Below, one piece after another: positions 1 through 64,000 of a stretch of 64,000 nt of DNA. Numbering within the stretch: the first letter of the stretch is position 1; the number at the start of each line of letters is the position of its first letter. A program made the translations under genes and the position numbers. Under the pieces are notes generated by a model. The model saw only the letters and a list, made by a program, of their open reading frames with translations. It did not search any database and was not told where the DNA came from. The stretch is from Malacoraja senta (Eukaryota), in NCBI GenBank assembly GCA_038087875.1, contig CM075978.1:169632001-169696000 (forward strand), written 5' to 3'.

Positions 1-170
1 TACCATTCGGCGCCGCCGTTTCAGCGCCAACGTTTAGGCACCGCCGATTTGGGGTGTTAGAGTTAGGGTTAGGGTTAGGGTCAGGGTCAGGGTTAGGGTT
101 AAGGTTCTGATGAGTACAGATATTATAAACGGAGGCGCCAAACCAGCGGCGCCAAAAAGTACCCGACCCG
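1..170. mobile_element. Short TIR-type (MITE-like) element, cut by the window edge, containing telomere-like repeats
   Basis: The left GGCGCC-x-CGTTT motifs (9-50) are mirrored in inverted orientation at 127-170 (reverse complement GGGTACTTTTTGGCGCCGCTGGTTTGGCGCCTCCGTTT). A TTAGGG/TCAGGG array lies between them. Confidence 0.5.
57..106 (+). repeat. Interstitial telomeric-type repeat (TTAGGG)3(TCAGGG)2 TTAGGG with degenerate flanking units
   Basis: Read directly from the sequence. Confidence 0.9.
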
Positions 171-299
171 GCTTTTGGGCATGCGTTTTAGTAGCAACTC
201 ACTGTCCAAGGTCTTGCAGATACTGTCTAGCTTTCACTGGTACCTGCAGTTTTCTGTTACAATTTTCAGATTTCCAGCACCAATATTTTGCCTTTAACG

Positions 300-590
300 A
301 CCAGAGCACAGCTGGCTCACAGTGCCAGAGACCTGGGTTCGATCCAGACCTTAGGTACTATATGGGTGGAGTTTCTCCCCATAATCTCGTGGGTTTCCAC
401 CGCATGCGCCAGTTCCCTCCAACATCCCAAAGACATGTGGGTTTGTAGATTAATGTAAGTTGTAAATTGCCCTCTAGTGTGTAGGCAGTGGATGAAAAAG
501 TAGGATGACATAGAGCTAGTGTGAATGGGTAATCGATGGTCAGTGTGGACTAAGTAGGCCAAAGGGCCTGTTTCCAAGGTATCTTTCAAT
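300..590 (+). mobile_element. HE1/V-SINE-type tRNA-derived SINE
   Basis: B-box-like GGGTTCGATCC, partial V-SINE core, and CR1-like 3' end GGCCAAAGGGCCTGTTTCC. Confidence 0.75.
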
Positions 591-1429
591 TTCGATCTTA
601 TACTTTGTTTCTTTTTTTTTTGTTTACGTGGACTAGTAGCATCTGAAAGAGCAGATTGTGCTAATGGATTTGTGTTGCATATCTGTGACCTGTTAGTTTC
701 CCAATGCCATTATCTCACACCTCACAACCTCAGGACTTACTCCACCGTCAAATTAAATACTTCGGGAGTGTGTTTACAGTTGTGGGAGACTGGACAATCT
801 GTCCATGCATAGCAAGCACCCACATGCAGCAAAACATCAAATTATATGACTTGGTTTCGGTCAGAGAATAAATATTGGCCAAGACACTGGGAGGATTTCA
901 CTCACTCCAAAGAATGACTATGCATCTTTATTTCAGCTAGATATGCAGTAAAGGCCCCAGTTGAATCATACATTCAATAGCAGAAACACCATTGGAAGAT
1001 AAATACTGATCAGGATACAGGAGATTTTACAGAATCCTCATTTGCAAAATAATGCTGTGGAATTTTTTGTATCCCATTAAAAGAGCAGGCTGAGTTGCTG
1101 CGTTACAGTGGCAGAGATCACGGTTCAAGGTTGACAATGGGTACCGTCTGTACGGAGTTTGTACCTCCCCCCTGTGACCGTGTGGGTTTTCTCCAAGTGC
1201 TCTGATTTCGTACCACACTCCAAAGATATAAAGGTTTGTAGGCTAATTGGCTTTGGTAAAAAAAATGTTCCTTGTGTGTGGTAGTATACTAGTGTACAGT
1301 GTAATCGCTGGTCGACGCTTACTGTATCTCTAAAGTCTAAAGGTCTGAATTTAATGTATTGTTTCATTGAAGGCCCCTCGGACAGTGTAGCTCTCCCTCA
1401 GTAAGGCACCACACTCTCACCTTGATTGT

Positions 1430-1832
1430 TAGTTTAGTTTAGTTTAGAGATACAGTGCAGAAATAGACCCTTCAGCCCACCAAGACCGTGCTGACCAGTG
1501 TTCCCCATATCAAGCATGAGCCTACACACTAGGAACAATTTACACCAAAGTTAAATTAACCTACACATCTGTACTTCTTTGGAGTGTGGGAGGAAACTGG
1601 AGCACCCGGGGGAAACCTGGAGCACCCGGGGGAAACCCAAGTGGTCACAGGAAACCTGAAATCTGAAGAAGGGTTTTGACCCTAAACGTCACGCATTCCT
1701 TCTCTCCCGAGATGCTGCCTATCCAGCTTTGTGTCTATCTTTGGTCACAGGAAAAACATACAAACAGCACCCATAGTGAGGATCGAACCCGGGTCTCTGG
1801 AGCTGTAAGGCAGCAACTCTACCGCCGTGCCA
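1430..1832 (-). mobile_element. HE1/V-SINE copy interrupted by an 87-bp hammerhead-motif insertion (1655-1741)
   Basis: (TTTAG)n tail, V-SINE core, and a 13-bp TSD TGGTCACAGGAAA at 1642-1654 and 1742-1754 around the insert. Confidence 0.8.
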
Positions 1833-2074
1833 ATCCCTGTCTGGAGAATAAAGGGAACACATTTACACATACATACATCAAATAACTAGACCCATACAGA
1901 CACAGATACACACGTGCTCATGCAGCAGACACACTCTGCAAGCCGCACACATTTTTTCCTTTAATCCCCCCCAGACCATAGCCTGCTTTCACACTGGGAG
2001 CAATATAACACAGGCACCTGTCACTTCAACTTGTGTTTCTCTTAACATGCAAACCCATGCACTGTTCTCTCCTC

Positions 2075-2500
2075 TGAGCTATAGGGAGAGGTCGAGCAGG
2101 CTAGGACTATATTCCTTGGAGGGCAGGAGGATGAGGGGTGATCTTATAGATGTGTACAAAATCATGAGAGGAATAGATCGCATAGATGCACAGTCTTTTC
2201 CCCAGACGAGGAGAAATTGAGAACCAGAGGACATAGGTTTAAGTTGCAGTGGGAAAGATTTAATAGGAATCTGAGAGTAACTTTTTCACACAATGGGTGG
2301 TGGGTGTATGGAATGAGCCGCCAGAGGAGGTAGTTGAGGCAGAGACTATTGCACTATTTAAGAAACAATTAGACAGGTACATGGATAGGACAGGTTTAGA
2401 TGGATATGGGCCAAACATGTAGGACTAGTGTAGATGGGGCATGTTGGTCGGTGTGGGCAAGTTAGGCCAAAGGGCCTGTTTGTACGCTGTATGATACCAT
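2075..2500 (+). mobile_element. CR1/HER1-like LINE 3' fragment
   Basis: Decayed CR1 ORF2 C-terminus (RMRGDLIxVYKIMRGID-like) followed by the 3' UTR. Confidence 0.8.
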
Positions 2501-3914
2501 TACTCTCCTCCCCCTTTATTCCATTATTGGTTCTGAAACAATTTCAGCAGCTTAAAGCTTAAAAAAGCCTAAGCTTAAAAAAAAACAACTGCGGGCAGAT
2601 TTCAATTAAATTAACTGGCAACGTTTAAAATAAAAGCTCAAATCTTGCCCGTCGGAAACATTTCTTAACACAATTTAACCCTTTAACGCCACCAAGTGCA
2701 TCAACACAAACAATTTCCTGTCTAATTTCCTTCCTCCTAACCCTGATAAGGAAACAAGGTTCCCTCAGGGCCAACAATAATTCCTTGGTAGCTTATCCGG
2801 ACCAGAGGGGTTGCAAATGAATCTTCGGCATGGTTTAATACAGGACAGTGCATTGATTTGGGATCTGAAATGATCACTCCATTAGTTAACAAGGGCGCAG
2901 TTTAAAGAAAATAAACACGGGGGGGGGGGGGGGGGGGGGAGAGAAAGAAATGCTGCAGGAGAATTGATAAAGCATAGTGACTGATATACAATTAAAGCAA
3001 ATGAGTCATTAATATTAACAGGGGTTTAAACTTGGTAATTTATGTTTATATAAATGAGCATGCGGCAGCCCATCACATTTTACAATTAAAAGTATAATTA
3101 CGAAGACAACAGTTTAAATACCACTTTAGCACTGGGCTTGGTTTTCTTTCTTATCCTGGTGTTCTAGCATGTGCCTTGTGTTTTATCGGTAATTTAAGAT
3201 AAGTACGTATATATTTTGTTCTTATATACAGAGTCATTATGTATACAGTGTAATACTTCACTTAACAGGGTCAGTATAGCAATTGCACATATATATATAA
3301 GGTACATAAGTTAGCAGTTAAGTAAATGTACATGTAGCAGGATACATACAAAACATATCACATTCTAGATGTCTGTAAGCAGATGCGATATATATTGACA
3401 ATGAATGGATGCAAGTACACTGGATATGGATACATGTCTGAATATAAACAAGTACAGCGTTTATCAACAGTAAATATATAAAAAGCTAAAAATATTGCAA
3501 TTTGTGGAAAATAAATCCACATGAACTACAAGCAAGTCCAATTTGGAGATACAGAATGCATAAGATGGTATATATGAAAGATGTTGCCTGTCAGTATGGA
3601 TAGTTGGTAAATGTATAGGGGACACGTTGTCTGCAAGAACACACTAGTGGTAAATATATAGGATGTTCCTAAATATAATCGTAGACACACAATCAACGGT
3701 TGGGTGTCCCCTGCGTGAATGTGCAGACCGAATGTCAATGTATAAGATGCCTCAGTGTACAAGTACAGACTGACAGTCAATATATAGTGATGGTCAATGT
3801 ATGAGTGCTCGCTATCTACAAGTGCACTGTGGCAATCAATGTACTCCGTGATGCTCCGTGTCAATGTAAAGATGCTAACGGTTCAGGGCACACACTGTAA
3901 GCGCACCAGAGAGA

Positions 3915-3970
3915 CACATACAGACACACACACACACACACACACACACACCAGACACACACACACACAC
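3915..3970. repeat. (CA)n microsatellite in VAT1L intron 1
   Basis: Read directly from the sequence. Confidence 0.9.
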
Positions 3971-4017
3971 AGGACGGGGCGCAGCGACTGCGGGTTAGAC
4001 TGAACCGGCTACTTAAC

Positions 4018-4225
4018 CAGGCCTTGACTCGAATCTTCAGCTCTCCCTCCAGTGGTTCGGGCATCGCCTTCCTGGCCACCCTGAGCTTGTTCAGCCCCCG
4101 AAGCCGGAGAGGAGGACGGCTCGGATCTCTTTGGTGTCTCCCAGCCCGCTGCCCCGTTCTTTGGCCGCATCTTTCTCAATCATGTGGTCCGTCTCCTCGC
4201 TCTTGTCCAACCCTTCGCTAGCCAT
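4018..4225 (-). CDS. VAT1L: Synaptic vesicle membrane protein VAT-1 homolog-like, coding exon 1 (one-base deletion in the G-run at 4095-4099 as assembled)
   Basis: ATG at 4225 reads MASEGLDKSEETDHMIEKDAAKERGSGLGDTKEIRAVLLSGFGG; after a one-base shift it reads LNKLRVARKAMPEPLEGELKIRVKA and ends TG|GTTAAG (donor 4017-4016). This matches the vertebrate VAT1L N-terminus as I recall it. VAT1L is adjacent to NUDT7 in human. Confidence 0.92.
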
Positions 4226-4229
4226 GAGC

Positions 4230-4306
4230 AGAGAGGCGAGAGAGAGAGAGAGAGAGAGAGAGAGGTTGCCCGGGACACAGCAGGGATGGAGTGGAGTGGA
4301 GTGGAG
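4230..4306. repeat. (GA)n and (GGAGT)n simple repeats in the putative VAT1L 5' UTR
   Basis: Read directly; lies between the candidate TATA box and the ATG. Confidence 0.8.
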
Positions 4307-4469
4307 GGCAGGGCGGGTTGGGTGCAGGCAGAGTGTCTGTCTGTCTCTGTCTCTCTGTACTGCACACGCTGCGAGTCCACCCCTAACTTCAACTGCGATC
4401 GAGCGCTAGCGCAGGCAGAGCGGTCGTAATGCAGGGAATACAACACGCGAGGAGTTGCTGTAATCCATC

Positions 4470-4477
4470 TTTATATA
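4470..4477 (-). promoter_or_regulatory. Candidate VAT1L TATA box (TATATAAA)
   Basis: Minus-strand CTATATAAAG about 245 nt upstream of the ATG, beside a CpG-rich stretch, with a G-rich box at 4491-4504. Confidence 0.5.
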
Positions 4478-4579
4478 GTGTAGCCCTGTAAGGGGAGGGG
4501 GGGCAAACAGATTCAATAACCGGCTCCAAAAACAAAATGCTGTATGTAGCAACCAGATCTCCCCTTTCAGGTGAGAGGG

Positions 4580-5250
4580 GAGATTGCCAGGACTCGAGGG
4601 CATGAACTATAGGGAGAGGTCGAGCAAGCTAGGACTCTATTCCTTGGAGCGCAGGAGGTTGAGGGGTGATCTTTTAGAGGTGTACAAAATCACGAGAGGA
4701 ATAGAGCAGGTAAATGCACAGGGTCTCTTGCCCAGGGTATAGGAATCCAGAACCAGAGGACATTGGTTGAAGGTGAGGGGAAAAATGTAATAGGAACCTG
4801 ATGGGTAACTTTTTCACACAAAGAGTGGCGGGTGCATGGAACGAGCTGCCAGAGGAGGTAGTTGAGGCAGGTGCTATCACAATGTTTAAGAAACATTTGG
4901 ACAGGTACATTGACAAGGTTAGAGGAATATGGGCCAAACGCAGGCAGGTGGGACTAGTGTAGATGGGACATGTTGGTCGGTATGGGCAAGTTGGGCCACT
5001 GGGCCTGTTTCCATGCTGTATGACTCCATGTGGGGAAAGATTTAATCGGAACCTGAGGAGCAACGTTTTCACACAGAGGGTGGTGGGTTTATGAACCCAG
5101 CTGCCAGAGGAAGTAGTTGAGGCATTTAAAGGACACTTGGACATGGATAGGAAAGGTTTAGAAGGATATGGGCTAAATGCAGACAGGTGGGACTAGTGGA
5201 GATAGTCTGCCTGGGCAAGTTGGGTTGAAGGGAATGTTTCCATGCCTTCT
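4580..5250 (+). mobile_element. Two tandem CR1/HER1-like LINE 3' fragments
   Basis: The CR1 3' UTR occurs twice (4580-5030 and 5030-5250). Confidence 0.8.
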
Positions 5251-5529
5251 GTATGGAACGGGGAAAAGGTACAAACTCCATACAGACAGCACCCGTAGTC
5301 AGGATTGAACCCATCTCTGGCGCTGTAAGGCAGCAATTCTACTTCTGCGCCACATAGATATTGATTGATTAGATTAGGTAAAGGCAAACTGGAAGTGCTG
5401 CACAGAATTCTAATTGGATATATACATTTATTTCTGGAGAGGTGAATTTTGGAACAAAGCCATGTGCTCCAAAAGGTCGAGGTTTGGATGTTCTTGTTGA
5501 ATGTTGAGTTAGCTGAGTACAGGTAATAA

Positions 5530-6086
5530 GAATGACTTATTTGGAATATTTTAAGCAGTTTAGGGCCCCATATCTGAGGAAGGAAGGATGTGCTGGTGTT
5601 GGAGAGGGTCCAGAGGAAGTTTACGAGAATGATCCCAGGAATGTTTGGATTAATATATGATGGGCATTTGATGGCACTGGGCCTGTACTCACTGGAATTG
5701 AGAAGGATGAAGGGGCACCTCATTGAAACTTACCGAATAGTAAAAGGCCTAGATAGAGTGGATGTGGGGAGGATGTTTCCACTAGTGGAAGAGTCTAGGA
5801 CCAGAGGCCATAGGTTCAGTATAAAAGGATGTACCTTTAGAAAGAAGGAATTTATTTAGTTGGAGGGTGGAGATTCTGTGGAATTCATTTCCACGGATGG
5901 CTGTGGAGGCCAAATCATTTGCTATTTTTAAGGTGGAGTTTGACGGTTTCTTGATTAGTAATGGTGTCAAGGGTTGTGGGGAGAAGGCAGGAGAATGGGG
6001 TTGAGAGGGATAGACCATTCAGGGACTGAATGGCGGAATAGACTTGATGGGCCAAATGGCCTCATTCTGCTCCTAGAATTTATGAA
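5530..6086 (+). mobile_element. CR1 LINE ORF2 C-terminus and 3' UTR remnant
   Basis: ORF 5590-5859 contains LERVQRKFTRMIPG...LGLYSLELRRMKGHLIETYRI...SRTRGH, typical of CR1. Confidence 0.9.
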
Positions 6087-7123
6087 GGATTGAAAGGATT
6101 TAGTGAGTACTACTGAGCCAATGCTCCTGCCCCTGAATATGATTCATCAACACATGCATCATATTAATGACGAAGATGAGAGAGACAGATTTAGCTTCAC
6201 TGCTTGTTGTAATCAGATACTAGTTATCTGAGTACTCACACAGTTTACTGGGAAAGGTGCTAATGCAACGGTGAAGCCAGAGCCTTTCGGAATTGGGGAG
6301 GAGAAACTGAGGAACTACAAATTCCCTTTAATACGATTTGACAGGATTACAGTATAATTTGACTGGATAGCACACAAACAAAGCTTTTCACTGTGTATCT
6401 CGGTTCATGTACAGACCAATACCCAATATGCTTTGAAATGGATTTCAGGGATAAATATAAAAAATGACAAATTTAGGAGTGTATGTTTTGTTGAGTTGAA
6501 TCTATATTATGTTTAAATCAGATGATTTAAGTTGTAATGCTTCTCATTTTATTTCCCTGCATTGGGTTTGCATGAGATTTTAATTATTCAGTAGTCTCTT
6601 CCCACCAGCAAATCCATGTTGTCATGTCACACCAACAGTGTTCAATATAAAATATGATATAATGTGCAGTAGGGCAGCAAAATGGTACAATAATGTAATT
6701 ATTCAACTAAAGATGCAGGGGTAACAGTGTGCGTGCTTCATGGAAAGGCTAATCTTGTTGACTGCACCTCTACTGAATGCATCCGTACCAAACTGCAACA
6801 GTACAGTGCAGATACTTATAGCTGTCTCGCTCTCTCTGTGAGCGAGAATGTCAAGTCATAGAGTCATACAGATTGGAAACAGCATCTTCAGCCCAACATC
6901 CCAAGAAGCCCCATCTAAGCCAGTCCTATTTGCCTACGTTTGGCCCATATCGTTCCAAATCTTTCCTATCCCGAAGGCAAGGGAATCCTACGCTGCAAGT
7001 TTCTGTGCTAGCTGGCCAGCTGTTTTTTCACTGTATCATACTCTGGTACATCTCCCTACAAGTAATGACTTCACTTTCTGAAATCTGCTCCATAATATTC
7101 TTCAAAGTCTATTTGATGGAAAG

Positions 7124-7216
7124 ACACAAAATGCTGGAGTAACTCAGGGGGTCAGGCAGCATCTCTGGACAAAAGGAAAAGGTGCCGTTTCATGTTGACA
7201 CCCTTCTTCAGACCTA
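7124..7216 (-). mobile_element. Short Penelope-derived unit with a degenerate hammerhead motif
   Basis: TSD TCTATTTGATGGAAAG / TCTGTTTGATAGAAAG (14 of 16 match); minus-strand CTGAAGAAGGG...GAAACGG. Confidence 0.7.
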
Positions 7217-7529
7217 TCTGTTTGATAGAAAGTCCATTAATAAGGACAGTTCATTTATATCTATAATGAATACATGGCTAGGCTGTGATATGGCAGAACA
7301 ATAGTTATTGTGTAGAAACAAGGAAATGCAAATGCTGGCTTTCAAAAAAAGGACACAAAATGCTGGAGTAACTCAATGGGTCAGGCAACATCTCTGGAGA
7401 ACATGGATTGGTGATGTTTCAGGTTGGGACCCTTTTTCAGACTGGATAGCAATTATTATACTGGACCAGTCATCCAGAAGATGAGAATATTAATCATAAT
7501 TCCCTTTATGAATGTTTGAGAACTTAAAA

Positions 7530-8891
7530 TCTATATTACTAAAAGTCTGATCTTGACCACTTCCTGTTGTTCTGTATATTGATTTTATAAAAAACGCTGC
7601 CACTTACGGCTGTGATTTTTGGCCATCTTACTCAGAACCCCCCTCTGCTGCGCAGGACAAGAGGATTTTTCCCATAGATGAAACATAAAAGAGTTATTAG
7701 TGTTTAAAAAATGTTGAAATTCGCTTTCCTGAAGGACACGCCCCTTCTGGAGGGACTATAAAATCCGGAAGTGTTGAGTGCCTCAGTCAGTCTCTGCAAG
7801 ATGGGGCAAGCGAGAGGGTCACGTCTCTCAGTCTGAGCTGTGAATAACACTGAACACATGTCTACTAAACTGTGAGTGGTTTTACTGACCTGTCAGTGTC
7901 CTTAATGTGGTTTGAAAATATAGTTTGGAAATGCTAAAGCTGTGTTGCCTTTGGTTTGGAAATGCTAAAGCTGTGTTGCCTTTGGTTTGGAAATGCTAAA
8001 GCTGTGTTGCCTTTGGTTTGGAAATGCTAAAGCTGTGTTGCCTTTGGTTTGGAAATGCTAAAGCTGTGTTGTCTTTAGTTTGGAAATGCTAAAGCTGTGT
8101 TGCCTTTGGTTTGGAAATGCTAAAGCTGTGTTGCCTTTGGTTTGGAAATGCTAAAGCTGTGCTGCCTAATTAAAGTTGCCTTGCCTAATTAAAGTTGCCT
8201 TGCTTTCTATATAATTAAAAGTCTAATCTTGACCACTTCCTGTTTGCGCTTTATATTGATTTTAGAAAAAACGCTTCCATGGACGGCTGTGATTTTTGGC
8301 CATCTTACCTAGAGTCCCTCTCTGCTCATCAGGTGCCGAGGATGTTTCCCATTGTTGAAAAATAAAAGAGTTATTAGTGTTTAAAAAATGTTGAGATTCT
8401 CTCTCCTGTCAATCACGTCATGAAGGCCATGCCCCTTCTGTTGGGAGGGGGAGGGATTATAAAACCCAGAAGTGTGGGCATGGCTCAGTCTCTGCAAGAT
8501 GGAGGAGGGAGAGGTCACGACTGGCTGTCTTTAGTGGCCTTGCACCCTGCTTGAAATGGTATGAAACTGCACTTGAATTTGGTGGCCTTGCACCCTGCTT
8601 GAAATGGAATTTCAAGGAATAGCCGTGAGTCAACTGCCAGCCCACCAGCCGTGAGTGAGTGAGCTGCCAGCACAACAGGCTTGAGTGACTGAGCCGCCAG
8701 CCCAAGAATCCATTCGGCCCACAATGTCCATACTAGCCCTCTGTAAATCAGTCCCTTCAGACCACAACATTCATACTAGCACTCCAGAAAGCCCCCACCC
8801 CCCCACTGGCCACCAATATTGGAATTGGTGGAGAGGTGGAATATTGCGTTGGGGGACCTGCCCTCCCGTGTGATCCTGGGACTTAGTCTAG
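7530..8891 (+). mobile_element. Non-autonomous Helitron, composite, with a second internal 5' end at 8206
   Basis: Termini A|TCTATATTACTAAAA and TAGTCTAG|T, inserted between A and T with no TSD. A related 5' module TCTATATAATTAAAAGTCTAATCTTGACCACTTCC starts at 8206. Internal minisatellite. Confidence 0.8.
7924..8167. repeat. 31-bp minisatellite, about 8 copies (TTTGGAAATGCTAAAGCTGTGTTGCCTTTGG), inside the Helitron
   Basis: Near-identical head-to-tail units with period 31 and no spacers. Confidence 0.95.
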
Positions 8892-8899
8892 TACTTTAA

Positions 8900-9240
8900 T
8901 AAAGGCCTGGATAGAGTGGATGTGGAGAGGATGTTTACGCTAGTGGGAGAGCCTAGGACCAGAGGCCATAGCCTAAGAATAAAAGTACATACCTTTAGAA
9001 AGAAGGTGAGGAGGAATTTCTTTAGTCAGAGGGTGATGAATCTGAGGAATTAATTGCCACAGATGGCTGTGGAGGCCAAGTAAAGCAGAGATTGACAGGT
9101 TCTTGATTAGTAAGGGTGTCAGGAGTTAGGGGAAGATGGCAGGAGAATACGGTTGAGCGGGAAAGATAGATAAGTCATGATTGATTGGCAAAGTAGACTT
9201 GATGGGCCGAATGACCTAATTTGGCTCCAATAACTTACGA
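8900..9240 (+). mobile_element. CR1 LINE 3' fragment, probably the Helitron's target
   Basis: Same family as 5530-6086; resumes right after the Helitron 3' end. Confidence 0.8.
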
Positions 9241-10523
9241 TCTCAGGAACTCATTTGACTAGGATGAATAGCCTTGCTCTACGCTTAAAGTGTCTTTGAT
9301 TCTATATTTGTATATTGTAAATATGTTCATCCAATAACCTTTAAAGATTTTAAGTCAATTTCCACATAATCGCAAATGCAAAACAAAAAATGTCTGGATA
9401 CAGAAAATAGTCAATCATTTTGTTTAAAAAAATGGAAGATCTAAAATAAGGAAGTGAAGCTAATGTGCAAATAGATGTGTGTAACAGCTATCCCTAGTAA
9501 TCTGAGAAAAAAAATTTGCGCCACGTATGTGTTTCCATGGTGTCCTGGAGACTTGGGTCAGTTCGAAAATTATTTGCAGCAGGGGTGTGAAATGATCTCA
9601 CCTTTGTTTTCCTGATGGTGATGGAGACCTCAAAACAATATTGCTTCTCATCAAAGGTCCTTGCCGGTTTAAATGATGGCATCTTTTTATATCTCCAACT
9701 GCACAAATTAATTTGTCATGAAATTGTTGCCTTTTGATTATTTTTAGGCTATGCCATTTAGAAAATGAAACACAGTTTACATATATTTCTGTATCCTGTA
9801 CCTTTTTCTATATAAAATCATTAATAATTCAGAATAAAAATGTTACGTATTTTGACTCTTTTATTTTTGAGGTGCATTTGTGGGGCTTTGACTTTATAGG
9901 TAACTTCTGATACTAAGCTGCTTCATAAATAATATTCCCTCGTCCTGTTGGGTTTTATTTTCTCAATTTCGTTGAGTTTAGTTTCAAGGTACAGCACGGA
10001 AGCGGGTCCTTTGGCCCACTGAGTCCGTGCTGACCAGCGATCACCCCACACACTAGCACTATCCTACACACTAGGGACAGTTTAATATATTTTACCGAAG
10101 CCAATTAACCTACTAACCCGCACGACTTTGTAGTGTGGGAGGAATCTGGAGAAGGTGGGGGAAATCCATGCGGTCTCAGGGAGAATGTACAAACTCCGTA
10201 CAGACAGCACCCATAGTCAAGATTGAACCCAGGTCTCTGCCTGCCTCCAATGACCAACACTCAGGAGTCTGACAAGTCTAATAATGTTTTTTTTCCCCTG
10301 TTAGTTTAGAAGATCATGAAGATAAGAGCAGCACAAAGCACCTACAAATCATGTGATGTTTTAATATATTGTTTTAATTGATTTATTCATTTCCAAACAG
10401 TGCTGGAATGGCCCAGAGATACAAGAGACAAAAGATGCCAGAATATGAGTCTCGACTGAAAAGTCAAACATCCCTTTACTTCCGTGGATGCTGCTTAACC
10501 CACTGTGTTCTGCCAGCAAAAAA

Positions 10524-10872
10524 AGAGACACAAAATGCTGAAGTAACTCTGTGGTTGGGCAACATCTCTGCAGAACATAGGTAAGTAACATTTACAGTCA
10601 GGAAGATAGACACAAAGTACTGGAGTAGCTCAGCGGGTCAGGCAGCATCTTTGGAGAAAACAGATGGGTGATGTTTCGAGTCAGGACCTTTCTTCAGACT
10701 GCTGGACCACAAACCGCAACAAAACGCTGGAAGAATTTAAGTTTGAAGAAGGATCCCGACCTGAAACGTCACCCATCCATTTTCTCCAGAGATGCTGCCT
10801 GACCTGCTGAGATACTCCAGCACTTTGTGTCTGGCTTCGGTGTAACTAATTTCTGCAATTCCTTTCTACACG
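10524..10872. mobile_element. Penelope-derived units arranged as an inverted pair, each arm with a degenerate hammerhead motif
   Basis: Arm 10605-10700 is the approximate reverse complement of arm 10742-10835. Confidence 0.75.
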
Positions 10873-11962
10873 TTTAGGGTCAGGCCACTTATTCAGGCTT
10901 AACTTCTTCCAACGTGTTGTTATTTGCTGCAGAAATGGTGCATTTGCCCCAATGAGTCTGCTTTGCTGTTGAGTAAATATCATTAATAATCTTATGCCTC
11001 AACATCTACATTGCTACCAATTTGAGCATAGAACATAAAATAGTACAGTGCTGGAACAGGCCTTTTAGCCCACAAAGTCTGTGCTGTCCATAATGCCAAT
11101 CTAAACTAATCCCAAATGGACACAAAGTGCTGGAGTAACACAGCAGATTAGGCAGCATCTCCGGAGAACATGGATAAATATTTCAGATCAAGACTCTTCT
11201 TCAGACTGTCATCTCAACCCAAAAAAGGCACCTATCCATGTTCTCCAGAGATGCTGCATGACCTACTGAGTTTGTTTGTGTATTAACCAGCAATAGCAGT
11301 TCTTTTTTTTCCACATCAACTAATTACATATACCTCTATATGGTCAATATCCCTCCTTGCCCCTTCATATGGCTGTGTAAATCCGTCTTAAGCATTGCTA
11401 TGATATTTACTTCCACAACTTCCCCTGACAGTGCATTTCCGGCACCTACCACATCACTGGGGCATTGGAGGAAACTGAAGCACTCAGAGGAGACCCACGT
11501 GGTCACAGGGAGAAAGTGCAAACTACACATCAACAACACTAGCTGTCAGTGCTGGCATATACAGTATCTACATGTCTCTGCATTGGCCTTTAAGCCAGAA
11601 ATGTATGACATAGATAAATAAGTGCTGGCAATGGAACCATAGCTGATAAGCTGCAAACAAAAAGGTAGGCAACAGTTGTATAGAAATAGATTAAAGTGAA
11701 GTGTATAGATAAGCATACATATCACTAGAGATAAAGGCAGGAAGGTGAATGGGCAGATGGATAGATAAATGGAAGATTGGAAGTACATTATAATCATCGT
11801 TCATATCTGTGATGTAGAATCTCTGTTTTAAATGCTCCTCTGTGAAACAAGAATCACAAGTGTTTTTCTTTCAATGTTTTTTCAACATCAATAGTTCAAT
11901 GGCTCAATGGTGTTTTAACGTCACACACGCAAACGCACAGTGAAATTCTTTTCTTACATACA

Positions 11963-12255
11963 GGGCGGCACAGTGGAGCAGAGAAGGTGTTGCTGCCTTA
12001 CAGCGCCAGAGACGCGGTTTCGATCCTGACTACGGGTGCTGTCTGTATGGTGTTTGTACATTCTCCCTGTGACGACGTGGGTTTTCTCCGGGTGTTCCGG
12101 TTTCTGCCCCCACTCGAAAGACTACCATTGACTTTGGGACAATTGTAAAATGTCCCTAGTGTGTAGAATAGTGCTAGTGTACGGGGTGATCGCTGGTGGG
12201 CGCGGAGTCGGTGGGCCAAAGGGCCTGTTACCGCGCTTTATGTCTAAAATCTGAA
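11963..12255 (+). mobile_element. Full-length HE1/V-SINE
   Basis: GGGCGGCACAGTGG head, tRNA-like A and B boxes, V core, CR1-like tail. Confidence 0.85.
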
Positions 12256-14249
12256 GATAAGTAAAGTATTGCCATACCTAAGCACAACCTCCGATTAGCA
12301 AAGTGAAAAGAAATAGTCCACTGAGACCGCATGCAAGAGGCAGCAGGTTTTGCTGCCACTTTCAACATCCAGACTGCGCAGCTCTTACAAGCGGTGCCCA
12401 ATCTAGGCAAGCCCCAGGCTGTTGCAGGGCCTCCAGCCATCACCTTATAAAGAAATATAAATATAAATTAATAAATAATATAAAGAAAATCAAGTTAAAT
12501 AAAAGTATGTTTCACACTTTCTCCAAAGATTCATTCCCCGATTAAATTTCAGTCATTTGGCTGAATGTTTTCTTTATCGTAGTGCAGGAAGTTGTGCAGT
12601 TTAGAAGAGTTCCAATCTCTGTCATTCGCCGTAAGGAGCTGACAGTAACTGATTTCAATTTGTGTTTGACACTCCTGTCATTCACCAGTGATCATCCCGT
12701 ACACTAGCACTATCCTGCATACTAGGGCCAATTTACACATTTTTCACCAAAGCCAATTAACCTACAAACCTACACGTCTTTGGAGAAAGCATCCGGATAA
12801 ACCCCACGTGGTCACAGGGAGAATGTCCAAACTCTGTACAGACAGCACCCATAGTCAGGATCGAACCCAGATGTCTGGCGCTGTTAGACAGCAACTCTAC
12901 CACTGCACGACTGTGCTGTCCTTGCTCCACAGTGCCGCACTTATGCACTCCTTACACACTCAGGAATGTTTGGCCAAATTCTGCTCTATCTCCATTTACA
13001 AATTTGCAGATCGCACTGGCGTAGTGGGCTGGATCTCAAAAAATGACGAGATTAGAGGTCTGGAAGGAGATTGACAGTTTGGTAATACGAGATTAAGGCA
13101 ACAACCTCTCCCTTAATGTAGACACAAGGAACTGCAGGTGCTGGTTTGCAAAAAAAAAGATACAAAGTGCTGGAACATGGATGGGTGTCGTTTTGGGTCA
13201 GGAACCTGGCAAACACTGTTCAGACTGGCAAACCCTAACAAAAGGAGCTAGTCACCAGCAGGGTGGCATACACGCTCCTGTCTGTGTCAGTGGTGCTGAG
13301 GCGGAGATGGTTGAGAATGTCACCAGCAATTTGTCTGATTCCAACATCATTGATGCTACTGTCAGGAAACCACATTAATGCCTCTACAAGTTCAAAAGGT
13401 GAAGGAAACTCCATTGACTCTTGCCAATTTCCCACAGACACACTGTAGAAAGCATCCTATCCAAATGTCCCAATACATGGTATGGCATCTACTCTGGTCA
13501 GGATTACAAGAAAGTGCAGAGAGTTGTGCATGTCTCAGGCTGCTTTGGTTTCCTCCCACATTCCAATGAAGTACAGGTTTGTAAGTTAATTGGGTTCGGT
13601 AAAAATAAATGTAAATTGTCCCTAGTGTGTAGGATGGTGCCTAGTGTACAGGGTGATCGCTGGTTGGTGTGGACTCGGTTGAGAATGTAACTTTAGTTTA
13701 GATTAGAAACAAAGAACTGTAGATGCTGGTTTATACCAAAGATAGACACAAAGTGCTGGATTAACTCAATGGGTCTGACAGCATCTATGGAGAAAAAGGA
13801 TGGGTGACTTTTCAGGTTCTTCAGACTTTTTTCAGTCAGAAGAAGGGTCCTGACCCAAAACATCACCCATCCATTTTCTCCAGAGATGCTGCCTGACCCG
13901 CTCAGTTACTCCAGCATTGTGTTTATCTTCAGTTTAGTTTAGTTTATTACTGTAATGTGTACTGAGGTACAGTGAAAACCTTTTTGTTGCATGCTATCCA
14001 GTCAATGAGAAGACGAAACATGATTACAATCAAACCATCCACATTGTGCAGATAAAGGATAATGGGTACAACATTTAGTGCAAGATGAAGTCCAATGAAG
14101 TCCGATTAAGGTCTGCAATGAGATAGATGGGACGTCAGGACCGTTCTCTAGTTGGTGAGATGACAGTTCAGTTGCCTGATAACAGCTGGGAAACTGTCCT
14201 CAGTCCTTACCTCAATCTCACCCCCCCCCCCCCCCCCACCATGGCTCTG

Positions 14250-14790
14250 TCTACTCTCGGGAAAGCAGCCAACATAATCAAGGATCACTCACATCCCAGT
14301 CAATCCCTCTTCTCCCCACTTCTGTCGGGCAGAAGATACAAAAGCTAGCGGCACATACCGCCAGATACAAGATCATCTTCTTCCCCACTGCTTTCAGTCT
14401 CTTGAACGGTCCACTCATAAACTCAGGATGAATTCCTGATCTCCCAATCTACCTTATTATAGCTCAAGCACTTTTTTATCTGCACTTTCTCTGTAGATGT
14501 AACGGGGTGGGAGATTGCAACCTTCACGTGGTCCAGCCTCTTTTGACTAATGCAATCAACCCGACGTGCACAAACAATTAGATCAAATAGAACAAGTTGA
14601 CCTACAACTTTAGGCTGAGCACGCCATACACTGGAAGAAGAGTGTAGATGTAACTATATTCTGCATTCTGCTTTTTTCCCTTTGCACTACCTTTATTGTA
14701 CTCATGTGTGGCATGATTTGTCTGGATTTGTCTGGATCCCGCACTATTTCACTGTTTCTTCATACATGTGACAATAATAAACTGATAGCA
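14250..14790 (+). mobile_element. Rex1/Babar-like LINE 3' fragment
   Basis: Decayed HPSxSLFSPLLSGRRYKS C-terminus; 3' end CATGTGACAATAA. Confidence 0.7.
14504..14642 (+). mobile_element. 139-bp non-LTR insertion with an RTE-like 3' end and GAA tail
   Basis: Perfect 12-bp TSD TGTAGATGTAAC (14492-14503 and 14643-14654); ends GGAAGAAGAG. Clade assignment is inference. Confidence 0.7.
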
Positions 14791-15179
14791 ATATTAAGAT
14801 TCCAGCATCTGCAGTCTCCTGTGCCGCTTGGTTTGTGAATCAAATTGGATCTTAAGAGGGACATAGATCATAGAACAGTACAGCACAGGAATATGCTCAT
14901 CGGCCAACAATGTCCGCGCCAAGTTAAATGATGCCAAGTTAAACTGATCTCCACTGCCTGCACATGATCCATATTCCTCCATCCCCTGCATTTCCATGTG
15001 CCTATTTAAAAACCTCTTAAGTGACACTATTGTATCTGCTTCCACCACCACCCCTGGCAGGGTGTTCCAGGCCCCGACCAACGTCTGTGTAAGTAAAGTT
15101 TCCTGCACTTCTCCTTTAAACTGTGCCTCCTACCACCTTAAAGCTACGCCCTCTAGTCTTCGATATTTTCACCCCAGGG

Positions 15180-15875
15180 CAGGGGCAAAAATCACTATCA
15201 AAACAGGGGGGGGGGCACAATTTCTTAGCGCCGCGCGCACACACATACACGTGCACGCGAGGCTTTGGAGGCTTCGCCATGGGCCCTGTGGATCTGACCT
15301 GGTTGGTGACCGACTCCGAACTCCAGCAATAGCTGCTTCGTCCGCCCAGAATCATGGGGCTTCAATCGGCCCGTTCGCGGGACCTTTCATCGCCCGGCGG
15401 GGGCTTCAACATCGGGAGCTTTGATCGCCTCGACGCAGCTATTGAACCGCGGGGCGGTGGAAGATCCCGCGGCCAGGCCAGGCGATGAAAGGCCCCGCAA
15501 ACTGGCCGATTCAAGCTCCGCTCTATGATCTTTGCACCACCAGGATATCTCCCTCCTCCAATCACCACGCTCTATCCTCAGTCCCACCCCCCTACTTCCA
15601 CCTCTGACTGACACCTCCCTCCTCCAATCATCTCGCTGAATCGTCATGGTTCTGCTGACCGACGTCTCTCTCATCCAATCGGCGCCCTCGATCATCAGTC
15701 CTAACCCCACTGGTCTCGCGGAAAGCGGAGATTTTTAATAGATTTTTTTTCCACCGACTTTTAAAATCCGGATTACAAAACATGGGGGGGATTGTCCCCC
15801 ACCTCTCAAAACATGGGGGGGACGTGTGACCCCCCCCCCCCCCCCCCCCATCCCCCCTTGCGATTCCCACCCATG
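15180..15875. mobile_element. hAT-like MITE inserted in a CR1 fragment
   Basis: Termini CAGGGGCAAAAATC and GATTCCCACCCATG (imperfect TIR); 8-bp TSD CCCCAGGG / CCCCGGGG; CR1 sequence continues on both sides. Confidence 0.75.
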
Positions 15876-18103
15876 CCCCGGGGGAAAAGATTTCTGACTC
15901 TCTAAGCAATCAATGCTTGTCATCATTTTATATATTTCTGTCAGGTCTCCCTTCAACCTTTGGCATTCCAGAGAAAACAATGCAAGTTTGTCCAACCTCT
16001 CCTTAACAAGAGAGAGTCAAGAGTGTTTTAGTGTCATATGTCCTGAAATGTAACAATGAAATTCTTACTTGCAGCAGCATAACAGATATATAAACACAGT
16101 ACTCTGTAACACCCATAATAAGCAACAACAAGCAATCAGTATATCTCATATTGTCATATTGATTTAAACTGAAGGGGGTAAGATTTAATAGGAACCTGAG
16201 TGGTAATTTTTTCACACAAAGGGTGGTGGGTGTATGGAATGAGACGCCGGAGGAGGTAGTTGAGACACTTATTATCGTAACATATAAGAAACATTTAGAC
16301 AGGTTCATGGATAGTTTAGTTTAATTTAGTTTAGAGATACAGCACGGAACCAGGCCCTTCAGCCCACCGGGTCCGCGCCGACCAGCGATCCCTGCACACT
16401 AACTCAATCTCTACACACTACGGACAATTTTTACATTTACCATGCCAAATAACCTACAAAACTGTACAAACCGAAGATCTCAGAGATAACCCACGCAGGT
16501 CACGGGGAAAACGTACAAACTCCATACAGACAGCACCCGTAGTCGGGATCGAACCCAGGTCTCTGGTGCTGCATTCGCTGTAAGGCAGCAGCTCTACCGC
16601 TGTGCCACTGTGACCACCCTAAGGATAGGACAGGTTTAGAGGGATATTGGCCTAATACAGGCAGGTGGAAGTAGTGTAGATGGGGCATGTTGGCTGGTGG
16701 GGCAAGTTGGGCTGAAGGGGCTGTTTCCATGCTGCAGGGCACTATGACTATGTTAAAAAAACAGCCAAATAAATTGCAAATAGACATTAAGCTGATACCA
16801 TCTGACCCTAGTAAAGATAGTGGTGATTACGAACCCCTGCTGGCATTGATCTTCTCAAGGCAAGACCCACTTGTGTCAGAGGTGTTGTCAATCGGACCTC
16901 ATCCCGATAATTGTTACAGTTCTTACTCACCACCTGCCCACTCCCATTTTATATTTGTCCGCAGAAGGATTTATTGACTAAATGCTCATATAACAGAACA
17001 TCCACGACACATCGGAACAATAAATCAGGTTATTTTTCTCAAGCTTTGGATAACCTTAAAGTGGGCTGCGCCAGTTTGTTATGGCTATAATTGGATTTTA
17101 GAATTGAAATGTCAGCTTATCGCTGGCACCTTATCACCATTTTTCTGAAGTAATCCTGCTACATTAAAAGACCAAAAGTGCTGGGGTAACTCCGTGGGTC
17201 ATGCAGCATGTTTTTCCCCTGTCTTCCCTATGCACGCCCATTTCTCCCTTCCTGTATAGTCTTTCCGCTGAGTGGATAACACGCAACAAAAAGCTTTTCA
17301 CTGCACCTCATGACAATAAACTCAACCAAACGAAACTACACCAGCGATCACCCCCTACACTAATCTACACACACTGGGACAATTGTACAACCTACAGAAG
17401 CCAATTAATTCACTTACAAACCAGCACATTTTTGGGATGTGGGTGGAAACTGTAGCACCCAGAGAAAACCCACACGTTCACAGGGAGAATGTACACACTC
17501 TGTGCAGACAGCACCCGTAGCCAGGATCAGACTCGGGTCTCTGGCGCTGTAAGGCAGCAACTACACCTCTGCGCCACCGTGCTGCCCGACTGTGATGTTG
17601 TGTTGCCTCTGTGGTTCAACAGCACATCAAAACTCATTGGCCAATTCTTTAGGGGGCAGCTACCAATAGAACCAATCCCCTCTACCAGTTTGAGACATTG
17701 GACCAAGGCGCCAGTCTGGTGTTTGTCAAATATAGGGAAGTTTAATATAAATTCAATCTCCTGTACAGAGTTTGTTTCCTCTGCTGTCTATTTGAACACA
17801 CTGAACATTTTTATACACACTTGGTTCCCTGTAGTTATTGGATTTTTAATTAGCTGCCATGATTCCCAAAGGAAATATGAGTTGAAAGAAAGGCGTATTT
17901 TATTTATGTTTAACTCGCGAGTATTAAAGTGGAACTTCCAATTATCATGAAAGTCCTAGGTATTGTCAATGGGGAATATAATGTTGTTTATTGGCTTTAG
18001 AAAACGTTTGTTGCCCGCACTCGGAGTCTGTGTCGGTTCTGATCGCCTCATTACAGGAAGAATGTGGAGGCTTTAGGGAGGGAGCAAAAGAGGTTTACCA
18101 GGA

Positions 18104-18578
18104 TGTAGAAACAAGGAACTGCAGATGCTATTTACCAAGGCTATTTTACACAAAGTGCTGGTGTAACTCAGCCGAACAGGCAGCACCTGTGGAGAACATT
18201 TTGAGAGAAGACCCTTCTTCAGACTGATTCACCTCAGATTATGTCAGGGCGAGATGAAAGCTGGAAGAGGGAAGAGGCAGAACAAATCATGGTGGGTATT
18301 AGCTGGACTCGGGTGAGGAGAGTTTTTGATAGGCAGATAGCTGGAACAAAGGCCGGAAATAAATCCAGAAGGTGTAAGACAGGATCGAAGAGTTGCAAAT
18401 TGTGAAGCCAGAGGATAGTTGCAGGGTGGGGGCTGGTGGGGGGGGGGGAGTAGATGGGTCCAGGAGGGGCACAGAGGAAGAATGAAGGGGGAGATAGGGT
18501 GGGAAGGGGAGTGGGCAAGAAAAGGGAGGGTTCTGAGGCGGTTAGTTAGAGGTTACCTGAAATTGGAGAATTCAATGC
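18104..18578 (-). mobile_element. Penelope-like element 3' remnant
   Basis: Minus strand reads IEFSNFR* at 18552-18576, then a pyrimidine-rich spacer and a truncated hammerhead unit. Confidence 0.75.
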
Positions 18579-21174
18579 TCTCTGTGTATACCTTCACAGT
18601 GGAGGCTACAGCAACTTATAAAGAGACTTTAATTGCGTTTTCTACTTTCACACTGGTAGGTTAAATGCCCTCCCTTAAACCCCAGGGTATCTGGCAGTAT
18701 GTAATAAATAAGTGTCAGGATAGCCAACTCCATATTACAAAAAGGAATCAAAATCATACCGTCTTTTTAGCTTAGTTTGGAGATACAGCGCTGAAATAGG
18801 CCCTTCGGCCCAGCGAGTCCATGCTGACCAGCGATCCTCGCTTACTAACACTATCCTACACACATAGGGCAATTTGCAATATTACCAAAGTCAATTTACA
18901 CCTACAAACCTGCATGTCTTTGGAGTGTGGGAGGAAACCAGGGTTCCCGGAGAAAACCCACACGGTCACAGGGAGATTGTACAAACTCCGTACAGACAAT
19001 ACCCATAGTCAGGATTGATTCCGGGTCTCTGGCGCTGCAAGGCAGCAACTCTACCGCTGTGCCACTGTGCTGGGAAACTTTAATTATATTTTCTACTTTC
19101 ACACGTGAGTTAAACTACTGCCAGAGTAACTGGCAGTACGTAATAAATTCTGGCCTTCACAGCCAACTCCCTATCCCAATAATAAATGAAAATCAAACCA
19201 TTGTTTTACTCATTGAACAATCTCTGTTCTTCTCTGCCAAAACGCTATTATCCTACTTTTAATACATTAGAGATAAAATCTGACACACAAGCACCGCAGT
19301 ATTTAACCGGTATTCATCTCTACACTATCATTGGCTATTACAATAATCATTGGTTCGTCAGTGTGTTTCAACCCCTCTGAGGTAACATTATACACTTAAG
19401 AACCAAATAATTATTGTAATTTAAAAGGTTCAACTCAATTAAATGGATCCTTTCCAAGATACTGTTCAACAAGGCAGACATGTGTCAAGAGAGGGGGGAA
19501 TTATTCACTTGACTTTCACAGTGTGAACCTCCATCGTTCTAATGAATATTCTGGATTGTGTCTCTGCCTTTGTGTTGCTCAATTCTTTCTCTGTCTCCTT
19601 CCCTCCCACTTACTTTTTTTAAATTTTAGAGATACAGCATGGAAACAGGCCCTTCAGCCCACCCAGTCCACACCGACCAACACTCACTCGTACACTAGTT
19701 CTATCATACACACTAGAGACAATTTACTGAAGTCAATTAACCAACAAACCTGTACGTCTTTGGGGTGTGGGAGGACACCGGAGCACCTGGAGAAAACCCA
19801 AATGGTCACAGGGAGATGTACAAACTCCGTACAGACAGCACCCGTGGTCAGGATTGAACCTGGATCTCTGACGCTGTTATGCAGCAATTCTCCTGCTCCG
19901 CCACTGAGCCACCCAAGCCTCTTCTGTCAAGAGGCTGCCCAGTGCCGTTCGGCACTGTTATAATCTGGTGCTAAAGTTAATCAAAGAACTAGAATGCCAG
20001 CATTTTCTCATCAAGTCGAAAATTGGGGGTAGTTTTACCTTATATTTATGTCAGTATTTTTGGCACACATGAAGGCACAAAACAAATAATACTCTGAATA
20101 AAGATAATTTTCATCCACATTTTAAGATGGTAGCATTGTAAGCCATTGGTCTCACAGCCAATAAGGTCGAAAAGTGGTTTCTGTTGACAATGGTTGAGTC
20201 CCTGGAACGTTGGAGGATGAGGGGTGATCTTATAGAGGTGTATAAAATCATGAGAGGAATAGATCAGGTAGACGCACAGTCTCATGCCCTAATGGAATTG
20301 AGATCTAGAGGTCATAGGTTTAAGGTGAAGGGGGGAAAAATTAATAGGAACCTGAGGGGTACATTTTTCAAACAAAGGGTGGTGGGTGTATGGAACGAGC
20401 TGCTGGAGGAGATAGTTGAGGCAATGAGTTCTCAATGTTTAAGAAGCAATTAGAGACAGGTACATGGATAGGACAGGTTTAGTGGGATATGGGCAAACAC
20501 AGGCTGGTGGGACTAGTGTAGATCGGACATCTTGGTCAGTGTGGCTAAATTGGAGCAAAGGGCCTGTTTCCATGCTATGACTATGACTTTATGACTCTAT
20601 GACTCAATAATACAGGTATTGATAACTAAAATAATTGTTGTAGAAGGAGACAGCGTAAGACCTCAAACACAAGCGTGCATTCAGGTACGCAGGGGATGAT
20701 TCGATCTTAGCCACAGCTCCACCCACGACTCCCCCAAATCCTGTCTGTCTCAGACTTGGATAGATTCAACGGTCCAACCTCCAGAGTACTGCCAGCATTT
20801 TCCCTTTTTGCTATAATGACGGCCGCTAAATTGGCGACTAACTTATTCCAACGTGGCAAAGGGGGAGTTAATGGGCATGTGTGAGAATGAAAATGTTAGC
20901 AGGGTACAGAGAGATGAAGGGTGGGGGTGGGGGACGGGACATGGGGGGAATGGTCTTGATGGGATTGTTCTGCTGGGAGCTGACATGGACCCAATAGACC
21001 AAATGGCCAAAAAGAACGCAAAGTGCTGGGGTGACTCAGTGGGTTAGGCAGCATCTATAGAGAACGTGGATAGGAGACATTCTTCTTCAGCACTTTGGTT
21101 TCTGGAACTTCCTCCCTCACCTCCATCCAGGGACCCCAGCAGTCCTTCCAGGTGGTTCAGAGGTTCACGTCAGT

Positions 21175-21625
21175 TTAGTTTAGTTTATTGTCATGTCTAC
21201 TGAGGTACAGTGAAAAGCTTTTTTGTTGTGTTCTATCCAGTCAGCGGAAAGACTATACATGATTACAGTCAAGCTGTTCATAGTGTACAGATAACGGGAA
21301 TAACGTTTAGTGCAAGATAAAGTCCAGTACATTCCGATTGAAGATAGTCTGAGGGTCTCCAATGAGGTAGATGGTAGGTAGGACTGCTCTCTAGTTGGTG
21401 TTAAGATGGTTCAGTTATTTGATAACAGCTGGGAAGAAACAGTCCTTGAATCTGGAAGTGTGCGTTTTCACACTTCTGTACCTCTTGCCGGTTGGGAGAG
21501 GGGAGAAGGGAGAATGTGTGGGTTGAGACTGGTCCTTGCTGTGGCCTTGCCGATGCAGTATGAAGTGTAGGTGGAGTCAATGGAAGGGAGGTTGGTTTGC
21601 GTGATGGTCTGGGCTCCGTCCACAT
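21175..21625 (-). mobile_element. Rex1/Babar-like LINE 3' fragment
   Basis: Decayed LPSIDSTYTSYCIGKA...RFxDCFFPAVIxxLN; ends GACAATAAA(CTAAA)n. Confidence 0.75.
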
Positions 21626-22089
21626 GCACTTCGTCTAATGTCAAGGTAGACCAAATAGCTTCATCTGTGTCACTCTGAATGAGGAATTTAACGCTTGGCT
21701 GATGGAACAACTGCCTGGGAAACTCAGTAATTAACAACTGAGTAATGAAGGCTGGCAAACGCTCTGGCTTCCTACACTTTTACCAGATTATCAGGGAGAC
21801 ATTTGTAAGGATTTTATAGCCTGGAAGATATACTTCCAGTAATTAGTTAAACACATGGGTCTAATTTGTGATGGAGTAGATTATATTTGAACTGTGAAAT
21901 AATTTATCCGGATGACTGCAAATTTACTTTATACTCCAGCTATTTAGCAATTCCAAGTCACGATGCCACCGTGCTGTAGGGCAAGTTTGACTCAGTTGGT
22001 GACTCATGTGATAGGCGTTATGTTCGCGGACATGCAGTACATGAAGTGGATAACATGGTATGGAGGGAGCAACGGCCTTCAAGTTGTGG

Positions 22090-22728
22090 AGACAGAGAGT
22101 GCCTTAAGAGCTAATGTTAGCATTTATTTTGAGAGGATTAGAATATAAAAAGCAGGGATGTCATGCTGAGGCTTTACAAGGCATTGGTCAGTCCACGTTT
22201 GGAAAATTGTGAGCGGTTTTGGGCCCCATATCTGTGGAAGGATATGCTGGCTTTGGAGATGGTCCAGAGATTTGCGAGAATGATCCCAGGAATGAGTGGG
22301 TTAAAATTTGACATGTTTGAAGGCACTCGTCCTGTATTTGCTGAGGTTTAGAAGGATAAGGGGGGACCTCATTGAAACGTACTGAATCGTGAAAGGTCAG
22401 GATAGAGTTGATGTGGAGAGGATGTGTCCACTAGTGGGAGAGTGTAGGACCAGAGGCCATAGCCTCAGAATGAAAGGTCATTCCTTTAGAGTGGAGATGA
22501 GGAGGAATTGTTTCAGTCAGAGGGTGGTGAATCTGTGGAATTCAATATCACTGACGGCTGTGGAGGTCGTCAATGGATATTTTTAAGGTGGAGATTGACA
22601 GTTTCTCGATTAGTACAGGTATCAGGGGTTATATGGAGAAGGCAGGAGAATGGGGTTGACACGGTAAGATAGATCAGCCATGATTGAATGGGATGAATGG
22701 TCTAATTTTGCCCCTAGAATTTATGAAC
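22090..22728 (+). mobile_element. CR1 LINE ORF2 C-terminal remnant
   Basis: MLRLYKALVSPRLENCERFWAPYL...RTRGHSLR. Confidence 0.85.
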
Positions 22729-22734
22729 TAGTCG

Positions 22735-23118
22735 TGTGAATGCCCGGATCTAATCTTACCCTAGTCTGGTTCAGTCAAAGAAACAGAGGAGAACACTGAA
22801 GTCCAAACCCTTCTTTATTTGCATACACTGCAGGGACAGTCTCGGATCCATTCACGCAAGCCCACAGTAGCCTCGTGCAAACAGAACAGAAGGAAGACAA
22901 CCGACACACCCAAACGAATTACATACACTTTTATACCCCTAAATGAAGGCGGGGACACTAAGTACGATGGAGGAGGCCACTCCTACATGCCAATCACTTC
23001 TTACAGATAAGAAAACACTTTAAGAAGCACTTACTCTGTTAAATTACAAACAATGTATACAAAAACCTTCTAGCACCTAGATACTAAGTCTAAACAGATA
23101 ATCCTCTATCCATTCACA
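22735..23118 (-). mobile_element. Solo-LTR-like element (384 bp)
   Basis: 8-bp inverted termini TGTGAATG and CATTCACA. Minus-strand TATAAAAG (22935-22928) is followed by AATAAA (22819-22814), with CCAAT and GC boxes upstream. No convincing TSD. Confidence 0.6.
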
Positions 23119-23251
23119 GGCTTGGGTTCAACAGAACCTAGACTCAATGGCATCAGAGAAGCCACAAGAACAGAAACCAGCACAGAAACAGGCCCTTCGG
23201 CCTACCACATCCATACCAGCTCCTATACACTAATCCTGTTCACCTGCATTA

Positions 23252-23755
23252 AGGGGCTGTCCCACTTGGGGAACCTAATTGGCAAGTTTAGAAGAGTTTG
23301 AAAAAATGACATGTTGAAGACGTCCTTCGACTATGTAGAAGACCTTCGACCTCCTTCGACTATGTTGAAGACCAGCTTCGACTAGCTACAATTAGCTACG
23401 ACCTCCCTTCGACTATGATTAAGACTATCTACGACTACCTTTGATTACCTTCGACTACCCTGGATTACCTACGACTAACATGCCGACCTACTAAGACCTA
23501 CTACGACTAAACCTACGAGTAAAAAAAGTATCGATTTTTTCCATGGCGACCTTTTTTATACTCGCGGGCATTTTTTAACATATTGAAAAAAACGCCGCGA
23601 CCTAGCTGAGGCCTCGAGTACGCGGAGACCACTCTCGAGCATGAAGGAGAGTTACGAAGACCTCTTATGACCTCGTGTCGACCATGCTGAGAGTATGAGT
23701 TGAGGACAAACTCACCAGAACTCGCGGATTAGGTCGCCCAAGTGGGTCAGGCCCT
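23252..23755. mobile_element. PIF/Harbinger-like MITE
   Basis: TIRs AGGGGCTGTCCCACTTGGGGAACCTAAT and ATTAGGTCGCCCAAGTGGGTCAGGCCCT; TTA TSD on both sides; internal CTACGA/TTCGAC short repeats. Confidence 0.85.
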
Positions 23756-24141
23756 TTAGGACTGTATTTTTTTATTCCCTATTCATGTCTATATAAATGC
23801 CTCTTAAACTTAGTAATTGTATCTGTTTCACCACCTTCTCTGGCAGCGTGTTCGAGGTATCAGACATGTTCTATGAAAAAAGCTGACCCCCTCAAATGTA
23901 CTTAGCAGCTTCTTCCTCTCACCTCAAACCTTTATCCCCTTGTTTTTGATACCCACAGCAAGCGCACAAAAATTCTTCTTATCTATATGTCTTTCACTTC
24001 TAATCTCTGCTCTGAAATGCTAAGTTGGTTAATTTGTGTATATGTTTGGAAATCTCGTGGGAATATTCAATGATAAGGATAATTTACACTGGTCCACATT
24101 TTTTCCTGAAGCAATCCTACCGGAATTACTTGGGACAATGT

Positions 24142-24172
24142 CTGAAGAAGGGTTTCGGCCCGAAACGTTACC
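24142..24172 (+). ncRNA. Minimal type I hammerhead ribozyme motif (best-preserved core) at the 5' end of an 89-bp insertion
   Basis: CUGAAGA-A-GGGU(UUCG)GCCC-GAAACGUU|ACC: intact CUGANGA and GAAA boxes, stem II, and palindromic ACGU in place of stem III. Stem I pairing is weak. Activity not shown. Confidence 0.6.
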
Positions 24173-26169
24173 TATTTCCTTCGCTCCATAGATGCTGCTG
24201 CACCCGCTGAGTTTCTCCAGCTTTTTTGTGTTACTTGGGACAATGTTCTCCCATTGCATCATACCAGCAAATATTGCCAAGTACTCCAAAGTTTCTCTTG
24301 TTTCCCTTTCCCATGACTCTCAGTCTCTGAAGAATGGTCTTGACTCAAAACATCACCAATTCCTTTTACCCAGAGATGCTGCCTGACCCGCTGAGTTACT
24401 CCAGCTTTTTTTCTATCTTTGCTGTAAACCAGCATCTGTAGTTCTTTCCTACACTCCAAAGTTAACAGTGGGCTTTGGCTATTGAGTGTAGTAGGTGCGT
24501 GCAGCAGAGTTGAATAGCAGGAGCGTTAGAACAAATGAATGAATAATCTAGACTCGAGTTTTGCTGATTGTTTTTGTCTATATGGAATTTAGGGTAGTTG
24601 GAAGTAAAGTCAATCAGAGTTTGCCAAAAGCCACTGGATAAACTCTTGAGGGAGAATAGTTTGTAGGGTTTTGGGGAAAAAAACAAATCCCTGGGAAACT
24701 CAAGCAGAGAGAAGCTCTGAGAAAAGGGTTTTGGTGGGACTAGTGAAGATGGGGCATGTCGGTCGGTATGGGCAAGTTGGGTTGAAGGGCCTGTTTCCAT
24801 GCTGTATGATTCTGTGACTCTATAACAGGGGATTGGGACTGAAATAGTCTACAGGAAGCTGTCATGGACCAAATGGGTCAAATGGCCTCCATCTCAACTA
24901 CAATGATTTTGTGATGGTGTTTTATTTTGGGCAGGCCATTTTGCCCTTTGCACCAATCACACTACTCAACACGATCTCTCTCAACTCCATTTACTCTGAA
25001 GAAAAAGTCACCACTGAGACTGAACCACTGAGTTACTCCAGCAATTTGAGTCTTTTAGTTTGCAAACCAGCATCTGCAGTTCCTTGCTCCTCTACTTTCT
25101 CTTATTCCTCCCTTGACAGCAGAGTGAAATGTTTGCAAATGGGTTCTAAAAGTAACCCAAATGGGACCACGGTTATTGTGTGTAATTAGCACGTTATTTT
25201 GATGCAAGAAGTACAAAATAAGGTTATGAAATGTGCCTGTTGATAATCCCCATGGGCTGTCTGCCATGAATCACAAGCATCACAGAGCGGAAATGCTCCT
25301 GAACAAAGGCATGATGATTTGCAAGGTGCAAATGCATGAAAGCAGCAACAAATGTCTCATTCCAGGGAAGATAAGGAGGGAGCTAAATGGAGTCATTGTG
25401 CTTTCGTTGATGGGAGGTCAATAACGGTAGATATTTATTGCACTGGGCTGATCATTTTCTGACTGCAGTTACTAATGGACCTCCCTAGGCATAGTAGCTC
25501 TGTCTGTACAGCACTGCTAATGCCTCTCCTTTGTTGTTTTGCCCCTACTCCTTTTTAAAAAATCGATTGATAGTTACAGCATGGAAACAGGCCCTTTGGC
25601 CCACCGATCGATCACCCGTTCTATGTTATCCCACTTTCACATTTGAGGCAATTTACAGAGGCCAATTATCCTTCAGACCCATATGTCTTTGTTCAAGAAG
25701 GAACTGCAGATGCTGGAAAATTGAAGGTAGACAAAAGTGCTGGTGAAACTCAGGGGGTGAGGCAGCATCTATGGAGCGAAGGAAATAGGCTTCAAGAAGG
25801 AACTGCAGATGCTACCATATGTCTTTGTGATGTGGGAGGAAACCAGAGCACCTGTAGGAAAACCCACACGGTCACAGGAAGAATGTGCTACATGCACACA
25901 GAGAGCAGGATCGAACTTGGGTCTCTGGCGGTGTGTGAGGCAGCTGCTCTACCAGCTGTGCCACTGTGCTGCTGGTATTTATTGAGATTTATCTGAAAGA
26001 GAAGATATAGAAAAAGAATATAACAACCCTGTAGCAAAGTGCCAGAACTAGAATTCTGTCCTTGTATGTGAGCAAGAAGTTCACCATTTAACTGCCTCCA
26101 TAATGGCAATCTATAGCATTTCATTATGACATTGTGCTGGAGCTATGATAGAAATGTCTTCAATTTATA

Positions 26170-26730
26170 CATAGAAGAAGAAGATGTTCCAGCAGGCCAG
26201 ATGCGGCAGAAGGTCCCAGCGAGCTGCGGCCATACCCCGGCGGCAGGCCTGGCACGCCCACCGCGGTACTGGGAGAGGGAAACCGCCGAGCCCGGCCCCT
26301 GCTCAACCCCGAAGGCCAGGAACCGGAGAGCAGGGTGCAGTGGTCAGTGATGGCGGTGGACGCCAGACAAAGGGGTGGTAATGAGAATCAAGGGGTCTTA
26401 CTTTCCACGCCCTCAAGGTCGGCTGCAGGAGGAGCCCCTGGGGCACGAAGGTCGAAGATGGCCGGACGAGGAGAGGGACGATGGTTCACGGGACGACCGG
26501 ATGGATGGAGGCGACGGCTGCAACAGGCCGTTATGGCCTTTGTGCAACTGGGGCATTTGAAAACGGCACCAAAACCTGACGACTCTTGCATGTTGACTCA
26601 GTGGGCTGTTCCTATGCATTTGGTACTTAATCGTGGGTTGTAGTTATGTATGGCAATAATCTCACTGATCTGTAGACAAAAAAAATAATGTTATTGTACC
26701 TTGGTACATATGATAATAAAGAACCATTCA
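26170..26730 (+). mobile_element. GC-rich SINE-like element with a Rex1-type 3' tail
   Basis: GC-rich body and tail TTGGTACATATGATAATAAA; a related fragment lies on the minus strand at 12260-12445. Confidence 0.55.
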
Positions 26731-27744
26731 ACCGTTGAACCATTGGATCTAGTGATTCATCAACTGAGGCAGAGTTTTCAAACCTATGATTCTACAATAA
26801 GCAGTCTTCGTTCAGGACAGAAACTACCACAAATATATCACACTGATTGCAGGATCATTTTCCCTACAGAAAAACAAGATGTTTGCAAAATACAATTTGT
26901 GTGCAGAAAAGCAGTCCTGTTTCTGACAGAGGTATGATTTGGTTGTGTAAACAAACTGCTACAGGAACTCAGTGGTCCAGGTAACATCTACGGAGAGAAA
27001 TAAACAGATGATTCATACCTCTAGATTCTCTCTCCCCTGACTCTCAGTCCAACGAAAGGTCTCGACCCAAAACGTCACCTATTCCTTTTCTCCAGAGATG
27101 CTGCCTGACCCGCTGAGTTGCTTCAGCATTTTGGTATAAACCAGCACCTGTAGACCCTTCCTACAGATGGTGTTTCGGGTCAGGATCCTTCTTCACACTA
27201 ATTGTTGAGGATATTACCAAATTGCACTTGTTGAATCATTGATAGATGCAGCATGGAAACAGGCCTTCCGTCCCACTGAGTCTATGCCAACTATCGATCT
27301 CCTGTTCACAACAGTTCTATTTTATCCCACTTCTGCAACCGCTTGGGCCAATTAACCTATCAACCCACGCGTCTTTGGGGTGTGGGAGGAAGCCGGACCA
27401 CCCAGCGGAAACCTTCGCAATCACAGGGAGAACGTGCAAACTCCACACAGACAGCAGCCGAGGTCAGGATATGTTTTGCATCCACTCCCTAAGACTTCAC
27501 TGTATTTATTCTGTCAGTACTGACGACAATCTGTATTATATTCATCAAGAGAAGAAAGAAAAAATACACTCTAATACCACATATAACATAATTAAATAGG
27601 AAGTTAATAAACTCACTAGTGACAAAATTACGTGTCAGCAAGAGGCATATCTTTCCACAGAAATTGAATTGCATTTCACAGAATCTCCGATACCAAACTT
27701 TGAAAAAAAAAGTAGCAGTGAAACCTGAAGAGGTTTTCAATGGT

Positions 27745-29156
27745 AGAAGCAAAGAACTGCAGACGCTGGTTTATACCAAAGGTAGACACAAAGTGCTGGA
27801 GTAACTCAGTGGATCAGACAGCATCTCTGGAGAAAAAGGATAAGTGATGTTTCAGGTCGGGACCCTTCTTCAGGTTGTTCTTCATTAGTATTGAACAAGG
27901 GTCCCAACCTGAAACGTCGCCTATCCATGTCCTCCAGAGTTGCTGCCTGACCCACTGGTAGTAGGGGGAAGAAAGCTGGAAAAAAAAGCGTTGGGGTTGG
28001 GAAAGCCTGGCGAGTGAAAGGCAAGTGATAAGAGGGTTGGAATAGTAAATGGGTGGAATAAATGGCAAAGGAACCAAATGGTGTCAGGTAAGGAGAGAAG
28101 ATGAGCGAAATATAAAGACAGAGGAAGGGATTTATATGGAAGGGGAAAACGGGAAGGGGAGAGAAGTGGGATAAAATGGAAAATGAGACACTCGGGGATG
28201 GGAGATGCGTGTACATGGAGGGTAAAGGACGAAGGTTGAATTGAATTGAATTGAATTAGACTTTATTAATCCCCTTATTCAGGGGAAATTCAGATGTCCT
28301 TGCAGCACACTAATAAAATACAACATAGTATTAAAAAGAAGTTCAACACCAAAACATCCCCCCACAGTGGGGGAAGGCACAAAGTCCAGTCTCCATCCTC
28401 TTGTCCACCCAGAGTCGAGCCCACTGAGGCCTCCACAGTCGCCGCCATGGCGCCCGATGTTCTCACCGGGTGATGGTGCTCCGGCATCGGGAGAACCCCC
28501 AGCGGCTTGGGGTACCAGGAACGACCACCTTCCCACCGAAGACCGCGGCTTCCAAGCCAACAGACCGCGCCGGACGGAGCTCCACACACTGGCAATCTCA
28601 GCAAGAGATCCCAGGCTTCGGGATGTACCGTTCAGCGTCGCAGCTGGCCGCTCCACAGAACCGCTGCTCCACGATGTTCTCATCGGCGGTCCCAGTATAC
28701 TGGAGTTCCAGCGCGGCGACCCAGGAAAGGCATCGCCCGCTCCACGACAGCGCTCTAGCGCTGCACCGCCGCGCCGATGTTCTGCGCTGCCGCCAAAGCC
28801 GATGTTTTGGCCAGGTCCCCTCAGGGAAACGTCGCTCCAGGACCCGCTGGTAGGCCGCAAGGACAGGTCGAAGGCGCTGCTCGGAGGAAGGCAACCTCTC
28901 CGACCAGGTAGGGACTCGAAAAACAGTTTCCCCCTTCCCCCCCACCACCCCCCACACATAAAAAGATTAGGCCCCCTGACTACACACTCAACGTACTAAA
29001 AATAATAAAAAAAAGGTGACTGGAAGGATGGAGAATGGAGGGGAAATGGGTGCGCACCAGGGTGGAGGGAGGGTCACAGGAAAGAGAGAGGAGGTAGAGA
29101 AGCATTACTTGAAATTAGGAAATTCAATGTTCGTACCGTTGGGTTGTAAGCCCAAG
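27745..29156 (-). mobile_element. Penelope-like 3' remnant interrupted by a younger element
   Basis: Minus strand at 29155-29105 reads LGLQPNGTNIEFPNFK* (Penelope ORF C-terminus); inverted hammerhead units at 27745-27950. Confidence 0.75.
28236..29015 (-). mobile_element. Young CpG-rich non-LTR, non-autonomous element with AATAAA and a (TTCAA)n tail
   Basis: Plus strand shows (TTGAA)n then CTTTATT at 28236-28268, followed by a CpG-rich body. The overlapping ORFs have no recognisable domain. Confidence 0.6.
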
Positions 29157-31588
29157 ATTTTCCTTGCACCTGGACCTCATTGTACTTGTGCATATGACAA
29201 TACACTCGACTTGTAAAATCGCTGGCTGTTCATGCACCCAATATAATTTAATCATAGAGACATAAATAAATCTTTAATAAAAATGCTGCTTTTATGAAAA
29301 TAAATGATTCAAAGGCATTCCGGTGCAACGTTGTATTTCAATGCACATTGGGAAGATAAATTGCTTTTCCTGTTAGTTTCGGCGTTCGAGATATCGGAAA
29401 GTCTATGGATGAACAACTATGTTTATGGAGGCAATTTTAAACTTTAGTAGTAATTGATCTTCTGTTCAGAAGATTTAGCCATTTCTTTATGAACATATTT
29501 CATGTTCTACAACCACGGGACATGTTCCCAATGACTGGTCTGTTTATTCACTGGAGGATCTGACTCACACATATTACCGGCCATTTGGAAGTCTACAATT
29601 TCCTCTCTGCCCATGACCTTACATGATCTCATCTCAGGTTCTGGCCTCTTGCTGCCCAGGATTTCCTTTGTCCTCAACCTTTGGTGGCTTTGTCTCCAAA
29701 TTCCAGTGATTTCTCACCAAACTTCTGTATTTTCTTCATCTTCCCATTCATTCCATAAATGTTCTTTGCCAAGTTTTAGTTGCCTGCCTTCTGAAAGATG
29801 TTGCAACAGTTAGTGCTACCTGCAACCTGGGCCTCCAGAGGCCCATTCCACCGTCACCTCGGCCCTTGAATGTGCCGTCCCCTCGCACTCCCGCAGCCAT
29901 TGCTCAGTTTCCGTGCTCGAGGATGTCTCCTGCAGCCCACCTCTGAACCCCCAGAGCATCTCCAAGGGTGCGGGACGTGAGCCCACTGCCCGCTCTCCGG
30001 CACCCATCCTCTGCTCTACCCAGCGCTATCTTGAAAACATTTTTACCTCATTGCCATCCTCATTACCTCAGTCGTTAGTAAATAAATCACAAATCAACAG
30101 GCGAGTGATCCTGAGCTACCATCTACCTCATTGAAGACCCTCGGACTATCTTTAATCAGACTTTACTGGACTTTATCTTACACTAAATGTTATTCCCTTT
30201 ATCGTGTATCTGTACACTGTGGACGGCCTGATTGTAATTATGTATAGTCTTTCCACTGACTGGTTAACACGCAACAAAAGCTTTTACTGTAGCTTGGTAC
30301 ACGTGACAATAAACTAAACTAAACCGAACCAACTGGCCTTAGTCAAATGGTATGTACAAGTCAAATGCTCAAATGGTATGTACTGTTTAGACAACCACTT
30401 GGTTATCTTACAGCGTCAGAATTCCAGGTTCGATCCTGACCTTGTGTGTTTATGTGTGTGTATGGAGTTTGTACGTTCTCCTTGTGACCATGTGGGTTTT
30501 CTCCAGATGCTCTGATTTAAATAGACAATAGACAATAGGTGCAGGAGTAGGCCATTCGGCCCTTCGAGCCAGCACCGCCATTCAATGTGATCATGGCTGA
30601 TCATCCCCAATCAGTACCCCTCTCTCTTTCCTCCCACACTCCAAAGACATACAGGTTTGTAGGCTAATTAGCTTCTATAAATTGTCCCTAGTGTTGAGGA
30701 TAGAACTAGTGTAAGGGATGCTCGCTGGTCGGCATGGACTTGGTGGGCCGCAGCATGATGAGCTTGTTCGATTTCCCTGGGGTGGTGTGGCACAGTCTTA
30801 CTTGGATTCCTGAGACACAACTTGTTGGGGCTTTATTTAAAAACCTTCTGTTGAAGCTATTAAAGAATGCTTTCCTACCATCTTCCTTATCCAGATTATG
30901 TCACTTCCACAATATCTTCACCGTTATTCGATCATTACAAAGTTGATATTTTCACGCAATGAATAGCAAGTATACAGCACCAATTAATCTATAATCTAAC
31001 ATTCACCGTATTAATAGTGTACAGGGTCCTCAATTAAATAATTGGTGCTTATTAATTGATAAGAGGCACAGTGGCGCAGCTGGTCGATCTGTTGCCCCAC
31101 AGCGATAGGGACCTGAATTTGATCCTAACTTTGGGTGCTGAGTTTGTAGAGTGAAACACCACTGTTCAGATTATAACTAAAGCATTCCTAACAGAATTTA
31201 CGACATGCTGGCATTTTAATCACCTGCTGGAATAAATAAATTTGTAATCTTCAGATCTGACTAACATCAATGGATCACCAAATGGTGTTTTCCAACTGTG
31301 TTGCGGGATTCAGATTCAGAATATAATTTATTTGGCAGCAGTGTATATTTTGCATCAGCTTGGAAAGGAAAATCACAACAAATCACAGTCCTGAGCTACT
31401 ATCTACCGCATTGGAGACCCTTGGATTATCTTTGATTGGACTTCACTAGACTTTATCTTGCACTAAACGTTATTCCCTTTTATCATGTATCCGTACACTG
31501 TGGGTGACTCGATCGTAATCACATATAGCCTTCCTGCTGTGTTTATAGCATGCAACAAAGGTTTTTCTCTGTACCGAGGTGCACGTGA

Positions 31589-31620
<32 letters not shown>

Positions 31621-33777
31621 CAAAAAAAAAGCTGACAACTCAGAACCAGTCTGAATGACAACTCTTCCTGTCAGTCTCTCCTACTCTCTTGCCCTGCTCA
31701 GGCTCAGTAAATCCCATGTCATTAATCGCTTGGAACATCTTTAAAGCATAAGAAATAACGCCATGGCTGCCCCATCATTCAGTCCAGTTGTCGCTGTTCT
31801 TTAACCTCAGTGCTACCAACCCAACATCCCATCATTCAGAGCTGGCACAGTGGCACAGCTAGTAGAGCCACTGCCTCACAGGGCCTGACACGCAGCTTCG
31901 ATTCTGACCTTGGGTGCTATCTGTGCGGAGTTTGCACATTCTCCTTTTGTCTGCGTGGGTTTCCTCTGGATGCTCTGCTGCCACACCCTGAAGACGTGCA
32001 GGTATGTGGCCCTCTGTAAATTGACTTCAGTGTGTAAGGAGTGGATGAGAAAGTGGGATAACATAGAACCATTCTGAATGGGTGATCAATGGTAGGCATG
32101 GACTAGGTGGGCTGAAGGGCCTATTTCCATACTGTATTTTTCAATGAACATTTTTCAATGAACCATTGGGTCAATGACCAATGATCAATGATAATTCCCT
32201 CAAAATCCCAAGTAATCAATAGTTATAGAGCTGGAGCATGAAAACAGGCCCTACGGCCCAACTTGCCCATGACAAGTTGGCACACTGGACTAGTCCCATT
32301 TGCCTGCATTTGGTCCATATCCCTCAAAACCCTTCCTATCTATATATCTGTTTTGGGTTGCTAATATTGGGCCAAAGATATGTTGAGAAGGCAAGACAGA
32401 GCACTGGAGGGGATAACTAGCCAATGTCTACTTTCAATGGTGATACAGGTTTGAGGGGCCAAATGGCCTGTTTCTGTTTCTGTTCTGTCCATTTTTATGA
32501 ATATATTCAGATTGACCCTGCACGACTCTTCACAGCCTTCTTTAATGCTTAACAATGTAGTTTAAAGAGGGTGCAGAATCGGGCGGGGTGGGGCGGGGGG
32601 GGGGGGGCGGGGAAGAGAAAGCTGGAAAAGAGAGAGGGGGTAGCTGGCAAGTATTAGGTGGATACAGGTGAGGGGGGTTTGAATGGCAGATGGGTGGAGT
32701 AAGTGACAATGGCTTGATTTGAAAAGGAGACAAATGGGTGTCAGATCAGCAGAGAAGCTGAGCAAAATGTGAACCTAGAGAAAGAATATGGGTGAAAGGG
32801 GACAGTGGGGAGTGGAAAGATGGGGAATGTTCATGTTCATAAGTGATAGGAGTAGAATTAGGCCAGTCGGCCCATCAAGTCTACTCTGCCATTCAATCGT
32901 AGCTGATCTATCTTTCCCTCTCAACCCATTCTCCTCCTTCTCCCATAGCCCCTGACACCTGTACTAATCGATAAAAGGAAATGAGGGGATGGGGGATGAG
33001 TGTACGAAGGAGTACGAAAGAGGAGCAGGCAACAGATCAGTTCTCTTTTGTGGAGGAAACAACAGAGTTAATGTTTCAGATCAGGAAAGCGCATGAACCA
33101 GAAACAATTTAATGTTTTTCTTGTAGCAGATGCTGCCTGACATGCTGAGCATTGGGTATTTTGTGTTCTACTTTCAAAGAAAAGGCTTTTCATCAAATTC
33201 TATTCATGTGTGTTAAGTACTCCATGCCACACCGTTTTGCAAAATATGTGTGGAATAGTTAATGCACATAGAGAGCAAGAAATTCACAGAGCAGCCAGCA
33301 TTTTGGTAATTGGATTGCTTTTGTTACAGCATTTCCAAGAGGTTCTATGCTACTGTCAACATCTCAGGACCATAAAACACAGTTGGAGCCACAATTACCA
33401 GGCTGAACACAGTCAATTTTGCAGCTGTCAGACGTTTTAGTGGATTTCAAGACAGCAACGCATGAGAAAACCATGAGAGATGCCTCTGCAATATCAAAAT
33501 AGCTTGAAGATTTAAAATCCAATGTACTTCACATTGGATAAACAAGGAATTGCTGATGCTGGTTTACAGCCTCCTCTGGTGCTGCCTGGCCCACTGTTCC
33601 TCTAGGAACAAGCTGTTTAATACACAAAAGGACACAAAGTGCTGGAGAAGGTCAACGGGTCAGGCAGCATCTCAAGAGTGTGTAGGAAGGAACTGCAGAT
33701 GCTGGTTTCTCCTGAAGACAGACACAAAATGCTGAGTAACTCAGCGGGTGAGGCAGCATCTCTGGAGAAAAGAAACA

Positions 33778-33811
33778 GGTGATGTTTCGGGTCGGGACCC
33801 TTCTTCAGACT
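33778..33811 (-). ncRNA. Minimal hammerhead motif in a Penelope remnant (33680-34135)
   Basis: Minus strand AGT-CTGAAGA-AGGGTC(CC)GACCC-GAAACATC-ACC; one CpG-type change in the ACGT palindrome. Confidence 0.5.
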
Positions 33812-34884
33812 GATTGTGGTGGCGGTGGGGAGAGGGTGGGGGGGGAGGGGGCGATAAGCTGGATGGGCTGGATGAGAGGAGAGGGAAGGGCGAAGCCTGG
33901 TGACTGATAGGTAGATACAAGTAACGGTGGGGAGGGGATAAGCAGACAGTTGGACAAATGCCAGATATGAAAAGACAAAAGGTGTGAGATAAGGATAGAA
34001 GTTCAAATTGTGAAGCCAGAGGAAAGAATGTAGGCGGAAGGGAAGGGGAAAAATGAATGCGCAGACAGGTGGGGCACAGGGAACGATTGGTAAGGGTAAG
34101 GGGAGAAGTAGTGGGGGGGTGGTTGTAGGTTAATGTATTCTTCGGTATTAAAATGCATTGCTATTCATTTGTTGGTAGATTTCTTTTTCAGATGCAAAAT
34201 TGGGGTAGGTTTTACCGCTTGTCGCAGGGCAGGACTAACAATAAATGCCATGGCCCTGGGGAACAGAGACCGATGGCTGCAGGTACATTGTCCCATGAAG
34301 GTGGTGACATGAGGAAGAAGGGGGGGAGAAGGCATTTGGCATGCTTGCCTTCATCAGTCAGACATTTATATTTCACACCTCATTTCCCGCCTTGTACACT
34401 TTTGTCTCCTTTTCTTCCCTCGCTATTGTCCATCCATTTGTATTCACCCATCACTTGCTGGACTTTAACCTGCTCCCACTTCTCTTAGTTTAGTTTACTT
34501 TAGTTTTGAGATACAGCGCGGAAACAGGCCCTTCACATTGAATGGCAGTGCTGGCTCGAAGGGCTGAATGGCCTACTCCTGCACCTATTGTCTATTGTCC
34601 TTCGGACGCAATGACCAGCGATCCCTGCACACTAACACTATCCTGCACACACTAGGTTCAATTTTACATTTATACCAAGCCAATTAACATATAAATCTGT
34701 ACGTGTTTGGAGTATGGGAGGAAATCAAAGTTCTCAGAGAAAACTTACGCAGGTCACGGAGAGAACATACAAACTCCTTACAGTCGGGATCGAACCAGGG
34801 TCTCTGGCGATATAAGATAGTAGCTCTACCACTACGCCACCGTGCCACCCCTATTCTCTCTTCCAGCTTTCTCCCTCCTACATC

Positions 34885-34918
34885 AGTCTGAAGAAGGGTC
34901 CCAGCCCGAAATGTCACC
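34885..34918 (+). ncRNA. Minimal hammerhead motif, slightly decayed
   Basis: AGT-CTGAAGA-AGGGTCCCAGCCC-GAAATGTC-ACC. Confidence 0.45.
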
Positions 34919-36674
34919 TATCCATGTCCTCCAAAGATGCTGCCTGATAGTTACTCCAGCGCTTGGTGTTTTTCTTGGTAAACAAGCACCTGCAGTTCCT
35001 TTTGTCTTCATCTGACAGAATCATGAGTAGCCCTACTTATGAAGTTGAAACAATTTAGTACATAAGTTTGCATCACTTTTAGAGTGGAGAAATGAGATAA
35101 GGAAAGTGTTCAAAGTTGTGCAAGGCTCTGATAGAGAAATTTGACTAAAGAGGTGATAACCTTGGGATATGTTGAAGCTTATTAGTAATAAACAAATGGA
35201 AGGGAGAACTTTTCATTATATGCAACAATGTCTTTGATCTGTAATGCACTGCCTGAAAGGGTGGCAGAAGCAGACACACAGTGGCTTTCATCTAGGAAAT
35301 GAATATACATTGCAATGGAAAATAAATCCGTGGGTTGGTGAGGAAAGGGGAGCTCAGAAGTAATTGGGCAGGCCTTTCAAAAGTATTGTCACGCAATATC
35401 CTGCAGCTATGTTGTGTGATACCAGAGTACCTTGGGAAATCATGGCCACTTCAATACATTTATCCTTTTTTTCTATGTATTAAATATATATTGCCTACTG
35501 CCATTTCAGTGTATAAACAGTGCATTAATTCACTGCTGCACAAGACCCGCAGTTGATGGATCCTGGAGCAAATATCAATCTACACGACAAACTCAAGTGC
35601 TGGAGTAACTCAACAGGTCAGGAAGCATTTCTGGAGGACATGCTTAGGCGATGTTTCAGGTCGAGACCCTTCTTCAGTCTTAAGTTAATTTCCTCCAGGG
35701 ATGCTGTCTGTCTGACCTGCTGAGTTACTCTTGCGTTTTGTGATCTTTTTTTGCGAACCACCATCTGTGGTTCCTTGTATCTCTGCAAGATCAACTGAAG
35801 GGTCTTCGTCGAAAAGTCACCCATTCCTTCTCTCCAGGGATGCTGCCTTTCCCAGAGTTACTCCAGCATCTTTTGCCTATCACCAACTATCTCTGTATCC
35901 ATCCAAGTATCTTTTAAATGCTGTTATAGTACCTGTCTCAACTACCTCCACTGGCAGCTCGTTCCATATAACCAGCGCTCTCTGAGTGAAAATGGTGCTC
36001 CTCAGGTTCATATTAAATCTTTCCCCTCCTCACTTGATCAGATCATCTGAAGAAGGGTCTCGACCAGAAACCTCACCCTTTCCTTCTCCCCAGAGATACT
36101 GCACTGTCCCGCTGAGTTACTCCGGCTTTTTGTGTCTATCTTCAGTGACCTATGTGGCTATTGATGGAAGTACTCCTAACATTGCAGCAGCAGTTTCTAT
36201 GGTGTGCAGCAGCCAAAGGGTGCAAGCCCTTAAAAGACATGGTACCCAAGACAAACAAAATAAACACAAAGGCTGTGTGATAGTTTGTTCAAGTATATTT
36301 TAAGTAAATAAAATATTTTTTTTTCATTTTGCTGCATGTCATTCCATTGTGTAACATACATATTTGATTAAACAAGATTTTCCTCAGGGTTCATATCAAT
36401 ATACAGTGTATTATAAAGGATCCTAAACCACTGTGGTAACATCTCCAAAGATTAAGATTCAATTTAATTAGTTGTTGGTTTATAGCACACCACCAACACA
36501 GAAAGCCGAACTTGAAACTAAAAGAAGCAGAAATTGAGATGATAGTACAGAAATTTGATGTTGAATTAAATAATTAGAGTGCCTGGTGATGGGCTAACTT
36601 ACATGGGCAACAAAAGAATCTCTTAAAAATATTAACCCACTGAAGACAGAAAAAACGAAACATACCAGGACCGC

Positions 36675-37028
36675 TCATAGCTTACTAGTGGCATATTTTG
36701 TCAAAAGACATTTATCCATACTTATGGATGGGTTATCAAGGTCAAAATCAACCTTGAACGAAGGGTTCTGGCCCAGGGCTAAATAGCCGACGATGATACA
36801 GATTTGTGCAGTGAGACCCCATACAGTGAATGACTTGTGCGTCTGCCGGTCTTTAAACGTGAAGAAGTGCACCAACATTCCCGTTTCGTAAGGCGTTGAG
36901 GTGTGTTCTTCTGACTTTAAGAAGTGGCGCATTGGGACGATAAACACGTCACTCACTTCATTGGCATTGGGATGTGGCTGGAATGTATCTGAGATAAATG
37001 CTACCACTGGTGTCACCAAAATGTCATC
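36675..37028 (-). CDS. NUDT7: Peroxisomal CoA diphosphatase NUDT7, last coding exon
   Basis: Acceptor ttttcaccccaccatAG|GAT, phase 0. Reads DDILVTPVVAFISDTFQPHPNANEVSDVFIVP...VWGLTAQI...KYATSKL*, ending in PTS1 SKL. Confidence 0.95.
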   Translation of the reverse strand, partial: DDILVTPVVAFISDTFQPHPNANEVSDVFIVPMRHFLKSEEHTSTPYETGMLVHFFTFKDRQTHKSFTVWGLTAQICIIVGYLALGQNPSFKVDFDLDNPSISMDKCLLTKYATSKL

Positions 37029-37050
37029 CTATGGTGGGGTGAAAAATAGA

Positions 37051-37490
37051 GGTTTAGGTTTATTGTTGTCACGTGTACCGAGTTATAGTGAAAAGCTTTA
37101 ATTTGCATGCTATTCAATCAGAACAGATAATACTATTGATCAATACAATCAATTCAAGCTCAAGTACAATAGATAGAGTAAAGTGCAAGATACAGAGCAC
37201 AGAATATGGTTCTCAGCATTATAGCGCATCAGTTTCATACCCAAAGTCCAATGTCCGCAATGGGGTAGAGGTGGACAGTACCCCAGCTTAAGGAAGGATC
37301 ATTTATAAGACTAATAACAGAGGGGAAGAAGCTGTTTCTCAGTCTGGTGGTGTGCGCTTTCAAGCTTCTGAACCTGTAGAGCGGGGAGGAGAAGGAATGA
37401 CCAGGGGGGAACAAGTCTTTGATTATGTTGGCTGTTTTTTAAGGCAACATGGAGCTTAGATGGAGTTAATGGTGGAAGTCTGGTCTATAT
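37051..37490 (-). mobile_element. Rex1/Babar-like LINE 3' end abutting the last NUDT7 acceptor
   Basis: Minus strand CTCGGTACACGTGACAACAATAAACCTAAACC ends about 22 nt before the exon. Confidence 0.75.
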
Positions 37491-38884
37491 TACAATTATG
37501 TACAACATCAATGTGGAACATAGGGACATCCCTTCCCTATAACACTGTCCATGTGATGTCATTCCCAAAAGCTGGCAAAACTTGATCAAAAACTATCTAA
37601 TAACACATGACACATGAAATCAGCTGCCATCTTATGACACTCTTGATAGACCCCACATAACTAACACGTACTCAAACACTGTTTGATACAAGGAATATAA
37701 TCAATAGACATGAAGGGCAAATTGCTCGTGATTAACCCCAATCTAACCCCAATAAATTAGCGGTCCAAAGTAGCCAGGCCTTACACAGTACATTTAGAGC
37801 AGAGATGGACAGTGAAACCTTTCTGCTTTAGAAGTGGCAATGAATCTGTCAACAAGGAGGCTTCTACTGTTCAAATTTGTAATGCTCATGAGCTTGTGGA
37901 AAAACTGAAATACTTGAGGACTTTTGATGCCAGCCCCCATGGCTGAAGTCTTTACGCTAACCCTCTCTGTAGCTTAGTTTCCAAATACAGCATGGAAACA
38001 GGCCCTTCATCCCTCTGAGTCCATGCTGACCGTCCATCACCCATTCACACTAGTTCTATGTTGTTCCATTTTCTCATCCACTCCCATCAGACTAGGGGCA
38101 ATTCACGGACGCCAATTAACCTACGAACAGGCCAATTAACCTACAAATTTGTACGTCTTTGGGATGTGGGAGAAATCCGTGGTTAGATACAAGTGCACAC
38201 TATCAAGGATCACTGCCCCATCAAATTCAGTTGACCTAATTAGATTGAGCAAATGAGGATTGTCGCTTGTGCCATGCAATCGGAATCAACGTATTTCAGA
38301 TTATACACACAAGCCAGTGCACAGAAGACTCCTTGTTGACTGTTCCAGTACCACTACATATCTTGTTCTATAAATGTTGATACTAATTAACACTCAGCAT
38401 TGGAGATGCCTCACAAATGAAGACTTCTTATGATGAAAGATATGTATCTCCCTAAAGTGCCTATATTATTTTGATCCCACAGATTAAAAAAGTAACTCCT
38501 TACTTGAAGAAATCAATCTTTAATAATCATCACTACTGACTTCTAAAGGAGTCACCCAGTCCATAGCAAGAGTTATTTATAAATTCTGGCAAACGCATGG
38601 TAGGAGTCCACTGAAATACTCAATCAAGCATTGACTGAGTAATTCACAGTACGTTAGCACTGCCACCATCATCGAAGCTGCTTTCTATAACCCTCACCCC
38701 TTTCAGGACTGCCTGAACTTTCTGATAACAAGCATTTACAATCTGTGCTCTCGCACATAGTTAGTAATAACAGTGGGAATGAAGAGTTTGACCTGTCAGT
38801 TCATCCTCTCTTCCAGGAGGAATATTACTGAATGGTGATTTACAAAGAACTGAGATGGTTTAGCCATGATCCAGATTTGTGCTG

Positions 38885-39435
<551 letters not shown>

Positions 39436-40696
39436 CTACCCATCTGCACAATGGGATTTTGTGTAACCGACCACATCTGCGTTCTTCTCATTTATTACCA
39501 GTGACATACAAATTTAGCTGCATCATTTCTCGCTGTCACTCATTCCTGAAATTCATTCAATCATACAGGGGAATGTAACTGAGCATTCAGACTTAATGTT
39601 TGAACCAAGCAGGTGCAACATAACCAAGGCAACATCGTTCATTTAGATTTTACTTTAGGTTTCAGAGATACAGCATGGACATAGGTCCTTGGGCCCACCG
39701 AATCCACACTGACCAGCAATCACCCTGTACACTATCCTACACACCAGGGGCAATTTACAATTTTACCGAAGCCAAATGAACCTAGAAATCTGTATGTCTT
39801 TGAAGTGCGGGAGGACACCGAAGCACCCAGCGAAAACCCACGCGGTCACAGGGAGAAGGTACAAACTCCATACTGACAGCACCCGCAGTCAGGATTGAAC
39901 CCGGGTCTCTAGTGCCGTGAGGCAGCAACCATACTGCTATGCCACTGTGCTGTCCTGTGCCTTCCTCTTCCAATGTTTGTAGCTGTATATTTTTCTCTCC
40001 CTGGAAATGGAAATTAAATGTCCTCCATTGCTGCTTCATGACAACTGATGTAAAGTATTTCGACCCTAATGGTATTTCATTCCAGACCAACAAATCAGCA
40101 GAGGCCAGGAATCAAATTTAGAACATTTTGGGGATCAGTGTGACTTCACTTGACAATGAAGAGAGACATTGTGACTTGAGAGCTGCTGAAGTGGTTTATT
40201 AACTCTGCTTTTGTAGAGTTTAGAGCCAAGGATAAACCATGAGGCTTAATTGACCATGAATGATCTCAACCTCAACTGGACTACATATACTGTTTCTCCC
40301 CATTTGTTTATATGTTAAATCAGTAGAATTCTGGCCTTGACAGGAAAGCAACAATTTACTAATATCAACAGTTTTTTTTTAATTTAGAGGGGAAGGGGGT
40401 AGTTAGCAAGTTTCAAATGTCTGTCTGACTTTAATTTTTAGATTATATTTTGTTATTCTTAACGCCCGACCAGGAAAATAAGTGTCTATGTGTTTCACCA
40501 ATTGGGAACTTTCACCACTGTAAAAATAAAATGCTAAATGACTAATAATTCCTGGAATTAATCTCAAGGGCAGGTTCTATGAGCATTTGGATATACAAGG
40601 ACGGTCTAGGGAATGTCCACATAAATTTGTATGTGGGAAATCGTGTCTCACAGATCTGTGTGACGTTTTTGAAAATGTTACCAAAACAATTGATCA

Positions 40697-41010
40697 GGGC
40701 ACAGTGGCGCAGCAGTAGAGTTGGTGCCTTACAACGCCAGAGACTCGGGTTTGATCCAGACTACAGGTGCTGCCTGTATGCAGTTTGTATGTTCTCCCCG
40801 TGACCGCGTGGGTTTTCACTGGGTGCTCCAGTTTCTTCTCAGCCTTCAAAGGCGTACAGGTTTGTAGATTAATTGGCTTCGGTTAAATTATAAATTGTCG
40901 CCAGTGTGTAGGATAGTGCTAGTGTACGGGGTGTCCCTGGTCGGCATGGACTCTTGTGGGTCGAAGGGCTAATTTCCAAACTGTATCTCAAAAGTAAAGT
41001 CTAAAAGTCT
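40697..41010 (+). mobile_element. HE1/V-SINE
   Basis: Head, V core and tail are all recognisable. Confidence 0.85.
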
Positions 41011-41767
41011 AAATGGTGGCCGATTAGGAAAAGGGGAGATGCAACGAGACCTGGGTGTCATGGTACACCAGTCATTGAAAGTAGGCATGCAGGTGCAGCA
41101 GGCAGTGAAGAAAGCGAATGGTATGTTAGCATTCATAGCAAAAGGATTTGAGTATAGGAGCAGGGAGGTTCTACTGCAGTTGTACAGGGTCTTGGTGAGA
41201 CCACACCTGGAGTATTGCGTACAGTTTTGGTCTCCAAATCTGAGGAAAGACATTCTTGCCATAGAGGGAGTACAGAGAAGGTTCACCAGACTGATTCCTG
41301 GGATGTCAGGAATTTCATATGAAGAAAGACTGGATAGACTCGGCTTGTACTCGCTAGAATTTAGAAGATTGAGGGGGGATCTTATAGAAACTTACAAAAT
41401 TCTTAAGGGGTTGGACAGGCTAGATTCAGGAAGATTGTTCCCGATGTTGGGGAAGTCCAGGACAAGGGGTCACAGTTTAAGGATAAAAGGGAAATCCTTT
41501 AGGACCGAGATGAGAAAAACATTTTTCACACAGTGGTGAATCTCTGGAACTCTCTGCCACAGATGGTAGTTGAGGCCAGTTCATTGGCTATATTTAAGAG
41601 GGAGTTAGATGTGGCCCTTGTGACTAAAGGGATCAGGGGGTATGGAGAGAAGGCAGGTACAGGATACTGAGTTGGATGATCAACCATGATCATATTGAAT
41701 GGCGGTGCAGGCTCGAAGGGCCGAATGGCCTACTCCTGCACCTATTTTCTATGTTTCTATGTTTCTA
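41011..41767 (+). mobile_element. Young 5'-truncated CR1 LINE
   Basis: Uninterrupted 166-aa ORF2 C-terminus (RDLGV...[19 protein letters not shown]...RRLRGDLIETYKIL); (TTTCTATG)n tail. Confidence 0.95.
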
Positions 41768-42764
41768 AGGGCAATGGATGCTTTCTGCAAGGCCTTTGAC
41801 AAGGTCTGGAGGCTAGTCTAGAAGGTTAGATTTCAAGGGATCCAGAGAGAGCAAGCTAATTCGAAACATAATTGGCTTCATGGTAGGAAGTAGAGCTGGT
41901 GGTGGAAGGTTGTTTATTGAACTTGAGGCCTGAGACGAGCATTGTGTCAAAAGGATTGGTGCTGGGCCTATAACTCGCTATAGGGTCTCCATAGGGTGTT
42001 ATGTTACCCTATAGATAAGTCCTGTTATGGGAAATCAGAAATAGTAGGTGATAAGCAGCTCTGTGGAAATTTAAGGATATTATACTCTGTAAAGGGAATA
42101 GTCAACATTTTTTTTTAAAGGACGGCAAGCTTACATTAAGCAATGTCTCATGGAGATTACAAAACCAGACAATATGCTGAAGCAGAAAAAATATAAAATT
42201 CAAAACAGTGGTGAGATGTTTGGGACAGGACCACAAGAAGTACATTGCCTGGTATTTCTTGGGAGTCTTGCATGGTGCATTTTGTATTCCCATTTGTCAA
42301 GAAAAACAGTTAACAGGACAAAAAATACATCTATTTATACATCACATTTATGGGGCATTACAGCATACGTACTGAATCAGTATGTCAGAGAGTCTACGTT
42401 AATAGGCCAGTTACACAAGTTCAAATCTCACCATGGCAACTTGAGAATTCAAATTCAGTTAATTCAGCAGCAGTGACACAAATGTCATTAGCTTCTTGTA
42501 AAAAAAATATCAGGTTCGGTAGTATCTTTCAGGGATGGAAAACCTGCTGTCCTTATCAGGTCTGCTGTATTTGCAAGTTAAGATTATTGCAGAAACAGGG
42601 AACTGCAGATGTTGGTTTACTAATGAAAGCCACAAAATGCTGGAGTAACTCAGCAGGTCAGGCAGCATCCCAGGAGAACATGGATAGATGACGTTTCGGG
42701 TCAGGAGCCTTCTTCATTCTCGAAGTGTCACCTATCTGTGTTCTCCAAAGATGCTGCCTGATCC

Positions 42765-43347
42765 ATAGAAACATAGAAAATAGGTGCAGGAGGAGGCCAT
42801 TCGGCCACTTCGAGCCAACACCGTCATTCATTGTGATCATAGCTGATCGTCCCCTATCAATAACCCGTGCCTGCCTTCGCCCCGTATCCCTTGACTCCAC
42901 TAGCCCCTAGAGCTCTATCTAACTCTCTCTTAAATCCATCCAGTGACTTGGCCTCCACTGCCCTCTGTGGCAGGGAATTCCATAAATTCACAACTCTCTG
43001 GGTGAAAACGTTTTTTCTCACCTCAGTCTTAAATTACCTCCCCTTTATTCTAAGACTGTGGCCCCTGGTTCTGGACTCGCGCAACATTGGGAACATTATT
43101 CCTGCATCTAGCTGGTCCAGTACATTTATAATTTTATATGTTTCCATAAGATCCCCCCTCATCTTTCTAAACTCCAGTGATTACAAGCCTAGTCTTTTCA
43201 ATCTTTCCTCACATGACAGTCCCACCATCCCAGGGATCAATCTCGTGAACCTATGCTGCACTGCCTCAATCACAAGGATGTCCTTCCTCAAATTAGGAGA
43301 CCAAAACTGTACACAATACTCCAGATGTGGTCTCATCAGAGCCCTAT
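42765..43347 (-). mobile_element. CR1 LINE 3' fragment inserted in a Penelope-derived unit
   Basis: CATAGAAA tail on the plus strand; host sequence GATGCTGCCTGA...CCCGCTGAG resumes after it. Confidence 0.9.
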
Positions 43348-43579
43348 GACCCGCTGAGTTAGGCCAGCATTTTGTGTATTTTCAAAAGATTACTGCAATA
43401 TAGGTGACTTGTAACCACAATTATTGAACCAAGTATATATTTGTGACCACGTTATCCACAAAGGAACATAGAAAAGTCTATTTTTCTATCATTTATTGCC
43501 CCTTCCATAATATGATAAATTTTACAACCCTCATGCATTCATTTTCTGAATCTGTCATAAATGGAGCAACATGAGTGGG

Positions 43580-43882
43580 CCACACACTCATCTCCCTACT
43601 ACCTTCAGGTAGAAGGTACAGGAGCCTGAAGACTGCAACGACCAGGTTCAGGAACAGCTACTTCCCCACAGCCATCAGGCTATTAAACCTGGCTCGGACA
43701 TAACACTGAACTTTATTAGCCAATACTGTTATTTGCACTTTATCAGTATATTGACCATTGTGTATATATTTATAGAATGCTTTGTAGTAAATGCCTACTA
43801 TGTTCTGTTGTGCTCAAGCAAAGCAAGAATTTCATTGTCCTACCAGGGACACATGACAATAAACTCACTTGACTTGACTTGA
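43580..43882 (+). mobile_element. Rex1/Babar-like LINE 3' fragment
   Basis: LLPSGRRYRSLKTATTRFRNSYFPTAIRLLN; tail GACAATAAA..(CTTGA)n. Confidence 0.85.
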
Positions 43883-46800
43883 ACATAACTAGTGTGAAAT
43901 TATGAGATACAAGGGATTACTGATGGTTATAGAAAATGGCTTCTGCACTACGCACAGCCCAGAGTTCAAAGGAGCACTGTGAGAGATTGACGGATGCTCT
44001 GGCTATTAGCATTCTGCTGCAGAACTTTTATGATATTGTTCTACAGGACCAATAGGAAATTTCGAGCAGAAATATTCACTGTTCAGCTGTTCCCTTTCCT
44101 CAGATGTGGAACTTGAACTACATTTTAAAATTTGAAAACCTAAAATAACTTTTGTTTGTTGAAAATTAGGACTAAAATGTATTTCTATATTACACAGAAC
44201 AGTACAGCACAGGAACAATGTTTGTGTCGAACATGATGCCAAGTTGAAGTGATCTCATCTGCAGTATCAGGCAGCAAAATGCCTTATCACCAGGGGAAAT
44301 AAATCAGGTGGGCAGTGTTACTTCAAAAGGCATTGAATCATGCAAGCTTTCTCCTTTGCCCTAATAACCACTATCATCAGCAGAAAGCAGTCCCAACTGT
44401 ACACATCCTGACTACATGATGTAAAATGTACATTTCAAGGACATACTGCACATCTTGATTCAGACACCATCTGTAATTTTCAATGTGTTGCTACCTATAA
44501 ACATCTCCAGCCTGCGAGCCATGCAGTTTATAGTGAGATGATTAATGCACCAGGTTTAATGAATAAAGGCAACAAAGCCGTCACCATATGTAGTCGACAC
44601 CAGGAAAAGGGGCAGCAGTCTTTGTCTATCGGCTTGCACAGAGACCGATTTTAGTTTAGAGATACAGCGCGGAAACAGGCCCTTCGAGCCCACCAAGTCC
44701 GCACCGACCAGAGATCCCCACACATTAACATTATCCTACACACACTGAGGACAATTTTACATTTGTACCAAGCCATTTAACCTATAAACCTGTACGTCTT
44801 TGGAGTGTGGAAGGAAATCGAAGATCTCGGGGAAAACCCATGCAGTTCATGGGGAGAATGTACAAACTCCGTGCAGCACCAGAGACCCAGGTTCGATTCT
44901 GACCTACAATGCTATCTGTGTGCTGTTTGCATGTTCTCCCTGTGACTATGTGGCTTTCCTCCAGGTGTTCTGGGTTTCCTCTCACATCCCAAAGACATGT
45001 GAGGTTGTAGGTTAATTTACCTCTGAGTAGGGAGTGGAGGAGAAAGTGGGATAACATAGAAATAGTGTGAATGGGTGATCGATGGTCGACGTGGACTCGG
45101 TGGGCCAAAGGGCCTGTTTCCATGTTGTCTTTCAATCAATCAAAAAACATTAGCCACATGGCCACCACCCATGATCAAACATGCCAGAAATTTCTGCTCT
45201 GGGTCCAAATATTAGCAAAAAGTATTCTGCCAATAATTTTAATAGACTGTAGGAATCTGATTTTTAGATAGTTAATTCACTTAAGTTTCTGGAGTGTTAT
45301 TTACATTTCTAACCGTTTTGTAAGTATAACAAGGTCAAGGATCTCTGAACATGGCTGCACAGGTCGATTAGGTGGTGAAGAAGTCATATGGGATACTTGG
45401 GCTTCATTGAACAAGGCGGGGAATAAGAGACTAGGAATTTTATGGTATATTTTTATGAAAAATTGTTATGGCTATAGTTGGAATACTGTGTGTAGATTGG
45501 CTGCTACATTTTCAGGGTGTGATTGCATTGCAGAGATTAAACAGTCGGTTGCCTAGACTGGATAGTCTAGGTTTACTTTCCTTGAAGCAAAATAGACCGA
45601 TTGTGAACCTGATAAAGGTATACAAAATTGTGAGGGCTAGAGATAAGATAGCAGTAAGAAACTTCCCCCTGGAGCCGAGGTGTCTAAAACCAGAGGGTTA
45701 TAGGTGTAAGGATCTTGGGAAGAATTGTTTTCACTCGGAGGGTCATTGGAGTTCTGGAACACACTGCTTGAGAAGGTGATGCAAGAATGTCGCACAACAT
45801 TTAAATACCATCTGGATGAGCAATTAAATCATCAAGGCATTGAAGGTTTCAGGCTGAGTGCTGGAAAATGGCATTGGTTAGTGATAGTTATTTGATGATA
45901 AGTATAATCCTTGTTTCATATGACTATTATACGTCTATAAAATTATAAGGGGCAGTGAGTGATAGGATAGGTAGTCAGAATCTTTTTCCAGGGTGGAAAT
46001 GTCCAACACTAGAGGGCGTAGCTATAAAGTGAGAATGGGAAAGTTGAATGGGAATGTGCGGTGCAAGTTTTTTATATTGAGAGTGGTGGGGGGCACAGAA
46101 CGCATTGCCAGGGGTGGTGATGGAGGCAGATATGACAGTGGTGTGTAAGTGGCTTTTAGATAGCCACATGGTAGTGCAGGGTATAGAGGGATATGGATCA
46201 TGTGCAGGCAGATGAGATCAATTTAACTTAACATCATGTTCAGCACATACATTGTGGCCCAAGCGGTCCGTTCCTGTGCTGTACTGTTTTATGTTCTCCA
46301 TGTTCTAAGGGACTTGTTTGAGGGCTGCATGACTCGATTAGATTAGCGTTTTCACCATTTAAAAAATAAATTTCAAGTGTATTCTTCCCAGTTACCAGGA
46401 GAAAGCTGCTTCTAAATAATAATTGGAAAACCTATCACACCTAACCCATGATTCAAATCCACCAGGGCATCTGAAAAAAACTTGTGATCCAATGGAAAAT
46501 AGTCTCCAGCACATAACATTCCTCACCAATTTAATATGCACATATATAACGACATATAATCATAGGACTGACTTATGTAATTTAATTTCTGAGAAGATTT
46601 AAACCACAACTATCCAAATCATCTTTATGGGATTACATGCTGATTTGTATTCACTCCTGAGTAGTTCGAGAATGTAATACTTTATATCTGAAATGTTCTG
46701 TTAACATTTCTCAGCTGTATCGTCCTCAAGTTAAAAATCTAATCATGTTATTAATGTGGATTATTTTAACAATACACTCTATTCAAATGTCTAAACACAT

Positions 46801-46994
46801 ATTAGCCTGAATAGCATGTTGGTCATTGTATGTCAGAACACATCCTGCACGTAAAGATCTAATTTTTCTTTGATATTAATTATACATTAAGAATTATCGA
46901 ACACTTGCTCATCTTCCTCCATTAATCAATTTACATAACAAAGCCTCTTCAAATTAGAGAAAACTCAGCCTGATTGCTTCCTGTTCTGTAAACA

Positions 46995-47540
46995 ATGATT
47001 CTTGGAAGAGCAAAAAAATAAACCGCTGGTGGAACTCAGCGCAACATCTATGGAGAGAAATTGACAGACAGCGTTTTGAGTCTGGTTCCTTCTTCAAGGC
47101 TGGTATAGAGGGAAGATGGATGGTGGGAACATATGAGAAGGGGTGGGGCAAGAAATTGATAGAGCCAGGTAAGGAGGTGTTGACTAGCAGATGACTCAGG
47201 TGGGGGCAAGAAGGGTAGGGAGTCGCAAAGGTTGGAGATGGTGCAGAAGGCAGCAGAAGGTGGAAGAGGAGGGGAAAGGAAATGGGAGCTGGGGAAGTGG
47301 AAGGAAAGTTGTGTGAGGGGACTTGGGGAGATCAGGTCAGTGAAAGAGGGGAGGGTTAAGTGAAATTGGAGAATTCATTGTTCATACCTTTGTGTTATAG
47401 ATTACCAAAGAGGAATATGAGGCACTTCTTCCAGTTTGCATGTGGCCTCACTCCAGCAATGGAGGAGGCCCAGACAGACAGATCCATATGAGAATGTGAA
47501 AGGGAATGGAAGTAGCTTGCGACTGGGAGCTCCAGCTGGT
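46995..47540 (-). mobile_element. Penelope-like element: endonuclease-domain C-terminus and 3' repeat
   Basis: Frameshifted minus-strand translation ELPVASYFHSLSHSHMDLSV/GLLHCWSEATCKLEE/LIFLFGNL*HKGMNNEFSNF resembles the Penelope GIY-YIG region end. A degenerate hammerhead unit follows near 47070-47100. Confidence 0.85.
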
Positions 47541-48527
47541 TCAAGCTCTTAATCAGGAATTTCTCTAGTTACATTGACAACACTCAGACTTGATGTACTG
47601 CTTTTGTTTTGAGCCATGAACTGAAAGGATAGTTTGCATTTTCAAACTATGGAACTTCTCATAGTAAGTCAATAACTTGAAGCATTAATCAGTATCTCCA
47701 TTCACAGATACTGCTTAATCCACTGAGTACTTCTAGCAATTTGGGTTTTATTTTAGCTTTCCAGGAGTCGCAGTATGTTAACTTTACTTAATGGTTTTAG
47801 TTTAGTTTTAGTCTTAGACATACAGCGTGGAAAAAGGCCCTACGACCCACCAAATCCACGCCGACCAGGAATCACCCTGTGCACTAGCACTATCCAACAC
47901 ACAAGGACAATTTACAATAACCCATTAACCTACATATAGGCAGTGGGCCGAGGAGCTTTATTCCAGTGTTTCGTGACCCAAGTCACCGAACTACATTAAA
48001 TTTTCACATATTGTGTAAAAATATTATATAAATCACCCCTGAAACTCGTCGAGAACAAGACTTGCACATTTTTTATTAAATTAAAGAAAAACCGATCAAA
48101 GCACGTTTAACATTGAGTTGTATGCCAGTTGGCCAATCACGTGCTTTGTTTCAGGCTAGCTAGGCAGGGAGCACACAACATGGCTGAGAGGACTTCACTA
48201 ATGCCTGTTTTACTGGAGATTCCGATGAAGGTTCTTTCTAGTTCTGTGGAATACATGTCGTGGAAACTTGCAGCGGGGTAATTGAATTTAGTGAGAAAAG
48301 CATTAAGAAGTCTGAAGAATGTGCAGCTAAGTGGATAGAAGTGGAAGTCTTGAAAGCAAAGTCGCTGCTGAGATGCTGCAACACCAAGTTGTGAAACCAG
48401 TCAAACTTTGTGAATCAACGAACTGAAAGGTAAGATCTAAAGTCTGAATTTATGAAAATTAATCTGTATGGACTTTAATTAATTTAATTGCACCCTTTAT
48501 GTGAAAAAATGAGATTTGGAGGCTGTA

Positions 48528-48690
48528 CATTCACTCATTCATTCACTAATTCATTCACTCATTGACTCATTCATTGACTCATTCATTGACTCATTCATTC
48601 ACCCATTCATTCATTCGATCATTCATTCACTCATTCATTCCCTCATTCACTCACTCATTCATTCACTCATTCCCTTATTCACTCATTCAT
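48528..48690. repeat. (TCAT/TCAC)n simple repeat inside the TIR element
   Basis: Read directly from the sequence. Confidence 0.9.
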
Positions 48691-49469
48691 AAAGTTGAGG
48701 GCCTAAACTATGTGTATCCATAACAAAGTAAATTAAACATTTTCACTAATGCCATCTTGTTGTAGTGTAATAAGTCTTTAACATCTAATCTCGGAGCTGC
48801 CTGCGATCACTTACCGAGTACAAGTGCTCCGATCGCGGGGCCTATGTACTTAACATAGTGAAGCCGTGGTCTCAATTAAGAAGCGGCCGATTCGCGAACG
48901 CGGAGCCGCGGAGTGTGTTTGGATCATCACCGCGGGCTGGGGGGGGGGGGGCTGTACATAGTGCCGTCCACTACGGCCGTTTCTAGGCCCCGACCACTGG
49001 AGAAAAACGGAGGAATATTCATTGCACTTTATAGGCTGCCATTGGAGTGAGAAATGGTCAGAAATGGCTGATGTTTATGTAGAAATGAATAGGTATATGT
49101 GAACTTGAACTTGAACTAATTTATCTATGGTAGTAACAGTGTTATTCTCATTAACATTAAGACGAGGTTGACATTTTATGAATTGAAGTCCATGCAGACT
49201 TAATGACTATGAGATGGTTTTTTTTGTAGCCTCTGCCTAACCCTCCACTTGAACTTGAACTAACTTATCAATGGACTTATCAAAACTTATCAAAAGACTT
49301 GGAATCTGATGAAGAATATTCAGATGAAGATCAGATGTAATGTAAACAAATAAATTGGGGAAATAAATGATTATATAAAGTTTTATTTTAGTGTCGATCG
49401 TTTCACTGTTTATTTAGTCAAATTATTTAAACAATGAGTTTAATGGCGTGCTGGTGGATGACAGTGCAA

Positions 49470-49770
49470 CAGTCCACCCACCCATCCACACATACATACA
49501 CACATCCACACACACATCCATCCATACGCACACTTCCATGCATGCACACACACACACATACATGCACACATACATCCGCACACACACACATCCATCCGCA
49601 AGCAGACATACATGTACACATCCATGCACACACATACATCCACACACATACATCCACACACATACATCCACATATACATCAACACATCCATCCATCCACA
49701 CATACATACACACTTACATCCACACATCCACAGATACACGTTTGACAGGTATACACAGACACACACACAA
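49470..49770. repeat. CA/CATC-rich compound microsatellite inside the TIR element
   Basis: Read directly; source of the HT/CV-rich spurious ORFs. Confidence 0.9.
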
Positions 49771-51151
49771 ACTACAGATACTCAAACAATGCAACACTTT
49801 TAGGGTTATTTTAGGTTAAAGGTAATAGCCCTCATTTGCAAAGGCACCATCTAACATAAATATAGGCTCATTGTAGCTTAAAATGAATACTGATCGAGTA
49901 AACATCAGAGCATTCGATTCTTGGTCAGGATGTGACATTTACATCAGAAATAAGACAGGTCTCTTACAGGTCTGCCACCCAGCCTGGCACTGCCCCAGTC
50001 CCACTATGGCTGTTCCCCCCCATTCTCCCCACGATGGCAGTCAGTGGGGTTCAGTAAACGTGGGAACCCAGAGGATCTGTCCTGGCCCTTTAATTAGGCA
50101 GGTTCATGAGCCCTTAAAACCTGGGACCTCTGCTGCAGTCTCATTACATTTCCTATTAGAGCGACTGGAAGATGCCTTACAGGACTGTCCCCCAGCCTGG
50201 AACTGCCCCAGTCCCACTATGGCCGTGACCCCCACTCTGCACACTGGCAGTCAGTGGGGTTCAGTAAAGGAAGGAACCCAGGGAAGGGAAGACGGGAAAA
50301 ACTGCCCTCACCCATTAATTAGGCTGGTTCAGCAGGACCTCTGCGACAGTGTCATTAAAAAAACACTCACAATTATATTCATATTATTTTTATATAATAT
50401 AATTATACTTAATTATATATGATTACAGTCATATTTACAAGTTATATATATATATATATATATTGGTATAATAATATATAGTTTAAATGGACTGCAACAC
50501 GGAAATCGGCTGCCCATGGTGTAATATGGGCATTGGCCACTAGATGACGCTTACTTTCCCGATCTCATTTTCTAATTAGTTTAATTGATTAATGTGCAAC
50601 GTTTGGCACCGACGAGTTATGACTTCCTTCTCAATTATATTTCATCTAAATCTGTGGAAAATTTCATGTAGTTCTGTGACTTGGGTCACGAAAACTGATT
50701 TCTAGACACATTTTTGATGCTCGGCCCACAGCCTAAAACCTGTACGTCTTTGGAATGTGGGAGGAAACCGGAACACCCGGAGAAAACCCACGCGGTCACA
50801 GGGAGAATGTACATACTCCGTCAGTCAGCGCCCGTAGTCAGGATCGAACCCGGGTGTCTGATGCTGTAAGGCAGCAACACTACCGCTGCACCACCGTGCC
50901 GCCCCTGGTAGTCTATCCTGGTGTACTTACATATCTTTAAACAATTCAAATACAAAGACAAATAAATTGTACTTCTACAACCAAGGAGCCTCTCAGGGAT
51001 TAAAAGGCACACTGTCCATCATCTATCCATCCATTATAACTGATGGTAAAACAGAGGGCACCGAACCTGTGAATCCCTTTGGCCAACGGTAATACCGTCC
51101 CATTGTAATAACTTAGATCATGCTTACACTCTCTAAGTACTCATACATTAC

Positions 51152-51305
51152 CTGCATGGATCTGACTGTGAGCAGTACATGAATCTCATTGTTTTTTATC
51201 AACAGAGGCACAAGCACTGAAGCTCTGGGAAGGGCCAAGTCTGAGTATCTATTTCCTATATCATGTGCCTTCAGGGCATATTTGGCCTTATCTTTAATGG
51301 ATATT
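51152..51305 (-). CDS. NUDT7: NUDT7 coding exon 2 (154 nt, phase 2-0); not in the ORF track
   Basis: Acceptor ttttgttttcattAG|A, then ISIKDKAKYALKAHDIGNRYSDLALPRASVLVPLLIKNNEIHVLLTVRSMQ|GTAATG. Joins the Nudix-box exon in frame to complete the LLTxRSxxL...GEVCFPGG CoA-binding motif. Confidence 0.94.
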
Positions 51306-53945
51306 CTAATGAAAACAAAAGATATATCATGTTAAATTCTGATGGCGTTTTAAGTGGTACAATGATTTCCTGGTTGTAACTGACTGGAAGTATCACAATT
51401 CTTAATTTAAATCCCTGACACTGTGAAGAAGACAATCAACCAAATGAAAGGAGACTTTTTTTCTGGATCCATTGATAGATGTGATTTAATTCAAGAATAT
51501 TTAAAACAAGATTGGGTAGATCTGCAGTTGGAGAGATGGGACTGCTCGGAGAACTGGCAGAGACTCTACGGGCCAAATGGTCTCCTTCTGTCATAGAAAA
51601 AATGAGGGAAGAGAAATATGATAGCTGACAAAAATCCATTCCATTTTCGATATGGCATTCAGACAGAAAGTCACAGATAGTACTCACACTAGTACGAATG
51701 AGTGTGTTTAGTTTGTCAGAACACAATTTGAAGGGAGTATTTTCATGGCTCGCACATCATTACAGAGCGGGGGTGTTCAGCTAATTGGTCCAGAATGCAA
51801 ACATTTTGCTTTAAGCATTTATTATCAAATAAACTCATCGGTTAATTATATGGTAACAATTACCCTGCTGCTTTCTTGCATTTCAAATAGACAATTAGAG
51901 ATAGCACTCTGGAATGTTAGTACTCTGCAATATTATTTTGCAACTTTTCCTGTAAAAGTGTTAATATTGTATTTAATAGTTAAAGCTGCGAAGATTAAAT
52001 GTTGGGTGTGCACTTTGAAAAGCGAATCTACTAGTTTAATTTAGTTTAGTTTAGACACAGCATGGATACAGGCCCTTTGGCTCACCGAGCCCACGCTGAC
52101 CATCGATCGCTCGTTTAGACTAGTTCTGTTATCCTACTTTCTCATCCACTCCCTACACACTAGAGACAATTTACAAATACTAATTAACCTAAAAACCTGC
52201 TCGGCTTTTGGGAGATGTGGGTGGAAACCGGAGCACCCGGAAGAAACCCATGTGGTCACAGGGCGTGCAAACTCCACACAAACAGCACCCAGATCGGACT
52301 CGGGTCTCTGGCGCTGTGAGGCAGCGGCTCTACCTGCTGTACCACTGTGTCGCCCTAAATTGTTTATTGAGTTTACACTACTTAAACCATTTCCCATCGC
52401 TTGCATGCATCAACATATTTTCATTCCTTTCACAGCCATCTGTTTATTGATTTTGCTTGTACATATAAGCTATTTGCTTTAAATATTCCCAGTAGCAGCG
52501 AGATCCACATTATAAGTGCACTCTGGGTAAAGCACAAATTTGAGAATTGAGTAAAATTTATCCATGCAGCAATGAGCTATTAATCTTCTTGACTGAATAT
52601 TGCCATATCAGGGACATGGTATAATAAAATAATGCAGCAGCTGTTGTTTGTACAAAAACAGAATGCAGTGGCTGAAACAAGTGATATAAAAGATTGTTCT
52701 CAAACTAAAGGTTTGTGTCATCTGACGGGTTCCTATGGCAGGATCATCAATTTGTAAAGTTGGCTCAGTCAGATGCTGCCTGACCGATTTCCGAAGACTA
52801 GGTTATTCTCTATTGCAGAGTTCAAGAATTGTTTCTCTCTCTTTCATCTCCCTCTATTTACATCTTCTCTAGATGGATTGAATAGTGAAAGGCCTGGATT
52901 GAGTGAACGTGGAGGGGATGTTTCCACTAGTGGGAGAGTCTAGGACCAGAGGCCATACCTCAGAATAAAAGGATGAACCTTCAGAAAAGAAATTAGGAGA
53001 AATTTCTCTAGTTAGAGGGTGGTGAATCTGTGGAAGCCAAGTCACTGGATATTTTTAAGGCGGGAATTGAGATTCTTGATTAGTAAGGGAATCAGGGGTT
53101 ATGGGGAGAAGGCAGGAGAATAGAGTTGAGAGGGAAAGACAGATCAGCCATGATTGAATGGAGTAGTAGACTTGAAGGGCCGATTGGCCTAATTCTGCTC
53201 CTAGAACTTCTGATCTTATGAAGATAAGTTGCAATGAACTAGTCTTCAACTCTTTCTCTCAGCCTGAATCCACAGTATTTGTGTAATTTACTCTACAGTC
53301 GACATACTGTCATGGATATTCCCCCCAGTTCTTTAGACTGCTCCCCTCTCTGCAACTTAGCACATCATGTTTTCTGATATTTTTCTAGTTCTGATGAAAA
53401 TTCATCCATCTAAAACATTACTCTAGAGTTCACGTACAAAGTAGAACTGCTAGTGGGAATATTTAAAGGATTATAGCATATATGTATAAGCAAAGTCAAT
53501 AAACAGATGACTGTGAAAATAATGCAAAAAATGTTGATGCATGTAAGTGAAGTGACAAGGTTTAAGTGCAGCGTAAACTCAATAAATATAATGGTCTGAT
53601 GTAAGCTATTTCCTTTAGTGTGAACTAAAATTAGAGCTAGATCATTCAGAACCAAAACCAGGAACTACAATGTGTAAGAAGAAATGGCAGGTGCTGGTTT
53701 AACACCGAAGATAGACACAAAATGCTGGTGTAACTCAGCGGGACAGGCAGCATTTCTGAAGAGAAGCAATGGTTGACGTTTTGGGTCGAGACCATTTGTC
53801 AGGATCTGCAATCTTGCACAAATGGTTGCAGATATGTGGGATTTTATATCAAAAGTTGTACAAGCTTCATTGATAGAAATGCACAACATTGAGATGAAAT
53901 CATTTTTGTTTAGCAAAACAATCAATGCACTAAGAAGTAAAAGCA

Positions 53946-54074
53946 GTGTGAAAGAAGGAACTGCAGATGCTGGTTTAAACCAAAGATAGACACAAAAAGC
54001 TGGAGTAACTCAACGGGACAGGCAGCATCTCTGGAGAGAAGAATGGGTGATATTTCGGCTCAAGACCCTTCTTC
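53946..54074 (-). mobile_element. Short Penelope-derived hammerhead unit
   Basis: TSD AGAAGTAAAAGCA / AGAAGCAAAAGCA; the element boundary falls at the CTGAAG core. Confidence 0.7.
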
Positions 54075-54094
54075 AGAAGCAAAAGCAAATGGAG

Positions 54095-54322
54095 TTCTGG
54101 AACTCTCTGCCACAGAGGGTAGTTGAGGCCAGTTCATTGGCTATATTTAAGAGGGAGTTAGATGTGGCCCTTGTGGCTAAAGGGATCAGGGGGTATGGAG
54201 AGAAGGCAGGTACGGGATACTGAGTTGGATGATCAGCCATGATCATATTGAATGGCGGTGCAGGCTCGAAGGGCCGAATGGCCTACTCCTGCACCTATTT
54301 TCTATGTATCTATGTATCTATG
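54095..54322 (+). mobile_element. Young CR1 3' end
   Basis: Nearly identical to 41543-41767. Confidence 0.9.
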
Positions 54323-56603
54323 AGTTAAGTACACCGAACGGGCAAATGGTCTACTCCCAACAATATAGTTTTGGAGTTAATAGTTTTGTGATTCTGTCTG
54401 CATTTGTTCATATTTGTATGCCTTTACTATAATTCCTCCTTATATTTTACATCATGACTTTTCAACCATTCCTTCTGCCTCCAATACCAGTGTTTACACT
54501 TTTCAACATTACTCTTGCTCAAAAATGCCAATTAAAGGAACCTCCTTTCGCTCTATTGCCTTGAAGCATATCATTGCCGTATTACAATCTCATCTTATTT
54601 ATTTATTCTTCCATCAATTCCATTCCCCTGGAGGCTTTTTAATGCATAACTGCAATATTTGATGCCAACAAGCTAGGTACGATGATTTGTCATGGGATGT
54701 CAGCATCATCCACTTTACATAGAGTAGGAAAAGACTATGTGGCCCACCATCCCTGTATTATTCTTGTCATTAATCTCTAAAGGGTGCAGGGAAGAAATAT
54801 AAGGATGTTGCCAAGACTCGAGAGCCTGAGCTGCAGGGAGAGGTGGGGCAGGCTAGGACTTCATTCCTTGGAGTGCAGGAAGCTACGGGGTGATCTTAGT
54901 GTGTAAGATCATGAGGAGAGTATATCGGGTGAATGCAGTCTTTTCCCAAAAATAGAGGAATCAAGAATCAGAGGACATGTTCCCTGAGGGAAGTTTTAAT
55001 TAATAGGAACTTGAGAGACAATTTTTTCAATCTGAGAATAGTGAATATATGGACCGAGCTGCCAGAGGAGGTAGTTGAGGCTGGTTGAAGGATATTTTAA
55101 AAACATTTGGACAACTAATTGGACAGGAAAGGTTTGTGGAATATGGGCCAAATGGGACTAACTGAGATGGGGCATCATGGTTGCGTGGGCTGGTTGGGCT
55201 GAAGAGCCTGTTCCGTGCTGTATTATTCTATTCCATCCAATTCCTACTCTTTCTCTGTAACCCTTAAAAATAATCCCCTTCAAACGTGTGCAAATCCAAT
55301 TAGACAATTGCAACAGAATCTATCCTTTTAAGCAGTTTATTCTACATATAACATTGTTTCAATAAAGAACAATCCTTATCTGCTTACTGCCTTTTATTCT
55401 AATTTTGGCAAGCTATGACAATGTGCACTTCATCCAAGGCTGAAGACTGCAGATTCATATTATTCATATATATACATACATACAACATATCACTTATTTA
55501 ATATTACAAACATATTAAATATTTACTGATCCCTCTATTTAAGAAATCAGTGAAACTACAATGGATTGTGGATTTTTTTGATTTGTTTATAAAAACAATT
55601 CAGGCATTGATACTCACAAACCAGGAAATTATTCTATTTACATGAGTTACACTCCCATGTGTCAATCTTAATTCAAATCTTTTCCAGAAATTCAAAATAC
55701 TGCTGGCCTACACTAGAGTCATCACACTAACTGCATCCTTGGACAAAGCACACTCGTTAATCCGAACCCTAAAATTGGCAAATGATGCAAAAAGTTGGGG
55801 ACAAGTCCTCTGGTGTAATAATAGTATCTCATTTTTAATCCTGATCTCTCAGTTGTCATGAAGCTGAATTGAAGTATTGTGCTAATTCTTTTCTTACTAA
55901 TTTAGTTTGACATTACTTATGCATAATTCACTTCTGGCACCGTTAAATCAATTAAAACTGTAATGGTTTCTCTAAAGAACAAAGCTTATAAATGCCTTCA
56001 ACAGCCACAGCCATATTTCAAACCTCCAGATCAAAAATGTGTTGCTTGAATACTTGGTAAAGTATAATTTGTGTATTTTGTGACTATATAAATTGGGATG
56101 TTTAATCAATGATATTTCACATTAGTGAATAAAAATATAAATTATCCAGACATTATTCCTACTCTACTTGGAATGTTAGTATAGGAGGTTCCCCATGTTA
56201 CGTAGAGAAATCTGACTTTCTGCAAATTCTATCACATATCTTTATGGCATTTTTAAACTAGTGATAATAATATGCTTCTGGTATTTACTAATGATTGGAT
56301 ACAAAATATAGTTAATTAGTTTAATTATGGATATTCAGGTGATTATTCACTGAAATGATGATAATAGATGTATGCAGAGTAATATAATATGGAATATAGA
56401 ATTAGTGGACTCAGCGGGTCAGACAGCATCTCTAGATAAAATGGACAGGTGACATTTCGGGTGGGGACCCTTCTCAGAGACATTCATTTATTATCACGTG
56501 TACGGAGGTACAGTGAAAAATCTTTTATTGTGGCAAAATATCCTGAGGCCTTTCCCAGGAACATTTTCAACATGTTGACACAATGCCACATCATCACATG
56601 TAA

Positions 56604-57165
56604 AGGCTCTGTCTCACGGTGTTGCGGTCATCGGCGGTGAAGCGCGGCGTCGCCGGTAGAGGGGACTGCACGGCAACGGCGAGCGCCGAGCCTATGCCAC
56701 GGGAGCGCCGCACGGGTGCTGCGCGGGGGCCGAGTGATTTAGTCCCACGAGCTTGCGGTAAGTAAAAAAAAAGGGCGGCCCGACTGCGATGACGTCATTT
56801 TGGATCTGCGGGGCTGTGGTGGCGGCCGTGCTGATCGTGGCGCTGTGCCGGCAGCCGTGCGGCACACGTGCCTCACTGGCGGAGGCTGTGGCGGCGGTCG
56901 TGCCTCACTGGCGGAGGCTGTGGCGGTGCAAGTTCGACGCACGGCGCTCGTGCCCCACTGGCGACGGCTGTGGCGGCGGCCGTGCCTCACTGGCGGCGGC
57001 TGTGCGGTAGGAAAAGTTTTTTGAACAGTGTTGGTTTTATTTTAGCACCGTGCGGTGTTGGGAACAACGCCGCACGGCCCCGGAATTGTGATAATATGGC
57101 GGCCCAGGAGTGGTAGATTCTTCCTGTTTCGCCGCCAATGACCGCAGACTCGTGAGACAGGCCTT
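56604..57165. mobile_element. CpG-rich PIF/Harbinger-like MITE in NUDT7 intron 1
   Basis: About 38-bp imperfect TIRs AGGCTCTGTCTCACGGTGTTGCGGTCATCGGCGG and CGCCAATGACCGCAGACTCGTGAGACAGGCCTT; flanks TAA/TTA; internal ~31-bp repeats CGTGCCTCACTGGCGGAGGCTGTGGCGG. Confidence 0.8.
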
Positions 57166-59785
57166 TTAGGGTAAATGATCAAAACCTCAGTCCGTTTTAA
57201 GGAACAAGGTGGTGAGTTTTTTTTGCTACAATTAAATAGCTGCCAATGTTACAGCCAGCCATCTTATGCAGTAGCTAATTCAGAACTTTGATGTCAGGGC
57301 ATTTATGAGACAAGTGACTTTGAATATCATTGTCTAGCATTTGTTTTCCTTGATTATTAATTGTCTTTATCAGTCCAAGCTTGCATGTTGTACAGGGTCT
57401 GAAATGCATGCATGGGCTGCTTCATTGTCAGAGGATCCACAAACACATTACAATCTTCAGCGACATCCCACATTTGATTTTGTGATGTAGCAAGCTCATT
57501 GATGAAGCAATGTACGATGGGTACTATTCAATTTAACTGAGTAGGTTGCTAGGCTACTTCAGAAGGCAGGTTAAGAAAAAATCTTTTGTCTGAAGTCAAT
57601 TAACAAACCAGCAGTGGTGGATGTTGTCTATATGAACTATATTGACAAGATACCACATGGTAGTCTGCTCTGGAAGGTTAAATTGCATGAGGTTCAGACA
57701 AAGCTAATTGGAGACATAATTGGCTTGATACTAGAAAACAGAGGCTGAGATGATGGTTGAAGGTTGTTTTTCGAATTGGAGGACTTGTTTGCTATTTATT
57801 TAAACAATTTGGATGAGAATGCACAAGGGATGGTTAGCAAGTCTGCCGTTGACAACAAAATAGGAGGTATCCAGAAATTTGTCAAAAATTACAGCCGTAT
57901 CTTGATCAGTTGGGTAAATTGGCCGGTGAATGGCAAATGCTGTACAATTCAGGTAAGTGTCAAGTGTTTTTGCAAAGTCAAACCTGGATGAGACTTTCAT
58001 TGTGAATGTTAGGGCCCTGGGCAGTGCTGCAAAACAGAGAGACTAAGAAGTACAATTATGTAGCTCTCTAAGAGTGGCGTCACAAATAGTCAGGGCGGTG
58101 AAGGCATTTGGCACACTGACCTTCTGAGTCAGGGCATCAAATACTTGAGGAGATTTTGCAGCGATATCTCTCGTTTCCCTTTCCCTTGACTCTCAGTCTG
58201 AAGAAGTATCTCGACCTGAAATGTCACCTATCCTTTTCTGCAAAGATGCTGCCTGACCCGCTGGAGTTACTCCAGCTTTTTTGTGTCTTTGAATACAAAA
58301 ATTGGGATGTTAAATTGAAATTGTACAAGACATTGGTGAGGCCACCCTGGAGTCCTGTGCATAGTTTTGGTTACCCTGCTGGAGGGTAGGGTTTAAGGAG
58401 TGCAAAGAAGATTTTTTAGAATGTGGCTAGAGGACCTGAGTTATAAGGAGAGGTTAGGCAAACAGGTGATCGATGGTCAGTGGACACGGTGGGCCTGGGA
58501 GGTTTTCCATGCTGTTGCTTTCAACCGATCAATCAATCAAGCTGGATGTTATTCCCTGGTGTTTTGGAGATTATATGGCGACTTTATAAAGAGTTGGGCA
58601 GGCTGGACTAGGTGTCCTTTTCTGCTCATCATTTCATTTTAATTATCTCATGTTCCTCGAGTTCAAATCAAGGCAGGGAAGCCAGAAGCGGAACATTCGG
58701 GTCCACAAGTGATCAAAGCAGGGATGATGAGGCATACCAGGATGATGGTAGCAGCAGGACGCTTATGCAGAGATCAATTATCAAGGGATATAAGATTATA
58801 TTGGAGCAGAATTATGCCATCTGGCCCATTGAGTCTGCTCCACCATGGATCACATACAGGAAGATGAGATTAGTTGGCCTCATGTTTGGAACAGGCATTG
58901 TGGGCCAAAGAACATATTCTTGTGCTGTGCTATTCTAAGTTCAAAGACAAAGGTGAAATAGAATCATAGTCATACAGTATGGAAACAGACCCTTCGACCC
59001 TATTTGCCCATGACCCACCTACACTAGTCTCACCTGCCTGTGTTTGGCCCATATCCCTCTAAATCTATCCTATCCATGTACCAGTCCAAATGCTTCTTAA
59101 ATGTTGCGATAGTACCTGCCTCAACTACCTCCTCCAGTAGCTCGTTCCATATACCCACCATCCTTTGTGTTAAAAAGTTGCCTCTCGAGTTCCTATTCAA
59201 TGCAACACTATACCTGGTGTAGGTATCTGTTCCAAATCTCGCCTCAGGTTCAAGTCTAAGACCAAGCTTGCCAACATTCTCAATGTGTATTTAATATCAA
59301 CAAGGAATTGTAAGCAGATATACTGAAATATTAAAGTAAAATGCTAGAAACGTTCAGCGGGATTAGGTTAAGGGATTAATTGCCATATAGAAATTGGAGG
59401 AGAAATGTTGCTAAACCGAGGATTGTTATTCTCCAACCCAGATGGCCGTGAATATTCTGCTGTTCTGCATAATCAAGGATGAGAAGAATATCTTTTTGGA
59501 AACTTGGTTTCACGGGATATTGAGATCCGTCTAAGTAAAGTAAACTTGAGGCACAAGATTTACCATGAGATCTTTTTAAATAATGTAGCAGAATTATGGA
59601 GCTGAATAATCAACACTGACGTTTTATGTTCTTACGAGGTGCAACGTGATGTCATGCAGCGAGTTTGTTAAAGACTCCCTCTACCTCCATCCCTTCTCAT
59701 CCTTTCCCTCACCTCCCATCCGCCACCACTCACCACCCTCCCTGCCCCCCCCGACCCCTCGGCTGCCCTCACAGAGCAAATAGCG

Positions 59786-59985
59786 NNNNNNNNNNNNNNN
59801 NNNNNNNNNNNNNNNNNNNNNNNNNNNNNNNNNNNNNNNNNNNNNNNNNNNNNNNNNNNNNNNNNNNNNNNNNNNNNNNNNNNNNNNNNNNNNNNNNNNN
59901 NNNNNNNNNNNNNNNNNNNNNNNNNNNNNNNNNNNNNNNNNNNNNNNNNNNNNNNNNNNNNNNNNNNNNNNNNNNNNNNNNNNNN
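59786..59985. other. Assembly gap (200 N)
   Basis: Run of N. Confidence 1.
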
Positions 59986-60642
59986 CTCCACCACAGTCTC
60001 TCCCCTCCACCACACTCTCCCCCTCCACCACACACTCTCTCCCCCTCCACCACACTCTCTCCCCCTCCACCACAGTCTCTCCCCCTCCACCACACTCTCC
60101 CCCTCCACCACACACTCTCTCCCCCTCCACCACACTCTCTCCCCCTCCACCACAGTCTCTCCCCCTCCACCACAGTCTCCCCCTCCACCACACACTCTCT
60201 CCCCCTCCACCACACTCTCTCCCCCTCCACCACACTCTCTCCCTCCACCACACACTCTCCCCCCTCCACCACACTCTCTCCCTCCACCACACTCTCTCCC
60301 CCTCCACCACACTCTCCCCCTCCACCACACACTCTCTCCCCCTCCACCACACTCTCTCCCCCTCCACCACAGTCTCTCCCCCTCCACCACAGTCTCCCCC
60401 TCCACCACACACTCTCTCCCCCTCCACCACACTCTCTCCCCCTCCACCACAGTCTCTCCCCCTCCACCACAGTCTCCCCCTCCACCACACTCTCTCTCCC
60501 CCTCCACCACACACTCTCTCCCCTCCACCACACACTCTCTCCCCCTCCACCACACTCTCTCCCCCTCCACCACACTCTCTCCCCCTCCACCACACACTCT
60601 CTCCCCCTCCACCACAGTCTCTCCCCCTCCACCACACACTCT
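59986..60642. repeat. 18-22 bp variant minisatellite (CCCCCTCCACCACACTCTCT)n at the start of NUDT7 intron 1
   Basis: Read directly; runs into the gap, so the true length is unknown. Confidence 0.97.
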
Positions 60643-60645
60643 CAC

Positions 60646-60681
60646 CGTACACCGGCCCATCCGCTGGAGTCGCGCCTCCAT
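60646..60681 (-). CDS. NUDT7: Probable NUDT7 coding exon 1 (MEARLQRMG...), phase conflict with exon 2 as assembled
   Basis: ATG in strong context (ACAATGG) within a CpG island; strong donor CG|GTGAGA at 60645. It gives 36 nt where 3n+2 is needed. Confidence 0.6.
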
Positions 60682-60820
60682 TGTCGTCGCCGCCGCTGCT
60701 CGGGGTCAGTCCGGACGCTGCTGTGGCGGCGCACAGTCGACGTCACCGCACTGCGGCGCGGCCTTCGGACGTCAGAGAGCGCGGCCTGCGCCCCCCGGCG
60801 GTGACGGAGAGCGGTGCAGT
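60646..60820 (-). promoter_or_regulatory. CpG-island promoter and 5' UTR of NUDT7 with two CRE-like TGACGTC sites
   Basis: Very high CpG density; GACGTCA at 60739-60745 and 60768-60774. Confidence 0.65.
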
Positions 60821-60827
60821 GAAAGTG

Positions 60828-61017
60828 TCAGGGAGGGGGGTCAGAGAAAGGGGGAGAAGGGTTCAGGGGAAGGGGAGTCAGAGGGAGGGGGAGGAGGGGG
60901 TCAGAGAAAGGGGGAGGAGAAGGGTTCAGGGGAAGGGGGAGAAGGGTTCGGGGAAGGGGGAGTCAGAGGGAGGGGGTCAGAGGAGGGGGTTAGGGAGAGG
61001 GGGAGGAGGGGGTCAGG
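60828..61017 (+). repeat. G-rich degenerate repeat (GGGGTCAGAG/GGGTTCAGGGGAA) upstream of NUDT7
   Basis: Read directly from the sequence. Confidence 0.85.
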
Positions 61018-61224
61018 AAGTGGGATACACAGCAAAGGTTTACACAAGATAGACACAAAATGCTGGAGTAACTCAGGCAGCTAGAAGGAATGGGTGACTT
61101 TTCGGGTCGAGACACTTCTTCAGACTCCGACGATCAAAATTTACTCACACGACACTCGTCGAATTCATTAACACGGCTCCAATGAGACAGTAATAAATGA
61201 TGCAATGAATGTCAAGAGTTTGGA

Positions 61225-61446
61225 GTGTGAATGGTTCAATGGTACGCGACTGAATGATGCAGGAGTCAATTGGTACAAGAGTGAATGGTTCAAGTGTCAG
61301 CGGTTCAAGAGTCAATGGTTTTAGAGACAATGTTACAGTGGTACAAGAGACAATGGTACAAGAGACTGGTACAAGTCAATGGTTCAAGAGTCAATGGTTT
61401 TAGAGACAATGTTACAAGTCAATGGTTCAAGGGTCAATGATTCAAC
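61225..61446. repeat. Degenerate ~15-bp tandem array (GTCAATGGTTCAAGA)
   Basis: Repeated CAATGGT(T/A)CAAG units with a higher-order duplication. Confidence 0.8.
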
Positions 61447-63308
61447 ATGACAATGAAGTACCATTGAACTACTATCTCACACTTCTGACTGCTGCCATCA
61501 GGGTGGAGGTACAAAAGCATTCGGTTCAGGAACAGCTATTCACCTAGAACCCTCAGGTTCTTAAACAGTGCTGCACAACACAAACATTGCCTTGTCACTG
61601 GAATACTGCATACCAACTCATACAATTTATTTTCAGGTTGTATTTGGCACTAATATTTTGTTTGTTTTTTGCAGTCTTTCCTTCCATTATCTTGTAGGGT
61701 ATGTATAATTCATGCTTTTGTGTTACCCGAGTCGATGATGTTGCTGCAAGCAACATTTTCATTGTACTTGTGCCTCATTTTCAGTCTGAAAGGTCTCGAC
61801 CCAAAATGTCACCCATTCCTTCTCTCCAGAGGGGATGCCTGTCCCATTGAGTTACTCCCTGTCCCATTGAGTTACTCCAGCATTTTGTGCCTATCATCAT
61901 TTTCCTTGCGACAATAAATTTGACTTAACAACACCTTGCACAATCAGAATGACCGAGTCGGTCAAAGGTTTCATTAATAAATGCACTCTAATTGTAGACA
62001 CTCCCATCTGACTGGATAACACACGAGCAACCAGTGTCAAGTCACTTTTGTTCTGTTGTATGATTTTATTGCAGATGCATTTTTTGCTGTTCATTAACAT
62101 ACTTTAATAAAAAGAATACATTATTAGTTCACAATTCTATACCAACATCGAAATAGCATACATGATCAAAAATGTACTACGGAGGTACATAATGGCATTA
62201 CTTTGGTGCATTCCTAATTTGAATGCTCAGTGTGCAGTATTCAATGGAAACAGAATCACAGCTTGCGATCTCATTAAAAAGTGGGTCTGCACGTGGAAGT
62301 ATTTGAGCAGTTTAAATACATGCAGTGATATAGAACATGCTGATGAATATTACACCCTCTACAAATATTTCTAAAAAGGCAGCCAAAGTAACAAAGCAAC
62401 ATTAGCAAAGGGAATAGAATGATGTACAATTGTTTATAATAAGGAACTGGTTTATACCAAAGACACACACTAAGTGCTGGAGTAATTCAGCGAGTTAGGC
62501 ACCATCTCTGGAGAACATGGCATGGTGAAACTTTGAGGGTGCCGACCTGAAACATCACCTATCCACGTTATCCTAGGACGCTGCCTGACCCGCTGAATTA
62601 CTCCAGCATTTGGCATACAAGCATTTCCTGGGTTGGAGGGGATTTACAGTTGTGTAATGATTCATAACATTTGTTTGATACAATTGGATTCATGATGCTC
62701 CTGTCTTTTAGTTTAGTTTAGTGAAACAGGCCATTCGGCCCACTGAGTCCACACCGACCATCGATCAACCATTCACATTTGTTTTATGTTTTCCAACTTT
62801 CTCATCCACTCCCTAGACACCAGGGAGTTAATTAACCTACAAACCCACAGAACATTGGGATATGGGTGGAAACTGGAGCACCCGGAGGAAACACATGCAG
62901 TCACGGGGTGAATATGCAAACTCCACACCTACAGCACCCGAGGTCAGGATCAAACCCGGTCTCTGGCACAGTGGGGCAACAGCTCTATCAACTGCACCAC
63001 TGTGCCGCCGTGTCATCACCCTCTCAGGGATTTCCTGAAGTACTTCATGGTTCAAGTGCTGTGGATGCCCTATCACCAATGGGCAAATCCCAGCAGCCGA
63101 TTATCACACACAGCAAGATCCCACAAACAGCAATGTTTCACCTTTCATGGGGACAAACGATCAAGATCAGATATGTCCCTCATGTCTCATCCGCCCCGTC
63201 ACCATGGCAACTCCTCAGCTAGGATTCAGTATTTGTGTCTCTGGATGTGATGTGCATCCTCAAAAATATACAAATGGGGCTTAGGTTTCAGTTAAATGCG
63301 ACAGCACA

Positions 63309-63612
63309 GGGCGGCACAGTGGCAGAGTTGCTGTCTACAACGTCAGAGATCCAGGTTCGATCCTGACTACCGATGCTGTCTGTACGGAGTTTGTACGTTG
63401 TCATTGTGACCATGTGGGTTTTCTCTGGGTGCTCCGGTTTCCTCCCATATTCCAAAGACGTGCAGGTTTGTAGATTAATTGGGTTCAGTAAAATTGTACA
63501 TTTTCTCTAGTGTGTAGGATAGTGCGAGTGTACGAGGTGATTGCTGGTCAACACGGACTCGGTGGGCCGAAAGGCCTGTTTCCACGCTGTAGCTCTACAG
63601 ACTAAAGTAAAG
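63309..63612 (+). mobile_element. HE1/V-SINE (one of more than 20 copies in the window, many not listed)
   Basis: Head GGGCGGCACAGTGG, B box GGTTCGATCC, V core, tail. Confidence 0.85.
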
Positions 63613-64000
63613 TCTGTCTGATATGTGACTTTCTGTGAAAATCACACCTGCACATTTTTTAGGAGGTTCTGTTCTCTTGCCTCTCCTTGTAAATCTTCTC
63701 TGCACCTTGCCCAGTCGAGGAACCTTTATTCTTTGGTTAAGCATCATTCTTTGCATTGATGTTGCTTTCAGTAAGATCAGTAAAAATATCTAAATCATGC
63801 TTGAAATTTGCACATTAGTCCTGACACCAAAACAGAAGCAATGCTTTATTTGGCATACTTAGTCTGGAGTGTTACAGCAGAGAAGCAGGCCCTTCGGCCC
63901 ATTGAGTCTATGTTGACCGTTAACCACTAATCCTACATCAACCCATTTTTTATTCCCCCTAGATATTCATCAACTCCTCCCAGAGTCTACCACTCTGCTA

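Follow-up and report, generated by a model that had tools for sequence, protein, structure and literature searches.

What is the short repeat that recurs throughout this 64,000-nt stretch of skate DNA (the window), and can the ribozyme motif that it carries still cut? The original prediction, made from the letters alone, had proposed a family of minimal hammerhead ribozymes borne by Penelope-derived repeats, most of them decayed. We examined the copies, the motif, the adjacent coding sequence, and the insertion boundaries.

A hammerhead-bearing repeat family in the window

With an nhmmer profile derived from 13 good copies (cut-off, E < 0.01), 46 family copies were identified, 22 on the plus strand and 24 on the minus strand, which cover 4,324 bases (6.8% of the window). 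All 23 positions listed in the original prediction, which had counted about two dozen recurrences, fall on profile matches. Eight more hammerhead-bearing copies were found, with first bases at 10438 (plus), 13226 (minus), 13827 (minus), 18226 (minus), 27891 (plus), 35797 (plus), 53805 (minus), and 62536 (plus). The predicted consensus was also recovered: (CA)GT-CTGAAGA-A-GGGTC-YY-GACCC-GAAA-CG-TC-ACC. Exact CTGANGA..GAAAC strings occur 8 times, compared to 1.4 expected from shuffles, and the 28-nt consensus with ≤3 mismatches allowed gave 8 matches versus 0 expected. The hammerhead/Penelope repeat is the commonest short repeat in the window, and the claim of high abundance holds to that extent.

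The hammerhead segment is present in 31 of the 46 copies, and every invariant core base is retained in 11; core, stem II, and CG palindrome are all kept in only one (24142-24172, plus). Copies are ~18% diverged from the consensus. The three CpGs within the motif are its most mutated columns (G12>A in 10/36 copies, C15.2>T in 10/36, and G16.2>A in 11/36), as the proposed CpG decay anticipated, and most copies are dead through it. No more than one or two of the copies in the window could still cut. The sole run of N (59786-59985) is flanked by CT-rich sequence on the left and a 20/80-nt CT-rich satellite on the right (59986-60643); no family copy touches or spans it, the nearest being 58194-58290 and 61037-61127. 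Individual copies are as follows.

1655..1741, plus: short-form copy inside a SINE; G12>T; 13-bp target duplications at 1642-1654 and 1742-1754
7118..7213, minus: short-form copy; U16.1>G; target duplication of ~10 bp (ATCAAAYAGA)
7311..7444, minus: long-tail copy; G8>A
10438-10518, plus, and 10520-10603, minus: two decayed fragments, tail-to-tail
10602..10701, minus: short-form copy, left arm of a head-to-head inverted pair; core intact, stem II 3/4
10740..10878, plus: long-tail copy, right arm of the same pair; C3>T
11114..11312: head-to-head inverted pair; 11114-11208, minus, cleavage site deleted; 11212-11312, plus, hammerhead truncated
13111..13226, minus: decayed long-tail copy; 9-nt insertion within motif
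13700..13965: head-to-head inverted pair; 13700-13827, minus, stem II deleted; 13833-13965, plus, U4>A and G12>A
21008..21089, minus: short-form copy; most of hammerhead deleted
24142..24233, plus: sole intact hammerhead copy, short form (~100 nt); hammerhead at 24142-24172 with all core bases, stem II 4/4 (GGGUU/GGCCC, two G-U), CG palindrome, CpGs retained, GUU cleavage site; 13-bp target duplications at 24129-24141 and 24234-24246
24326..24462, plus: long-tail copy; ~35-60 nt of UTR upstream; G12>A
27045..27199: overlapping copies; 27045-27172, plus, core decayed, its tail overlapped by 27164-27199, minus, a hammerhead-only fragment
27739..27957: head-to-head inverted pair; 27739-27876, minus, core intact, stem 4/4, G16.2>A; 27891-27957, plus, C3>T and G8>C
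33677..33812, minus: copy nearest consensus, long-tail; core intact, stem II 4/4, G16.2>A; >300 nt of CT-rich UTR upstream, to ~34150
34884..35012, plus: long-tail copy; core intact; C15.2>T
35583..35881: cluster of three; 35583-35680, minus, core intact; 35686-35787, plus, without hammerhead; 35797-35881, plus, 5' box lost
36046..36147, plus: short-form copy; core intact, stem 3/4, palindrome lost (CC)
42585..42768: inverted pair; 42585-42720, minus, C3>A; 42719-42768, plus, fragment
53664..53805, minus: long-tail copy; G8>A and G12>A
53944..54077, minus: long-tail copy; core intact; palindrome bases both decayed to UA, still a palindrome
56409..56475, minus: copy truncated at both ends
58194..58290, plus: short-form copy; ~30 nt of UTR upstream; core intact, stem 2/4
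61037..61127, minus: copy; core intact, stem 3/4
61783..61899, plus: copy with internal duplication; deletion in CUGANGA box
62442..62613: inverted pair, both 5'-truncated, meeting at 62536

The motif matches the minimal hammerhead of Penelope-like elements

The motif is a 33-nt minimal type I hammerhead with both catalytic boxes and a GUC cleavage site. Its consensus carries C3, U4, G5, A6, G8, A9, G12, A13, A14, A15.1, U16.1, and C17, together with an additional A after A9, G10.1-C11.1, and a palindromic 15.2-16.2. Stem II is 4 to 5 bp, the one unpaired A lies between A9 and G10.1, and helix I in cis has only 2 bp. Helix III is absent from the motif itself; in its place is an ACGU palindrome (A15.1-C-G-U16.1), whose sole possible pairing partner is its counterpart in another copy.

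Minimal hammerheads (min-HHRs) sit in the pLTRs of Penelope-like elements (PLEs) (Cervera & De la Pena 2014, PMC4209133), and the predicted assignment to this type stands, as the consensus shows every published sequence feature: type I part order, CUGANGA and GAAA boxes, G10.1-C11.1, a single unpaired base separating A9 from G10.1, a short helix I, and a palindromic 15.2-16.2 instead of an own helix III. Shared too are thousands of scattered, mostly solitary copies with some close opposite-strand pairs and a motif beside the PLE ORF. The skate stem II differs in length from the 6 to 8 bp of the Schistosoma families, while its 2-bp helix I resembles a D. virilis variant; the same paper does not name cartilaginous fishes. 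Dimer cleavage by min-HHRs is reported by Lunse, Weinberg & Breaker (cited in PMC6765202).

Rfam hammerhead models gave no match, also when a 101-nt stretch was searched with the threshold relaxed to E ≤ 10. This null result, the weak helix I, and the helix III missing from the monomer would fit a chance likeness in an unrelated repeat, a reading that is already very unlikely: the consensus matches at least 12 specified core positions, the motif agrees exactly with the published PLE min-HHR (PMC4209133) in where it lies, in its strand, and in its special features, and an independent PLE family, described below, shares the design.

Coding remnants lie upstream of the motif

A full unit runs, on one strand, from the end of an RT/GIY-YIG ORF through ~300 nt of CT-rich UTR and the 33-nt hammerhead to a 67- or 105-nt tail. 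The link to a Penelope ORF C-terminus proposed for the longer copies was upheld in part. ORF ends do lie upstream on the same strand: two copies have shorter ends, IEFSNFR* (to 18553) and GMNNEFSNFT* (to 47356), each 290 to 330 nt from the hammerhead. The full string LQPNG.NIEF.NF.*, however, occurs once, in a copy whose hammerhead is lost.

18101..18226, minus: hammerhead and tail of a long copy; G12>A; deletion over cleavage site
18227-18552, minus: CT-rich UTR of that copy
18553..18576, minus: its ORF end IEFSNFR*; stop codon within CAG|GTAAC
29105..29152, minus: solitary ORF end GLQPNGTNIEFPNFK*, then CT-rich UTR; downstream hammerhead gone
47013..47096, minus: long copy, short-tail form; hammerhead decayed
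47356..47568, minus: frameshifted endonuclease C-terminus remnant, ~260 nt upstream of the 47096 hammerhead; peptides ..VASYFHSLSHS..DLSV.. / ..KLEE..I.. / GMNNEFSNFT*

The 57-aa remnant at 47398-47568 aligns to the C-terminus of an ORF at metagenome locus L022 (BLASTP E 3e-4). A zinc knuckle is present in that ORF, as is a GIY-YIG block, VIY...YTGET, which Pfam PF01541 matches below cut-off (E 0.016). A hammerhead of the same design follows ~100 nt past the stop. L022 is an independent PLE-like locus.

Insertion boundaries and the status of the short units

The 3' ends of the copies are bimodal, with 17 at profile positions 96 to 105 and 18 at 135 to 143. Two end classes ~38 nt apart are the optional-tail signature of PLEs, to which two adjacent reverse transcription (RT) start sites and an optional 30-40 bp tail are reportedly unique (PMC11167929; PMC8557442). 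Target duplications of 13 bp flank two copies and one of ~10 bp a third. Seven head-to-head inverted pairs occur in the window, an arrangement described for PLEs (PMC4209133; PMC8557442). The Anolis carolinensis Poseidon PLE (PAc; Frangieh et al. 2024, PMC11167929) likewise has a hammerhead ~100 nt upstream of the RT start, two neighboring start sites, and copies with or without the tail. Its ORF start overlaps stem II, whereas in the skate ~300 nt separate the ORF stop from the motif, and the rest of the unit downstream shows no ORF start; PAc has been characterized in vitro, whereas the skate element is known from sequence and reads.

At the other end, 30 of the 46 copies begin within a few bases of the hammerhead first base, ~20 of them with unrelated flank immediately upstream. 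Reads and contigs lose similarity family-wide at this base, and depth upstream is >10-fold lower. Hammerhead cutting does not account for this edge, because the cleavage site is 30 nt further downstream. The short 100/138-nt units might instead form a non-autonomous SINE-like or retrozyme-like lineage with its own masters, using the PLE enzyme in trans; the hammerhead would mark their extreme 5' end, and they would not be by-products of autonomous PLE transcripts. We consider this proposal possible but rather unlikely. The sharp edge speaks for it, as do target duplications that enclose the short unit alone, 135-nt head-to-tail junctions related to the skate family, which occurred solely in DNA contigs from other runs (X5, 30 contigs; X1, 2), and a preprint (Li et al. 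2026, 10.64898/2026.07.22.740005) that derives animal retrozymes from PLE pLTRs and has them in one chondrichthyan. Within the window, however, there is no tandem array of family units, the copies being dispersed and either single or inverted, and polyA RNA reads from a related sample covered both strands equally, with no end pile-up at the cleavage site or 5' edge. Moreover, long (UTR-bearing) and short copies, and both 3' end classes, occur in subfamilies A and B alike; the short copies are therefore not a separate lineage in the window sample.

The label "retrozyme-like" in the original prediction is apt only in part. Animal non-LTR retrozymes (Cervera & De la Pena 2020, PMC7229834; Li et al. 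2026) are also short non-coding type I hammerhead units that co-occur with PLEs, on which they probably depend, and leave solitary "monomer" copies scattered in the genome. They differ in forming tandem arrays and circular RNAs and in carrying canonical, efficiently cleaving hammerheads with loop I-loop II contacts, whereas the skate motif has the minimal PLE form. Schistosome SM-alpha and Sj-alpha, as PMC6765202 describes them, are likewise short, very abundant non-coding hammerhead retroposons, but in them a canonical hammerhead comes after a Pol III promoter; the skate hammerhead is at the very 5' end of its unit, in which no A/B boxes were recognized.

Evidence bearing on ribozyme function

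Several tests (Rfam, window covariation, fold, and polyA ends) gave no support for a working ribozyme. Two observations, on points raised with the original prediction, count against function: stem II has no compensatory change within the window, its 87.5% pairing not exceeding that of shuffles, and conservation of the catalytic boxes does not exceed that of a 40-nt block at unit positions 45 to 84. The sole well-supported difference between subfamilies A and B inside the motif is in loop II. A rival hairpin between the 5' half of the motif and downstream ACCC..UUCU.CAGA pairs at 84.5%, almost equal to stem II, and is the predicted minimum-energy fold, in which the pair probability of stem II is only ~3%.

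Stem II covariation appears only in comparison with an unrelated invertebrate PLE family from metagenomes. A metagenome search for both boxes spaced by 13 unspecified bases yielded 65 distinct matches, 8 of which had 4/4 stem pairs (~1.3 expected); the unconstrained extra base was A in all 8, versus 44% of the rest. Fully paired stems read GGGC/GCUC or GAGCU/AGCUU versus GGGU/ACCC in the skate, replacing U-A with C-G and G-C with A-U. These stems were chosen by pairing, which biases the percentage paired, and the unbiased signals are only the enrichment and the extra A.

The motif might also have been kept as part of an internal promoter or as a hairpin arm recognized by the PLE protein, the hammerhead being vestigial or a passenger. 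We regard this as improbable. The initiator-like TCAGTCT at the 5' edge (a YYANWYY match) and the DPE-like CGTCA at +28 to +32 recall the internal TATA-less Inr+DPE promoter of the D. virilis Penelope pLTR (PMC2377424), but matches this short are often expected by chance, and no promoter model needs the twelve invariant hammerhead positions and three family-specific extras. The minimum-energy fold would suit the hairpin arm. A role apart from cleavage agrees with reports that hammerhead mutants left Anolis PLE insertion in vitro unaffected, that its cut site coincided with no RNA-seq read ends (PMC11167929), an absence shared with the reads from the related sample, and that hammerhead-free PLE clades proliferate well (PMC8557442); against it, the invertebrate family keeps the boxes and alters stem II with pairing preserved.

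Origin of the copies

The published motif features, the sense-strand position of the motif past an ORF end that aligns with a GIY-YIG ORF C-terminus, and the insertion hallmarks together argue for a PLE origin: the copies very probably arose long ago by retroposition from the 3' end of a cartilaginous-fish PLE, and most are now dead. By analogy with published PLE hammerheads, two motifs on the same or separate transcripts would dimerize through the palindrome, and each would cut after GUC, at a slow rate and probably assisted by the cell, trimming multimeric or read-through PLE transcripts. Copy anatomy suggests staggered nicking of the target by the PLE enzyme, with nicks ~10 to 13 bp apart. 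Reverse transcription would start at either of two internal RNA sites, giving the two 3' end classes, and run back to the RNA 5' end, for most copies ≤3 nt from the hammerhead first base; neighboring insertions or twin priming may produce the head-to-head pairs. Inserted copies would then have decayed neutrally, fastest at the three motif CpGs. Elements of this kind are already described in other animals, and the skate family is a real but ordinary example.

Copies of the repeat in the window

The repeat consists of a minimal hammerhead motif and a tail of 67 or 105 nt. In the window, a two-box pattern for the motif gave 8 matches versus 1.4 expected, and a 28-nt consensus (≤3 mismatches) gave 8 matches versus 0 expected. 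With a profile made from 13 good copies, 46 members of the family (22 plus-strand, 24 minus-strand) were identified, which cover 4,324 bases (6.8% of the window) and have a mean identity to the consensus of 82%. All 23 places where the original prediction put a hammerhead repeat are among these 46 members, and 8 motif-bearing copies lie beyond them. The hammerhead part is present in 31 copies, 11 of which keep all invariant bases, and the four stem II pairs, the CG palindrome, and all invariant bases occur together in the window only at 24142-24172 (+). The copy carrying this hammerhead is probably young, since its CpGs are kept and its 13-bp target duplications are perfect. Elsewhere the expected decay at CpGs was evident, the three CpGs inside the motif being the most mutated columns.

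Fragments of other repeats lie among the copies. Pieces of a tRNA-related SINE were found at 1560-1660 and 1742-1800 (+) and at 34700-34860 (+), with a core (..ggaggaaac..cacgg.gagaac.tacaaact..) typical of cartilaginous-fish SINEs. The hammerhead unit at 1655-1741 splits a SINE, which proves the target duplication of that unit. A clean 31-nt tandem repeat occupies 7923-8167 (7.9 copies, 97% matches). The sole run of N in the window (59786-59985), which no copy approaches to within 1 kb on either side, has no bearing on the finding; it has CT-rich sequence on one side and a 20/80-nt satellite on the other. This CT-rich satellite (59986-60643; CTCCACCACAC..CTCTCCCC) borders the assembly gap on its right, and an 85-nt GA-rich repeat (60834-61016) comes after it. 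In composition, the satellite is similar to the CCACC-rich part of the untranslated region of the Penelope-like element (PLE).

The motif matches the minimal hammerhead of Penelope-like elements

Minimal hammerheads in PLE terminal repeats were described by Cervera and De la Pena, and four of their features were not forced by the search: families showing compensatory changes, a base lying between 9 and 10.1, a G10.1-C11.1 pair, and a palindromic 15.2-16.2 (PMC4209133). The skate consensus shares the last three. Its unit runs in the order (CA)GU, CUGAAGA, extra A, GGGUC, a 2-base loop, GACCC, GAAA, CG, UC, ACC, and tail, the last with two CCAGCAU boxes and a 40-nt block of very high conservation. 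The CUGANGA and GAAA boxes and the NUH site are thus present in type I order (CUGAAGA ... GAAA-CG-UC), the extra A is found in 30/32 copies, and position 10.1-11.1 is G-C in the consensus. Helix I has two pairs, the helix III hairpin is absent, and 15.2-16.2 is palindromic (A-CG-U). As with the published PLE hammerheads, copies are mostly solitary, with some close opposite-strand pairs (PMC4209133). This kind of hammerhead is already well described, and its in vitro activity is low in published reports, even for dimers. When a dimer of the skate motif was modelled, the form with a 4-bp intermolecular helix III had an energy of -12.7 kcal/mol, and the minimum-energy dimer was another fold (-21.3 kcal/mol).

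No match to the Rfam hammerhead models (types I, II, and III, HH9, and HH10) was obtained at the gathering score or at E ≤10 in the whole window or in 101 nt around the best copy. This is expected, because the motif has no helix III and its helix I is 2 bp.

Structure, conservation, and RNA reads

Compensatory changes in stem II, whose lack was the first ground for refutation named in the original prediction, were absent within the window, and pairing was not above that of shuffles. Their absence is expected because the copies are dead and decay neutrally, and for that reason the comparison has no power in the window to refute the prediction. Conservation of the catalytic boxes, which had been proposed for comparison with their flanks, did not exceed that of the downstream 40-nt block, and RNAalifold predicted no consensus structure for 14 copies. 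The minimum-energy fold given by ViennaRNA is a rival hairpin that competes with stem II, leaving stem II a probability of ~3%. Unit positions 4-16 pair in it with 33-52 (e.g., 33761-33809, minus strand), so that CUGAAGAAGGGU is opposite the downstream ACCC..UUCU.CAGA. Pairing of this hairpin is kept in 84.5% of cells with no covariation, and within-window covariation is uninformative for it, as for stem II. In favour of the ribozyme, the one well-supported difference between the two skate subfamilies inside the motif is in loop II.

When reads of polyA RNA from a related sample were examined, there was no pile of ends at the cleavage site or at the 5′ edge, and the family was covered equally on both strands. 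This pattern fits passive read-through of dead copies; with most copies dead and small RNAs outside the sample, the reads have little bearing on source elements.

An independent comparison, also in favour of the ribozyme, came from metagenomes, where a scan for the two boxes separated by 13 unconstrained bases yielded 65 distinct sequences. All four stem pairs were present in 8/65 versus ~1.3 expected, and the free extra position was A in 8/8 of these paired sequences versus 44% of the remaining ones. Relative to the skate stem, the stems of these eight have changes on both sides (U-A to C-G, G-C to A-U). In host-associated metagenomes, the loci L017-L091 (Ga0126336_*, Ga0126337_*, OMLO01*) belong to an abundant eukaryotic repeat family, probably an invertebrate PLE, whose minimal hammerhead has the skate design (A-GGGC-UAAC-GCUC, then GAAACGUCACC). 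Between the skate and invertebrate families, 3/5 stem II pairs differ on both sides, in rows that were chosen by pairing.

ORF remnant and copy ends probably link the family to a Penelope-like element

The ORF remnant upstream of the hammerhead (..VASYFHSLSHS..DLSV.., ..KLEE.., GMN.EFSNF.*) aligns with the C-terminus of the ORF of L022, one of the metagenome loci, with an E value of 3e-4 for the pair. The L022 ORF contains a GIY-YIG block (Pfam E value of 0.016, below the cut-off) as well as a zinc knuckle and is followed after ~100 nt by a hammerhead of the skate design. L036, L049, and L055, three of the longer metagenome loci with a hammerhead, have no ORF of ≥200 aa; a usable endonuclease ORF came from L022 only. 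The surviving part of the putative skate endonuclease is the last third only, every copy being cut down to the last ≤70 codons, and no remnant coding for reverse transcriptase (RT) is attached to copies in the window. Pfam gave no match in the skate ORF pieces or in ten window ORFs. A library-wide protein search with the 57-aa endonuclease remnant returned a single match, which was rejected as a spurious repetitive protein.

The layout of the copies is that of a PLE, with 5′-truncated copies in partial tandem or inverted head-to-head arrangement. In seven opposite-strand pairs the copies are head to head, a few bases separating their hammerhead ends, and four same-strand neighbouring copies are 180 to 270 nt apart. 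A comparison of how close the arms of inverted pairs are with how close random copies are gave a mixed answer (0.60 to 0.85 versus a mean of 0.73), and no complete pLTR-ORF-pLTR unit was found in the window.

Two sharp classes of 3′ end were seen, at profile positions 96 to 105 (n = 17) and 135 to 143 (n = 18). Their spacing of 38 nt matches the optional 30- to 40-bp tail that is a hallmark of PLEs (PMC8557442). In an Anolis PLE, the origin of this tail was found in two adjacent internal sites where reverse transcription starts, which lie ~110 nt downstream of the hammerhead, as the presumed sites of the skate family do (PMC11167929). Since both end classes, and likewise long copies (with the CT-rich untranslated region upstream of the hammerhead) and short ones (without it), are found in each of the two subfamilies, these forms appear to be alternative outcomes from common source elements.

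The original prediction also called the family retrozyme-like, and this description held in part. Retrozymes carry canonical hammerheads with loop contacts, while the skate motif is minimal, with a 2-bp helix I that has no loop, and no tandem array of the unit, with canonical type I hammerheads or otherwise, was found in the window. On the other side, DNA contigs from two other sequencing runs (X5 and X1) join the 3′ end of the unit (position ~134) directly to its 5′ edge (window 33679/33813), indicating that head-to-tail arrays with a 135-nt period exist outside the window. According to a 2026 preprint, animal retrozymes stem from PLE terminal repeats and occur in one cartilaginous fish (10.64898/2026.07.22.740005).

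Most copies begin at or near the first base of the hammerhead

In thirty copies the start is no more than a few bases from where the hammerhead begins. Approximately seven extend upstream into a CT-rich stretch, two of which reach an ORF stop 290 to 330 nt upstream on the same strand; at a third ORF end (29105-29152), the hammerhead is lost. The similarity of family-wide reads and contigs likewise stops exactly at the first base of the motif, and depth upstream is >10-fold lower. Hammerhead cutting does not explain this 5′ edge, because a cut RNA would begin at ACC, 30 nt inside the motif. Nor can the edge be ascribed to a known ribozyme cutting at its own 5′ end, since no other self-cleaving Rfam family (e.g., HDV-like, hatchet, pistol, or twister) was found at the gathering score or at E ≤10 in the whole window or locally. 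Because the edge is common to both 3′ classes, a linear RNA whose 5′ end is defined is a better fit for the source than a circular template.

One proposal, which we consider improbable, is that most copies are not random 5′ truncations and would instead be full-length copies of a short RNA starting at the first base of the hammerhead. An initiator-type internal promoter would overlap the ribozyme, reverse transcription would proceed from the nearer of the RT entry sites 100 to 138 nt downstream, and the ribozyme sequence would serve a PLE-driven mini-retroposon both as core promoter and as 5′ leader. The common 5′ edge carries TCAGTCT, which matches the initiator consensus YYANWYY (e.g., 33806-33814, minus strand, and 58191-58199, plus strand), and CGTCA at +28 to +32 matches the downstream promoter element RGWYV in 4/5 places, so that the cleavage-site region could double as a core promoter. 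An internal PLE promoter is documented in Drosophila virilis (PMC2377424). If the proposal is true, a short promoter-defined RNA accounts for the excess of hammerhead-led stubs over longer copies, which is at least ten to one. Pol III A and B boxes, sought by eye, were rejected because of a poor match and of T4 runs within the unit.

The long copies have CAG/GTAAC at the ORF stop and a long pyrimidine tract with CAG directly before the hammerhead.

Splice-like sites in and around the long copies
18551-18560 with 18224-18226, minus strand: donor- and acceptor-like sites resembling a splice pair ~330 nt apart
24290-24325, plus strand: pyrimidine tract and CAG before the hammerhead of a long copy
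58160-58195, plus strand: pyrimidine tract and CAG before the hammerhead of a long copy
33813-33900, minus strand: pyrimidine tract and CAG before the hammerhead of a long copy

From these sites, the CT-rich stretch between ORF stop and hammerhead may be an intron that was retained and whose end is at helix I, which is also where the intron of Drosophila virilis Penelope ends (PMC4209133). No spliced reads with a GT..AG joint from ORF stop to hammerhead were found in RNA, at a depth of only ~10 reads. Skips of 315 to 322 nt in DNA contigs were considered as precise excisions and rejected; they are copies with divergent untranslated regions.

Implications of the skate family

What is known of hammerheads and PLEs is unchanged by the skate family. 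For annotation, a single PLE-derived unit makes up ~7% of the window, and its ribozyme motif will escape generic repeat libraries and Rfam models. The family reproduces, in an independent set of vertebrate data, the two-start-site tail signature that biochemical work recently showed for a lizard element (PMC11167929), and its 5′ edge at the hammerhead is unusually sharp and unexplained by cleavage. Thousands of dated copies could serve to ask whether the hammerheads of source elements are under selection.
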